DNA from: Malacoraja senta
Lineage: Eukaryota
Direction: 5' to 3'
Length of the DNA stretch: 64,000 nucleotides
Assembly (NCBI GenBank): GCA_038087875.1
Contig: CM075994.1
Location: forward strand, 3,102,001-3,166,000
Part shown: positions 1 through 64,000 of the stretch, in pieces
Layout: each line of letters begins with the position of its first letter
How positions within the stretch are numbered: position 1 is the first letter of the stretch
The notes under the pieces: generated by a model
What the model was told of the DNA's origin: nothing
Database searches by the model: none
What the model saw: the letters and a program-made list of their open reading frames with translations, nothing else
Program-made: the position numbers and the translations under genes

Positions 1-594
1 CACTGTCTAATAGCTTTCTCTATTTGAGTACAAACTTTAGCAAATAATAACGTGCAAATAATAACGTGCATTTAAACAATGGTTGTTAAAACCCATTTAT
101 GTAATGAAAAAATCAAAGCATGACTCTTAATCCATACAAAATCACACGCACATACTGGGTTATCATGATAGATCGCAAATGTCCAATAGGAGAGAACATC
201 GTTAGTCTCTCTTGCCTCTCTGTGCTTCCTGTACCGCTCACTTATGACATTAGACTCGACAAAGTAGTCCGCTCTTGTTCTGCTGTCTGTGCTGTGTGTG
301 TTTGTCCTCCCCGTGACCGCGTAGGTTTTCTCCGACATCTGCTTACGCTGTACTAAAATGTGATAGAAACCTGACTAAGCCGATCAATAGGAATAACAAA
401 TGTTCGTGATTTCGTATTTGAATAAACTACCAGCAATTTTGACGCTTACAGAAAATGTCTGGTAATATCTCCGACGTTTGATTTAAGTCAAACACTTCTC
501 TGGAAACAATAACGACCAATAAACAACATCAGAACAATATTGGTTTATGTTTAGCTTTGAGTTCTATATCTCCGTCCTCGACCAGGTCATTTTT

Positions 595-1400
595 CGTAAT
601 ACGACAAAAGGATCTCGATACAATGATTGAGTGGTCACAACAATGGGGCATGCAGTTCAACCTTTCCAAATGTGAAACCATGCGTGTCACCAGAAAGAGG
701 AATCCAGGGGAAACATCTTACAATATACTTGGTGCCACCCTTGAAGAATCCAAACAAACCAAGTATCTTGGTATCAAATTGCAGAATGATCTGCGTTGGA
801 ATGATCAGACTCATCATGCAACGGTGAAAGCAACAGGTGTCCTAAATTTTCAGAGGCGCAACTTTCATCATTGTTCAACTTCTGTCAAGGAGAAGCAATA
901 CTTCACCTAATTTGGACTACGCAGTTGCAGCATGGGCCCCATACACAAAGAAAAAAATTATTCCATCGAACGTGTCCAAAGACAGGCAGATCGATTTGTT
1001 ACTAACACCTATGAAAGAGAAGCGAGTGTTACCAAACTTCTGAATTCTCTGGGGTGGAACCCTCTCCAAGACAGTCGTGAAACTCACCGTTTGACCTGTT
1101 TTTACTAAATGTTAAATGGTCAGCTCAACATAGATTACAAGACCTACACCAAATCCAAACCAATTAGGAGCAATCGATCCAATTTGTGATTCCAGCTACC
1201 AAGACAGATGTGTACAGCAATTCGTTCTCCCCCCGCACAATTAAAGCATGGATAATCTCCACCCTACTATAGTTACCCAAACAGATGCAACAAAATTTCT
1301 TCCAAAAACCCATTCTTACTTAAGTCCTCCCTCCATCACCTCCAGTTTAAATTCCATTTTGAATATTTTGGAGGACCAAGAAACCAAGAACCAAGAAGTG
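595..1400 (+). mobile_element. 5'-truncated non-LTR retrotransposon (CR1/L2-group), RT C-terminus and 3' end
   Basis: DLDTMIEWSQQWGMQFNLSKC...KYLGIKLQNDLRW RT-thumb motif; disrupted; short AACCAAG repeat tail near 1375-1398. Confidence 0.75.
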
Positions 1401-2405
1401 GTGTAATCTGCAAACATGCACGGAGACTTGGATATGGTCGTATTGTCCTGATTGGAAAAGATTGTATAAGTATAGTAGTAAGAGATGAAGGGACCGAGAA
1501 GGCAATCCTTGCCGGGGCACCCCCCAATGCTCTGGCGGCCATTATTATGGCAGGGTTCTATTGTCACATATCCTCATTGCTTATAATCTATGGGTAAGAA
1601 AGTTGTGGATTCAATGTGTTATGTCATTGGTCCAGGTGTTTGGAGATGAGTTTGGATTATGGTATGATGTTGAGCGTGGAGCCGCAGTCGATAAATAGGA
1701 CTCCAACCTTGTTGTCTATGTATTCCAGGGATGAAGTTAAAACTAGGGAGATGGCATCGGCCTGGGGAACTTCTGCAACGCTAAGCAAACTGCAGTTGAT
1801 CAGTGCTGTCTGGCAGGCTGCATAAATATGTGGCATTATTGATTAAGAAGGACAGGCGATGTTTATTCAGGAATCATGCTGAAGATCCGTCGATAGCATG
1901 AATTTGTTCATTATTTAGCGTGGTTTTCATCTTGACGCTTTAGTCATATTTTATGAATTAGATGTCTTTGATCTCTGCTACATGGTCCACTCCCGATTTC
2001 GAAAACGCATAGATACATTATTAATGGTAATACGTTTAACTCCATTAGACAAGAGGATTGGTCGAGACAAGAAAAGTAAGAACAAACTGTCATTACATTC
2101 ATCATCGATTTTACTCCCTATACGTGAACACACTTCGGATTTACCCATCAATAAACGCTTTGCTGCAATAGCACGGGAGAGTAAGGGGTTGAAAACATCG
2201 GGTCACCTCGCATCCTTGCGGAATTTAAATTCTAGCACCTGGGTAGAAACACACAGAAAATTCAGGCGAAGGGTTATCTGTACCATTTGCACCAATTTGA
2301 GGCAATGGCAATGCTGACGGTCCATTGTGACTTAAATATTATTAATTAAGCCTACTGTTGTAAATGTTCTTATTCATCGTCTACTTCTCATATCCATCTA
2401 TATTT

Positions 2406-2689
<284 letters not shown>

Positions 2690-4032
2690 TTCTGCCTGCC
2701 TTGTGGGTGCCAGCCTTTGATTCGTTGCTACGCCAACACCACACGCAGAAACGCCGAGAATTTTTTCCATTTCGGTAGAGATTTTACTTTCATTCCAAGT
2801 ATCCACTCCTGATTAAATTTCGTCGTGTTTATGTGCACATTTTAAATAAAATCTCCACCCCAAAATCTCAAAATGTTTTAAAAGATCAAACCACTCTCAA
2901 CGATAGAATGTTGGTGAACGTTCCATCGTGTGATGTCACAATGCCCAATGCTCACAGATGTCCAATCGGAATGGATTCATTTACATATGTCTTTCCTCCA
3001 GCCCCAGCCCCCTCCCCCGCCTGATGTCGCAGCACGTTTCATTCTTGTGATGTCACAATGCCATCCCTCACAGATGGCCAATCGCAATCCAATCCATTTA
3101 CATATGTCTTTGCTCCAGCCCCAGCCCCGCCCCGCAGCCTGTTTCGAGGCGCGTGATCACGAGTGTGGGAATAGAGTGAGAGGAGTGGGGTGATTGGGAG
3201 TGGGGAATAGATGGACTGCCCCTACCCATTCCCTCTCCACTCTTTCCCCTCTCTCCCCCCCACCCCTTTCCCACTCGCTCAACACTCTACACCCTCCCTC
3301 CCACAACCCAATCTCCCTCCTCCCCTCCCCCACCTTCCCTCTCTCTCCCCTCCCCCATCGCTCTCACCCCCCCATCTCCATCTCCCTCTCCTCAACCCTC
3401 ACCCTCCCCCCCCTCCTCCCACCCCATCCCTCTCTCCCCCACACCCCTTCCCACTCTCACCAGCCCCCTTCCCTCTCTCCCCTGCCCTCCCCCTACCCCT
3501 CTGTCCCTCTTCCACCACTCCCTCTTCCACCCTCCACCCTCCCCTCCCCCACTCTTCCACTTCTCTCACCCTTCCCCCACCACTCTCCCTCCCCACCCCC
3601 TCTCCCTCCCACACACCTCTCTCTCCCCCACCCCCCCCCTCACCCTCCCCTCTCTCTCCCCATTCCTCCCCCCCCTACCCCTCTGTCCCTGTTCCACCAC
3701 TCCCGCTACCCCTGTCCCCCTCCCACCTCACTCTTCCACTTCTCACCCCCCTTCCACACCCCTCTCCCTCCCCACCTCTCTCCCTCCTCCCTCTCCTCCC
3801 CCCAACCTCCGTCTCTCCACCCACACCCTTCCCCTACCCTCCCTCCCTCTCTCCACCACCCACCTACCCACCTCCCCGTCCCTCTCTCTCACTTCCACCA
3901 CTCCCCCCTCTCCCCGCCTGTGTGTTTGGGGTGGTTAGTGTGAGCGTGACGCCGCAGGCCCCCCCCCCCCGCAAACGCGCGTTGGGGAAACAGACCCAAC
4001 GTGTCTGCACTTGGTCTAGTACTTATTAAAAC

Positions 4033-4518
<486 letters not shown>

Positions 4519-5119
4519 ATTTCGCCTTTGATTCACATCCCTCAGAAAACCCGTCGTCGAAACGTTGACATTTCCGGTAGAGATTTACCTATTGAAATTA
4601 CATATTCCGGAGAGATTTACCTCATGATTTCAAAAATCCCATCATCTGTAAATTTGGTTCATTATTTCCCAAGTATTTTACTAAATTGTTCACAAATCTG
4701 CGTTTCTTTCAAATCTAACCACTCGCCAGCTGATGACGTCGCAATGCCTTTTTCTCGTGGCCCAACCGGCTCTTGGCCAGCCCCCCCGGCTCTGGATTAA
4801 AGCAGCTGCTGACGACGCGCAGGCGCACTGTTTTGCACTAGTTACTTCAACAACCCGCCCCCACACCCCCCCCCCCGTTCTTCAAAAGGTGGCAGAAAAA
4901 ACGAGCAGGTTCTGCAGATCCGGAGGTATCCGGAGGTCACCGGAGGCCTCCGGCGCTCACCGGCGCTCACGAGCTTTTGAAAAAACTTTCTCCTCGCGGC
5001 CTGCGCAGCGAGTGAAGTCAAGCCCCTCCCCGCCCACAGCCTCCGCTTGCAAACGTTCCTATCTTGCTCCCCGCCCCCGTTGCTACGCGCTCCGTGTTTC
5101 CAGATAGTCGTGCACTGTA

Positions 5120-5700
<581 letters not shown>

Positions 5701-6007
5701 GTGTGTGGGGGGTGATGAGTGTGTGTGTGGCGCCGCAGCCCCCGCCCCCCGTAACCGCGCGTTGAGGGGACGGGACCCAACGGGTCCCCCTGGTCTTGTA
5801 AACTCAAATTTCACTGGCCTATAAGGATTTCTCGCGGGCATATGTTATAGTTGAAATTATTAAAACATCGGGATTTTGTTTTATTTTCAAAACATTGTTT
5901 GTGAAAACGAAATTTATATTCACGGTGAAAGTAAGATCCCTGTTCATACATGTACTGATTTGCAGCAATACTGACTTCCCTTTCTATTCTGCCATGGTGT
6001 ATTAAAG

Positions 6008-6031
6008 TGGAATCAGAAGCAAGAGATGACG
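6008..6031 (+). CDS. 24-nt micro-exon (VESEARDD)
   Basis: attaaag|tggaatcagaagcaagagatgacg|gtgggt; flanks are paralogous to those of the 9346 and 10645 exons; weaker AAG acceptor. Confidence 0.65.
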
Positions 6032-9000
6032 GTGGGTCTCATACGAGTGTTTCCATTACTTTTACATTATGAGCTACAGACAGAATGCCATACCGTTCGG
6101 TTCCTCATACACGCAAATGTAATCTCAATATTTACGTTCTATTTACTATATGACACCCAGCAGATGGACCGTTCCCCCAAGTTCTATATAGGCACAATTC
6201 GTTGCGGGCGTAGTGTGCAAGATTAATTCGCCAATTTTGGAATGTTTTATTCTCCGCAGGCTTGTAATACCCTGCCTCGCGTTTAGTGGAATATTGTAAC
6301 TCAGAAAGTCAAATCTGCTCCGCGTGACGGTCGCATTATTTTAAGACGCAGTAACATAATTATGCACCTAAACTGCAAAGCCACAATCCGGAAGTTATAT
6401 GTTCTATTTTCAACAGAGAATAATGACTGGAATTATAACGTAAACAATAGCTCATTCGCATTTCCGTTATTATGTCCCACTTCCATGTGTGGCCTAGCGT
6501 TTTCGGTTGTCCGGTGCAACGGAATTGAATGCAACATCTGCAAGTTTGCGGATGACAGGAAGCTGAGGGGCAGTGTTAGCTGTGAGGAGGATGCTAGGAG
6601 GCTGCAAGGTGACTTGGATAGGTTGGATGAGTGGGCAAATGCTTGGCACAAGCAGTATAATGTGGATAAATGTGAGGTGGTCCACTTTGGTGCCAAAAAC
6701 AGGAAAGTAGACTATTATCTGAATGGTGGCCGATTTAGAAAAGGGGAGATGCAACGAGACCTGGGTGTCATGGTACACCAGTCATTGAAAGTAGGCATGC
6801 AGGTGCAGCAGGCAGTGAAGAAAGCGAGTGGTATGTTAGCATTCATAACAAAATGATTTGAGTATAGGAGCAGGGAGGTTCTAGTGCAGTTGTACAGGGT
6901 CTTGGTGAGACCACCCCTGGAGTATTGCGTACAGTTTTGGTCTCCTAATCTGAGGAAAGACATTCTTGCCATAGAGGGAGTACAGAGAAGGTTCACCAGA
7001 CTGATTCCTGGCATGTCAGAACTTTCATATGAAGAAAGACTGGATAGACTCGGCTTGTACTCGCTAGAATTTAGAAGATTGAGGGGGGACCTTATAGAAA
7101 CTTACAACATTCTTAAGGGGTTGGACAGGCTAGATATAGCAAGATTGTTCCCGATGTTGGGGAAGTCCAGAACAAGGGGTCACATTTTAATGATAAGGGG
7201 GAAGTATTTTACGATCGAGATGAGAAAAACAATTTTCACACAGAGAGTGGTGAATCTCTGGAATTCTCTGCCACAGAAGGTAGTTGAGGCCAGTTCATTG
7301 GCTATATTTAAGAGGGAGTTAGATGTGGCCCTTGTTGCTAAGGGGATCAGGGGGCATGGAGAGAGGGCAGGTACGGGATACCGAGTAAGATGAATAGCCA
7401 TGATCATATTGAATGGCGTACTCCTGCACCTATTTTCTATTTTCTATGTTTCTCTGTTGCCTCATGACAGCGTCTTCTTCTTTAAAGCATAGTCGCTTTG
7501 CTGTAAAGTTAAATGAAGACTACATCCCATTTGAAAAGTAATCAAGACGTAAGGAGGAATACAAAATTATGCAAATATAATATTGGGCATGCTTCCTGAA
7601 AACGACCGTTGATTGAATTCAAACAAATTGATCAATATTATCTTATTAAACCATGGCTGGTGTAAAATTGAGGTCGGAATATAATGCATTCATCAACTCA
7701 TGACGGACTAGAACTATGTCAGAAGTTACCCAAGGGTTGAGCTCTAATTGAGGAATAATATGTCGGCGCCAGCCCTCCAAACTTACCAATGTTTCTCCGG
7801 GCAATATGTTAACACGGACGTATGATTGCCCACGAGGCACGTTGGACCACAACTCCGAGCAGACTTTAAGAATATATAACCGACTAGTTGCAGTGTTATA
7901 TTGACACTTAAATCCGAAGTATGGTGACGTTTTTGAAGTAAAATCGATGATGAATGTAATGTTCCTCTGTACTTGCTTTTCCTTTCACGACCAATACTGT
8001 CGTCTAACCGTCGTCGAGTTAAACGTATTTCCATTTTGGATCGTCACCTATATCATGGCAGAACACAAATGGTTCCTTTGGAATATACCTGACAGTCTTC
8101 TACTGCAAAACCCAGGCCCATTCGGATGATGTAATAAACACGATGTTGCGTGCGATCCAAAATTAACTCGGCAATGCTCGGTTTGGTTGAAAATTATATC
8201 CTCTATAGGGAGTATAGTTGGAGACCGACAATGCATCCTTGTGGCGCACCACAATTGAGAATTATTATGGTAGGTATCTTGTCACTAGCTTCACTGCTAG
8301 TTGTCTGTGGATCAGAACGTCGAGGATCCAGTCGTGGAGGGGGGGGTGTTACCTCTTAGGTCCAGGTGTTTAGAGATGAGTTTGGATTTGAATATTGTGT
8401 TGAAGGCGGAGGTGCAATCGATCTACAGGTGACCAACGTAAATGTTGTTGTTGTCGAGGTGTTGCAGAGATGAGGTTAAAATCAGGGAACTGGAGACTGG
8501 CCGTGGTCGATTTGCGACACAAAGCAAACAGCAGTTGACCAAGGCTGTCCTGCAGGCTGCAGAAATGTGCGGCATTATTGATAATGCACATTTGGCTATC
8601 GGCGTTTCTGCAGGATTCGTGCGGAGGACCCACGAGCATGAATGTGCTTATTATTTCAGGGCGGTTTTCATGTTCACTATTTATTCCATATTTATGATTT
8701 AAATATCATTGTTCCGTGACACATGCGCTGAACATATTTAGGTACTGGACGCGCACACGCGATATCAATAAAACGTCAGTGGTATATTGTTAATAAAAAA
8801 TATGTTTAACTGTTAAACGACAGTGTTGGCCATGACAGGAAATGCAAGTACTAAGGAGCATTATATTCATCATCGGTTTTACTTCCTTTACGTCACAACA
8901 CTTCGGAATAATTTATCAACAAATGCCTTGCTGCAATATCACGGAACAGTAAGGAATAGAATGCATCTGGTCACGTCGCATCCTTGCGGAATTTAAATTA

Positions 9001-12000
9001 TAGCACGTGGGTAGAAGCAAACTGAACAGTCCGACAAAGTGTGATTTTTACCCTTTCACCAAATTGCAGCAATCGCAATGCAGTTGGGTCAATTGCGACT
9101 TAAATATTATTATGCAAACCTGCAGCTGCGAATTTTTTTATTCATTTTCTAAATATAGACTGAACCATAAAATTTACTGGCGGAACATGTCATAATTACC
9201 ATTTCCGAAACAGTGTGTTTTGGATTTATTACGAAAACGTTTGGCAAACTAAAATCTGTGCTAAAATGTAAGGCCCCTGTTCATACCACTAGTTAATTGT
9301 AGAAATGCTGATTTGCCTTTCTCTTGTGCAACTGATTTTTTACAGAGGAAACAGAAACAATAGATGATGGTAAGTCTCATACGAGTGTTTCTATTGCTTT
9401 CACTTTGCTCGCAACAGGTATAATTGCATACCGTTAGTTTACTCTTACCTGCAGCTGAAATCACAATATATACATTCGAATTAATATATGACGCCTAACA
9501 GATGGACAGTTCCCCCAAGATGTAAATATGCAGAATTCACTTCCTGACATGAAGTGAAATATTGAATTGCTAATTTTGAAATGTTGTATTCGCCTCGGGA
9601 TTCGGGCTTGCAATAATATGTTTTTGCGCTTCCAAGCAAACTTCTGTTTATCCAGACTGTCTGGAGAGCTGCAGAAATGTGCGACATTCTTGATTATGTC
9701 GTTGAGGCTGTCGATGTGTCTTCAGGAATCGTGCTGTAGCATTACTTCATTACTCCAGGGCGGTTTTCATAATGACCGATATTTCGATATCTTGATTGCG
9801 CGACACATATGTTCAGCGTACCTCGGCCCCTCACGCACACTCGGGATCTCAAGAAACGTCAGTGGCAGATTGTTAATGGGAAATATATTTAAATCCGTTA
9901 GTGGACAGTTTTGGTCATGACAAGAAAAGTACAAAGCATCATTCATTTCATCATCGATTTTACTTCATTTATTTCATCACACCTAGGATTTATCAATCAA
10001 CTAATCTATGTGGGACCCGTAGGGTCCCACTCACCCGGTGATTAACCGCAAATATTAATAGCCGGTGCCGGATCAGGCTAGAAGATCAATCTGCTGATCT
10101 CACGATTTGTTAAACCTTCATAACTTTAGTAACCTTCCACCGATCGGAACAAAACTCGGTGCGCTTAGAGCAGAGGAGAACGGTGAGTAAGGTAGCGCGT
10201 AGTCCTAGCGATATACGGTAGAGTTTTGCTCAAATGTAAATACAACGCAGTACCGAAATGGTCAAGATGAGAGTTGTGGTAATATTATAGACAATTGCCT
10301 TGCTGCCATAAATCGGAATAGAAAGGGATAGAAAAAGTTCACCAAATTGCACCAATCGCAATGATATTTGGTCGGTAGCGACTTAAAAATTATAATCCAA
10401 ATCTACATCTGCAAAGTATCTTCTCCATTGACTAACTATATAGTCTAATTTGACTGAACTATAAAGTTTACTGGCGGACGCATGTCAGAAATAAAATTTT
10501 CAACATAGTTTTTTTTTCTTTTCTTACAAAAATGCTTTCACAAACTGAAATAGATGTTCACGGAGAAAGTAAGGTCCCTGTTCATACAAGTTGTGAATTA
10601 AAGCAATGTCGATTTCCTTTTGTCTTGTGCAATGGATTTTACAGCGAAAGCCGAAACAAAGAATGACGGTCAGTCTCGTACTCGTGTTTCCATTGTTTTC
10701 CATGACCAGCAACAGACAGAAGGGCATGCCGTTCGTTTACACTTACACTCAGCTGAAATCACACTATGTTCATTCGAATTAAGGTATGACACCCATCAGA
10801 TGAACAGTTCCCCCAAGGTGCAAATGTGCAGTATCCGCTTAAATATTATTATTTTATATTTAAGTTTCATTCGACGCGGGTTTCTAGCTTTTAAAATTCT
10901 GCAGGAAGGAATTGCAGTTGTTGGTTTGGAAGATAGGCACAGAATACTAGAGCATCTCAGCGAGACAGGCAGCATCTCTGGATATCGTATGAAGACCCGA
11001 GTAATCTGTGTTGCGTTCAGTGTCATTTGGGGCTCAGAGAGGCTGTGTTTATCTCAATCTTGTCCGCTCGACAGTCGTTTAATTTTATGACGCAGTATAA
11101 CAATTATTCAGGTAAATTGCAAAGGCACAATCCAGAGGTTATATGTTCTACTCTCACTAGAGTGTAATGACTGGAATTTAAATTGAAACATTCGCTCACT
11201 CGCATCTCCGTGATAATTTCCGACTTCCATTTATGGCCTAGCGCCGTCGGTGGCCCGCCTTAGTGTAGGACTGTCTGAGATGCTACTTCCATTTCAAGGA
11301 ACAATATTTAGGTATGCGCCGAGAGCACGCCCGTGGGCTCGTCGCAACTTGTTCTTATTTAAAGCATAGTCGATTGTCTGTATCCTAAAATTAAGATTAC
11401 ATTCCATTTGAAAAGTAATTACACATAAATTGAAATGAAAGAGTTTGTATATACGTTATTTTTTCTGAAAAAGACCGTTGATTCATTTCAAACAAAGTGA
11501 TCAATAATTTATTCTCAAGTCACGGCCTGCGTAAAACTGACGTCTGAAGATAATACGCCCATCCAGCACATGACGATCTCGCAATACGTCAATAGTTCAG
11601 CAACGATAGAGCTCAAAAAGAGGTTTCCGCTCTCAGGTTCACCAATGCTTCCATGTGCAATATGTTATCGCGGACGCTTTGATTACCCCCGAGATATGTT
11701 GGGACACAGCGACTAGTTCACTTGCCATCAGCCGAGCAGCGATAAAGAATATATAACCATATAACCATATAACCATAACAGCACGGAAACAGGCCATCTC
11801 GGCCCTTCAAGTCCGTGCCGAACTTTTTTTTTTTTTTTTTTTTTTTTTTGTTTTAATTAAAAATAAATACTACCCCTAGTCCCATCTACCTGCACTCAGA
11901 CCATAACCCTCCATTCCTTTCCCGTCCATATACCCATCCAATCTATTTTTAAAGGATAACATCGAACCTGCCTCCACCACTTCCACTGGAAGCTCATTCC

Positions 12001-15000
12001 ACACAGCTACCACTCTCTGAGTAAAGAAGTTCCCCCTAATGTTCCCCCTAAAGTTCTGTCCCTTAATTCTCAAGTCATGTCCCCTTGTTTGAATCTTCCC
12101 TGCACTCAATGAGAAAAGCTTTTCCACGTCCACTCTGTCTAACCCGCTCATAATTTTAAAGACCTCTATCAAGTCCCCTCTTAACCTTCTGCGCTACAAA
12201 GAATAAAGACCTAACTTGTTCAACCTTTCTCTGTAACTTAGTTGCTGAAACCCAGGCAACATTCTAGTAAATCTCCTCTGTACTCTCTCTATTTTGTTGA
12301 CATCCTTCCTATAATTAGGCGACCAAAATTGTACTCCATACTCCAGAATTGGCCTCACCAATGCCTTGTACAATTTTAACATTACATCCCAACTTCTATA
12401 TTCAATGCCCTGATTTATAAAGGCCAGCACACCAAAAGCTTTCTTTACCACCCTATCTACATGAGATTCCACCTTCAGGGAACTATGCACAGTTATTCCT
12501 AGATCGCTCTGTTCAACTGCATTCCTCAATTCGCTACCATTTACCGTGTACGTCCTATTTTGATTTGTCCTGCCGAGATGTGGCACCTCACATTTGTCAG
12601 CATTAAACTCCATCTGCCATCTTTCAGCCCACTCTTCCAAATGGCCTAAATCTCCCTGTAGACTTTGAAAATCTACTTCATTATCCATAACACCACCTAT
12701 CTTAGTATCATCTGCATCCTTACTAATCCAATTTTCCACACGATCATCCAGATCATTGATGTACATGACAAACAACAGTGGACCCAACACAGACCCCTGA
12801 GGCACCCCACCAGTCACCGGCCTCCAACCTGACAAACAGCCATCCACCATTACTCTCTGGCACCTCCCATTCAGCCACTGTTGAATCCATCTTGCTACTC
12901 CACCATTAATACCCAACAATTGAATCTTCTTAACCAACCTTCCATGAGGAACCTTGTCAAAGGCCTTACTGAAGTCCATATAGACAACATCCACTGCTTT
13001 ACCCTCATCAATTCCCCTAGTAACCTCTTCGAAAAATTCAAGAAGATTAGTCAAGCATGACCTTCCAGGCACAAATCCATGTTGACTGTTCCTAATCAGA
13101 CCCTGCTTATCCAGATGCTTATATATATTATCTTTAAGTATCCTTTCCATTAATTTTCCCACCACTGACGTCAAACTAACAGGTCTATAATTGCTAGGTT
13201 TACTCTTCGAACCCTTTTTCAACAACGGAACAACATGCGCAGTACGCCAATCCTCCGGCACTATTACCGTTTCTAATGACATTTGAAATATTTCTGTCAT
13301 ATCCCCTGCTATTTCTACACTAACTTCCCTCAATGTCCTAGGGAATATCCTGTCAGGACCTGGAGACTTATCCGTTTTCATATTTTTCAAAAGTGTCCGC
13401 ACCTCCTCTTCTTTGAATCTCACAGTTTCCATTGCTACTCTTCTTGTTTCCCTTACCTCACATAATTCCATATCCTTCTCCTTCGTGAATACCGAAGAAA
13501 AGAAATTGTTCAATATCTCCCCCATCTCTTTTGGCTCTGCAGATAGCTGTACACTCTGACTCTCTAATGGACCAATTTTATTCCTTGTTATCCTTTTGCT
13601 ATTAATATAGCTGTAGAAACCCTTTGGATTTACTTTCACCTTACTTGCCAAAGCAACCTCATATCTTCTTTTAGCTTTTCTAATTTCTTTCGTAATATTC
13701 TTTTTACATTCTTTATACTCCTCAAGCACCTCATTTACTCCATGATGTCTATAATTATTGTAGATCTCTCTCTTTTTCCGAACCAAGTGTCCAATTTCCC
13801 TTGAAAACCATGGCTCTTTCCATTTTTTACTATTTCCTTTCAACCGAACAGGGACATGAAGATTCTGTACTCTTAAAATTTCACCCTTAAATGTCCTCCA
13901 TTTTTCTTCTACATCCTTCCCATAAAACAACATGTCCCAATTCACTAATGTCCCAATTCACTCCTTTTAAATCCTTTCGCATCTCCTCAAAGTTAGCCTT
14001 TCTCCAAACAAAAATCTCAACCCTAGGTCCAGTTCTGACCCTCTCCATAATTATATTGAAACTAATGGTATTGTGATCACTGGACCCGAAGTGCTCCCCG
14101 ACGCATACCTCCGCCACCTGCCCTGTCTCACTTCCTAACAGGAGGTCCAGCACTGCCCCTTCTCTAGTAGGTACCTCTATGTATTGCTGCAAAAAACTAT
14201 CTTGCACACATTTTACAAACTCCAAACCATCCAGCCCTTTTACAGAATGTGTTTCCCAGTCTATGTGTGGAAAATTGAAATCTCCCACAATCACTACCTT
14301 GTGCTTAATACTAATATCTGCTATCTCCTTACATATTTGCTCTTCCAATTCTCGCTCCCCATTTGGCGGTCTATAATACACCCCTATAAGTGTTGATACA
14401 CCTTTCCGATTTCTCAGTTCCACCCAAATAGCCTCTCTAGTCGAGCCCTCTAATCTATCCTGCCAAAGCACTGCTGTAATATCTTCCTTGACAAGCAATG
14501 CAACACCCCCACCTCTTGCCCCTCCAATTCTATCACCCCTGAAGCAACGAAATCCTGGAATATTTATTTGCCAATCACAGCCCTCCTGCAACCATGTTTC
14601 ACTGATCGCCACAACATCATACTTCCAGGTGTCAATCCAGGCTATAAGCTCATCCACCTTTCTTACAATGCTCCTAGCATTAAAATATACACACTTAAGC
14701 AATCCACCACCACTTATTCTCTGTTTATTATCTTTTTCTTCTTTCTCCCCTACATTTTGGGTCCGAGTGCTTCCCTTCTCTGCCTCCTGCCTCCCACATT
14801 TTCCACTAGCTTTCTCTATTTGAGTCCCTCCCCCCAACCGTTCTAGTTTAAAGTCTCCCCAGTAGCCTTTGCAAATATCCCCGCCAGGATATTGGTCCCC
14901 CTCGGGTTCAAGTGCAACCCGTCCTTTCTGTACAGGTCACACCTTCCCAAAAAGAGGTCCCAATGATCCAGAAATTTGAATCCCTGCCCGCTGCACCAGT

Positions 15001-18000
15001 TCCTCAGCCATGCATTTATCCTCCACCTCACTCCATTCCTACTCTCACCGTCGCGTGGCACAGGTCGTCATCCTGCGATTGTTACCTTTGTAGTCCTTCT
15101 CCTTAACTCTCCTCCCAACTCCCTAAATTCTCCTTTCAAGACCTCTTCTCTTTTTCTACCTATGTCATTGGTACCTATATGTACCACAACCCCAGGCTTC
15201 TCTCACTCCGATTTCAGGATATCCGACTACGTTTCAGTGTTATATTGTACTTGCTTATCGGATTCTCCATTTTGCATAAAATCCTATATCATGGCAAAAT
15301 ACCAATGGTTCTGACATATACCTGACAGCCTTCTTCTTCAATCCAGGCCCATCTAGATGATGAAATAGGCAGGGTTCTGCGTGCGCAACACTACTAACTC
15401 TGCAATGATCGGTTCGTTAGACTGAATGGGCAACTTTAATCCCGTACGTGCACTTTTGTAATTTTTTGGCAATTTTAGCGTTGATGGGAATATCTCGATA
15501 TTGTCGAGTAGTCGTTCGTCACAAGGCATAAAATTATCTGCTTTCATTTGTCACGGATGCGTGTTCTATTTCATCCCTGTATAAACTATTGTGCATGTCA
15601 ACACCACAGACCGCTTCGATTTCTCAAACAACGATCCTTGTCAATATTTTAATTTTTCTTTAGAAGTGGAAGCCGTTTTCGGGCAGCCTGGTAAGCAGTA
15701 TTCTCATTAAGCATTTACACTTATGACATATAAACCGTGCATTTGAAAGCAAGTTCAAGTAACTTTGCATAATGGTCATTGGGAATCTGGGAAATGTCAA
15801 AGGCAGCAATATTAAAATTGTTATAAATAAATAAAATAAAACTTTAAAAAGTCTCCAATGTAGATATTAGAAAATTTGCAATCGTTCTGTTTCTCAGCGC
15901 ATAGAATGATTCAATTGGACCCCACGAGTCTAAGCCGTTGTCTGGAAAAATATTAAAAATCAAATTTATCCACAACCTCTGCATATCAAGCATATCAAGT
16001 CTGACGTGTTTCTCCTGTCACCAACCTACACCAGGATCTAATTTACAACTCAAATATCTTATAAATCGCCCATCGTTCCTATGAGAGAGAAAATAGGAGC
16101 ACCCATAGATACAGATACTACAACCGCAGCACGTTGAAGCACAGAGCGGCGGAATTGACGAATAAACCGATGTTGCTCTGCGGCAGTAGCGCAAACTGCA
16201 AGGGTTCGATATGATCAACTTTGTATATTTAGTTTGACGGAATTGATGACTATCTTTCCATCTGTTCGTATCACAAATGAACACATACATCTCCATCGAT
16301 TGCTATGTATTCAGGCATACGTGAGAACAATTTCATCAACATTTCCACCGTAACGTAAATTGTTGATGCAAAAATACATTCGACAATATTTGAATGAATT
16401 GGACGAAGCTGAAAGTGGATTGACGTATTCTATTCAGATGCAGTTTCAAACTATGAACAATGTAGTTAAAACACTGGAACTAAATATAAAAATACATCGA
16501 ACAAAACATATCTTCCCTTGCAGACACGGTTTAATATAAACGCTCATACTTAGATAATATATATTGATAGATAGAAATTGTTCGTTTAAATTGGAATATT
16601 GAACTATTATAAATAATATGACTGCCAATAGTTTATGGAAGAAACCTCAACTCCATTGACCATTTCAACCATCTCTTAACATGGTGGAATCTATTTTTAT
16701 CATTCATTTTTCAACTTAATGTATTTACCGTGACACGAAATGTGGACCACATGCAAATGAGGTAACATTAATTTAGAACTGCATTTTTCAGAGAGCAAAT
16801 ATGAGGCTTAATGTGCATTTCGTAGAAAGTGCAGTAAATGATACCGTTCACACCTTGGCAAGTCATGTGTACAGGGGATGGGGATAATATAAACCAATGC
16901 ACATGCAAACCAATACAGGATCTGTATGACAGAAAAACATACGAAATACCAGAGAAATTGAAAACGCGCACACAATATCATTATATTGAGTCATTTGGGG
17001 TAGTTTTTACTGTTAGTCCATGTGTCTATTACATTACAGATATTAAACAATTGGAAAGTCTTCAAGAAGATGCAGGTCAGACTATGAATTTGTTAATTTG
17101 CAAAAATAAAAGTGTATATAATTGGGCAGAAAATGCGTGCCATTGATGGCTATTAAGAATCTGCTCCTGCGTTCATTTCTTGTGCACGATAATATCAATC
17201 TTAGATAAACTCGATTGTTGGTTGACTGTGCAAACAACGATGTGAAACATTGTTTGACATTGCTACTGTGTGGTCTCCGTTTTGTGACGGTTGAGGATTG
17301 TGAGATATCGCATTGGATGAAGCGCGGTGCTTCCTTGATACCAATGCTGGTATCGTTCACTTTTATTCACTGGAGATTAGAAGGATGAGGGGGTATCTTA
17401 TAGAAACATATGAAATTAAAAAAGGACTGAACTCGCTAGATGCAGGAAAAAATTTCCCAATGTTGTGCGAGTCCAGAACCAGGGGGGCCACAGTCTTAGA
17501 ATAAAGGGGACGCCATTTAACACTGAGGCGAGAAAAAACTTTTTCACCCAGAGAGTTGTGAATTTGTGGAATCTCGTGCCACAGACGGCAGTGGAGGCCA
17601 TGTCACTGGGAGGATTTAAGAGAGTTAGATAGAGCTCCAGGGGCTAGTGGAATCAATGGGTATGGGGAGAAGGCAGGCACGGGTTATTGATTGGGGACGA
17701 TCAGCCATGATCACAATGAATGGCGGTGCTGGCTCGAAGGGCCGAATGGCCTCCTCCTGCATCTATTTTCAATGCTTCTATGTTCGCCTTGTCGGGATTT
17801 ATGCTGTTTAGTCAAGCTTCGGCACATCACTTTGGCGATATCGTGATGCATCATAGCTTGGTAAAGTCAGTCCTCTGACCAAGTCAAGGCAAGAGTGTTT
17901 TATTTTTATATGTCCCTGATGGGACAATGGAATTCCTACTTGATTCCAGCACAACAGAATATGTGAATATGTAAACATAGTACATAACGGATGAAGAGAA

Positions 18001-19604
18001 AAATGCGAAGAATGTCAATAAATAACAAAAGTAGTGCAATAATAATAAGTATTTTGCAGTTCAGATCTCAGAGCTAATTCGTTGTTGTGCGTAATAGCCT
18101 GGTGGCTGTTGGGAAGAAGCTGTTCCTGAACTTGGACGTTACAGTTTTCAGGCTTCTCTACCTTCTTCCTGGTGGCAATGACGAAATGAGTGTGTGGCCA
18201 GGATGGTGTGGGTCTGATGATTTTGGCTGCCTTTTTGAGGCAGCGTCTACGATAAATCCCATCGACGGTGGGGAGCTCAAAGCCGGTGATGGACTGGACA
18301 GTGGTCACAACTTTTTGTAGTATTTTTCGCTCTATGACGTTCAAGTTGCCGAACCTGGCCACGATGCAACCTTTCAGAATGCTCTCTACCGTGCACCTGT
18401 AGAAGTTTAGGGGAATGCTCTTCGACATGCCGAATCTCCGTAATCTTCTCAGGAAGTAGAGTCGCTGATATGCCTTCATTATAACTGCATCGGTGTGGTG
18501 GGTCCAGGAAAGATCTTCGGAAATATGCACGCTCAGGAATTTGAAGTTATTGACCTTCTCCACCATCGTCCCATTGATGTGAACAGGATTTTCGGTCCTC
18601 TTCCTTCCCCTACCTAAGACCACAATCAGTTCCTCTGTCTTAATGATGTCGAGTTCCAGGTTTTTGTGCTGGCACCAGCCTCCCTGTTAATACTGTTGGC
18701 GCCTCTGGCCTTCGCCCTGCTGCCCTGGCACACGACAGCGAAGACGATGGCACTGACTACCACGGACTGCTGGAAAATCTGTAGCAACTTACTGCAGGCG
18801 TTTAAGGATCGGAGCCTTTTCAAAAGGTGCAGCCCGCTCGAACACTTCTTGTACACGGCCTCAGCTTTCCTGGCGCAGTCCAGTTTATTACACACACTTT
18901 CAACTGCATTTCTCTGTAGTATTAACGCAATCTTCAACTTTCGATTTCCGTTTACTGTTTGTACTACTTATTTTATAGCCATGACGTGTATGAGTACACA
19001 TGGGTGGTATCTTTTGTCTAGCAACGTTTTTCACTGCACATTGCTACACGTGAAAATAAGATGAGAGAACCAAAACCAATGTACATTAAGATAGAACGAC
19101 GACGTCTTCCATAAGTTGAAGCACACAGTAGGTGTAACAGTGCCGACCAATAAAAGGCAGACGAATACATAAACAAATAATCTACTGTGCGCGATAAATC
19201 TGTCGAAATGTATCAGTGTTATCATGGCATAATCTATGAATGATACCGTTTATATAATCACATGCAAATTGGACCTCTCTTCAGCAACATTTTGATTATG
19301 CGAAATGTATCAACGAAGCTTTCCCAAAAATGTAAAGTGCATATGGAAACTGTGTCTTATTTCTATATTTTCCCTTGCAGAAAAACAATTTAAACTCAAG
19401 AGCGAAGGTAACAATAAATAAAAAAACAGAGATAACATTAAAATTACCGATGCAGTTCGGAGTAAAGGAGGAAAGGGTTATTATGCACATTTGAAATAAT
19501 AATAATATTAATAATAATAATTATTATTATTATAATTATCATAATAACAATAATAAAGAAGCCTGTATTATGCATAATAATCAAGTTTCATAATAATAAT
19601 AATA

Positions 19605-19648
<44 letters not shown>

Positions 19649-22600
19649 GAAACTTGAATATTATGCATAATACAGGCTTTTTGCGTATTCAGTTATAACA
19701 CAAACCACAGAGAGATTGCATCTCGAAGGCAAGCTGCGAATGTTTTTCACGGAAAATAAAACGGTTAACTACGCACGCAAAACTTATGATTAAAGCACAA
19801 TTAACACGGTAGATCCAGTTTATAATAGAGCAACGGTAACATTGCTTGGTAGGGCTTTGTTCATAATCTTTACAATTAAGTAGAATGATTATTCACAGAA
19901 ATATGTTGCGCAAAATTATGTGCCGACATTTCGGTTAAACTATGAAATAGCTGTAAACCGTGGAACAAACACAAAACACGCATTTCAAAATCTAGCGTAA
20001 ATTATTTCTTCGCGAACAGTATGTGATGTTTCCACAGACTTTGGTAAATACACTGTAAACCAGAAATTTAACAATGAACTGCAAAGTTGCAAAGCTATTC
20101 CGAAGGAAAAGCGAATTATTTCTTCACTCGAATGAACAGTCACTTCTCCTTTTATGCTATTTGAATCAAGAGCGCGCGCCTCTCACTGAATCAAGAGCGG
20201 GCGCCTCTCACAGTTAACGGAGACTATAATTTCAGAGCTGGTTGGTTGCTATTTCCATCATTGGGCCGATCATCTGGTTTACAGGCCAAAAACAAAGGAT
20301 CACATGACAGTATCGCCTTCCAGATATTGCCGGTATGACTGTCAAAAATACATCACAGGAGGTTTACCAAGATGGAATTTTCTCCACCCTAATAGAAATT
20401 AAAAGACTTCGTGACCGATTTAGTAAGTTAAATCACTTTTGACATGTCTGATCGGTAGGCATGTTTGAATAATTTACATTTGTAGCTATGTACAAACAAA
20501 AACAGATTTTCAGAAAAATTTCATGCAAAAATAGGGACTGAATTGATCTATGAACACCATCAAATATGCAACGTGTCTGTATTTTCATATTCATTTAGAT
20601 ATGATGAAACCAAATCCGGCCTTAGCTCTATTCGCGTTACATTAGCTCTATTTAACTAAAAGTCTTCGTCTTGTTTGTGCCCACGACGTGTCTCTGTGTC
20701 AATCTGGTTAATTCCTATCATATTCTAACTGCTAGGCCTCGGTTTTTCCATTTACGCACATCATAGAAACATAGAAACATAGAAAATAGGAGCAGGAGGA
20801 GGCCATTCCGACATTCGAGCCAGCACCGCCATTCTTGTGATCATGGCTGATCGTCCCCAATCAATAACCCGTGCCCGCCTTCTCCCCATATCCCTTGATT
20901 CCGTTACCCCGAAGAGCTCTATCTTACTCTCTCTGCAATCCATCCAGTTATTTGGCCTCTACCGACCTCCATGGCATGGAATTCCACAAATTCACAACTC
21001 TCTGGGTGAAAAACGTTTTTCTCACCTCAGTCTTAAATGGCCTCCCTTTTATTCTAAAACTGTGGCCCGTGATTCTGGACTCGCCTAACATTGGGAACAT
21101 TTTTCCTGCATCTAGCTTGTCTAATCCTTTTATATATTTCTATAAAACTCCGCTCATCCTTCCAATCTCCAGTGAATACAAGCCTAGTCTTTTCAATCTT
21201 TCCTCATATTACAGTCCTGCCATCCCAGGCATCAATCTCGTGAACCTACGCTACATTGCCTCAATCACAAGGATGTCCTTCCTCAAATTAGGAGACCAAA
21301 ACTGTACACAATGCTCCAGATGTGGTCTTACCAGAGCCCTATACACTGCAGAAGAACCTATTTACTCCTATGCTGAAATACTCTTGTTATGAAGGCCAAT
21401 ATTCCATTCGCTTTTTTCACTGCCTGCTGTACCTGCACGCCAACTTTGATTGACTTTTGTACAAGGACATCCAGGTCTCGCTGCACGTCCCCATTAGCTA
21501 ACCTAAGCCCATTGAGATAATAATCTGCCCCCATTTATTGCCGGCAAAGTGGATAACCTCACATTTGTCTATATTATACTGCATCTTCCACGCATCAGCC
21601 CACACACTCAACCTGTCCAGGTCACCCTGCAACTTCCTAACGTCCTCTTCACAGTTCACTATGGTAAACATTTGCGGCCCCATCACCGAGCCTTGCGGCA
21701 CTCCAATCGCCACTGCCTGCCATTATGAAAATGACCCGTTCACTTCTAAAGTTTGTTTCCTGTCTGCCAACCAATTTTCTATCCATGTCAACACCCTACA
21801 CCCAATACCATGTGCGCTAATTTTACTCACCTGTCTACCGTGCAGGACCTCATCAAAGGCTTTAAGAATGTCTAGATACACTACATCTACTGGCCCCCCT
21901 TCATCCATTTTAATTATCACATCCTGAAAAGATACCAGAAGATTAGTCAAACATAATTTCCCTTTCAAAAATCAAAGTTGACTAGGACTAATCATTTTAC
22001 TGCTATCCAAATGCCCCATTATTACGTATTTAATAATTGACTCCAGCATCTTACCTACGACCGGTCAGGCTAACTGGTCTGTAATTCCCCGTTTCTCTCT
22101 TGCTCCTTTCTTGAACAGTGGGATAAAATTAACTATTCTCCAATCCACAGGAAATGATCCTGAATCTATTGAACATTGGAAAATAATCACCAATGCGTCT
22201 ACTATTTCTAGAGCCACCTACCTGAGGGCCCTGGGATGCAGACCATCCGGCCCAGGGGATTTATCATCCTTCAGTGCCATTAGCCCACCCAATACTATTT
22301 CTCGCCTAATGAAAAAATATTTCCGTTCCTCTACACCCTTAGATAATCTGTCCACCAGTACATCTGGGAGATTGTCTGTGTCTTCCTTAGTGAAGACAGA
22401 TCTGAAGTACCTGTTCAACTCTTCTGCCGTTTCCTTGTTACCCATAATAATTTCAACCGTATCTGCCCTCAAGGGACCCATATTTGATTTTGCGACTCTT
22501 TTTCCCTTAACATATCTAAAGAAGATTTTACTGTCCTTCTTTATATTCCTGGCCAGCTTCCCCTCGTACTTCTTCTTTTCAGCCCGTATTGCCCGTTTTG

Positions 22601-25600
22601 TTTCCTTCTGTTGTCCTATGAAGGTTTCCAAATCCTCTGGCTTCCGGCTACTCTTTGCTGTGTTATACATATTTTCTTTAAGTTTCATTCTATCCCTAAC
22701 TTCTCTTGTCAGCGACGGTTGGCCCCTACTCCCCTTAGAATATTTCTTATTTTTGGAATTAAATGATTCTGCGACTTCCGGATTATGCCCAGAAATTCCT
22801 GTCATTGCTGTTCCACCGTCCTTCGTGCCAGGATTCCTTCACAGTCTACCTTGGCCAGCTCCTCTCTCATGCTTCCATAGTCCCCTTTGTTCAACTGCAT
22901 CACTGACACTTCCGATGTAACCTTCTCCTTCTCAAATTTTAGATTAAAACTAATCATATTATGATCACTACCTCCAAGTGCTTCCTTTACCTCGAGTTCT
23001 CTTATCAAATCTGTTTCATTAGACAACACTAAGTCCAGAATTGTCTATCCAGCATTAACTATCCTACTCACATTTTTTCCGTGGTGGCGAAAGATATCTT
23101 CCCATCGCATTTCCACCTATATTTCCGAAGTTATGAATCGATGAAATGTAAAAAACAGCCAAACCGCCTTCTCACAGTGATGACGTCACAATGCCTCTCA
23201 CAGTGCACCAATGACAATGGGCTCCAAAGCTGGCTGCCATCTGCCACAATGACATCACAATGGGACGTTGCCAACGGTAACGAGGTTGCTGCCCCTCGAC
23301 CAATATCTGAAGGGGCTGCTCCTCGAGTTCTGGTTGCATTTTGGTCCCACACCGTACTCAGCTTCACTTAAGATTTCATGCAACATTTCAAAAGTTATTC
23401 ATGATTAAAGGGTTTTTTAAGCCAAATTTGAAAAAAAATGCTTTTCCGTGTCAGAATCTTGCCGCACCACCCAATGGTGATGTCACAAAGCCCTCACATA
23501 CGTCAAATCACAATTTACCCATTTACAAATGACATCACAATGGGACGTTGCTAATTGTAACGAGGTTGCTGCCACTGTAATAATATCTGAAGGGGCTTCT
23601 CCTCAAATTCTGATTCCCCTCCACGCCGCAATCGGGTTCACTTCAGAGTTCATGCTATATTTTAAAAGTTACTCATGAGTAAAGTTTCAAAAAAAGCCAC
23701 AAGCCGCCTTCTCACAGACAGCTCTTTTTTTCCAGGAATTTCCATTGACGATTTCACAATGCCACTCACATTGCACCAATCACAATGGGCTCTCAAGCTG
23801 CAAACTGCCACAATGACTTCACATTGGCACGTTGCTAACTGTAACGAGGTAGCTGCCACGATCCTGCTGATTGGCCACAAGGCAGGAAGTAAGGAGTGCT
23901 GGTCGGGGGGCGGACGAACATGGCCTACATGTTCAGTGCCATCACAGGGATGTAGGAAACATAGAAACATAGAAATATAGAACACGTGGAAAAATAAGTT
24001 AGGTATGTGATAATTAGCATATATAATTAGTATAGGTGAGGTCTTGTGATGTCTGGTGCAAGTACGCAGATGCACGGGGAGACTCAAGGTGGCGTTCTGG
24101 AATAAAGACGTGTAAGATTACTCCCGTGTCTGAGCCTTATTGACGTCTGTTCGAAGCATCCAAATACACAACAAAATAGGAGCTGGAGTAGGCCATTCAG
24201 CGCTTCGTGCCATCACCGCCATACAATACGATCATGGCTGATCATACAAAACAATTACACCGTCCCTGCTTTTTCCCAATATCCCGTGATTCAGTTAGCC
24301 CTGAGAGATATGTCTAACTCTCTCTTGAAAACATCAAATGAATTCGCCCCCACTGCCTTCTATGGCAGAAAATGCCACAGATTCACAACTCTGTGGATGA
24401 AGAAGATTTTACATATCTCTGTCCTAAATGACCTACCACTTATTTTTAACTGTGCCCCCTGCTTCTGGACTCCCGCAACATCGGGAGCCTATTTCCCGCA
24501 TCTAGCCTGTCCAAACTTTTAAGAATTATTATATGTTTCTATAAGTTCCCCTCTCATTCTTCCAATTTCCAGTGAATATGAGCACAGGCGACCCATTCTT
24601 TCATCATATGTCAGTCCACTCATCCCGAGTTTTAACCTGGTGAACCTACTCTGCGCTCCCTCAGTAGCAATAATGTCCTTCCTCAAATTAGAAGAACAAA
24701 ATTGCACACAATATTTCAGGTCTAGTCTCACCGGGGCTCTGTGCAACTGCAGTTGGAGCTCCTTGCTCCTAAACTCAAATCCTCTCGTAATGAAGGCCAA
24801 CATGGCATTTGCTTTCTTCACTGCCTGCTGTACCTGCATGCTTACAAACCCTAGAAAACGAGGCAGCAGTTTCCTACCACATCTCCTAAGCAATTATGCT
24901 GCATTATATATTTACAAATGAACCACTGAACCCGATATTTACAACGGCACCCTAACCAGTCCATTTTATTAAAGCCTTTTTTTTTTTGCAGAAGGAACGG
25001 ACAAGGTAGACGGTATGCGTGATACCCTAATTGTTCTTACTGTGCAAATTGCTACGTGTGATACTATGCATACTACCTCATTACTATGCATCTAGATTTA
25101 ATGGGTCGTCCTCTTCGTTTGTCAGACCTAAAATCCCGATTCGTTCGAAGTATATTACAACTGTCAATCTTAATATATTTAACATATTCAATAGCACATA
25201 CTCCATTCACTAGAAATGTTCGTTGCAACAACCAGGTGGAAATTTCTAGGTTTGCAAATTGCGTGTAAGCCACGCACATTTATCACATATATTCTTCACC
25301 AATCTTCCTTAATCGGAAGAGGTGCTCCCGTTTTGTTTACAAGTCAGTACTAAGGTGCAGGTCTTAGCACAATGCTCCTTCTCAATGATAATTTTGTTAT
25401 ATTTGTTATTATATGTTCCGAAACACCACGATTACCCTGTAAATATGTTTTATTTCGTTGCACATTTATGTTTGTAACGCAGGAAGACCAAATGACGCAT
25501 ATCTGTAAATGTTCACACACATCTGGATGAAGCTGAATTCGTTATGCAAGAGATATTGACTTGATTTGGGATCCCCCGCGTTGTTCATCTTCAATATCAA

Positions 25601-28600
25601 GACCGCTGCATACAGCAACAAACAGTGAACAAGTTTCTGGCATGGCCAAACGTAGAATGAGATCCCTGAAAATCAGACGCAAAAGGTTATATCCGTTGCT
25701 CGTTAACGGCCTAATAATATCATTTTCCAATGAATTTAAAAATAAACATTATTTTCCACTTTTGTTTTAAAATACTTAGTGCAATCGTACTGTCAGCAGG
25801 ACCTTCACCGGCACAGTTCTCTGCAGCTATGATTTGCTTCTTTTATTGTTCAGTCTTCAATATCCCTTCCGCTTTTTGCCCTTAATGCACCGCAATCAGT
25901 TTTCCAATAATTTGCCAACAGGTGTACTCAATAGTGCGTCAATGTTTGCGGAAATTCTCATTTACAATAATTTCCAACACTCCTGCTGTGTGAATATGCT
26001 AGCCGCTGGAGAAACGTAGTGCAGCCCAAATATTCTCAAAATACTGTAGCAAATCAGTGGTCCGGCAGCATCTCTGGAGAAATTGTATAGGTGACCTTTT
26101 GAGTCGAGCCCATTGTTCAGACTGAGAGTCAGGGGAGAGTGAAACTAGAGATTTGAAAAGATGCAAATAACAAATTAATTAAAAGTATGAAAAGAACAAA
26201 TCAACAAACAAAAAAGAAGAAAAAATACAGATCAAGTGCGGCACAAACTTAGCAAAAATGTTTACAGTCATCTGCAAATTTTTCAATTATTAGCTGTGAA
26301 GGCATATTCGTGCACAGTACACAGGAACGGGCCCTTCACCCACAATTTTGTGCCGGACATTTATTCAAATGGTAAACTAATTTTCAATTTATGCCTTGCA
26401 GACGAAGAGACACAAGAGAAAGAACCTGGTAAACAGATCACGTTCGACCAAAAAAGTAAAGTGCAGTTCACCTATGTGAATTAGTAAAGATACAGAAGAT
26501 TTTGAACAGCAAACATTATTACAAAACGAATAAACAGACATGCACTTTTTGACTCATCACAAGTAAATAGATTTATCCAGGTATTGCCAATATTATCAAG
26601 ACTCCAAGCCATCAGTAATATCAGTTTATTTACTATTAGCTAAAACACATTTTCCTTAACCTATTCCAAATTATAGACTGTGGTGTTCTTGGAACTAGTT
26701 TCCGAATCTAATCTTTCAACTCAACTGATGTTTTAGAAACATATATAGATTGAAAAATTATTGTACAAAAATATATAAAAAACAATGTGTACATTTGCCA
26801 ATAATGTCAGCAGAAAAACGATTTCAAATTTTGCGGTATGATAATTGGTTTCTATTCTTCTATTTTAGGAGACATTCTAGCGACGTTTGGTTAAGTATAA
26901 TTCTTGTTCAAAACTACTTGGAGCTGAATTTACGATATATATACCTGAGATAGCGGGATTGAGAATTCAAATTATATCTCCATATTTAGAGTAGTCATAC
27001 GTTTAACAATTTTTGAACGGTAATGGAACCATGATTGTGTAAATTGAACGGCGTTCCTGTGGGTCTCCGGCTGCTTCCCATGCCAGAAAATTGCATTTTA
27101 GGTAGACTGACTGCTATAATTGGTCCAAGTTTGAGGATAGAATTAAATTGCAATGCATGAGCGCTTAAGATACAATATATTACAAGGATACATGGGGAGA
27201 GGACAGTTTGCGTTGCTCTTTTCACTGCCGATGGAGATCCAATCAACCGACTCGTCCTTTTTTCCGAACATTTGGTGGAATTTCCCAGAGTCTACATTCA
27301 AATTGTATATTTCAACTCAATTCATGAAGACTGCGGAGTAATTGATATGTTAAGCACCGAAAGGAATTATAGTGACATTGAATCGAACGCTGCCGTACAG
27401 CGTGGGCTTGGGAAATATGTAAAATTTCAAATTTTAATTTAAAGTAGCATTCAGGTTACAATCTAGAAATGAAAGGCAATAATTTAATTCGTGTCCATCG
27501 TATTCCCATGTTCATATGTTTCCAGGAGTTAACTTATATGAATCGAAAATGTGTGGACTCTGTTTGGAGAAAGCACACGCAAATATTGAGAGGCTTCGTG
27601 TGACACATTCGTTTAGTTTATTTAATAATAATAATAATAATAATGGATTGGATTTATATAGCGCCTTTCTAATACTCAAGGCGCTTTACATTGCATTATT
27701 CATTCACTCCTCAGTCACACTCGGTGGTGGTGAGCTACTTCTGTAGCCACAGCTGCACTGGGGCAGACTGACGGACGCGTGGCTGCTAATCTGCGCCTAC
27801 GGCCCCTCCGACCACCACCAATCACTCGCACACATTCACACACATTCACACGCAGGCAAAGGTGGGTGAAGTGTCTTGCCCAAGGACACAACGACAGTAT
27901 GCACTCCAAGCGGGATTCGAACCGGTACCTTCCGGTTGCCAGCCGAACACTTAGCCGATTGCGCCATCTGTCGCCATCTTCAACCATATAACCATAACAG
28001 CACGGAAACAGGCCATCTCGGCCCTTCAAGTCCGTGCCGAGCATTTTTTTTTTTTTTTTTTTTTTTTTAATTAAAAATAAATACTTTCCCCTAGTCCCAT
28101 CTACCTGCACTCAGACCATAACCTCCATTCCTTTCCCGTACATATACCCATCCAATCTATTTTTAAAGGATAACATCGAACCTGCCTCCACCACTTCCAC
28201 TGGAAGCTCATTCCACGCAGCTACCACTCTCTGAGTAAAGAAGTTCCCCCTAATGTTCCCCCTAAACTTCTGTCCCTTAATTCTCAAGTCATGTCCCCTT
28301 GTTTGAATCTTCCCTACTCTCAATGGGAAAAGCTTATCCACGTCCACTCTGTCTAACCCGCTCATAATTTTAAAGACCTCTATCAAGTCCCATCTTAACC
28401 ATCTGCGCTCCAAAGAATAAAGACCTAACTTGTTCAACCTTTCTCTGTAACTTAGTTGCTGAAACACAGGCAACATTCTAGTAAATCTCCTCTGTACTCT
28501 CTCTATTTTGTTGACATCCTTCCTATAAGTAGGCGACCAAAATTGTACTCCATACTCCAGAATTGGCCTCACCAATGCCTTGTACAATTTTAACATTAAA

Positions 28601-31600
28601 TCCCAACTTCTATATTCAATGCTCTGATTTATAAAGGCCAGCACACCAAAAGCTTTCATTACCACCCTATCTACATGAGATTCCACCTTCAGGGAACTAT
28701 GCACAGTTATTCCTAGATCCCTCTGTTCAACTGCATTCCTCAATTCGCTACCATTTACCGTGTACGTCCTATTTTGATTTTTTCCTGCCGAGATGTGGCA
28801 CCTCACATTTGTCAGCATTAAACTCCATCTGCCATCTTTCAGCCCACTCTTCCAAATGGCCTAAATCTCTCTGTATACTTTGAAAATCTACTTCATTATC
28901 CATAACACCACCTATCTTAGTATCATCTGCATACCTACTAATCCAATTTTCCACACCATCATCCAGATCATTGATGTACATGACAAACAACAGTGGACCC
29001 AACACAGACCCCTGAGGCACCCCACTAGTCACCGGCCTCCAACCTGACAAACAGCCATCCACCATTACACTCTGGCACCTCCCATTCAGCCACTGTTGAA
29101 TCCATCTTGCTACTCCACCATTAATACCCAACAATTGAATCTTCTTAACCAACCTTCCACGAGGAACCTTGTCAAAGGCCTTACTGAAGTCCATATAGAC
29201 AACATCCACTGCTTTACCCTCATCAATTTCCCTAGTAACCTCTTCGAAAAATTCAAGAAGATTAGTCAAGCATGACCTTCCAGGCACAAATCCATGTTGA
29301 CTGTTCCTAATCAGACCCTGCTTATCCAGATGCTTATATATATTATCTTTAAGTATCCTTTCCATTAATTTGCCCACCACTGACGTCAAACTAACAGGTC
29401 TATAATTGCTAGGTTTACTCTTCGAACCCTTTTTAAACAACGGAACAACATGCGCAGTACGCCAATCCTCCGGCACTATTCCCGTTTCTAATGACATTTG
29501 AAATATTTCTGTCATAGCCCCTGCTATTTCTACACTAACTTCCCTCAATGTCCTAGGGAATATCCTGTCAGGACCTGGAGACTTATCCGTTTTCATATTT
29601 TTCAAAAGTGTCCGCACCTCCTCTTCTTTGAATCTCACAGTTTCCATTGGTACTCTGCTTGTTTCCCTTACCTCACATAATTCCATATCCTTCTCCTTCG
29701 TGAATACCGAAGAAAATAAATTGTTCAATATCTCCCCCATCTCTTTTGGCTCTGCAGATAGCTGTACACTCCGACTCTCTAATGGACCAATTTTATTCCT
29801 TGTTATCCTTTTGCTATTAATATAGCTGTAGAAACCCTTTGGATTTACTTTCACCTGTTGAATCCATCTTGCTACTCCACCATTAATACCCAACAATTGA
29901 ATCTTCTTAATCTTCTTAGTTTAGTTCTGCTTTGTTTAATTTAGTTTAGTTTAGATTTGTTTAGTTTCATTGACTTTTTTCACGTGTGCAGAGATACAGT
30001 GAAAAAATCCATATTCATAGAATTTACGAAAGCACTAAAACTCAAATATCACATTATAGTATACATAATGCACAGTGAAAAAGGCAACTGCAGAAAAGTG
30101 AGCATTGCATATAAAATATTAAACTCATTACATGATATGTGCGATTATGATGAACCTTAATAATTAATTACAGATATTAAAAGATTAAAAAAACTTCTAA
30201 CTGCTCGAGGTCAGTATAAGAAAAGTTCGTCGCACGTGAACATTTAAGGACATGTTTTATTTCTTATGAGTGCATTAATAAGCTCACATAGTGCAACTAC
30301 TATATACCTATTGGCATTTTAAACTGGTTTATTATTTAAAGGATATTATATAGGTAGACACAAAATGCTGGAGTAACTCAGCGGGACAAGCAGCATTTCT
30401 GTAGAGAAGGAATGTGTGACGTCTCGAGACGCTTCTTCAGACTGATGTCAGGGAAGTGGGCGGTACAGAGATAATATGTAGTCGGAGACGGCAAAACTGG
30501 TAGATGAACTGGGATGGGGTAGGGGATGGAGTGAGAGTGTAAGCAAGAACTAATTGAAGTTAGAGAAGTCAATGTTCATACCGTAGTGGTACGAGATACC
30601 TAAGCGAAATTTGAGGTGCTGTTCCTCCATCGTTCGCTGGTTCTCGTTCTGACCATGGAGGAGACACGGGACAGAAAGGTCGGTATGGGACTGAGATGGG
30701 TGGTTCAATTTTTGAGCAAACGGGAGACCAGTTAGGATTAGGCGGACCGAGCAGAGGTATTCAGAATGTAATCAATAGGTAAACATCGAGGTCACTCACC
30801 CTGTACACAGGATCCCCCAGGGTTGCGTCCTCAGCCCCCTATTTTACTCCCTGTACACACATGACTGTGTGGCTAGGTTCAGCTTCAACCCTATAATCAA
30901 AATCATAATCATAGCAAAAGGATTTGAGTATAGGAGCAGGGAGGTTCTACTGCAGTTGTACAGGGTCTTGGTGAGACCACTCCTGGAGTATTGCGTACAG
31001 TTTTGGTCTCCAAATCTGAGGAAGGACCTTATAGCCATAGAGGGAGTGCAGAGAAGGTTCACCAGACTGATTCCTGGGATGTCAGGACTTTCATATGAAG
31101 AAAGACTGGATAGACTTGGCTTATACTCGCTAGAATTTAGGAGATTGAGAGGGGATCATAGAAACGTACAACATTCTTATGGGGTTGGACAGGCTAGATG
31201 CAGGAAGATTGCTCCCGATGTTGGGGAAGTCCAGGACAAGGGGTCACAGCTTACGCATAAGGGGGAAATCCTTTAAGACCGAGATGAGAAAAAACGTTTT
31301 CACACAGAGAGTGGTGAATCTCTGGAACTCTCTGCCAAAGAGGGTAGTGGAGGCCAGTTCATTGGCTACATTTAAGAGGGAGTTAGATGTGGCCCTTGTG
31401 GCTAAAGGGATCAGGGGGTATGGAGAGAAGGCAGGTACGGGATACTGAGTTGGATGATCAGCCATGATCATATTGAATGGCGGTGCAGGCTCGAAGGGCC
31501 GAATGGTCTACTCCTGCACCTATTTTCTATGTATCTATGTATCTATCAAGTTTGCTGATGACACTGTGGTGGTGGGCCTGATCTCCGCTAACGATGAGAT

Positions 31601-34600
31601 GGCCTACCGGGAGGAGGTGGCTGATCTGGCACTCTGGTATCAGGACAACAGCCTCTTCTTGAATGTCAACAAAACTAAGGAGCTGATCGTGGACTTTAGG
31701 AGGGCACAACTTCAGAGGACGTACACACCATTGAAGATAAATGGGGTTACTGTGGTTAGGGTGAGCTGCTTTAAATACCTGGGAGTCCACATCTCAGAGG
31801 ATCTAACATGGACATCACACGCTGCGCACTGGTGAGTAAGGCAAGGCAGCGCCTTTACCACCTCAGTTAAATGAGGAAATTCAGAGTGTCTTTGAGGATA
31901 CTCCAGTGCTTCGACTCAGCGGTTGTGGGAAGAATATTGTCTGGAAACATCACAATTAGGTTTGAGAACTGCTCTGCCCAGGACAAGAAGGCCCTGCAGA
32001 GAGTAGTGCGCTCGGCCGAACGCATTATGGAATCTGCACTCGCCCCCCTGCAGGAACTATACATCAGAAGGTGCAGATCCAGAGCCAGCAACATTATGGG
32101 GGACCCCTTCCACACCAGCAACAGACTGTTCCAGCTGCTACAGTCAGGCAAACGCCTCCGTTGCCATTCTGTGAAAACAGAGAGGATGAGAAGGAGTTTC
32201 TTCCCAGAGGCCATTAAGACTGTATACTCATGTCTCACCAGGGAATAACTTACTGTACCAATTTACTGTGTATGTGGTGTATTTTAAAATTGTTGTTTCT
32301 TCTTGTTTTTTCCTCCCACAAATATGTAATTACTGATTCAGTTCCATTCTGTTTTGTACTCTTTTTGCACAATCCGCAAGCATTGCTACTTTTCATTTCA
32401 CTGCACATCTCGTATGCGTATGTGACGAATAAACTTGACTTGACTTGAGGCTGTTTTTCTTCAAATTCGATGATAATAATAAAACCTGGTTTGGTTAGTT
32501 TGCGGAGAAAGCAATCGGAACTGGCAAGTTGATTCTTGTTATTATCAGAAAAAAAGAAGAGTTGAAAGCCGCGCACATAATTGTCGGTAGGGCACATCAA
32601 GAATAGGCTTCTCGGCAAATAACAGCACAGACGCTGCAGATATGACCCCTTGTCAATAAGGATATGCTCTGCGCCGAAGCGTTGGGCACAACGTTCACAT
32701 TTGTTGAATGCGTAACCCTTCCTTGTGAAAAGTCGGATTGTAATGGAGTTTGTCTCAGGCAAGCGTTTGAGATTGACAGTTCCCCTTGATTCGATGAAGT
32801 CAAACTTTGGAGGCCAATACTTTAACATGAAAATTTTACGCAGTCAAAATCATCTCAATTTCCTATGTCAATTTTAGCAAGGTGCTTGGATTGGGTAGTT
32901 ATTTTGGAACGTATCAAAAAGCTAATGCAAACAATCAATCTTGTCAGATATCGAATGATTAAAATCTCATTTATTGACACATTTTCGGCTGTAGAGGAAC
33001 AAGTGAAAGAAAAAGAAACAGGTAATCATGAATACAATGAAATAGTTTTAATAATCACTGGATATGATCTTTGTAGTCAGTTTATTCATGGGTGAAGAAT
33101 ATCGATGTCGTAAATTGTGATGATGATTTATGCATAGAATTGATTCTGATTGTAGACATAGACACATTGATAGTTTCGGCCATTTTGACCGGTCATCTTG
33201 TTATAAGTAATAATTCACTCAGTACTAAAAGATAGAACAAAGAGCAAATGTGAGGCTGAATCTTAATTTCGTGGAAAGTGCAATAAATGAAACCGTTCAC
33301 ACCTTGGCAAGTTATGTGTAAAAGGGATGGGATAAAATAGAATAATGCACGTGCAAATCACTGCAGGAGCTTTATGACAGAAAACATACAAACTACTAGA
33401 TACTTGGAAATAATGCACAAATTATTATTATATTGAATTATTTGGGGCATTTTACACTTAGTCCACGTGTATATTAAATTACAGACATTAAACGATTGGA
33501 AACTCTGCAAGAAGATGCAGGTTAGACCAAGAATTGTTAATTTTCAAAAATAAAATTGTATATAATTGAGTAGGAAATGCCTTACATTTATGGCTTATAA
33601 GAATCTCCTCCTGCGTTCATTCCTTGTGTAAGGTAATGACAATCTTAGATAAACTCAATTGTTGGGCGACTGTGCAGACAACGATGCCAAACATTGTTTG
33701 TCCTTGCTACTGTGTGGTCTCCGTTTTGTAATGGATTAAGGATTGTGAACTATCGCATTGGATGAAGTGCGGTACTTCCTTGATACCAATGCTGGTATCG
33801 TTCACATTAAGTCTGGATTTAAGCAGTTAATTCAAGCTTAATAAGATGTTATGGAGCATCACATTGGCGATATCATATGCATCATAGCTTGTTAAAGTCA
33901 TTCCTCTAACCAAAATCTCACGATCTGTAAATAATGTGATTCAACCCAGTGATTCGTTCAAACCTACTTCCCCCAGGTCTTCCAAATCTCCAATTACACT
34001 CATCTAAACATCACGCTGCCTCAGAAAAAATAGTTTATATAATCGTTGACCAACTCCTCAGTTATTACAGCACCCCGGCTTTCCAGGGCGCAAATGATAC
34101 CAAATCTTGAAAGTTCGCACCCATAAATTGAAGAGATCGTTCTTCTTCACTGCTATAAAACAATTGAACGAAACTCTCATATGTTTAGGATGTTTTCACC
34201 TTCTCCAGTCTGCCTCATTGCAACATTTGTGCTGCTTTACGAGACGATACGAAACGATAAGATAGAACTTTATTTATCTCCAGTGAAAAATTGATCTCGC
34301 AACAATCATAAAACACAACACATGGAGTGACGAGTGGAACGGTTTAGGGATGTGCAAAAATATGGGAGGGTGGGGGGGGGGCAATGTACCACACGGCCGA
34401 ATGGGAGCATTTGTACAGTTTGATAATCACAGGGAATAAAGGACCACGTGTCGCGTTCTGTACTGCATCTTTATGGAACCAGTCTGTTGCTGAGAATACT
34501 CCTTCGGTTGACCAGTTTGTAATGGAGGGGGTGAGATGTGCTGGCCAAGATTCTCCGAGTACGAGGAGCATCCTGCCCTCCAAGACCGCCTCCCAAGTAT

Positions 34601-37600
34601 CCAACTTCGCCTCCAGGACGGAGCCAATCTTCCTGGTGAAGTTGTTAATACTGTTGGCGTTTGCGGCCTTCGCCCTGTCCACGTAGCGTACGACAGCAAA
34701 GAAAATGGCACTGGCTACCACCGATTGCTCGAAAATGAGCAGCATCTTACTGCAGACGGTAATGGAGCGGAGACTTTTCAAAAAGTACAGCCGGCTCTGT
34801 CACTTCGTGTCCACGACCTGAGTGTTCCTGGACCAGTCGAGTTTGCTACACTCACTTACAACTGCACTTTCTATGCAGTTGTAACTCAATATTCAGCTTT
34901 CGGTTTCCGTTTTCTGTTTTTGTCAAAGTCAAAGTCAATTTTATTCGTCACATGCACCCTAAAATGAATTTTCACTACTACTTATTTTATAGACATGTAG
35001 TGTATGCGTACTCATGGGTGGTATGTTTTGTCTAGCAACATTTTTCACGGCACATCACTGCACGTGAAAATAACGAAATAGCCCAATATCATTGCCTTTT
35101 TGTGAATTTCAAGACACCCTAGTTTCCAGTGAGTGATGTTCGTCAGCAGCTCGTGATTGGAATTCTGCTACGCTGTGATCAATGGTTGTCAGTGCGAATT
35201 GACGACTTGATCCAATATGAACCAGAAATTATATCGAATCATGGCACGGTGGCGCAGCGGCACTGTTCATGCCTCAAAGCATTTGCAGCGCCGGAGCCCG
35301 GGGGTCGATCCTGACTACGGGTGCTTTCTGTACGGAATTTGTACCTTCTCCCCCTGACCGTGTAGTTTTTCTGCGCGGTGTTCGGTTTACTCCCACACTC
35401 CAAAGACGTACAGGTATGTAGGTTAATTGTCTTGCATGTCCATCTGTAAACATGACCCTAATACGTGTAGGATAGTGTAGTGTGAGTAAATCGCTGGCCA
35501 GGAAGGAGTCGGTGGGCCTCGGTGTATCTCTAAACTAAACTAAATTAAATCACAACATTTGATGTGCTCTCTCGCCCGGCCTGTTCTGGTAGATATTTAC
35601 CTTATTTTTACTTAAATCATTCTGTTCCCTTATTTCTCTGATTATGGGATATATGTCTAAACATGAACATGTGTATTTCCAAGAAATCATAGCCTCCCAC
35701 GCAGTGCCGAACCACGCGAAAGGGCTGCCTTCAGATCACTGAATGGCAAACACCGAGAATAGCTGTGAAAATAAAATACAACTGGCAGCGGGCGACTCGC
35801 ATTCAAGAGCCAAAGGAGGAGTGTTTTATTATCATGTGTCCCGAAACGGAATAATGAAATGCTTACTTGCTGAATGAAATTAAGCACTGTCATTACATCA
35901 CGACGGGCTTTTCTTTCAATGTAGATTGATTAAAGGAGGACAATGTCGCGTAGAATGTCCAGTATATATGATTTGTACCTTTACCACTTATTCTGTGAAA
36001 CATCGCGCACACATTTGTAGAAAAGTGAAATAATGTACAGAGCAGAAGGTACGATATTATATGGTTTGTGTATTGATCTGTGCACTACATCTTGCAGAGG
36101 AGCACCTGAGAGAAAAGGAATCGGGTAAGTAGAAATACTTATCAAATATTTATAATTGGACGAGACTAAGTGTGACCCGCCGGGTCCCAGCATCATACGG
36201 GAGCGCTGGTCCCCCAACTCAATAATCCACCACTCCTGCAATTCTAATATTGGTGGCCAGTGGGGAGGGGGCTTTCTGGAGCGTCAGTATGGGTGTTGTG
36301 GACTTAATTGGCTGGTTTCCAGAGGGATAGTATGGACATTGTGGGCTCAATGGATTCTTGGGCTGGCGGCTCAGTCACTCAAGCCTGTTCTTCTGGCACC
36401 TCACTCACTCACGGTTGGTGGGCTGGCAGTTGACTCACGGCTATTCCTTGAAATTCCATTTCAAGCAGGGTGCAAGGCCACCAAATTCAAGTGAAGTTTC
36501 TTACCAATTCAAGCAGGGTGCAAGGCCACCAAATTCAAGTGCACTTTCATACCATTTCAAGCATGGTGCAAGGCCACTAAAGACAGCGAGTCGTGACCTC
36601 TCCCTCCTCCATCTTGAAGAGTCGGAGCCTCGCCCACACTTCTGGGTTTTATAGTCCCTCCCCCTCCCATCAGAAGCGGCGTGGCCTTCATGGCGTGATT
36701 GACAGGAGAGAGAATTTCAACATTATTTAAACACTAATAATTATTTTATTTTTCATCGATGGGAAAAATCCTCGGCACGTGGTGAGCGAAGGGGGACTCT
36801 GAGTAAGATTGCCAAAAATCACAGCCGTACGTGGAAGCGTTTTGTTCTAAAATCAATATAAAGTGCAAATGGGAAGCGGTCAAGATTAGACTTTTAATGA
36901 TATAGAAGGCAAGGCAACTTTAATTAGGCAAGGCAACTTTAATAAGGCAAGGCAACTTTAATTAGGCAAGGCAACTTTAATTAGTGAAGGTAAATTTAAT
37001 TAGGCAACGCAAATTTAATTAGGCAGAGCAACTTTAATTCGGCAAGGCAACTTTAATTATGCAACGCAACTTTAATTCGGCAAGGCAATTTAATTAGGCA
37101 ACACAACTTTACCATTTGCAAACCAACGGCAAAAAAGCTTTAGCATTTACAAAGCAAAGGCAACACAGCTTTAGCATTTCCAAACCAAAGACTACAGAAC
37201 TTTAGCATTTCAAAACTATATTTTCAAACCACATTAAGGGCACTGACAGGTCAGTAAAACCACTCACAGTTTAGTAGACATGCGTTCACTGTTATTCGCA
37301 GCTCAGAATGAGAAACGTGACCCTCTCGCTCCCCCATCTTGCAGAGACTGACTGAGGCACTCAATACTTCCGTGATTTATAGTCCCTCCGGCAGGGGCGT
37401 GGCCTTCAGGAGAGAAAATCTCAACATTTTTTAAACACTAGTAAATCTTTTAATTTTCATCAATGGGAAAAATCCTCTTGCCCTGCGCAGCGGAGGGAGA
37501 CTCTGAGTGAGATGGCCAAAAATCACAGCCGTAAGTGCGAGCGTTGTTTCTATAATCAATATAGAGAACATCAGGGCGTGGTTAAGACCAGACTTTTAAT

Positions 37601-40600
37601 AATGTAGCTTATCTTCAACAGTGAATTAACGAAGTAAAATAATTCTTTAAATCACTCACTATTATCGGGAAAGGCCAAATTCCCGAATGAATGAATGAAA
37701 TAATGAATGAATGATTAATTCTAAAATTTTGGAAAGGCCCTACGGCCCCCACAATCAAAATGTGGATTATAGAAATGACGGAGACCTTAAACGTGGAAAG
37801 AATCAGATTTTCCCTGTTGGACAAACAGGAATTATTCGTAGGAACATGGTCTCCTTTTATTGATTACTTAAAGGGTCAGAATAGTTCAGCACAGGAACCT
37901 GACTAGCACTCGGGCTAAAGAATGGATGAAATGCTATACTCTGAAATGTACGAATATATCTCGAATGAAGTTTTTTATTTCAATAAATTTTTCCATTCTT
38001 CTTTAACTATTTTTCTCTTTTTTTTTTTTTTTTTTTTCTCTTTTTTTTTTTTAATTTATTTTTTTATTCTTCTTCTCTTTCTTTTCTTTCTTTACTTCAT
38101 CTATCTCTTTAGTTCTATCTAGTTTTTAAAAAAAAGGCAAAAGGTATTGGAGACAATGTAATAATAATTGACAATATTATCAATTTAAAAATGTTAGACT
38201 GTAATGATGTAAATAAATTGTGTACTTATCTCCAATAATAAAAAATATTTTAAAAAAAAATAAAAAAATAATGAATGAATGAATGATTGATTGAAATAAT
38301 GATGAATGAATGAATGAATGAATGAATGAATGAATGAATGAATGAATGAATGGATGAATGAATGAATGACAGAATGAATGAAGGAATGAATGAATGAAGA
38401 AATACTTTATTATCACATGTGGCAAGTCAGAGTGAAATTCTTTGCTTGCGTACCCAAGTATGCCGTATAGTTGCCCATAAAACGCGCTGATGGATTTATA
38501 AAGGCGCCAGGTCCCCTTTGTTTCCCAACAAATATAATTTGCAATATGATTTCGGCGTCTGAAACCAAGATTAAACGCATATATTGAAAATGACACAAAT
38601 TGTAACTCAGCTGGTCTAAGAGCATCTTCGGAGAACCTAGATAGGTAACTTTTCAGATCAAGCCCCTACTAAGTATCTCTTGATGTGGAACTATTCAATC
38701 GTCGCCTCCGCCTCATGGGCCTTTATCTGTGGGAGGGAATCCTCGTCTCCCAGTCACGACCGTGTCATCTTCTCTCTCTAACATTTACCCTCCGCTTGGT
38801 CCGCCCGTACCTTCTCTGGATATCCCCTCCAAACACCTATTGTCACTTGCAAATCGACGTCTTCCATTAGGCACGATCACTCCCTATGTTCAGCTACTTG
38901 AAAAGTTAACATCTATGACCGAGCATCTCGGTTGGATGTTTCAAGGGCCCTGTTTTACCCATTCGGTCGAGAATGGAACTTGCTTTTGAGTTATATTGTC
39001 CTCAAACCAACCTGCGCCTTTATAATAATAGTTACGTGAACTTTTCCACCAGAAACAGAAGGCTTTCATTAATTAAATATAATATTCTCAAATCTGTGAT
39101 GCTTTCACCTGCAAAATGTGTTTCCATATGTTTCCTTTACAGATGTTATAAATTGGGGGCAACACCAAGTTGCAGCGATTAGAGTGATCGAATATATCCA
39201 GTAACACCTTTTCAACCCTCACTTTAAAATCTGTATGTTTCGAGGATGAGGTAGTGACAACATGTTCTGCCATATCCTATGGTTTGGAAGATCGTTTTAA
39301 TTCCCGATTATGTACCGAAAGGGAAGTAGATTAGATGGAAACGCCAGCAAGATGAAACGTGAGAATGGTTGCATGATGACCTGGGCTATATCAATGGACC
39401 GAATAACGAAATTAGTGTTATCTGACAATGTGACACTATTGGTGAACCAATAGTAAATCTTAAGGTTTCAATAACAAAAGAAATTTGGAAAATCTGCAAT
39501 ACATTTTATTAATTTAAAGTGTCCCTGAAATAATCATTTTTTGTATTGCGAGTAAACAGATATTAATGCCGAGATAGATTACAAGAAGAATGGTCTTCAC
39601 AGATAATGGAGGCATTCTTGTATTAAATAAACTCAGGGAACACGGTGAGTTAAGGTGGGGGGGCCTGCAGCTAAATGGTGGAAAAAAGCTTAAATGAGTA
39701 AGGCGGAAGGAAATATGTGCAGGAAATATACGCTGAACCAGTAGTCTTTTAACATATCAAAATATTGCTTCATTCCAGAAATAAAGCGATTGAAAAACGT
39801 ACAAGTGGATACAGGTAAGAACATAGATTATTTAAAGAAAATAATGATACATTTATTCTGGTTTTATTCATATCTGGCCGATGTTACTTGTCCGTCAGTT
39901 TAATTAATCTACGTATATGTATAGGCGTCGATAATACAGAACGGTATCACTTTAATAGTGAGCAGAAAATACATCGATCATTGCTTTTTCTGCCCAGTTT
40001 TATTTCAATATTGCGTTATGAATTTAATAATTTTTAAAGTTAACAAGCTGTGAGCTTATCTCACACAAGAAAGCGTTAAAACATGTTCATGTTGTTCAGA
40101 TAATTGTTTGCGAACTACCTAATGGCGCTTCGATTGTAGTAAAACAATCCATAGAAAGAAATGACATTCTTGTTCAGAATTGCTACATTGTACCTTTGTG
40201 TGTGCAGAAGTTCAACTGCGAAAAAAAGATGCAGGTAAAAATAAACGCCCAGCAAAAATCTCTGCAGTTCCACCACCAGTGCTTAAAGGAGCAATGTTGT
40301 TTATCTTTTTATTGTTAAGCTTAGAAGAAAAAAAAACATATTGTCATATATCGGCGTCACCTTCACCAATCGTACATAATATTCGTAACTTATCTTACCA
40401 GCTTTTGGAAAGATAACTCATTGTGAATTGTTCCAAGCTATCCAACAACCACTGGCCACCCGTCAACTTTTTAAAGGCACTCCACCCACCGCCATGATAG
40501 ACGTCTGGCTGCCCCTTCATTCAACATGGGTTTTGCATGGTCGTTATATGCCCGCGATAATCACAGACTTTCAAAACGAATTGCAATGCATACAACAAAT

Positions 40601-43600
40601 TCATTAACATGTCTAAGAATTATTTTTAAATTGAAGGATTTAAAAATAAATCTATCTCATCGACATTCCTCAAGGGAAAACAATAGCGCCATTTCTCAAG
40701 GGAAAACAATGGTCCGTTTCCCTCCAACGAAATTAATAATTTTCATTGAAACAACGAATAAAACCATGTAAAAGTTAAAGCATTGAAATACCGACAATTT
40801 GCTACCGCCAAGAATTTCGTGAAAAGGAAACAATTTGCACTCGATCTGTAGAGAAGAGTGCAGCTCTACCGAAATCACCAACATTAGGACGAGCGGAGGT
40901 ACTTGTGTGGTGCAGTTCAAGTGAAACTGGATTTCCAATATATCTGAGTGTCAACACTTAGAAAAGAAACCTCCAATCAGCAGTACGAATCAGCCGATAT
41001 ACCCATTCCATTCTATCGAAGGAATAACCCTGTTCTATAAACTTTAAATAACATCATATATCAAGATGCCATTACATATTTACTTTATCGTGATATAAAA
41101 TACAAATGTGTTGGCTTGGTCTGCCATACTTCATATACCTCTTCAACGCTTTGGGTGATAAAGAAACACACGATAGTGTGGCTTTTTCGGAGTAAGAAAG
41201 GTGAAAAGTTATACACTTCGTACTTTTCATTATGTCGGGCATCTATAGAAAAATATTCTATCGTCGACGGAATCTTGATCATTAAATTATAACCGACTAG
41301 AAAAACAGAAATTATAACCGCCCAGAAAAAGGCGCAATGTAAACATAGAGGCCATGTTATTTTTCTAATAATACTATTTTAAAAAATCGAGATTTAAAAA
41401 AAGCAAAATTAGTAATTGCATACGAACACGATGCAATAGATGAAAAATGGCTTACGACGGGATGCACCCCGTTTCTCCAACTGCTATATGACTCAACTTA
41501 GAAACCCTTGATTTTTAATAATGACGAAAAGCACCAGTTTGCCCCGCTCAGATAATCAACCGAACCATTTCTATATTAAAGATGATACTAACCCCCTTGA
41601 ATATCCGTTCATATATATTAATTAATGCGATATATGAGGCTTTATACGCAATTTCGAAATCAGGAATTCAATTCGGAATTAAGGTTGATTCTGAATATAT
41701 TGAAGCACTTTAATAATTCAATACATTATTGGAAACGGGAATAGTTAAGAAGGATGGAATGCTGTCATCAATCCCCATTAGAAACTGAAGATCCCCTAGG
41801 AAATACATATGATTAGTGAGTGGTTCTGCAAACTGTGAATATTTAATTTGACGTGGCACAGCTTGAAGGGTTCTTGTTTCGCTTCCAAACGTTGTGGAAA
41901 ACAGCAGGCGGATGGCAACGCTTCGAATTATATCAACAATCTTTCAATAAATTCAAGATATCAATTTTCCGATCGAAATACACGTCAATGATAAGGACAA
42001 ATACAAATATATTATGAGCTTGCCGCCAATCATTCTGCTAAATTTTCAAAATGTAACTTGGGGATGCAATAGAAGCAAATAAAATAAGTAAATTAGTCAG
42101 AGATAAGGACAAATAGAATATTTAAAATGCTCGCCAAAATTGAGTGCTTATTTTCCATTGTCCGATTGAACAGCGGCCAAGTGAACGCCGAACACTTTAT
42201 GCAAATAGCAATGTCGTACTATTGCATAGCAACTGGAAGATATTCGTGATATTGTGAAATGCCAAATGAAAATTAATCTTTTTTGTCAGAAATATCCCGA
42301 TTGATAAAGATGCAGGATTTTCAAGGTCGGAATAATCATTACTAATTGATTTACCGTAATGAATGAGGATTGTGAAAGTTTAATCATGTCGTAGTGTTCA
42401 AGTATATTGTACGAATGTAAAAGCAAATCCCTTCCTTTATTCAATTCAAGAGTATTTAGCTGCAGCCAGGTATCATAAACGGACACATTTTTGCTTTGCC
42501 GTGGAGCGCCAGACAGTATTGGTAGCCCATTCGTTCCTCTAAATGCTATAGGAGTTGGGCGTGTTATTTTAATCCTGAAGAAAATACATTACTAGAATGC
42601 TATCTGTAAGCATCTTCGGAATTCAGCGAATGATCTTGCTCAGTGTCTATTTACAGGCAAATGGGGCATTTCCAATGCTACTAAACATGCACACGGGTTG
42701 CACTCCTGTCACTGTCGCGCCACATATCAAACAAGTTATTTGATGATAAAAATAAATACATACTTATCAAAGTATTCGGTACCGTTGGGCCAAACACTCA
42801 ACAGCGGTCCACCAAGGCCTGCTGGATCTCCAGGTTTCATCTCACTTCCCAATTCACATAGCTCTCATTCGCCCTCAGGATCGCACCATTGTCAGATTGA
42901 TGCCGCGCGCGAAGTGGAGGATCAGCTCCTCATATTCCTATTGGATACCTTAGAAACTACGGTTTGAATACTGAATTCTCCCATTTTAGACAACTAAACA
43001 TTAAAACAAACTCCCATCCCCGTTCTCTTCCATGCACCTCACCCGTATGCACCCCGTTTCTCCAACTATTCTTCTCCCCTTTCCCCTTATGCCGTTCCCT
43101 TACACCTCCTTCCGCCCCCTGGCTCACATGTGTCGCTTCTTCACTCCTCATTTCATACTTTCGTTTTAATTAATGTAGATCTCTGGCGTTTGTCCAACCG
43201 GTTGCCAAGCAATATCCTCACCTGTATCCATGCATCGCTTGGTTTTGCCCCGCGCACCTCTCTTCAACTTTAACTTATCAATAACAATCAGGCCGAAAAA
43301 GAGTCTCTACCCGGGACGTTGCTTACCCATGTTCCCCGGAAATGCAAGCTGACCCACCGATTAACTCAAGCACTTTATTTGTTTACCTATCAAAGGATGT
43401 TGAGTCAAGATAAAGTCACATTTCGAAAAAAAAATGTTTGAGTAAAATAGCATGCGCCACATCCTATTGTTGCCTATTTTTTCGAAATACACAGGAGGAA
43501 TTTAATCATTGCTCATGAGCGCCCGTAACAGGGAGCATCCTACATTCCAGAAAACAAGGCGTCGACAAAGTCGTGGCGTCAAGTATTGCATATGTAATAA

Positions 43601-46600
43601 ACTCCTTACCTGTAAATAAGCAAACTGTACAATCTGGAGTTCAAGATAATCTTTAATCAGTACCCATATTATAGCGGTACAGCTGGTCGTTAGTTGTTAG
43701 TTCATCGTTACCCCTTCCAAGACGAACCAATATAGGAAGTGGGTGTTAGTATGAATCATACAGTAAGGTGGGGTTAGTGATGCTACTCTACTATGATTGG
43801 TTCACATGCCACAACCAATCTACATCCTTCCCCGTAAAGAGCGAATATAGTTAAACACACATGTAGCTTTGAATTCAAACATACTCGCCATATCTGTCAG
43901 GCGGTCTACTAATACGGCCCGAACGCGTAAGCACCAAACCCTCTCCCACTTCGCCAGAAAAGTTAGAGGGAGGCGGTGAACCCGGAAGTGAGAAAGCAGC
44001 AGGGACACTCGTGGTGACCGACAGGGGGAGCATGCGGGAGAGATAGTGTTGTTGTTAGTCATAGCCACCGGTCGTGGTGGAGTGAGGGACATGCTGGAAC
44101 AAGTGGTGACCACGGCAGCAGACGGCTGTAACAGTAGAGGTGGAGCGAAAGGATCGGCTGGTGATTGTCGTGGTTCCATCACAGCTAGCAAGTGTTGGCG
44201 GCTCCGACGGTACAAGGCGCCATCGATGTCAACAAGGTAGAATCGGGGTTCTTTGGAGGGGCCAACAACGCAACCTAGACGGGAATGTCCCATAGTAGGT
44301 TGCAAACGGACGACTTGGCCCGGTAGTAGTGGTTTATGTGGTTTGCTGGACTTGTCATGTGATCGTTTCTGGATGTCGTGTTTCTCCAGGATGCGCTTCT
44401 GGATCGTGGCTGGCTTCAGAACTTGTGGCACCAGCTTCTGCTGGGCAATTGGTATCGGTGGTCTCGTTGTTCTGGACATCAGGCGTTGGGCTGGTGAGCC
44501 CAGGACCCCGTCTCTAGCGATGTTTATGAGGTTTAAACGGTCGAGGTACACATCTGACTTGGCTAGGTAGGCGCGTTCCATTAGCTGTTTTGCGCTTATG
44601 ACGGCCCGTTCATCGAGCCCGTTACTTTGTGGGTATTCGGGGCTGCTCGTGACATGGTGGAAATTCCATCGGTTAGCAAAGTGTTTGATGGCGTGACTGG
44701 TAAACTGACTTCCGTTGTCGGTCTGCAAGCGGACAGGGGGCGCCGAATGAGGAGAAGTGTCTCTGTAGCTTCTGAATTGCCATTTCTGATGTGATAGAGG
44801 GCAGTAAATCAAGTTCGAACCAGTTAGAGTAGGAGTCGACCAGGACTAGCTAATATTTACCGTGCCATTCTAAAATGTCTGCCGCCAGCGACGTCCAGGG
44901 CTGGTGGAGGTTGTTGTAGCAGGGGCTATCTCTGTTGGTGCGGCGCCAGACTGTTGCAGATGGGGCAGGAGGCTGTCCTGTCCCGTTTGTACTTGGCAAT
45001 GCCAGGCCAGTAAAACATATTCTGTGCGTGGGCCAGCGTGGCATCGGTGACTGGGTGGCCGCTGTGTGCCTCTTTGTAGTGTTCGTCACGTAAAAATGAA
45101 GGGATCACGACTTCGTGGCCCTTAACTATGACACCGGCATGTATTACCAGCTCATCGCGGACTAGGCAGAAGAACGGCTGCACCTCCAACGGTGTACTGG
45201 ATTGCCTGTCTGGCCAGCCTCTCTTGATTATGGATGAGAGTAGCTGGAGAGTGCCCTCTGCGGCTGTGCGTTCGGCTAGACGGCGCAATTGTTCCGTGTG
45301 AACGAAGGCAATGCTGAGAACCGTAAACTCGTCCTGTTCATAGGGGGTGTCCTTCGCTGGATGCCCGTGGTGCGCGAGAGAGGGTGTCAGCAAAGAGCAT
45401 GTCTTTACCCTTTTTGTAAACAATTTTGAAGTCGAATCGCTGGAGTTGCATCATCATACGCTGCAGACGTGCGGGTGCTGCGTGCATAGGTTTAATGAGG
45501 ATGGTCACAAGAGGTTGGTGGTCTGTCTCGACCGTGAAAACATTCCCAAAGATAAAGTCCTTGAATTTAAAACAAGCGAGGACCACAGCCAGCAGCTCTT
45601 TCTCGATCTGCGCGTAGCGCTGTTCGGTGATCGTCATGGTGCGGGAGGCATAAGAGACAGGACGTAGAGTCCCATCGGCAGACGTTTGTAGGCCGGCGGC
45701 GCCGAGCCCGTATCGTGAGGCATCGCAGGTAACCGTGACATGACTCCTCAGGTCGAAGAACGTCAAGGTGGGAGCGCTGGTCAGCCTCGATTTCAAAGAG
45801 TAAAATGCTTGTTGGTGTTGCTGGAACCAAGACCAGGCAGTATCCTTTCGAGTTAGTTGGCTCAGAGGGACACTCAGTTCACTGAGGTTCGGTATGAACT
45901 TTCCTAGATAATTCACCATACCCAGGAATCGTTGTGGGCTAAACACGTCGGTGGGGCTGGCATCTCTGGAGTGAAAACATGTCCAACATATGTGACCTCT
46001 GGAACCCTGAACTTGCACTTATTAAGGTTGAATTTCAGGTTGATTTGACGTGCCCGGTCCATGATAAGCTTTAGGTTGTTGTCATGCTCCGCTGTGTCTT
46101 TGCCATATACCAGGATATCGTCTACGATGATGGCACACGGAAATACCTGGAACAGCAGTTCCATATTTCTGTGGAAGACCTCTCTGGCCGAATTAATGCT
46201 GAATGGCATTCTGAGAAATTTGAATCTGCCAAACGGAGTGGCAAATGTGGTCACGTTTGATGAATCGTCATCTAGCGGTATCTGCCAAAACGAGCTTTTT
46301 GCATCGAGGACGGAAAATACTGTGCCTCGCCCGATCTGCGCAGCGACGTCCACAACAGTCCACATAGGATAATGTGGACGCCTCATGGCAGCGTTTAAAT
46401 CTTTTGGATTGATGCATGCAGGAGCTCGTTTTTATCCTTCTTAAGGGTGGCAACCGTCGTGGAACCCCAGTCAGTGGGTTCACTGATCACGGCTAGTATG
46501 CCTAAGGAGACCATGTTCTTTAGGTCAGACTCAATTCTGTCTTTCATAGCGTGTGACACGGTGGGGTGCCGGACGACTGGGTCAACGTTGCGCTCAACTG

Positions 46601-49600
46601 ATATCTTGTAGGTCACAGGCAGCTTGGCTAGTTTGCCATCGAACAGATCAGGGAATTCTTTTATCGGGTCCACAGATATCAGTAGCTTGTGAACGGACCG
46701 GTCAAAGGAGACCAACCCTAAGTCTTGGCACGCATGGATGCCCAGTAGAGTCACAGTCAGAATTCAAATCATTGAAAGTTAGATTCCTTGTGGTGTTTTT
46801 CAGCAAGCATTTGAAAATGGTTCTTCCCAGAGGATTCAAGACCTCCCCCCCCCCCCCATACGCATGTAAAGTGGACTTGTCTCTAGTCAAGACCTCGTTA
46901 TTCCTTATCTTGTTGTCGATGTGCACAGATGTTACATTCACGCGGGCACCGGTGTCTAGCTTGGCCATCACTGGCTTGTTATTAATTGTAATTTGAACAG
47001 AAGGATCCAGAATCTTACCAGCTGTGTGAAGGAATGTAGGCACAGTTGACTCCTCATATGTGTTAAATGAATCGTCCTCGTGGGCAGATTCGATCTCTTC
47101 TTGAGAATCAGGAATTGTTTGGTTTTGTTGCAACAGGTGCAGATTAGACGCTGAGCTGGAGGGTCTTTTCCCACGGGCCCTGCAAACGACGGCGAAATGC
47201 TTCATCATTTTGCAGTAATTGCAAGGCTTTCCGTAAGACGGACAAGTAGCTCGCCCCTTGTTGTGGAAGTAGTTACCATTAGGGCATCTCCGAGGGGGGC
47301 TCATTGGCGAATCCTGGATTAACCGGATGAGAGGGCTCAGTCATAAATCTTCTGTTATCGGTCGGTGTTTGTAGTCTGTTGAAACCCGTCAGGTTTATGG
47401 TCTTCTTCTCAGAGTCAAGCTGTTCGCTTCATGGAGCAGCAATCTCAGACATTCGACCGGAATGTATAGCTTGCTCAAGGGTTAAATCATCATTCCGCAG
47501 CAACTCAGTCCTCAGCTTCCGATCAGCCATGCCCGAGACAAGTCTGTTACGTATTAATTAATTCGTCATCATTTGAAAACGACATCTTTCAGCCATATAT
47601 TTTAAATCACATATAAATCTCTCTACTGGCTCATCAGGAAGCTGGTGTCTCGCAAATAATTTGGCTCTTTCTAAAATGCGGTTCGAGGTTACGTCGCATA
47701 GTTCACGAAATTTACGCAGTAAAACATTAGGGTCACACATAGACTCGGCAGGCACAACTACCTGATTGTTGTCGTCATGGACAGCTGGTGCGTATTCAAA
47801 AGTCGGAGCTCTCATCAGGGCTTCGGGTTTTATTTATTTTTGCAAGGATTTATTTTTCCAATGCAACTTGCAGTGGCGGACCGTAGCCAGGAAGTAGAAG
47901 CAGATTTCAATTATAAGCACGGCTGCCTTTATTTATCTTAATGTCGAAGTCCAATGTTTTTTATGGTTAGGGTCAAACATTTGAACAGGTCAAACTGATT
48001 TTTAACATATTGTGTCTATCATTTCTTGTGTACTATCATCTTCAACATTTATGTAATGCACTAAGAAGGTCACGAAAAATCAACGCATATGCATTACCTA
48101 AGATTTGAAATCAATATGCATGAAACGTTGATTTTTGTTTTACGAATCAAAGAGGATCAACTGAAAGAAAAAGAATCAGGTAATCTTCAATATCGGGGTG
48201 AATATGGCTGACTGGATCAATACAATCAGATGAAGATGCCACATACTTTGTAGTGGAATCTAGGATTAGAAAAGCAGAAGCATATTTCTGCGTGTGCACT
48301 ATCAAGATTGTTGATGTTAAGCTACACCAACTCCTTCTCTATTTTAGCAATCGACACTGGCAGTCTAATCGAAAGAAACTACTTCACACTCACTATCTCC
48401 TGCAGTGATTTTAATGAGTAATAATTATGTTTTACAATTACAAAATCAACCCCAATGGGACGAATGACAAGAAAATCATTGAAATATATTCATCAGAATA
48501 AAGAAAAGCAAAATAATGAATTACATTAATACAATCACAATATATATCTGCAAATGTCTGTGTCAACGTTTGCATGAACTAGTCTTACGAATGTTGACAA
48601 CAGGAATGAGGGAGGTGAAAAGTCAACTGCATTCGTTATCTTTATTTTTGTCATTTCACAAGAACCAACTTCAGGAAGCGATGAAGAATAGGTTTACACC
48701 CCATTATTTATTCATTTAGCTTGATGCAACAGACTTTCTCATCAGCTGAACTTTTGTTGAACTTTAATATTCTGCTGATGGCTACAATTCAATGGCCAAT
48801 ATTTTGCTGCAAATTAACATGCTAGAACTAAAATGACACGGCGCAAGTAATAAAGAAAGTACAATTACACGTGAAGAACTAGTAGCCGATTTTCTGTTTT
48901 ATGTTGCACTGCGAAGCAAGCCCGGGTGAAAGTGTATGTAAGATAATGACTGAGAAACCACACCGACGACTGTAGATATAGAAAGGTAGTCTAATATTTA
49001 CCATATCAGTGCACCTAATTATACCATGATTTTCCAACCCTGTGTGCTTTGCAAACTGAGTTGACATGTATACCACGTAGATGTAAGCAGAAGTATGAGG
49101 GTCAGACCTACTAATTAAATAGAGCATTATTTGTTCAGGAAAATGAAGAAAAATATTAATCCGAGATGCTGTGTGGCTACATGAATGGCAGGCAGAAAAG
49201 TTGGAAAATAATCCAGGTCTTTAGGCAGAAAACGAGTTTGATACAAAAAATATAGGATACTCAATCTCTTTCACAGTACAGGTAAATCTGGAGAGCATGC
49301 ATAATCTCACTGTAACAAGAGTGTAAAGAAATAAACAAATACTATTCGCTCGGTACATCGAAAATGTATTGCCTGTATTTCAATGATCAATATTAGCGTT
49401 TCATTCCAGAATCAAGACGTCTTGTACAAGCCCAAGAAAATTTAGGTCTGTATATAGGTTAGGCAGCAACTTTTCAACACGACTTTAACTGGATTACTAA
49501 ATTGAAATATTTGTATTGAGGGGCAATGTTTTTTTTATCTTATAGGGTTGCTAATGTATATTCCACTTAAAAGTATTGGTGGCACAATGTGAAGAATTCA

Positions 49601-52600
49601 TGCCCGTATCTTCATTGACTATCGTTAAAACAGTACAGAAATGTTGTGTGTTGCTATGGAATATATATCAGAGAAAGCACTATCTACAGAAACTGAAATA
49701 TACTTACAAACTGGCTTGTTTGTTTGCACTATATGCCCCGTAGAAGAACAACTGAGAGATAAAGCGGCAGGTAAACAGAATTAAAGCAAATCAAATTAAT
49801 GCAACTGTCCACCTAACCGTCGTGACCTTCTTTAATGAAATGGACATTGTCTCCCAATCAAACAATAATTATATATAATACAGAATCTCTGTCTTTCCAC
49901 ACGCTATCAGCCGTCGTTTCCTACATAGCCTGAGCAAGAGGATACATTAGAGCCGATGCTTCATGCCACGCACAATTCTACATCTGTTTGGAAGGCATAG
50001 ACACAAAATTGCTGAAGTGGTTGAAAAATGCAGCTCTCCCGTCAGTGATCAGTTTTCATAACAGCGAACAGGCATAGCGTGATCTGTCCCAAGTGCGATT
50101 TGATATATTGCAATGGATAAATCCAGAATTTAGTTATACAACTCTACCAAGCGGTACACCTATAGATGCTGGTGCACCCAGCGTCAGCAAACAGTAAAAT
50201 ATAAACAGTATAAGCATGAAACCCATTATGTATATACTGGGCATGCGAGCATCTAAACATTGGGCAGGCAAAGGAAATTCACTGGATAAAAGTAATAGAC
50301 ATTGTGGCATTTCTGGCTTGTCTTTTTCAATGCCATTGAATCTATTCACAGCCAACTTATTTTCTAGTTACATTCAGCCAACTTTTCGAATCCAAACTAT
50401 ATTGCATGAATTTGGAAAATAACTATAAAGCATCTGGTCGCTTCCAAGATAACAGTAAGGAAAATTACATTGTGGCATATGTATATCAGAGAAGATAGCT
50501 ATTGTGAACATTGGTGTAGGACCGTGAACTCCATGAATGGAAGCCACTCTTTGGAGATAAAGGGTTTTGCATTAAAATAAGAAGATCAATTGAGGATATA
50601 CATTTTTTTATTATTAGTTCATGAGGTCATTAGTGATAGAAGTAGAATTAGGCACTTCGGCCCATCATATTTATTCCTCCATTCCATCATGACTGATTTA
50701 TCTCTCCCTCCTAACCCCATTTTCCTTCCTTCTCCCAATAACCGCTGACAATTATAATAATCGAGTATCCATCCTTAAAAATATCCACTGACTTGGCCTC
50801 AACAGCCTTCTGTGGCAAAGCATTCCACAAATTCACCAGCATCTGCTTCAATAAATTTCTCCTCATCTCCTTCGTAAAAGTACGTCCTTTAATTCTGAGG
50901 CTATTAACTCTAGTCATAGACTCACCCACTAGGGGAAACATCCTCTCCACATCCACTCTGTCCAAGTTTTTCTATATTCTACATGTTTCAACCTGGTCCT
51001 CCTCAATCTTCGAAACTCCAGCGAGTACAGACCCAGTGCCGAGAAACGATCATCATTGCTGGGATCATTCTTGTAAACCTCATCTAGACCCTCTCTCAGT
51101 AAACACTGATAATCTCTGATAGCTGGAAATTATAGAAGGGAGAATACCATTTGTTTATCTGCTTCCCATCCACATGTGACGTTTCTGTCCTGGGCCTCCT
51201 CCTTTGCCACAGCTAGGCTTTTCGCAAGCTTGAGGAAGAGTACCTCACATTCCCTTTGCGTAGCTTATAATCCAACAATGTGAACGTTGAATTGTACAAT
51301 TTCAGGTAACCTGTACAACATATATCTCACCACCCCACCCCCATTTCTCGCACACATTCCCCGTTCTGCCTCTCCCTCCTTTGTGCCCAAATTTGGAGTC
51401 CCAATCCTGCAACACTACCCCCTCCCCCACAATCCTGCCCCATCCGCATTCCCTCCTCTGACGTTTCAATGCGCAAATCGTCAAGTCAGTTTGAATATCT
51501 GGCCCTTTTCTAACCTTCTATGCACCAAAATCACGCTAGTCTCTTTTACCAATACTCCAGCACGCTATGTGCTGACTCTCCTATCTCGCAGACCCCCCCC
51601 CTCCCCTCTACAATCAATCTGAGGAAAGGCCCCAACTCGAAACGTTAACTACACAAAATTCTCCAGAGATGCTCGCTCTCCCGCTGAGTTACTCTAGCAC
51701 ATTGTGCCTTTTATTATAAATTAGCATCTGCCGTTCATTGCTTCTACATCTAAATAAGAATACGTGCAAGTTAAAATGAAATGATATTTATTTGGCCTTA
51801 TAATTAGTAACTATTCATATTCATATTTGTTTATAGAAATAAGGCGATTCTTAAAGCTTCAACAAGAAGAAGGTCAGTATACAGAATTAAATCGTTCCAC
51901 ACATTGTTCAAACTGCAGTAGTTGAGACAGCTGACTCAATAACCAAAATCCTCTGTCGATCGACCGTGAGGTTGGGACAGTGCAATGCATTGTTGGTATT
52001 CTTTGAGTTATACTGTTAAAATATCGTATTTTTCTAACATATATTTCAATAGCGTGCTTCACATGGCGTAATGTATAATAATAACTCACATTCCCTTACA
52101 ATGGCTAAGCCGCGTTTATTTTCGCGAAACAATTTAAAACGCAATAATAGCTCATAAATAATATATTGCATAACTAATATTAACAGATGTTGACTGATAT
52201 TTCGATTACATGTTGCAGAAGATAAACTGAACCAAGAAAGAGCAGGTAAGAGCAGCGATATTGAACATATGCAGGAAGTCATGATTAGTGGTCAAGGAGG
52301 ATCATCATTCTGTGACGTGCAGAGTGTTTCTAAAACTGAAGTACTTTTGAGGTCCGGTATGCCACTAGTTTGTTATTTACAATTAATTAACATATTGTGG
52401 TGTACTCTCGCTGTAGGTATTAAAATACTACTGTTTGAACCCGCCTGGCGTCTGGCCTTTTCCTGACCTCGTCCAGGCCGCTACACTGGTGACCCCGCCA
52501 TTCATCACTCGTCGTGATGGATAGCAACGCTGTTGCACTCAAGCTCGCTACTCTGTGGACCGACGAGCCTGACATCTGGTTCCAGCAGGCAGATGCACAA

Positions 52601-55600
52601 TTTGCTGTGAGAGGTATTACAGCAGATGAAGTTAAATACTATTACGTGGTCAGCGCGCTTGACCAAGAGACTGCGAGGCGAGTTAAGCCTTTCCTCAGAG
52701 TCCCCCCCCCCCCCGGTAGCTAACAAATATAGGGGCCTTAAGGAATTCCTTATCAAGAAGTTTGGCCTTAGTGACTCCGAGCGGGCAACTCGGATTCTCC
52801 GAATGGACATCCTGGGCGACCGCCGGCCGTCTGCACTCCTGGAGTACATGCTCGCCCTAATGGGGGACCACGAAACTTGCTTTCTATTTAAATTCGCCTA
52901 CCTGCAGCAGCGACCGCCCGACATCCGCCTGCATCTGACCAGGCATCCCTTTACCGACATGCGGGCGCTGGCCGAACAGGCCGACGATCTGTGGATGTCC
53001 CGCCAGCGGAACCAGGAAGCGCTGATCGTCCTTCCCGCGGCGTTTGGAGGCTCAGAGCAGGTCGGGACCGCTATCGACTGCGTCTCCACTGCTCCCAGTC
53101 GGCCCCGGCGGCAAAATCCGGCCATTGGGCATTCCACTACAGGCACGTCCTTCCAGCACGGCCCGCCTGCAGTTCCGCCCAACGCCAGCAGACGTCGCTG
53201 GCGTTCAAACCAGCCAAATTGGCTTGCAGTTCCACAGGACGCCAGCAGAGGGGGTTGGTGCTACTACCGTCGCTGGGGAGCTGCAGCCAGGCAATGTCGA
53301 CCACCCTGCGTTTTGTGCTCTCGAGGTGTGTGTGTGTGTGGTGTACTCTCGCTGTAGGGATTAAAAGACTACTGTTTGAACCCGCCTGGCGTCTGGCCTT
53401 TTCCTGACCTCGTCCAGGCCGCTACAATTACAAGCGTGTTTTGGGTTAAACACTAAGTGCAATTGTTTCCACGCAACAGATTCATCGTGATTTAAATAAC
53501 AATTTAAATTATTATTTGCCACGAAAAATTGCGGCGTGCGTGGCAAGAATAGAATAATTGTTGGAAATCAGAATGCCATTTTGCTGAGCTGCATGACGTG
53601 CAAATGTACAAACTGATATATTGCGAAATAAAGCAAGAAAATATGAATGAAGATTCGCAGAATTCTAACGAGAGAAGTGAAGTGTGTGTGGTACTTTCTG
53701 AATCAACGTGGAATAAGTGACGCGGAATGGAATCTACATATGTATTAGATAGGGAAACTAAATTAATGAACAAAAAGTTAAAATTGTATCCAAGGTCTGC
53801 GGACGCCATGACTAACTTATGGCTCGTCGGTAACGCCGAATAACAATCTTTGTTTCAGAAACCAAACGAATGGAAAAAAATTATAACGATGCAGGTCAGT
53901 TTAAGGTTAAATATTCCCACATTTTTTTAGCAAAGCGTATTTGTTGCAAATGTCGAAGGTAGTAGATCAATGAGACTATAAGAAAGGAGCAGAATTAGGC
54001 CGTTCGACCCATCGAGTCTGCTCTGACATTCGATTTTAGCTGACCTATTTTCACTCTGAACCCTATTCTCCTGGCTTCTCCCTCAACCTTTGACGCGTTT
54101 ACTAATCAAAAACATATCAATCTCAGTTTAAAAAATACCCAATGATTAGCATCCTCCGCCGACTGTGGCAATGAATCCCATACTTTCCCTAGCTCTGTCT
54201 AAATAAATGTCTCCTTATCACCATTATAAGCATATGACCTCTATTATGAGGTTGTGCCCTCTGGTCCTAAGTAATGGAAACATCCTTTTAACGGAAACGT
54301 CTGATCTGTATCCAAACCTACCATAAATGAATGCTCTGACATGGCAAATACATTTTATCCCTGGCAGTTACGTTTCAATGCCGGACGTAGTTGTTGAATG
54401 TGTATGTGTAGGAAAGAACTGCAAATGTTGGTTTAAATCGAAGGTAGACACACAATGCTGGAGTAACCCAGCGGGACAGGAAGCACCTGTGGAGAGAAGG
54501 AATGGGTGATACAAAATGCTGGAGTTATTTTTTGTATTTTCATTGTTATATTGTTATATTGATATTGTTATATTTTAGTTGAATCTACAGGAAGGGAAAA
54601 TCCCTCTTCCGTTTATGGTGCCATGTTTGCATCTTCATGTTGATCTCGATTTATTTGTGGGAATGTTATGACGCACAATTGATTATCGTCAATGATCAGC
54701 ATAATTTAGCTACATAGTGTTTTCCCTTCCAACATCAACAAAAGTGCAAAATGAGATGACATATTTAAAAATATATATTGGTCAACTCGTGACTAATTTA
54801 GGAACGGCATAGAGGAATACAAAATAATATACCACAGATTCAGAAGTTAAAAATATTGGAATCTGACCAAGTGTCCCAACCCGAAACGTCAATTTTCCTC
54901 AGAAATGCTGCCTAATCCACTGAGTTAATCGAATACATTGTGTCTATTTTAGTGACACGTTCATATGTGTTGCTAAAATTATGTAACGGAAACCAATTGT
55001 GCACTCACACTATTATTGCAGTCTGTATATTTAACTCTATTTCTTGCAGAAGATAGACTGAAAAACAAAGACACAGGTAAATATAACTCACTAGTGCAGA
55101 TTAAAAACGTCTAGTTATCTTTGTTACATCGAAGGTAATAGCAAGTATCGCAGGGAGTTTCTAAGTCCTAATAAACTGGTAGATGTGACATCTCACTTCA
55201 CAGGCAGATGGAATTCGATCAGTCCAGGTTGGTAATGGTCTGCGAATTTCCTGCAACAGTAATCATTATTCCTTCCGCAAAGTGCCACATTTTTCCGAGT
55301 TCATCAAACGGAATTACGATTTTTTTACTGCGGACGCATTGAATTATTTGAACATAAACTCGATTTCGATGGAACATTGTGATGGGACGTCATAGAATCC
55401 TAGGCATTAGGAAATAAAACAGCACACTATATTGAAATAGCTTCGTTTCAAGGTGACATCGGTACAGAGCCAAAACAAACCATTTATGCATACACAGTAA
55501 AATACACAAATCTTCACCAGGTATAATTGTATTTAGTTGCAGTTCTCCTTTCGCACGTTTCAGAGTTTGCTGAAATATAAGTTGAAAATATATATTTGAA

Positions 55601-58600
55601 AAAATAAGTCAACCATATATAGTATTAGGGAAAAGGACGTCGGGAATAAAGATATTACTGAAAATAATCAGCAAACCATGAAATATCGTCGAAGAAATAA
55701 ACAGAGGTTTACGTCAATGGCCGTTAATCATAACTGGGTAAATGAAATCATTTTGTTGCTATGAAAGTGGAACCATATGACTGTGCGGGTGTGATTTTGC
55801 TGACATACTGTACTACAGAGACGGGAGCATTTATGAACTGGAATAGAATGAAAAGGACTCTTGAACTCAATGATGCAAAACGTAGCTATTGCTGGAAAGC
55901 AGAAGCAAAAAAGAAAGCTGGAAATACCTTGTAATTTTCCATTACGTCTCTCGAAATAAAACGTGGGATTTAATCTGGTAGGGGGAAAAGTAGTTTATTG
56001 TGGCAAAGTCTGGAAAACACTCTATCTGAAATTGTTGCTCCGTCTTGGGGGGCGCCGTCCTGTATGGGTATGGCAGCCCAGCCTGCAGCTGTGCGTTTTT
56101 TCACTTTTTTTTAATTTTTAGTAAGTTGAGTTTTTGTTTCTCGCAGCTCTAGTCTTTTTTATGTGGGGTGGGGGGAGAGGGGGAAACTGCTTTTCAGGGT
56201 CCCTACCTGGTCGGAGAGCCGGCATTTCTCCGGGCAGCACCTTCGACCCGTCCTCGCGGCCTACCAGCGTGCCTGGAGCGGCGTTCCCTGTCTGGACCGG
56301 CCAGAACATCGGCTTCGGCTGCGGCACAGCGCTGGAGCGCTATCGCGGTGCGGGCGATGCCTTGCCCGGGTCGCCGCGCTGGAAATCCGGTGAGCTGAGA
56401 CCGCCGATAAAAACATCGCGGAGCTGCGAGTCTGTGGAGCGGCCAGCTGCGGGCGGCGGCGCTGAACTTTACATCGGGAGTCTGGGATCTCTCGCCGAGA
56501 TCACCAGTGGTGGAGCCCCATCTAGCGCGGCCTGTCGGCTTCGGAAGCCGCGGTAAGGAAGCAGCCGTTCCAGGTATCCCAAGCCGCTGTGAGGATTCTC
56601 CCGACGCCCGAGCACCATCATCTGGCGAGAAGGGCCTGGAACATCGGGCCTCCGTAAAGGCGACTTCGGAGGCCAAAATAGGCCCGACTATGGGTGCACA
56701 TGGGGATGGGGACTGGACATTGTGCCTTCCCTCATAATGGGAACCATTGTGGGGGGATGTTTTTCATGTTTAAATTTCTTATTATTGTTATGTCTGAATT
56801 TTTTTTTAATGTGCAGCATTGGCAATAAGCATTTCACTACACCAATTGGCGTAAGGGACTAATAAGGGGCATTTGAACCTTTGAACCTTTGAATTCAATC
56901 TAAGGTGCTGATGTTTGTCTAAGTGGAATACTATGTGTATCTGTCTTGAGATTACATTCGTCTTGGTCCTAGTAACATACATATATTACATTAACGGATT
57001 ATGTAAATTCTGGACACCACTGCAAAGTGAACATATATGTTCTGCAAAGTTGTCCTCTTTCTATACAATACTTGTGACAAAGATAAACCAAAACATTAAC
57101 AAAAATCGGGGTATCTAAAAATTGTTTAAATCCTAAATGAGCACGGAGATGGGAAGTGAATCACAGAGGAAAGGAGAGTGTGGATACTTTTGCCTGGGAT
57201 ACTGAGCAACTGCTTCGCTCTATAGTTTTGTAGTTCACAGTTCACACGTTGCCACTTCGTTTACTTCGTTGCCTTCCAGTCCAGCATAAAACTTCATTTG
57301 ATTGCTTAACCCCTCCCCCCTTTCCAGCAACTGCAGTTTTAAATAATTATATTTTCTCCTTTATTCTGCTTTTTGTGTGAACGCCCCATGCCTCCAATCC
57401 TCCAGATCCTGTCTGCATGATGAACATTTCCATGACTCTATTTTAATTTCAAGATTTCAGCGCCTTCAGATGTGTTTTTTTTAAAACATTTCAACGACTA
57501 GATATTCAATTAGCCATATCCTACCATAGATGAATGCTGATGTTTGTTTAAATTTAAGTATTCGCGGAAACAGCTGCCGATGGACTTTGCACGGCAGTGC
57601 ATAGTGTGAGTATGTGTAAAAAATTTGTTTCGTGAACTGATTTGACTGGCTTAAATTTGTGTGGAGTCCTCCAGTGCCATTATGAGCTACGGACAAGAAT
57701 ATCATTTCTGCCATAGTTGGGAAAACAGAGAAAGGCACCGCGGGTGGGGAAAGGACCTGGTTCACGAGTGGGTTGATATGGTGCGAGAAGCGCGCCTCGG
57801 AAGGTATGAGGGCAGGAAAAAGAAACAGGGCATAGGGATGTATTCATCGAAGTTTGGAATATAATGTCTATACCGTTGGATTTTGTGCTATTAATGTGTA
57901 AGATGAGGTGCTGTCGTCCAGTTTGACATTACAAATACAAATCGATGTGTGAAAAAAAAAGAGTCATGTATACCAAACTAAAATAAAGCAGACTTAGTAT
58001 AGCGACAAGCGTCACAAGTATTAACTTTTCATTCTAGAAATAAAACGATTAAAAAGTTTTCAACTGGATCAAGGTCAGTCAAAAAATGAAGTGCGTCTTT
58101 ATTGAAAATCATGGATTTTTTACACTTACTATGAAAGTAAAAGAGACATTATTTGCCGAGTATGAATATTTCGAAGGATAATAATGAACATAATATAGTG
58201 TTCGTTTTTTCTCGGCCGGTATTGTGCATTGCTCTGTACATTGATGCCGTCAAAACGCTGCAGTAATGTTGCTTTCAGCACCAGTTCTGTGTAACCTTTG
58301 GTTCTGAAAATAAACCGTATGTGTCAGGAATGAGATGAACGTCCAATCGAGATGAGGACTATAATTGAAATAGCGGTGGGGGTAAGAAGGGAGTGAATAA
58401 TATTGCATTTCTTGCCAAATCAATGCAAAACAGGAATGCCCGGAGAATCGGCATACGTTGAATTTGACAAAAAATATGACGTCCCACTGATGAGAGAGAA
58501 TCAATGTTTTATTTCCAACAACACCTCTATTTTGTCATCAGCTGGACCTCGATTCTTTCAAATAAGCATCGGATATGCGAAAAAGAATACGTAGTTGGGG

Positions 58601-61600
58601 ATAATGAGGAACACAATTAATGTCTGAATAGGTGGTCTCGATCCGAAACGTCACCCGTTCCTTCTCTCCAGAGATGCTGCCTGTCCGGCGTAGTTACTCC
58701 AGCATTTTGCGCCTATCTTCGATTTAAACCAGCATCTGCTGTTCCTTCCTAAACAAAATTAATGTTGTAAATTCATGATGTTCCATCGGACCTTTTTGTC
58801 GCTCTTATGAAATGGCTTCCATATAGAGCATTAACTCAGTATTGTTCTTCTCGGATATTGGTTGTTGTGCTTGATAACTCCAGAAACTTCAAGTTTATTT
58901 CATGAAAATCTCAAGTATTTGCAGATTTTATTTTGAGCTCGCGGTGAATTAATTGGAAAATTAACCTGGAAACCAATAGTAACTGCAGGATTTTGTTTTT
59001 TTATTTGTACACTGAATTATTGAGTGTACTTCATTCAATTAAAAAACAATTATATAACACACCCGCGTTACCAATCAGCGCTGACAATCGATTTCACTAT
59101 TTTTGCGATCGTCAATATTTTCATGACATAATCAATTAGTTTTAAACTGGTCTTGGACATCAGAGAATATCAATCAAATTATCTCTTCAATGTTATTTCG
59201 CGGGGAAAAAAATCTGAATACAGAGCAAATATTTCCTTTAACCGTATGCTTCATTTTGTCAACCCTCTGAGACGCTATGTTTTCATGGTTAAAGATTTGT
59301 AGTGTTCCCAGTAGACGCAATATTTACTGCCACGTGGTGACATTGCGTGTGTAATTTTACATCAATAAGCAGAAAACCGTCACTGAGGATCAGAACGCGA
59401 ATCAATCAAGGAGTTCAAGAATGGCTCAGCAACAGTTCTGCACATAGCATGTTCTTTTAACTAGATTTATTGGATGGGAGGTAGACAAAAGTGCTGGAGA
59501 AACTCAGCGGGTGCGACGGAAATAGGCAACGTTTCGGGCAGAAACCCTTCTTCAGAATGATGTAGGTTGTGGGGGTGGGTGGCGGGAAGAAAGAAGGAAG
59601 AGGAGGAGCCAGAGGGCTGAGGGAGAGCTGAGAAGAGGAGGAGACAACAAGGGCTACCGGAAATTGGAGAAGTCAAAGTTCATGCCGCTGGGGTATAGAC
59701 TGCACAAGCGAAATATGAGGTGCTATTCCTCCCAAATCCGGTGGTGCTCACTTTGTCCATGGAGGTGGCCCAGGACAGAAAAGTCGGATTCTGAATTGGA
59801 GGGGGAGTTGAAGTGCTGAGCCGCCGGGAGGTCAGGTAGGTTATTGCGGGCCGAGCGGAGGTGTTCGGCGAAACGATCGCCAAGCCTACGCTTGGTCTCA
59901 CCGATGTAGACTAGCTGACATCTAGCTGGTTGTTACCATTCTACCATTTTAATGAAAAGCAATTGCCTTTATATTTTCATTCGTTCTCGCCTTTCGTTAG
60001 GTATAATGGAAAGTGGCCAAATGATGCAAGGTCAATTCAAATTTGATATAGTACGCACTATCTAATTTGAGGAAAACAAGCAAAACGCCATCTTCTCCTT
60101 TAACGAGGATATATGAAATGATCAAATATAAATATTATAGAATATATGTCTATGTTCATTTATACTTTGTGCATTGTAGAAGAACAAATGAGGGAAAAAG
60201 ACCGAGGTAAGAGGGGGTTGAAGACACAAATAAGATGGAAGCTGGTAGGGTTTTCATTATTCGTGTTATAAACAAAAAAATAGACTTTCTCGCCATCCAC
60301 GATTCTTGGAAGAAATTGAAAGATAGAATATTTTATTTTCGAGCTAACTCATTGGGAAGGAGTTCCTCGTTTCTCTTTGAGGTATAACTGGTCAATAATC
60401 CAAGGCAGTAATCAACGTTCTATATTGGCCTATTTCCTGATCATGTTACAACTAAAAAATATTGCATTATTCACCGATTTTGCGCCAGATTCAAAAGGCC
60501 ACAAGATAAACACAGACCATCAAAGAGTCCTTAATCAATATACGTCTATCTATATAAAACCGTTATCTTGTCGTCTTCCGGTTTGCGTTGTTTTTTAATT
60601 TGCGCAAAAGGGGTACCAGATAGCGCAAAGGTTTTTCGCCATTTTACTCGCCATTCTCCTGTGATGTAGAAGCATCAAGTTTTATTCCGATCGGGGAAAT
60701 TTTACAAAAGTTATTCGTCTGTCGTTTGCCGGATGGCGACGCCCCTTCCGGCACCCGCTGTCAATCACTGGGGGCGCGAAAGAATCTGAAGGAACGGAGT
60801 GAGCATAGAGGGGCGGGGGCTGTGTTCACGGGCGGGGGCTGTGTTCTCGGGCGTGGGCGGCGACGACCACGACGAGCCGGGGGCCACTGAGAGTAGCCGG
60901 GGCTGGGAGCTGCTAAGGGTGTCTGGAGCCGGGTCCTGGAGCAGGTGAGTGCTGTCCGAGCCGCGGCCGGGAGCGGCTGAGCCCACACCCCCCCCACCCC
61001 TCTTCCGCCAACCCCCTCCCACAACCCCCACCACCCCATAACACACACCTCACAAACACACACCACCCCCCTCATACATACACGCCCTCCCTTACCCCAC
61101 AACTCCCCTGCACCATCCCACCACCCCACACCTCCCTCCCCCACAAACACCACTCTCCCACACACCCCTCTCCTAAATAGAACTCCCCTTCCGCACACAC
61201 TTCCCCTACCACACCCCAGCGCCAACCCCCCTCCTCCACAACACACCCCTCCCCACACCCCCACCTCCACACCCACTCCGCCACACAACCCCTCCCCACA
61301 CACCTCCTCCCCCACACACCACCACCCAACACACGCCCTCCCGCACGCAATCCCCTCCCCACACACACTCCATCCCCCATACAATCCCCATCCCCCACAC
61401 CGCTCCCGCAAACCCCCTCCCATACACACCCCTCCCCCACAACACCCTCCCCACCCCCTATCCCAGGCCAACACCTCCCGCACACCCGCACCCCCCACAC
61501 GCCCCTTCAATAACAATCCCCGCACAACATACCCCCTCTCCCACACAGCCTCTCCCCCACACTTCCCACCTCCCCCACACACCCCACCCCCCCACAACCC

Positions 61601-63055
61601 GCACCATACCCACACACCGCAAACACATCCCTCCCCAAGCACCCCATCTCTCCACACCACTCCCCTCCCCACTCACCCCCTCCCCCCCTCCCAACACATC
61701 GCACCCCCCACACCCACCTCCCCACACACCGCCCCTCCCCACACAACCCCTCTACACAAACTCCCCTCTCCCCACACAACCTTCACCCACACACACCCTC
61801 CCACAGACCCCGCCCCCTCACATCGCGCTCCCCCACACAACTCTCCCTCCCCCTCCCCCAATACCCCTCCCACGCACCTCCTCCCCACCGTCCCTCCCCA
61901 ACACCCCACCCCCCTTACTCCGCCACCCCCACCTCCTCCCACGCACACCTTCCCTCCCCACTCTCCTTCCTCCCCCACACCCCCTTCCCGCACAAACTCC
62001 TCCCCTGGATGCACGACGATCCTCGCCTGAAGCCGTCCCCTTCCTCCGGCTATAGAACGCTGCCGCCGTTGCGTTCCGGGAACAGGTGCGTGGGGGAATT
62101 TTGCATTGCGAAATGGGTTGCGTTGGGGGATCAGGCCTCCCGTGTGACTGGGACCCCACGGGTCCCACTGAGTAATTTAATTCTATAACATGGACGATTG
62201 CTCTGTGTAAATTTCATGTTGTTTCAACCTTTCAGTCTGAAGGAAGTTATAGCAAAGTCTCAATCAATAATTTATTGTAACAGTTGGTTCTTTTCATGTT
62301 TCTTTTCAGAAATTAAACGATTGGAAGAACGTGTAAAGGATGCAGGTTAGACTAAAAACATGTGTACTGTTTTCGGTCACTAAGAAATCCACCAGAATGT
62401 TCGATACACGTGGGCGGGCATGCAACTCTATGTGCACGAAACACATAAACTTATATGGACTTTTATTTATTTATTTGTGCACAAAGGGCCAACATTAATA
62501 CAAACATCATACTCCTTTCATACAAACATCATGCGTCGGTCACTAGATGCGTTTACATTATGTTACATGTCGTGCCTGTTGCTTGAGACACATCGGGTTG
62601 AAGGAAACTGGGCTCGCCTTCGCTTTGCGGCTTTACGCTACTGGCATATCTGGCACACNNNNNNNNNNNNNNNNNNNNNNNNNNNNNNNNNNNNNNNNNN
62701 NNNNNNNNNNNNNNNNNNNNNNNNNNNNNNNNNNNNNNNNNNNNNNNNNNNNNNNNNNNNNNNNNNNNNNNNNNNNNNNNNNNNNNNNNNNNNNNNNNNN
62801 NNNNNNNNNNNNNNNNNNNNNNNNNNNNNNNNNNNNNNNNNNNNNNNNNNNNNNNNNNAAATGGCAAACCCAGAAATCTTTTCCAGAGGGCCTGTACATA
62901 ATCTGTGGATATGATCTCGTATTAAAGGGGAGAGAAATGCTCATCTGTCTACTGTTTTCTCATGTCATATATTTTGTTGTTTTTCTACCAATTTGAAAAC
63001 TTTGCATTGCTTTGGTTGCATTGTACAGAAGAAGAACGAATGCTGCAAAAAACAG
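6008..63055 (+). CDS. Partial multi-exon host gene: 26 micro-exons encoding a 21-aa-repeat coiled-coil-like protein (792 nt / 264 aa within window; ends not seen)
   Basis: Each exon is AG...G|GT (one G|GC), a multiple of 3 and phase 1-1. Spliced: [264 protein letters not shown]. The first residue assumes an upstream exon ending in G. Confidence 0.88.
6525..7455 (+). mobile_element. CR1 LINE 3' fragment
   Basis: KFADD...[36 protein letters not shown]; ttctat repeat tail; internal stop. Confidence 0.92.
9346..9369 (+). CDS. 24-nt micro-exon (EETETIDD)
   Basis: ttttttacag|aggaaacagaaacaatagatgatg|gtaagt. Confidence 0.8.
10001..10291 (-). mobile_element. Short non-autonomous Helitron-like element
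   Basis: Minus strand begins TCTATAATATT and ends with hairpin gtgggaccc-tac-gggtcccac. Its 5' 170 nt align by eye to 60545-60714. It is absent from the paralogous block near 8915. Confidence 0.6.
10645..10668 (+). CDS. 24-nt micro-exon (AKAETKND)
   Basis: ttttacag|cgaaagccgaaacaaagaatgacg|gtcagt. Confidence 0.78.
11752..15222 (-). mobile_element. Long CR1 LINE: ORF1 3' part (SGNH-esterase-like), ORF2 APE endonuclease plus RT, inactivated
   Basis: ORF1 end [12 protein letters not shown] motifs YFNARS, SETWL, GVYYRPP, GDFN, SDH; RT motifs [18 protein letters not shown] 16-nt duplication near 13932 causes a frameshift, there is a stop at 12194, YADD is mutated to DADD, and the tail is (ATAACCAT)n. 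Confidence 0.95.
15664..15690 (+). CDS. 27-nt micro-exon (EVEAVFGQP)
   Basis: tttttctttag|aagtggaagccgttttcgggcagcctg|gtaagc. Confidence 0.72.
17040..17075 (+). CDS. 36-nt micro-exon ([12 protein letters not shown])
   Basis: attacag|atattaaacaa...gaagatgcag|gtcaga. Confidence 0.85.
17361..17783 (+). mobile_element. CR1 LINE 3' end fragment
   Basis: [16 protein letters not shown]1-type 3' UTR; absent from the paralogous block near 33805. Confidence 0.88.
17880..18885 (-). mobile_element. Two nested Rex1/Babar (L2-like) LINE fragments
   Basis: [14 protein letters not shown]...[12 protein letters not shown] (18015-18623) interrupts an older fragment (18626-18937) that has a paralog at 34344-34845. 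Confidence 0.8.
19381..19407 (+). CDS. 27-nt micro-exon (EKQFKLKSE)
   Basis: ttttcccttgcag|aaaaacaatttaaactcaagagcgaag|gtaaca. Confidence 0.8.
19495..19679. repeat. (AAT)n/(ATT)n tract with ~45-bp inverted repeat arms
   Basis: aagcctgtattatgcataataatcaagtttcataataat at 19559 is the reverse complement (1 mismatch) of the sequence ending at 19679. Confidence 0.9.
19693..19728 (+). CDS. 36-nt micro-exon with GC donor ([12 protein letters not shown])
   Basis: ttgcgtattcag|ttataacacaaaccacagagagattgcatctcgaag|gcaagc; exact length and position expected from the 27/36 alternation. Confidence 0.6.
20762..23042 (-). mobile_element. Decayed CR1 LINE (ORF2 part)
   Basis: [30 protein letters not shown]; (CATAGAAA)n tail. 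Confidence 0.92.
23043..23945 (+). mobile_element. Unclassified repeat with recurring tgatgtcacaatg motifs, related to the interior of the 2398-5800 elements
   Basis: Motif variants near 23178, 23249, 23477, 23530 and 23813, also at 2930, 3047 and 4732; three internal ~300-nt subrepeats. Confidence 0.55.
23955..24848 (-). mobile_element. CR1 LINE 3' fragment whose tail is interrupted by a ~190-nt insert (23983-24172, possibly a solo LTR)
   Basis: [24 protein letters not shown] tail; insert contains AATAAA at 24101. Confidence 0.8.
26402..26428 (+). CDS. 27-nt micro-exon (DEETQEKEP)
   Basis: ccttgcag|acgaagagacacaagagaaagaacctg|gtaaac. Confidence 0.82.
27624..27975 (-). mobile_element. tRNA-derived SINE with CORE-like domain and L2-type (TTA)n tail
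   Basis: Minus strand: A box TGGCGCAATCGG, B box GGTTCGAATCC, gtgtccttgggcaagacactt, and aaggcgctatataaat...(tta)n. Confidence 0.8.
27983..29910 (-). mobile_element. 5'-truncated CR1 LINE, same young subfamily as 11752-15222
   Basis: Near-identical RT protein, YADD intact, frameshift near 28780; same tail and internal poly-T. Confidence 0.95.
30174..30209 (+). CDS. 36-nt micro-exon ([12 protein letters not shown])
   Basis: attacag|atattaaaagatta...gctcgag|gtcagt. Confidence 0.83.
30350..30765 (-). mobile_element. Penelope-like element fragment
   Basis: Homologous by eye to 59480-59925 (gtagacacaaaatgctggagtaactcagcggg...). Confidence 0.7.
30780..32448 (+). mobile_element. Rex1/Babar-type LINE 3' half, split by a nested CR1 (about 30905-31524)
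   Basis: [20 protein letters not shown] | [11 protein letters not shown] resumes after the CR1 tail; ATCAA flanks both sides of the CR1; (ACTTG)n tail. Confidence 0.9.
32995..33021 (+). CDS. 27-nt micro-exon (EEQVKEKET)
   Basis: ctgtag|aggaacaagtgaaagaaaaagaaacag|gtaatc. Confidence 0.85.
33485..33520 (+). CDS. 36-nt micro-exon ([12 protein letters not shown])
   Basis: attacag|acattaaacgattgg...gaagatgcag|gttaga. Confidence 0.87.
34250..34845 (-). mobile_element. Old Rex/Babar-like LINE fragment
   Basis: [19 protein letters not shown]; paralog of 18626-18937. Confidence 0.75.
35240..35548 (+). mobile_element. V-domain tRNA-derived SINE (HE1/HER1-like)
   Basis: ggcacggtggcgcagcgg A box; ggtcgatcc B box; V-domain-like ttctcccc...cggtttactcccacactccaaagac; (CTAAA)n tail. 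Confidence 0.75.
36098..36124 (+). CDS. 27-nt micro-exon (EEHLREKES)
   Basis: catcttgcag|aggagcacctgagagaaaaggaatcgg|gtaagt. Confidence 0.87.
36157..37610 (-). mobile_element. Composite non-autonomous Helitron-like element(s) with internal minisatellites
   Basis: Hairpin gacccgccgggtc at 36174; minus-strand 5' end TCTATATCATTAAAAG at 36906, second copy near 37607; ~50-nt repeat x3 at 36456-36580. Confidence 0.55.
36907..37115. repeat. 19-bp minisatellite (aggcaaggcaactttaatt) about x11
   Basis: direct reading. Confidence 0.92.
37718..38270 (+). mobile_element. L1-clade LINE extreme 3' fragment inserted into a (GAAT)n tract
   Basis: [30 protein letters not shown]...[13 protein letters not shown] resembles an L1 ORF2 C-terminus; AATAAA plus A-rich tail; atgaatgaatgatt on both flanks. 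Confidence 0.65.
38271..38398. repeat. (GAAT)n microsatellite
   Basis: direct reading. Confidence 0.95.
39779..39814 (+). CDS. 36-nt micro-exon ([12 protein letters not shown])
   Basis: cttcattccag|aaataaagcgattg...ggatacag|gtaaga. Confidence 0.88.
40208..40234 (+). CDS. 27-nt micro-exon (EVQLRKKDA)
   Basis: gtgtgcag|aagttcaactgcgaaaaaaagatgcag|gtaaaa. Confidence 0.87.
42290..42325 (+). CDS. 36-nt micro-exon ([12 protein letters not shown])
   Basis: cttttttgtcag|aaatatcccgattg...ttttcaag|gtcgga. Confidence 0.8.
42790..43380 (+). mobile_element. Decayed Penelope-like fragment
   Basis: [17 protein letters not shown] resembles the GIY-YIG C-terminus; 3' terminal repeat resembles those at 51620-51750 and 58630-58750. 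Confidence 0.6.
43611..47820 (-). mobile_element. Decayed Ty3/Gypsy LTR retrotransposon (gag-PR-RT-RH-IN); 3' LTR at about 43611-43824, 5' LTR not seen
   Basis: Zn knuckle [14 protein letters not shown]; protease [17 protein letters not shown]; RNase [21 protein letters not shown]; integrase [18 protein letters not shown] ggggaagga then TGTA...TACA; many frameshifts. Confidence 0.93.
48153..48179 (+). CDS. 27-nt micro-exon (EDQLKEKES)
   Basis: aatcaaag|aggatcaactgaaagaaaaagaatcag|gtaatc; AAG acceptor. Confidence 0.8.
49410..49445 (+). CDS. 36-nt micro-exon ([12 protein letters not shown])
   Basis: tttcattccag|aatcaagacgtctt...aaatttag|gtctgt. Confidence 0.78.
   Translation, partial: NQDVLYKPKKI
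49744..49770 (+). CDS. 27-nt micro-exon (EEQLRDKAA)
   Basis: ccccgtag|aagaacaactgagagataaagcggcag|gtaaac. Confidence 0.87.
50620..51095 (-). mobile_element. Decayed CR1 3' fragment
   Basis: [15 protein letters not shown]...VNLWNALP. Confidence 0.85.
51150..51750 (+). mobile_element. Decayed Penelope-like fragment
   Basis: Similar to the reverse complement of 59480-59800. Confidence 0.6.
51837..51872 (+). CDS. 36-nt micro-exon ([12 protein letters not shown])
   Basis: tttgtttatag|aaataaggcgattc...gaagaag|gtcagt. Confidence 0.86.
52219..52245 (+). CDS. 27-nt micro-exon (EDKLNQERA)
   Basis: tgttgcag|aagataaactgaaccaagaaagagcag|gtaaga. Confidence 0.87.
52396..53426 (+). mobile_element. Mini LTR element: 90-bp LTRs, PBS, gag-only interior
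   Basis: LTRs 52396-52485 and 53337-53426 (TG...CA, 2 mismatches); tggtgacccc directly after the 5' LTR; Gypsy gag-like [22 protein letters not shown] with [13 protein letters not shown] knuckle; frameshift in poly-C near 52702. Confidence 0.88.
53859..53894 (+). CDS. 36-nt micro-exon ([12 protein letters not shown])
   Basis: ctttgtttcag|aaaccaaacgaatgg...cgatgcag|gtcagt. Confidence 0.87.
53975..54325 (-). mobile_element. Old CR1 3' end fragment
   Basis: ggagcagaattaggccgttcg...ctgtggcaatgaatccca matches the CR1 3' ends elsewhere in the window. Confidence 0.7.
55050..55076 (+). CDS. 27-nt micro-exon (EDRLKNKDT)
   Basis: tttcttgcag|aagatagactgaaaaacaaagacacag|gtaaat. Confidence 0.88.
56045..56892 (+). 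mobile_element. GC/CpG-rich unclassified retroposon-like insertion
   Basis: Sharp GC shift against AT-rich flanks; ends in (TTTGAACC)n tail; no recognisable ORF. Confidence 0.5.
58038..58073 (+). CDS. 36-nt micro-exon ([12 protein letters not shown])
   Basis: ttttcattctag|aaataaaacgatta...ggatcaag|gtcagt. Confidence 0.88.
59478..59925 (-). mobile_element. Penelope-like element 3' fragment (GIY-YIG endonuclease)
   Basis: Minus strand reads [19 protein letters not shown] from about 59908 downward. Confidence 0.85.
60180..60206 (+). CDS. 27-nt micro-exon (EEQMREKDR)
   Basis: cattgtag|aagaacaaatgagggaaaaagaccgag|gtaaga. Confidence 0.87.
60545..62177 (+). mobile_element. Non-autonomous Helitron-like element with 1-kb C/A-rich low-complexity core
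   Basis: 5' TCTATCTATATAAAAC; terminal hairpin tgggaccc-cac-gggtccca at 62149-62167; 5' region homologous to 10120-10291 (minus). Confidence 0.6.
62310..62345 (+). CDS. 36-nt micro-exon ([12 protein letters not shown])
   Basis: tttcttttcag|aaattaaacgattgg...ggatgcag|gttaga. Confidence 0.88.
62659..62858. other. Assembly gap (200 N)
   Basis: N run. Confidence 1.
63029..63055 (+). CDS. 27-nt micro-exon (EEERMLQKT)
   Basis: ttgtacag|aagaagaacgaatgctgcaaaaaacag|gtaacg; lies after the N gap. Confidence 0.8.
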
Positions 63056-63139
63056 GTAACGGGAGAAACCAAGCTTACTATGTTTTCTTTAAAGGCAAAA
63101 AAAGGCAATGTTTATTTTAAAAGCAAATAAAGACAGAAC

Positions 63140-64000
63140 ATTAGAAATGCGTGCAATCAAGGTAAACAGTTATAATGGGTGACTTCAATCTACATATAGG
63201 TTGGGTGAATCAAATTGGCTGGGGTGCTGAGGAAGATGATTTCTTGGAATGTATGCGGGATAGTTTTCTAAACCAACATGTAGAGGAAACAACGAGAGAA
63301 CAGGCTATTCTAGACTGGGTATTGACTAATGAGGAAGGGTTAGTTAGCAGTCTTGTTCTGCGTGGCCCCTTGGGCAAGAGTGACCATAATATGGTTGAGT
63401 TCATCATTAGGATGGAGAGTGACATTGTTAATTCAGAAACAAGGGTTCTGAACTTAAAGAAAGGTAACTTTGAGAGTATGAGACGTAAATTGGACAAGAT
63501 TGACTGGCAATTGATTCTTAAATGGTTGACGGTGGATATGCAATGGAAGGCAGTTAAAGACTGCATGGATGAACTACAACAATTGTTCCTCCAAGTTTGG
63601 CAAAAGAATGAATCAGGGAAGGTAGTGCATCCGTGGATAACAAGGGAAATCGGGGATAGTATCAAAACAAAAGATGATATGTAAAAATTAACCAGAAAAA
63701 GCAGCCCACCAGAGAACTGGTAGAAATTAAGAGTCCAGCAGAGGAGGACAAAGGGGTTACTAAGGAAAGGGAAAATAGATTATGAAAGAACACTGGCAGG
63801 GAACATAAAAATTGACAGCAAAAGTTGTTATAGATATGTGAAGAAAAAGAGATTAGTTAAAACAAATGTAGGTCCCTTGCAGTCAGCAACAGGTGAATTG
63901 ATCATGGGGAGCAAGGACATGGCAGACCAATTGAATAACTACTTTGGTTCTGTCTTCACTGTGGAAGACATAAATAATCTGCCGGAAATAGCAGGGGACC
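63140..64000 (+). mobile_element. CR1 LINE ORF2 fragment (APE C-terminus and linker), runs off window
   Basis: MGDFN..W...ILDWVL...GKSDHNMVEF; stop at 63682. Confidence 0.9.

What the first reader, a model, noticed from the sequence alone, without database searches (positions are those of the whole stretch)
15664..63055. Hidden gene built from strictly alternating 27-nt and 36-nt micro-exons encoding a 21-aa (three-heptad) coiled-coil repeat
Seen: 23 short segments spread over 47 kb of transposon-filled DNA. Each is bounded by AG and G|GT (one G|GC), and they alternate 27,36,27,36 without exception (12 x 27 nt, 11 x 36 nt). All are open in the same phase-1 frame, while the phase-0 reading of many hits TAA/TGA. 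The 27-nt class reads about EEQLREKES and the 36-nt class about EIKRLxxxQxDA. One pair is 63 nt = 21 aa = three heptads, with L4/I11/Q18 seven apart and L14 at the d position. None of this appears as a coherent ORF in the track. Inference: an internal part of a long, charged coiled-coil protein assembled one micro-exon pair at a time. Established parallel: chicken BG and butyrophilin genes encode cytoplasmic heptads with tiny phase-1 exons (mostly 21 nt). I do not know of a 27/36 alternating architecture, and I cannot name the gene.
Basis: partly seen in the sequence, partly recalled or inferred. Interest (0 to 1): 0.95.

Follow-up and report, generated by a model that had tools for sequence, protein, structure and literature searches.

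The report
Micro-exon array encoding a coiled-coil rod
A vertebrate gene segment is built from 23 tiny exons of two alternating kinds that together spell a 21-residue charged helical repeat, and it belongs to a small gene family that annotation and protein databases appear to miss.

Summary
On the + strand between 15664 and 63055 lie 12 class-A exons (27 nt, about EEQLREKES), 10 class-B exons (36 nt, about EIKRLxxLQxDA) and one B-type exon of 27 nt at 20396. I found no eleventh 36-nt exon and no G|GC donor. All alternate A/B. All 22 regular exons are AG...G|GT bounded and open only in phase 1.

Similarity stops within about 10 nt of each exon. Reverse strands and 100 simulated windows give nothing comparable.

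The joined product (237 aa) is 52% charged, has 2 Pro and 1 Gly, and shows 3.5-residue hydrophobic periodicity. This fits a long, weakly zippered coiled-coil rod.

New here: the exon types recur only in clusters on two contigs. Two downstream loci are collinear duplicates whose exons are 2.2 times better conserved than their introns.

No Ig, transmembrane-type, B30.2 or other host domain was found in about 374 kb scanned, so the butyrophilin/BG link is architectural only.

No RNA run was available, and spliced sequence could not be searched. Expression and gene identity therefore remain unshown.

The parts
15664..15690 (+). 27-nt phase-1 exon, EVEAVFGQP; first of the series, not repeat-like
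   Evidence: AG/G|GTAAGC, open in phase 1; leave-one-out score -6.3
17040..17075 (+). class B exon, 36 nt, [12 protein letters not shown]
   Evidence: leave-one-out 27.4; 82% identical over 326 nt to the unit at 33485
19381..19407 (+). class A exon, 27 nt, EKQFKLKSE
   Evidence: weak by leave-one-out (2.8)
20396..20422 (+). B-type exon of 27 nt, EIKRLRDRF; last base A, donor GTAAGT
   Evidence: the one length exception
26402..26428 (+). class A exon, DEETQEKEP
30174..30209 (+). class B exon, [12 protein letters not shown]
32995..33021 (+). class A exon, EEQVKEKET
33485..33520 (+). class B exon, [12 protein letters not shown]
36098..36124 (+). class A exon, EEHLREKES
39779..39814 (+). class B exon, [12 protein letters not shown]
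40208..40234 (+). class A exon, EVQLRKKDA
42290..42325 (+). class B exon, [12 protein letters not shown]
48153..48179 (+). class A exon, EDQLKEKES
49410..49445 (+). class B exon, [12 protein letters not shown]
   Evidence: weak by leave-one-out (2.7)
49744..49770 (+). class A exon, EEQLRDKAA
51837..51872 (+). class B exon, [12 protein letters not shown]
52219..52245 (+). class A exon, EDKLNQERA
   Evidence: weak by leave-one-out (-3.2)
53859..53894 (+). class B exon, [12 protein letters not shown]
55050..55076 (+). class A exon, EDRLKNKDT
58038..58073 (+). class B exon, [12 protein letters not shown]
60180..60206 (+). class A exon, EEQMREKDR
62310..62345 (+). class B exon, [12 protein letters not shown]
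63029..63055 (+). class A exon, EEERMLQKT; last in the window
   Evidence: weak by leave-one-out (0.3)
9346..9369 (+). candidate 24-nt acidic phase-1 exon, EETETIDD (unproven)
   Evidence: good splice scores. Similar 24-nt acidic exons precede the A/B exons at the paralogous locus (EESGSSSE, EDIGVTDE)

Best explanation
These are real protein-coding micro-exons of one + strand gene. All are phase 1 at both ends, so every junction codon is G|AN (Glu or Asp).

Two exon classes alternate. A 27-nt exon gives 9 residues and a 36-nt exon gives 12. One pair is 63 nt, which is 21 residues or three heptads. Spliced in order, the 23 exons give 237 residues of almost uninterrupted, very charged alpha-helix. 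It has a sparse hydrophobic seam (L4, I11, L14, L/V/M17) and a conserved polar Q18. The most likely form is an extended two-stranded coiled-coil rod or spacer of low stability (inferred).

The array grew by tandem duplication of exon pairs. The youngest duplication is still visible around the B exons at 17040 and 33485. Because all exons are symmetric, adding, losing or skipping a pair keeps both the reading frame and the heptad register. Rod length can therefore vary in 21-residue steps, in evolution and possibly by splicing (inferred).

The gene belongs to a family that is confined to clusters on two contigs. Its ends, its other domains and its expression are not known.
For: Frame and splice sites. 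Phase 1 is open in 22 of 22 exons, other frames in 3-8 of 10-12. AG and G|GT occur in 22 of 22, class A donors are GTAA in 12 of 12, and polypyrimidine tracts are present. The peptide motif and the splice sites co-occur in 21 of 21 strong hits found without a splice requirement.

Selection. Similarity between units ends within about 10 nt of the exon in 14 of 15 unit pairs found by blastn. The exception is the young pair. Flanking columns differ at about 0.6-0.8, exon columns at about 0.4-0.45, with codon position 2 least variable. No exon differs in length within its class.

Paired loci at C18:3.4978-3.5273 Mb and 4.1371-4.1566 Mb are collinear duplicates including their introns. Five shared exons differ at 20 of 153 sites against 503 of 1730 aligned intron sites (Fisher p = 8e-6). 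The exons have no indels, and both splice sites are kept in both copies.

Not chance and not a dispersed repeat. A strict class-A DNA pattern hits the 6 window exons and nothing else in 1.94 Gb. A looser one gives 41 hits, of which 22 lie on contig C18 between 3.13 and 5.51 Mb and 4 on C5 between 15.5 and 17.6 Mb. The exons sit in single-copy islands (depth 3-30) among repeats at depth 10^3-10^6.

Helix and coil. The product is 52% charged, 22% LIVMF, with 2 Pro and 1 Gly in 237 residues. The strongest hydrophobic period is 3.5.
Against: No transcript evidence of any kind. No RNA run was listed for this organism, so joining of the exons is inferred.

Two protein searches with a profile that scores the window's own spliced product at 92 bits (E = 2.8e-21) found nothing. 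One covered 7782 candidates of 71-2000 aa and the other 118 candidates of 8-70 aa.

Only 3 to 4 of the 6 core positions per 21 residues are hydrophobic. K sits at one d position and Q at one a position, so a stable coiled coil is not assured.

Among changed codons between the paired loci, 6 are synonymous and 11 non-synonymous. That pattern alone does not show strong purifying selection.

Six of the 23 exons are weak by sequence.

No first or last exon and no other domain was found.
Confidence: 0.7

Rival explanations
1. The array is the cytoplasmic heptad tail of an immunoglobulin-superfamily receptor of the butyrophilin/BG kind. Such a gene has signal, Ig V and transmembrane exons upstream, and for butyrophilins a B30.2 exon downstream.
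For: The logic is the same as in chicken BG genes. In those, 13 to 36 exons of 21 (sometimes 24) nt each encode a heptad of a cytoplasmic coiled coil, and the genes form an expanding and contracting cluster (PMC4046983, passages read). Here too the exons are split-codon micro-exons in a clustered family. Contig C18 is rich in B30.2 exons.
Against: No V-set, Ig, PRY or SPRY hit among 524 + strand open frames of at least 62-80 aa covering -100 kb to +164 kb around the window. There was also none in the 80 kb of the two paralogous loci. The only + strand SPRY exon listed between 3 and 6 Mb (4,559,228) belongs to a compact 8-kb gene with a RING/B-box-like first exon and no A/B micro-exons. Exon sizes differ (27/36 against 21/24). 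The genome-wide V-set search scored only 150 of 1517 candidates, so it says nothing about C18.
Confidence: 0.1
2. The window array and the similar exons up to 1.15 Mb downstream on the same strand are parts of one giant gene with super-repeats, in the way of titin PEVK or the nebulin triplicated block. They would then not be separate family members. The product would exceed 2000 aa and may already be annotated under some name.
For: 18 class-A pattern hits lie on the + strand of C18 from 3,134,993 to 4,285,371, with none on the - strand in that span. Candidate A/B-like exons also lie upstream at -13.5, -15.9, -17.9 and -34.5 kb and downstream at +72 to +106 kb. No host domain, and so no obvious gene boundary, was found anywhere in the stretches scanned. 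The protein searches could not see proteins above 2000 aa.
Against: Further hits lie on the opposite strand at 4.65-5.51 Mb and on another contig (C5), so separate genes exist. Several CpG-rich islands lie within the span. A gene over 1 Mb made only of micro-exons would be without precedent that I know of. I did not read the DNA between 3.266 and 3.478 Mb or between 3.538 and 4.137 Mb.
Confidence: 0.2
3. The exons are relics. They would be a once-coding array that is no longer transcribed or spliced, or is used only sporadically as cassette exons.
For: No transcript or protein match. One exon has changed length and end base (20396). Introns are swollen with retroelements.
Against: 22 of 22 open frames, 22 of 22 intact splice-site pairs and no length change within a class, even though intron similarity has been wholly lost. 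Exons are better conserved than introns in the paralogous pair.
Confidence: 0.07
4. Chance matches, or pieces of a transposable element.
For: The region is repeat-rich, and purine-rich open segments are common.
Against: Controls are. The patterns are confined to two contig regions, and the reversed-pattern control is comparable only for the scattered hits. The exons lie in single-copy DNA.
Confidence: 0.01

Closest known systems
Chicken BG genes and the heptad exons of butyrophilins
   Same: A cytoplasmic coiled coil encoded by a run of micro-exons with split codons, one or a few heptads each. Exon number varies by duplication and loss. The genes are clustered (PMC4046983, passages read).
   Different: BG exons are 21 or 24 nt and of one kind. 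Here two kinds of 27 and 36 nt alternate, so the repeat unit is an exon pair of three heptads. No Ig V, transmembrane or B30.2 exon was found nearby. Introns here are 0.3 to 6 kb and full of retroelements.
Tropoelastin gene (recalled, not checked here)
   Same: Small exons, all phase 1 at both ends, with two functional classes that alternate along the gene, so that exon skipping keeps the frame.
   Different: Elastin exons encode hydrophobic and cross-linking segments, not a charged heptad helix. There is no 63-nt periodicity.
Non-fibrillar collagen genes (recalled, not checked here)
   Same: Exons of 27, 36, 45 and 54 nt with a split first codon beginning with G.
   Different: The product here has 1 Gly in 237 residues. 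There is no Gly-X-Y, and the split codon is Glu or Asp.
Titin PEVK and nebulin repeat exons (recalled, not checked here)
   Same: Long series of small symmetric exons, each a repeat module, with segmental duplications that include introns.
   Different: Their modules are about 28 or 35 residues per exon. The composition differs. No Ig or Fn3 exons were found here (Pfam scans).

Membership tests
Heptad coiled coil | Hydrophobic periodicity of 3.5 residues over a long stretch without helix breakers | tested here: met
   The strongest Fourier peak is at 3.5, for both LIVMF and LIVMFYWA. There are 2 Pro and 1 Gly in 237 aa.
Heptad coiled coil | Both a and d positions mostly apolar | tested here: inconclusive
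   Per 21 residues, positions 4, 11 and 14 are apolar in 8, 7 and 9 of 9-10 units, and position 17 in 6. The expected core positions 7, 18 and 21 hold K, Q and A/T/Q.
Single alpha-helix (ER/K) domain | Excess of opposite charges at i, i+4 | tested here: not met
   29 i,i+4 pairs against 31.6 +/- 4.5 in 2000 shuffles (z = -0.6). i,i+3 and i,i+7 are enriched (z = 3.4 and 2.7).
BG / butyrophilin genes | Ig V-like exon upstream of the heptad exons | tested here: not met
   No V-set or Ig hit among 246 + strand open frames covering -100 kb to 15.3 kb. Frames shorter than 62 aa were not scanned.
BG / butyrophilin genes | Heptad exons of 21 (24) nt | tested here: not met
   Exons are 27 and 36 nt. 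The BG sizes come from PMC4046983.
Butyrophilin / TRIM | B30.2 (PRY-SPRY) exon downstream | tested here: not met
   None among 278 + strand open frames from 63 kb to +164 kb (the 278 include 70 frames of locus 2). Of the 150 best SPRY matches out of 696 candidates, none lies at C18 3.0-4.5 Mb.
Transmembrane receptor | Transmembrane exon next to the array | not tested
   No search for hydrophobic exons was made.
Collagen | Gly-X-Y triplets | tested here: not met
   1 Gly in 237 residues.
LRRFIP | Locus carries the LRRFIP domain (PF09738) | tested here: not met
   All 5 matches lie on contig C1.
Transposable element or dispersed repeat | Copies scattered over the genome at high copy number | tested here: not met
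   Strict pattern: 6 hits, all in the window. Looser pattern: 26 of 41 hits fall in two contig regions. The exons lie in single-copy depth bins.

The most novel reading that the evidence does not exclude
This would be a vertebrate gene family not yet described, and perhaps restricted to one lineage. Its proteins would be built almost entirely from phase-1 micro-exons of 24, 27 and 36 nt. A three-heptad coiled-coil unit would be split over two alternating exon classes. Rod length would be set by duplication of exon pairs, and perhaps by pair-wise exon skipping. Ordinary gene prediction misses such genes because no exon exceeds 12 codons and introns run to kilobases of retroelements.
Probability: 0.35. 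Interest if true: 0.75.

Novelty: new variant of a known kind. Interest (0 to 1): 0.6.

Why it matters
If the exons are expressed, this is the longest regular array I know of in which a structural repeat is divided between two alternating micro-exon classes.

It would be a natural test case for three questions:
- How exons of 27 to 36 nt are recognised across introns of kilobases.
- How heptad register constrains exon duplication and skipping. Pairs keep the register; single exons shift it by 2 residues.
- How many such genes are absent from vertebrate annotations because no exon is long enough to be found by homology or by open-frame length.

The family's clustered, strand-coherent spread over more than 1 Mb also raises a further question: is it many genes or one giant one?

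Tried and rejected
1. RNA evidence. The look-up of sequencing runs (kind rna) listed no RNA holder, only two DNA-like runs, X1 and X2. Laying them showed genomic contigs collinear with exon plus intron and no informative joints.

3. The search of protein representatives was run with alignment A3, one 52-aa read-through row plus nine 12-aa rows. It returned 5 junk repeat proteins that match intron-coded flanks. A local test showed that this profile scores the window's own spliced product at only 22 bits. The search had no power, and its blank means nothing. I should have run that test before spending the single job.

4. Alignment A4 has power but found nothing. Proteins above 2000 aa were not searched.

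5. The open frames with IQ motifs at about -38.5 kb looked like a possible 5' part of the gene. They turned out to be a decayed intronless piece that joins ASPM-type IQ repeats to a tousled-like-kinase coiled-coil segment. Rejected as part of this gene.

6. LRRFIP was rejected.

7. The genome-wide V-set search was uninformative, with 150 of 1517 candidates scored.

8. A link to B30.2 genes through the SPRY exon at 4,559,228 was rejected.

9. The pattern hits AGAAATAAAACGGTTG... near SPRY exons on unplaced contigs resemble class B only in the bases that the pattern forces. No inference was drawn.

10. Two mis-counted patterns gave no hits. They were corrected.

11. Literature. Searches for heptad + small exons + cytoplasmic tail + butyrophilin, for microexons + coiled-coil + heptad + tandem duplication + phase 1, and for '27-bp exon' + '36-bp exon' gave only the BG papers and unrelated work.

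12. Earlier findings of this scan: none.

Full report
**Where the window lies.** The window is C18:3102001-3166000 (+) of a 1.94-Gb genome in 6182 contigs. It is vertebrate-type DNA with microsatellites, low-complexity tracts and many retroelements.

**The observation**

A scan for AG-(27 or 36 nt)-G|GY segments open in phase 1, followed by profile scoring, recovers an ordered + strand series.
- Twelve 27-nt exons (class A) lie at 15664, 19381, 26402, 32995, 36098, 40208, 48153, 49744, 52219, 55050, 60180 and 63029.
- Ten 36-nt exons (class B) lie at 17040, 30174, 33485, 39779, 42290, 49410, 51837, 53859, 58038 and 62310.
- Between 19381 and 26402 the only B-type segment is 20396-20422. It reads EIKRLRDRF, is 27 nt long, ends in A and has a perfect GTAAGT donor.
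- A profile scan of every + strand position without a splice requirement finds no other B copy there.
The A/B alternation holds throughout.
- Introns are 298 to 5970 nt.

**Is it more than chance?**
- *Frames.* Phase 1 is open in 12 of 12 class A and 10 of 10 class B exons. The other two frames are open in 5 and 8 of 12, and in 3 and 5 of 10.
- *Motif and splice sites together.* In the scan without splice constraints, all 21 hits above 12.6 bits carry AG before and GGT after. None of the 8 weaker hits (9.7-12.5) has both.
- *Controls.* The clean controls were the reverse strands of the window and of 100 kb of flanks, plus 100 first-order Markov windows. They reach at most 10.3 (A) and 7.4 (B).
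- *Leave-one-out.* 7 of 12 A and 9 of 10 B exceed those maxima. The six weak exons are A15664, A19381, A26402, A52219, A63029 and B49410. Four of them (A19381, A26402, B49410, A52219) sit exactly where the alternation needs an exon; A15664 and A63029 are the terminal exons of the series. A15664 is not repeat-like in sequence.
- *A caveat on the flanks.* The + strand flanks are not clean controls. Their best hits look like family members, for example EKERLARVQEDI at -13.5 kb and GEQTRTKDT at +72 kb.

**Evidence that the exons are under selection**
- Blastn among the 23 units with 150 nt of flank found 15 unit pairs. In 14 of them the similarity covers only the exon and about 5-10 nt around it.
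- The exception is B17040/B33485, at 82% over 326 nt. This is a young duplication.
- Mean pairwise difference is about 0.4-0.45 inside exons and about 0.6-0.8 in the flanks. Codon position 2 is the least variable.
- Class A donors are GTAA in 12 of 12. Class B donors keep G at +5 in 10 of 10.
- DNA contigs of two runs cover the exons collinearly with their introns. All five single-copy variants seen in the 20 kb laid are intronic. With only 243 exon bases in that stretch, this is not informative.
- The same call shows that the exons lie in single-copy islands (depth 3-30) between repeats of depth 10^3-10^6.
- Retroelement open frames in the introns include LINE endonuclease/RT at 12197-14936 (-), RT at 28772-29920 (-) and an LTR-element pol at 43823-46431 (-).

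**What the exons encode**
- Joined in order (in a script only), the 23 exons give 711 nt and 237 residues.
- Composition is E 21%, K 14%, L 10.5%, R 10%, Q 9% and D 8%. In all, 52% of residues are charged, the net charge is -10, and 22% are LIVMF. There are 2 Pro and 1 Gly.
- The strongest hydrophobic period is 3.5 residues.
- In the 21-residue unit, apolar residues hold positions 4, 11, 14 and 17. Q holds position 18 and K position 7.
- Opposite charges are enriched at i+3 and i+7 but not at i+4 (z = -0.6). This speaks for a coiled coil rather than a single ER/K helix.
- I read this as an extended, weakly zippered coiled-coil rod. Oligomer state and stability are inferred, not shown.
- Every exon starts with A after a terminal G, so each junction codon is Glu or Asp.
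- Skipping one exon would shift the heptad register by 2 residues. Skipping a pair keeps it. This fits the pair being the unit of duplication.

**The family**

Genome-wide DNA patterns built from the exons gave these results.
- The strict class-A pattern hits the 6 window exons it was built on and nothing else in the genome.
- A strict class-B pattern gives 5 hits. Four are in the window and one is at C18:3498623, reading EIKRLGRLLIDA. The reversed-pattern control gave 0 forward and 2 reverse hits.
- A looser B pattern gives 80 hits against 188 control hits. Its 8 hits on C18 are all on the + strand: 6 in the window, plus 3498623 and 4142290 (EIKRLEKLLIDG).
- A looser A pattern gives 41 hits against 36 control hits. 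Of these, 18 lie on the + strand of C18 from 3,134,993 to 4,285,371, and 4 on the - strand at 4.65-5.51 Mb. Another 4 lie on C5 at 15.5-17.6 Mb, and 2 on unplaced contigs.

Reading 80 kb around two of these places shows more exons of 24, 27 and 36 nt in phase 1.
- The two loci share the same exon order: EEELRxKxA, EIKRLxxLLIDx, EEKLKxKEK, EKQARxKEA, EILAxxxxLQEN.
- They are collinear duplicates including introns, at 65-80% identity.
- Their five shared exons differ at 20 of 153 sites against 503 of 1730 aligned intron sites (p = 8e-6). The exons have no indels, and all splice sites are kept.
- Among changed codons, 6 are synonymous and 11 are not. The amino-acid sequence is therefore only loosely held.
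- The window array shares no intron similarity with these loci.
- Whether the + strand series over 1.15 Mb is several genes or one giant gene cannot be told from what I could read.

**What it is not**
- I scanned 748 open frames against Pfam. They cover the + strand from -100 kb to +164 kb, 80 kb at the two paralogous loci, and both strands of the window. Only retroelement and Helitron-type domains appeared, plus IQ motifs at -38.5 kb.
- The IQ frames belong to a decayed, intronless piece. It joins ASPM-type IQ repeats to a tousled-like-kinase coiled-coil segment and carries in-frame stops and frameshifts. It is not part of this gene.
- There is no V-set, Ig, PRY/SPRY, myosin-tail, Fn3 or collagen signal.
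- LRRFIP lies on another contig.
- Contig C18 carries many SPRY exons, but among the 150 scored of 696 candidates none lies at 3.0-4.5 Mb.
- The nearest SPRY exon on the + strand (4,559,228) ends a compact gene. Its first open frame looks like a RING plus B-box by eye; I did not run it through Pfam. There are no A/B exons in between.
- The BG/butyrophilin comparison is therefore one of architecture. In BG genes, 13 to 36 exons of 21 or 24 nt each give one heptad of a cytoplasmic coiled coil (PMC4046983, passages read).

**Expression and identity**
- No RNA run was listed.
- The tools do not take spliced sequence, and single exons are below their minimum length.
- My first workaround, alignment A3, had no power. 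I learned this only afterwards.
- Alignment A4 uses unaltered read-through translations around ten B exons. It scores the window's own product at 92 bits, E = 2.8e-21 for the database size.
- With A4, none of 7782 candidates of 71-2000 aa reached E <= 0.01, and none of 118 candidates of 8-70 aa reached E <= 10.
- So no protein of up to 2000 aa in that collection shares exact 5-residue words and repeated B motifs with this array. Longer proteins were not searched, and the tool itself calls such a blank weak evidence.
- Three literature searches found nothing on a 27/36 architecture. The library does not hold most subscription journals.

**Verdict**
- The sequence facts are solid, and the coding reading is well supported by intrinsic and paralogue evidence.
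- The splicing of the exons into one message, the ends of the gene, its name and its function remain open.
- By kind, it is a new variant of the known theme of heptad repeats encoded by micro-exons.

Noticed in passing
L004:600-2600 (about 39.4 to 37.4 kb upstream of the window, + strand): A decayed intronless piece. ASPM-type IQ repeats run straight into a segment 73-75% identical to the coiled-coil part of tousled-like kinases. It has in-frame stops, frameshifts and a partial internal duplication. A CpG-rich island lies just upstream. It looks like a chimeric retro-pseudogene.
   Followed up: partly
L031:1739-9596 (C18:4,551,739-4,559,596, + strand): A compact gene of about 8 kb. Its first open frame looks like a RING plus B-box, and its last exon is PRY/SPRY. 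The genome holds at least 696 SPRY candidates, many of them on C18 at 9.8-10.8 Mb.
   Followed up: partly
window class A acceptors (19381, 26402, 36098, 40208, 52219, 55050): Six of 12 class A exons have TGCAG at the acceptor. From memory, a UGC just upstream of the 3' splice site marks SRRM4-dependent neural micro-exons. This was not tested here.
   Followed up: no
window 62659-62858: A run of 200 N (an assembly gap) lies in the intron between the exons at 62310 and 63029.
   Followed up: no
window 43823-46431 (-), 12197-14936 (-), 28772-29920 (-): An LTR-retroelement pol (RT, RNase H, integrase) and two LINE-type elements lie inside the introns. Word depth in two DNA runs reaches 10^5-10^6 over such stretches.
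   Followed up: yes
L018:4351-5133 (C18:3,220,351-3,221,133, + strand): Open frames with PIF1 helicase and Pif1 2B domains. This is probably a Helitron-type element.
   Followed up: no
contigs C41 and C3819: V-set exons recur at a spacing of roughly 7-8 kb in long same-strand series, that is, many small immunoglobulin-type clusters.
   Followed up: no
window 2411-5650: Long (TG)n and (CT)n tracts and C/T-rich low-complexity repeats lie upstream of the array. A CpG-rich spot sits at 4000-5500.
   Followed up: no
unplaced contigs C406, C657, C1296, C1554, C1619, C2142, C2580, C4183, C5146: A near-identical 40-nt match to the loose class-B pattern recurs on these contigs. In 6 cases it lies about 9.4 kb upstream of a SPRY exon on the same strand. 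The likeness to class B is limited to the bases the pattern forces.
   Followed up: no
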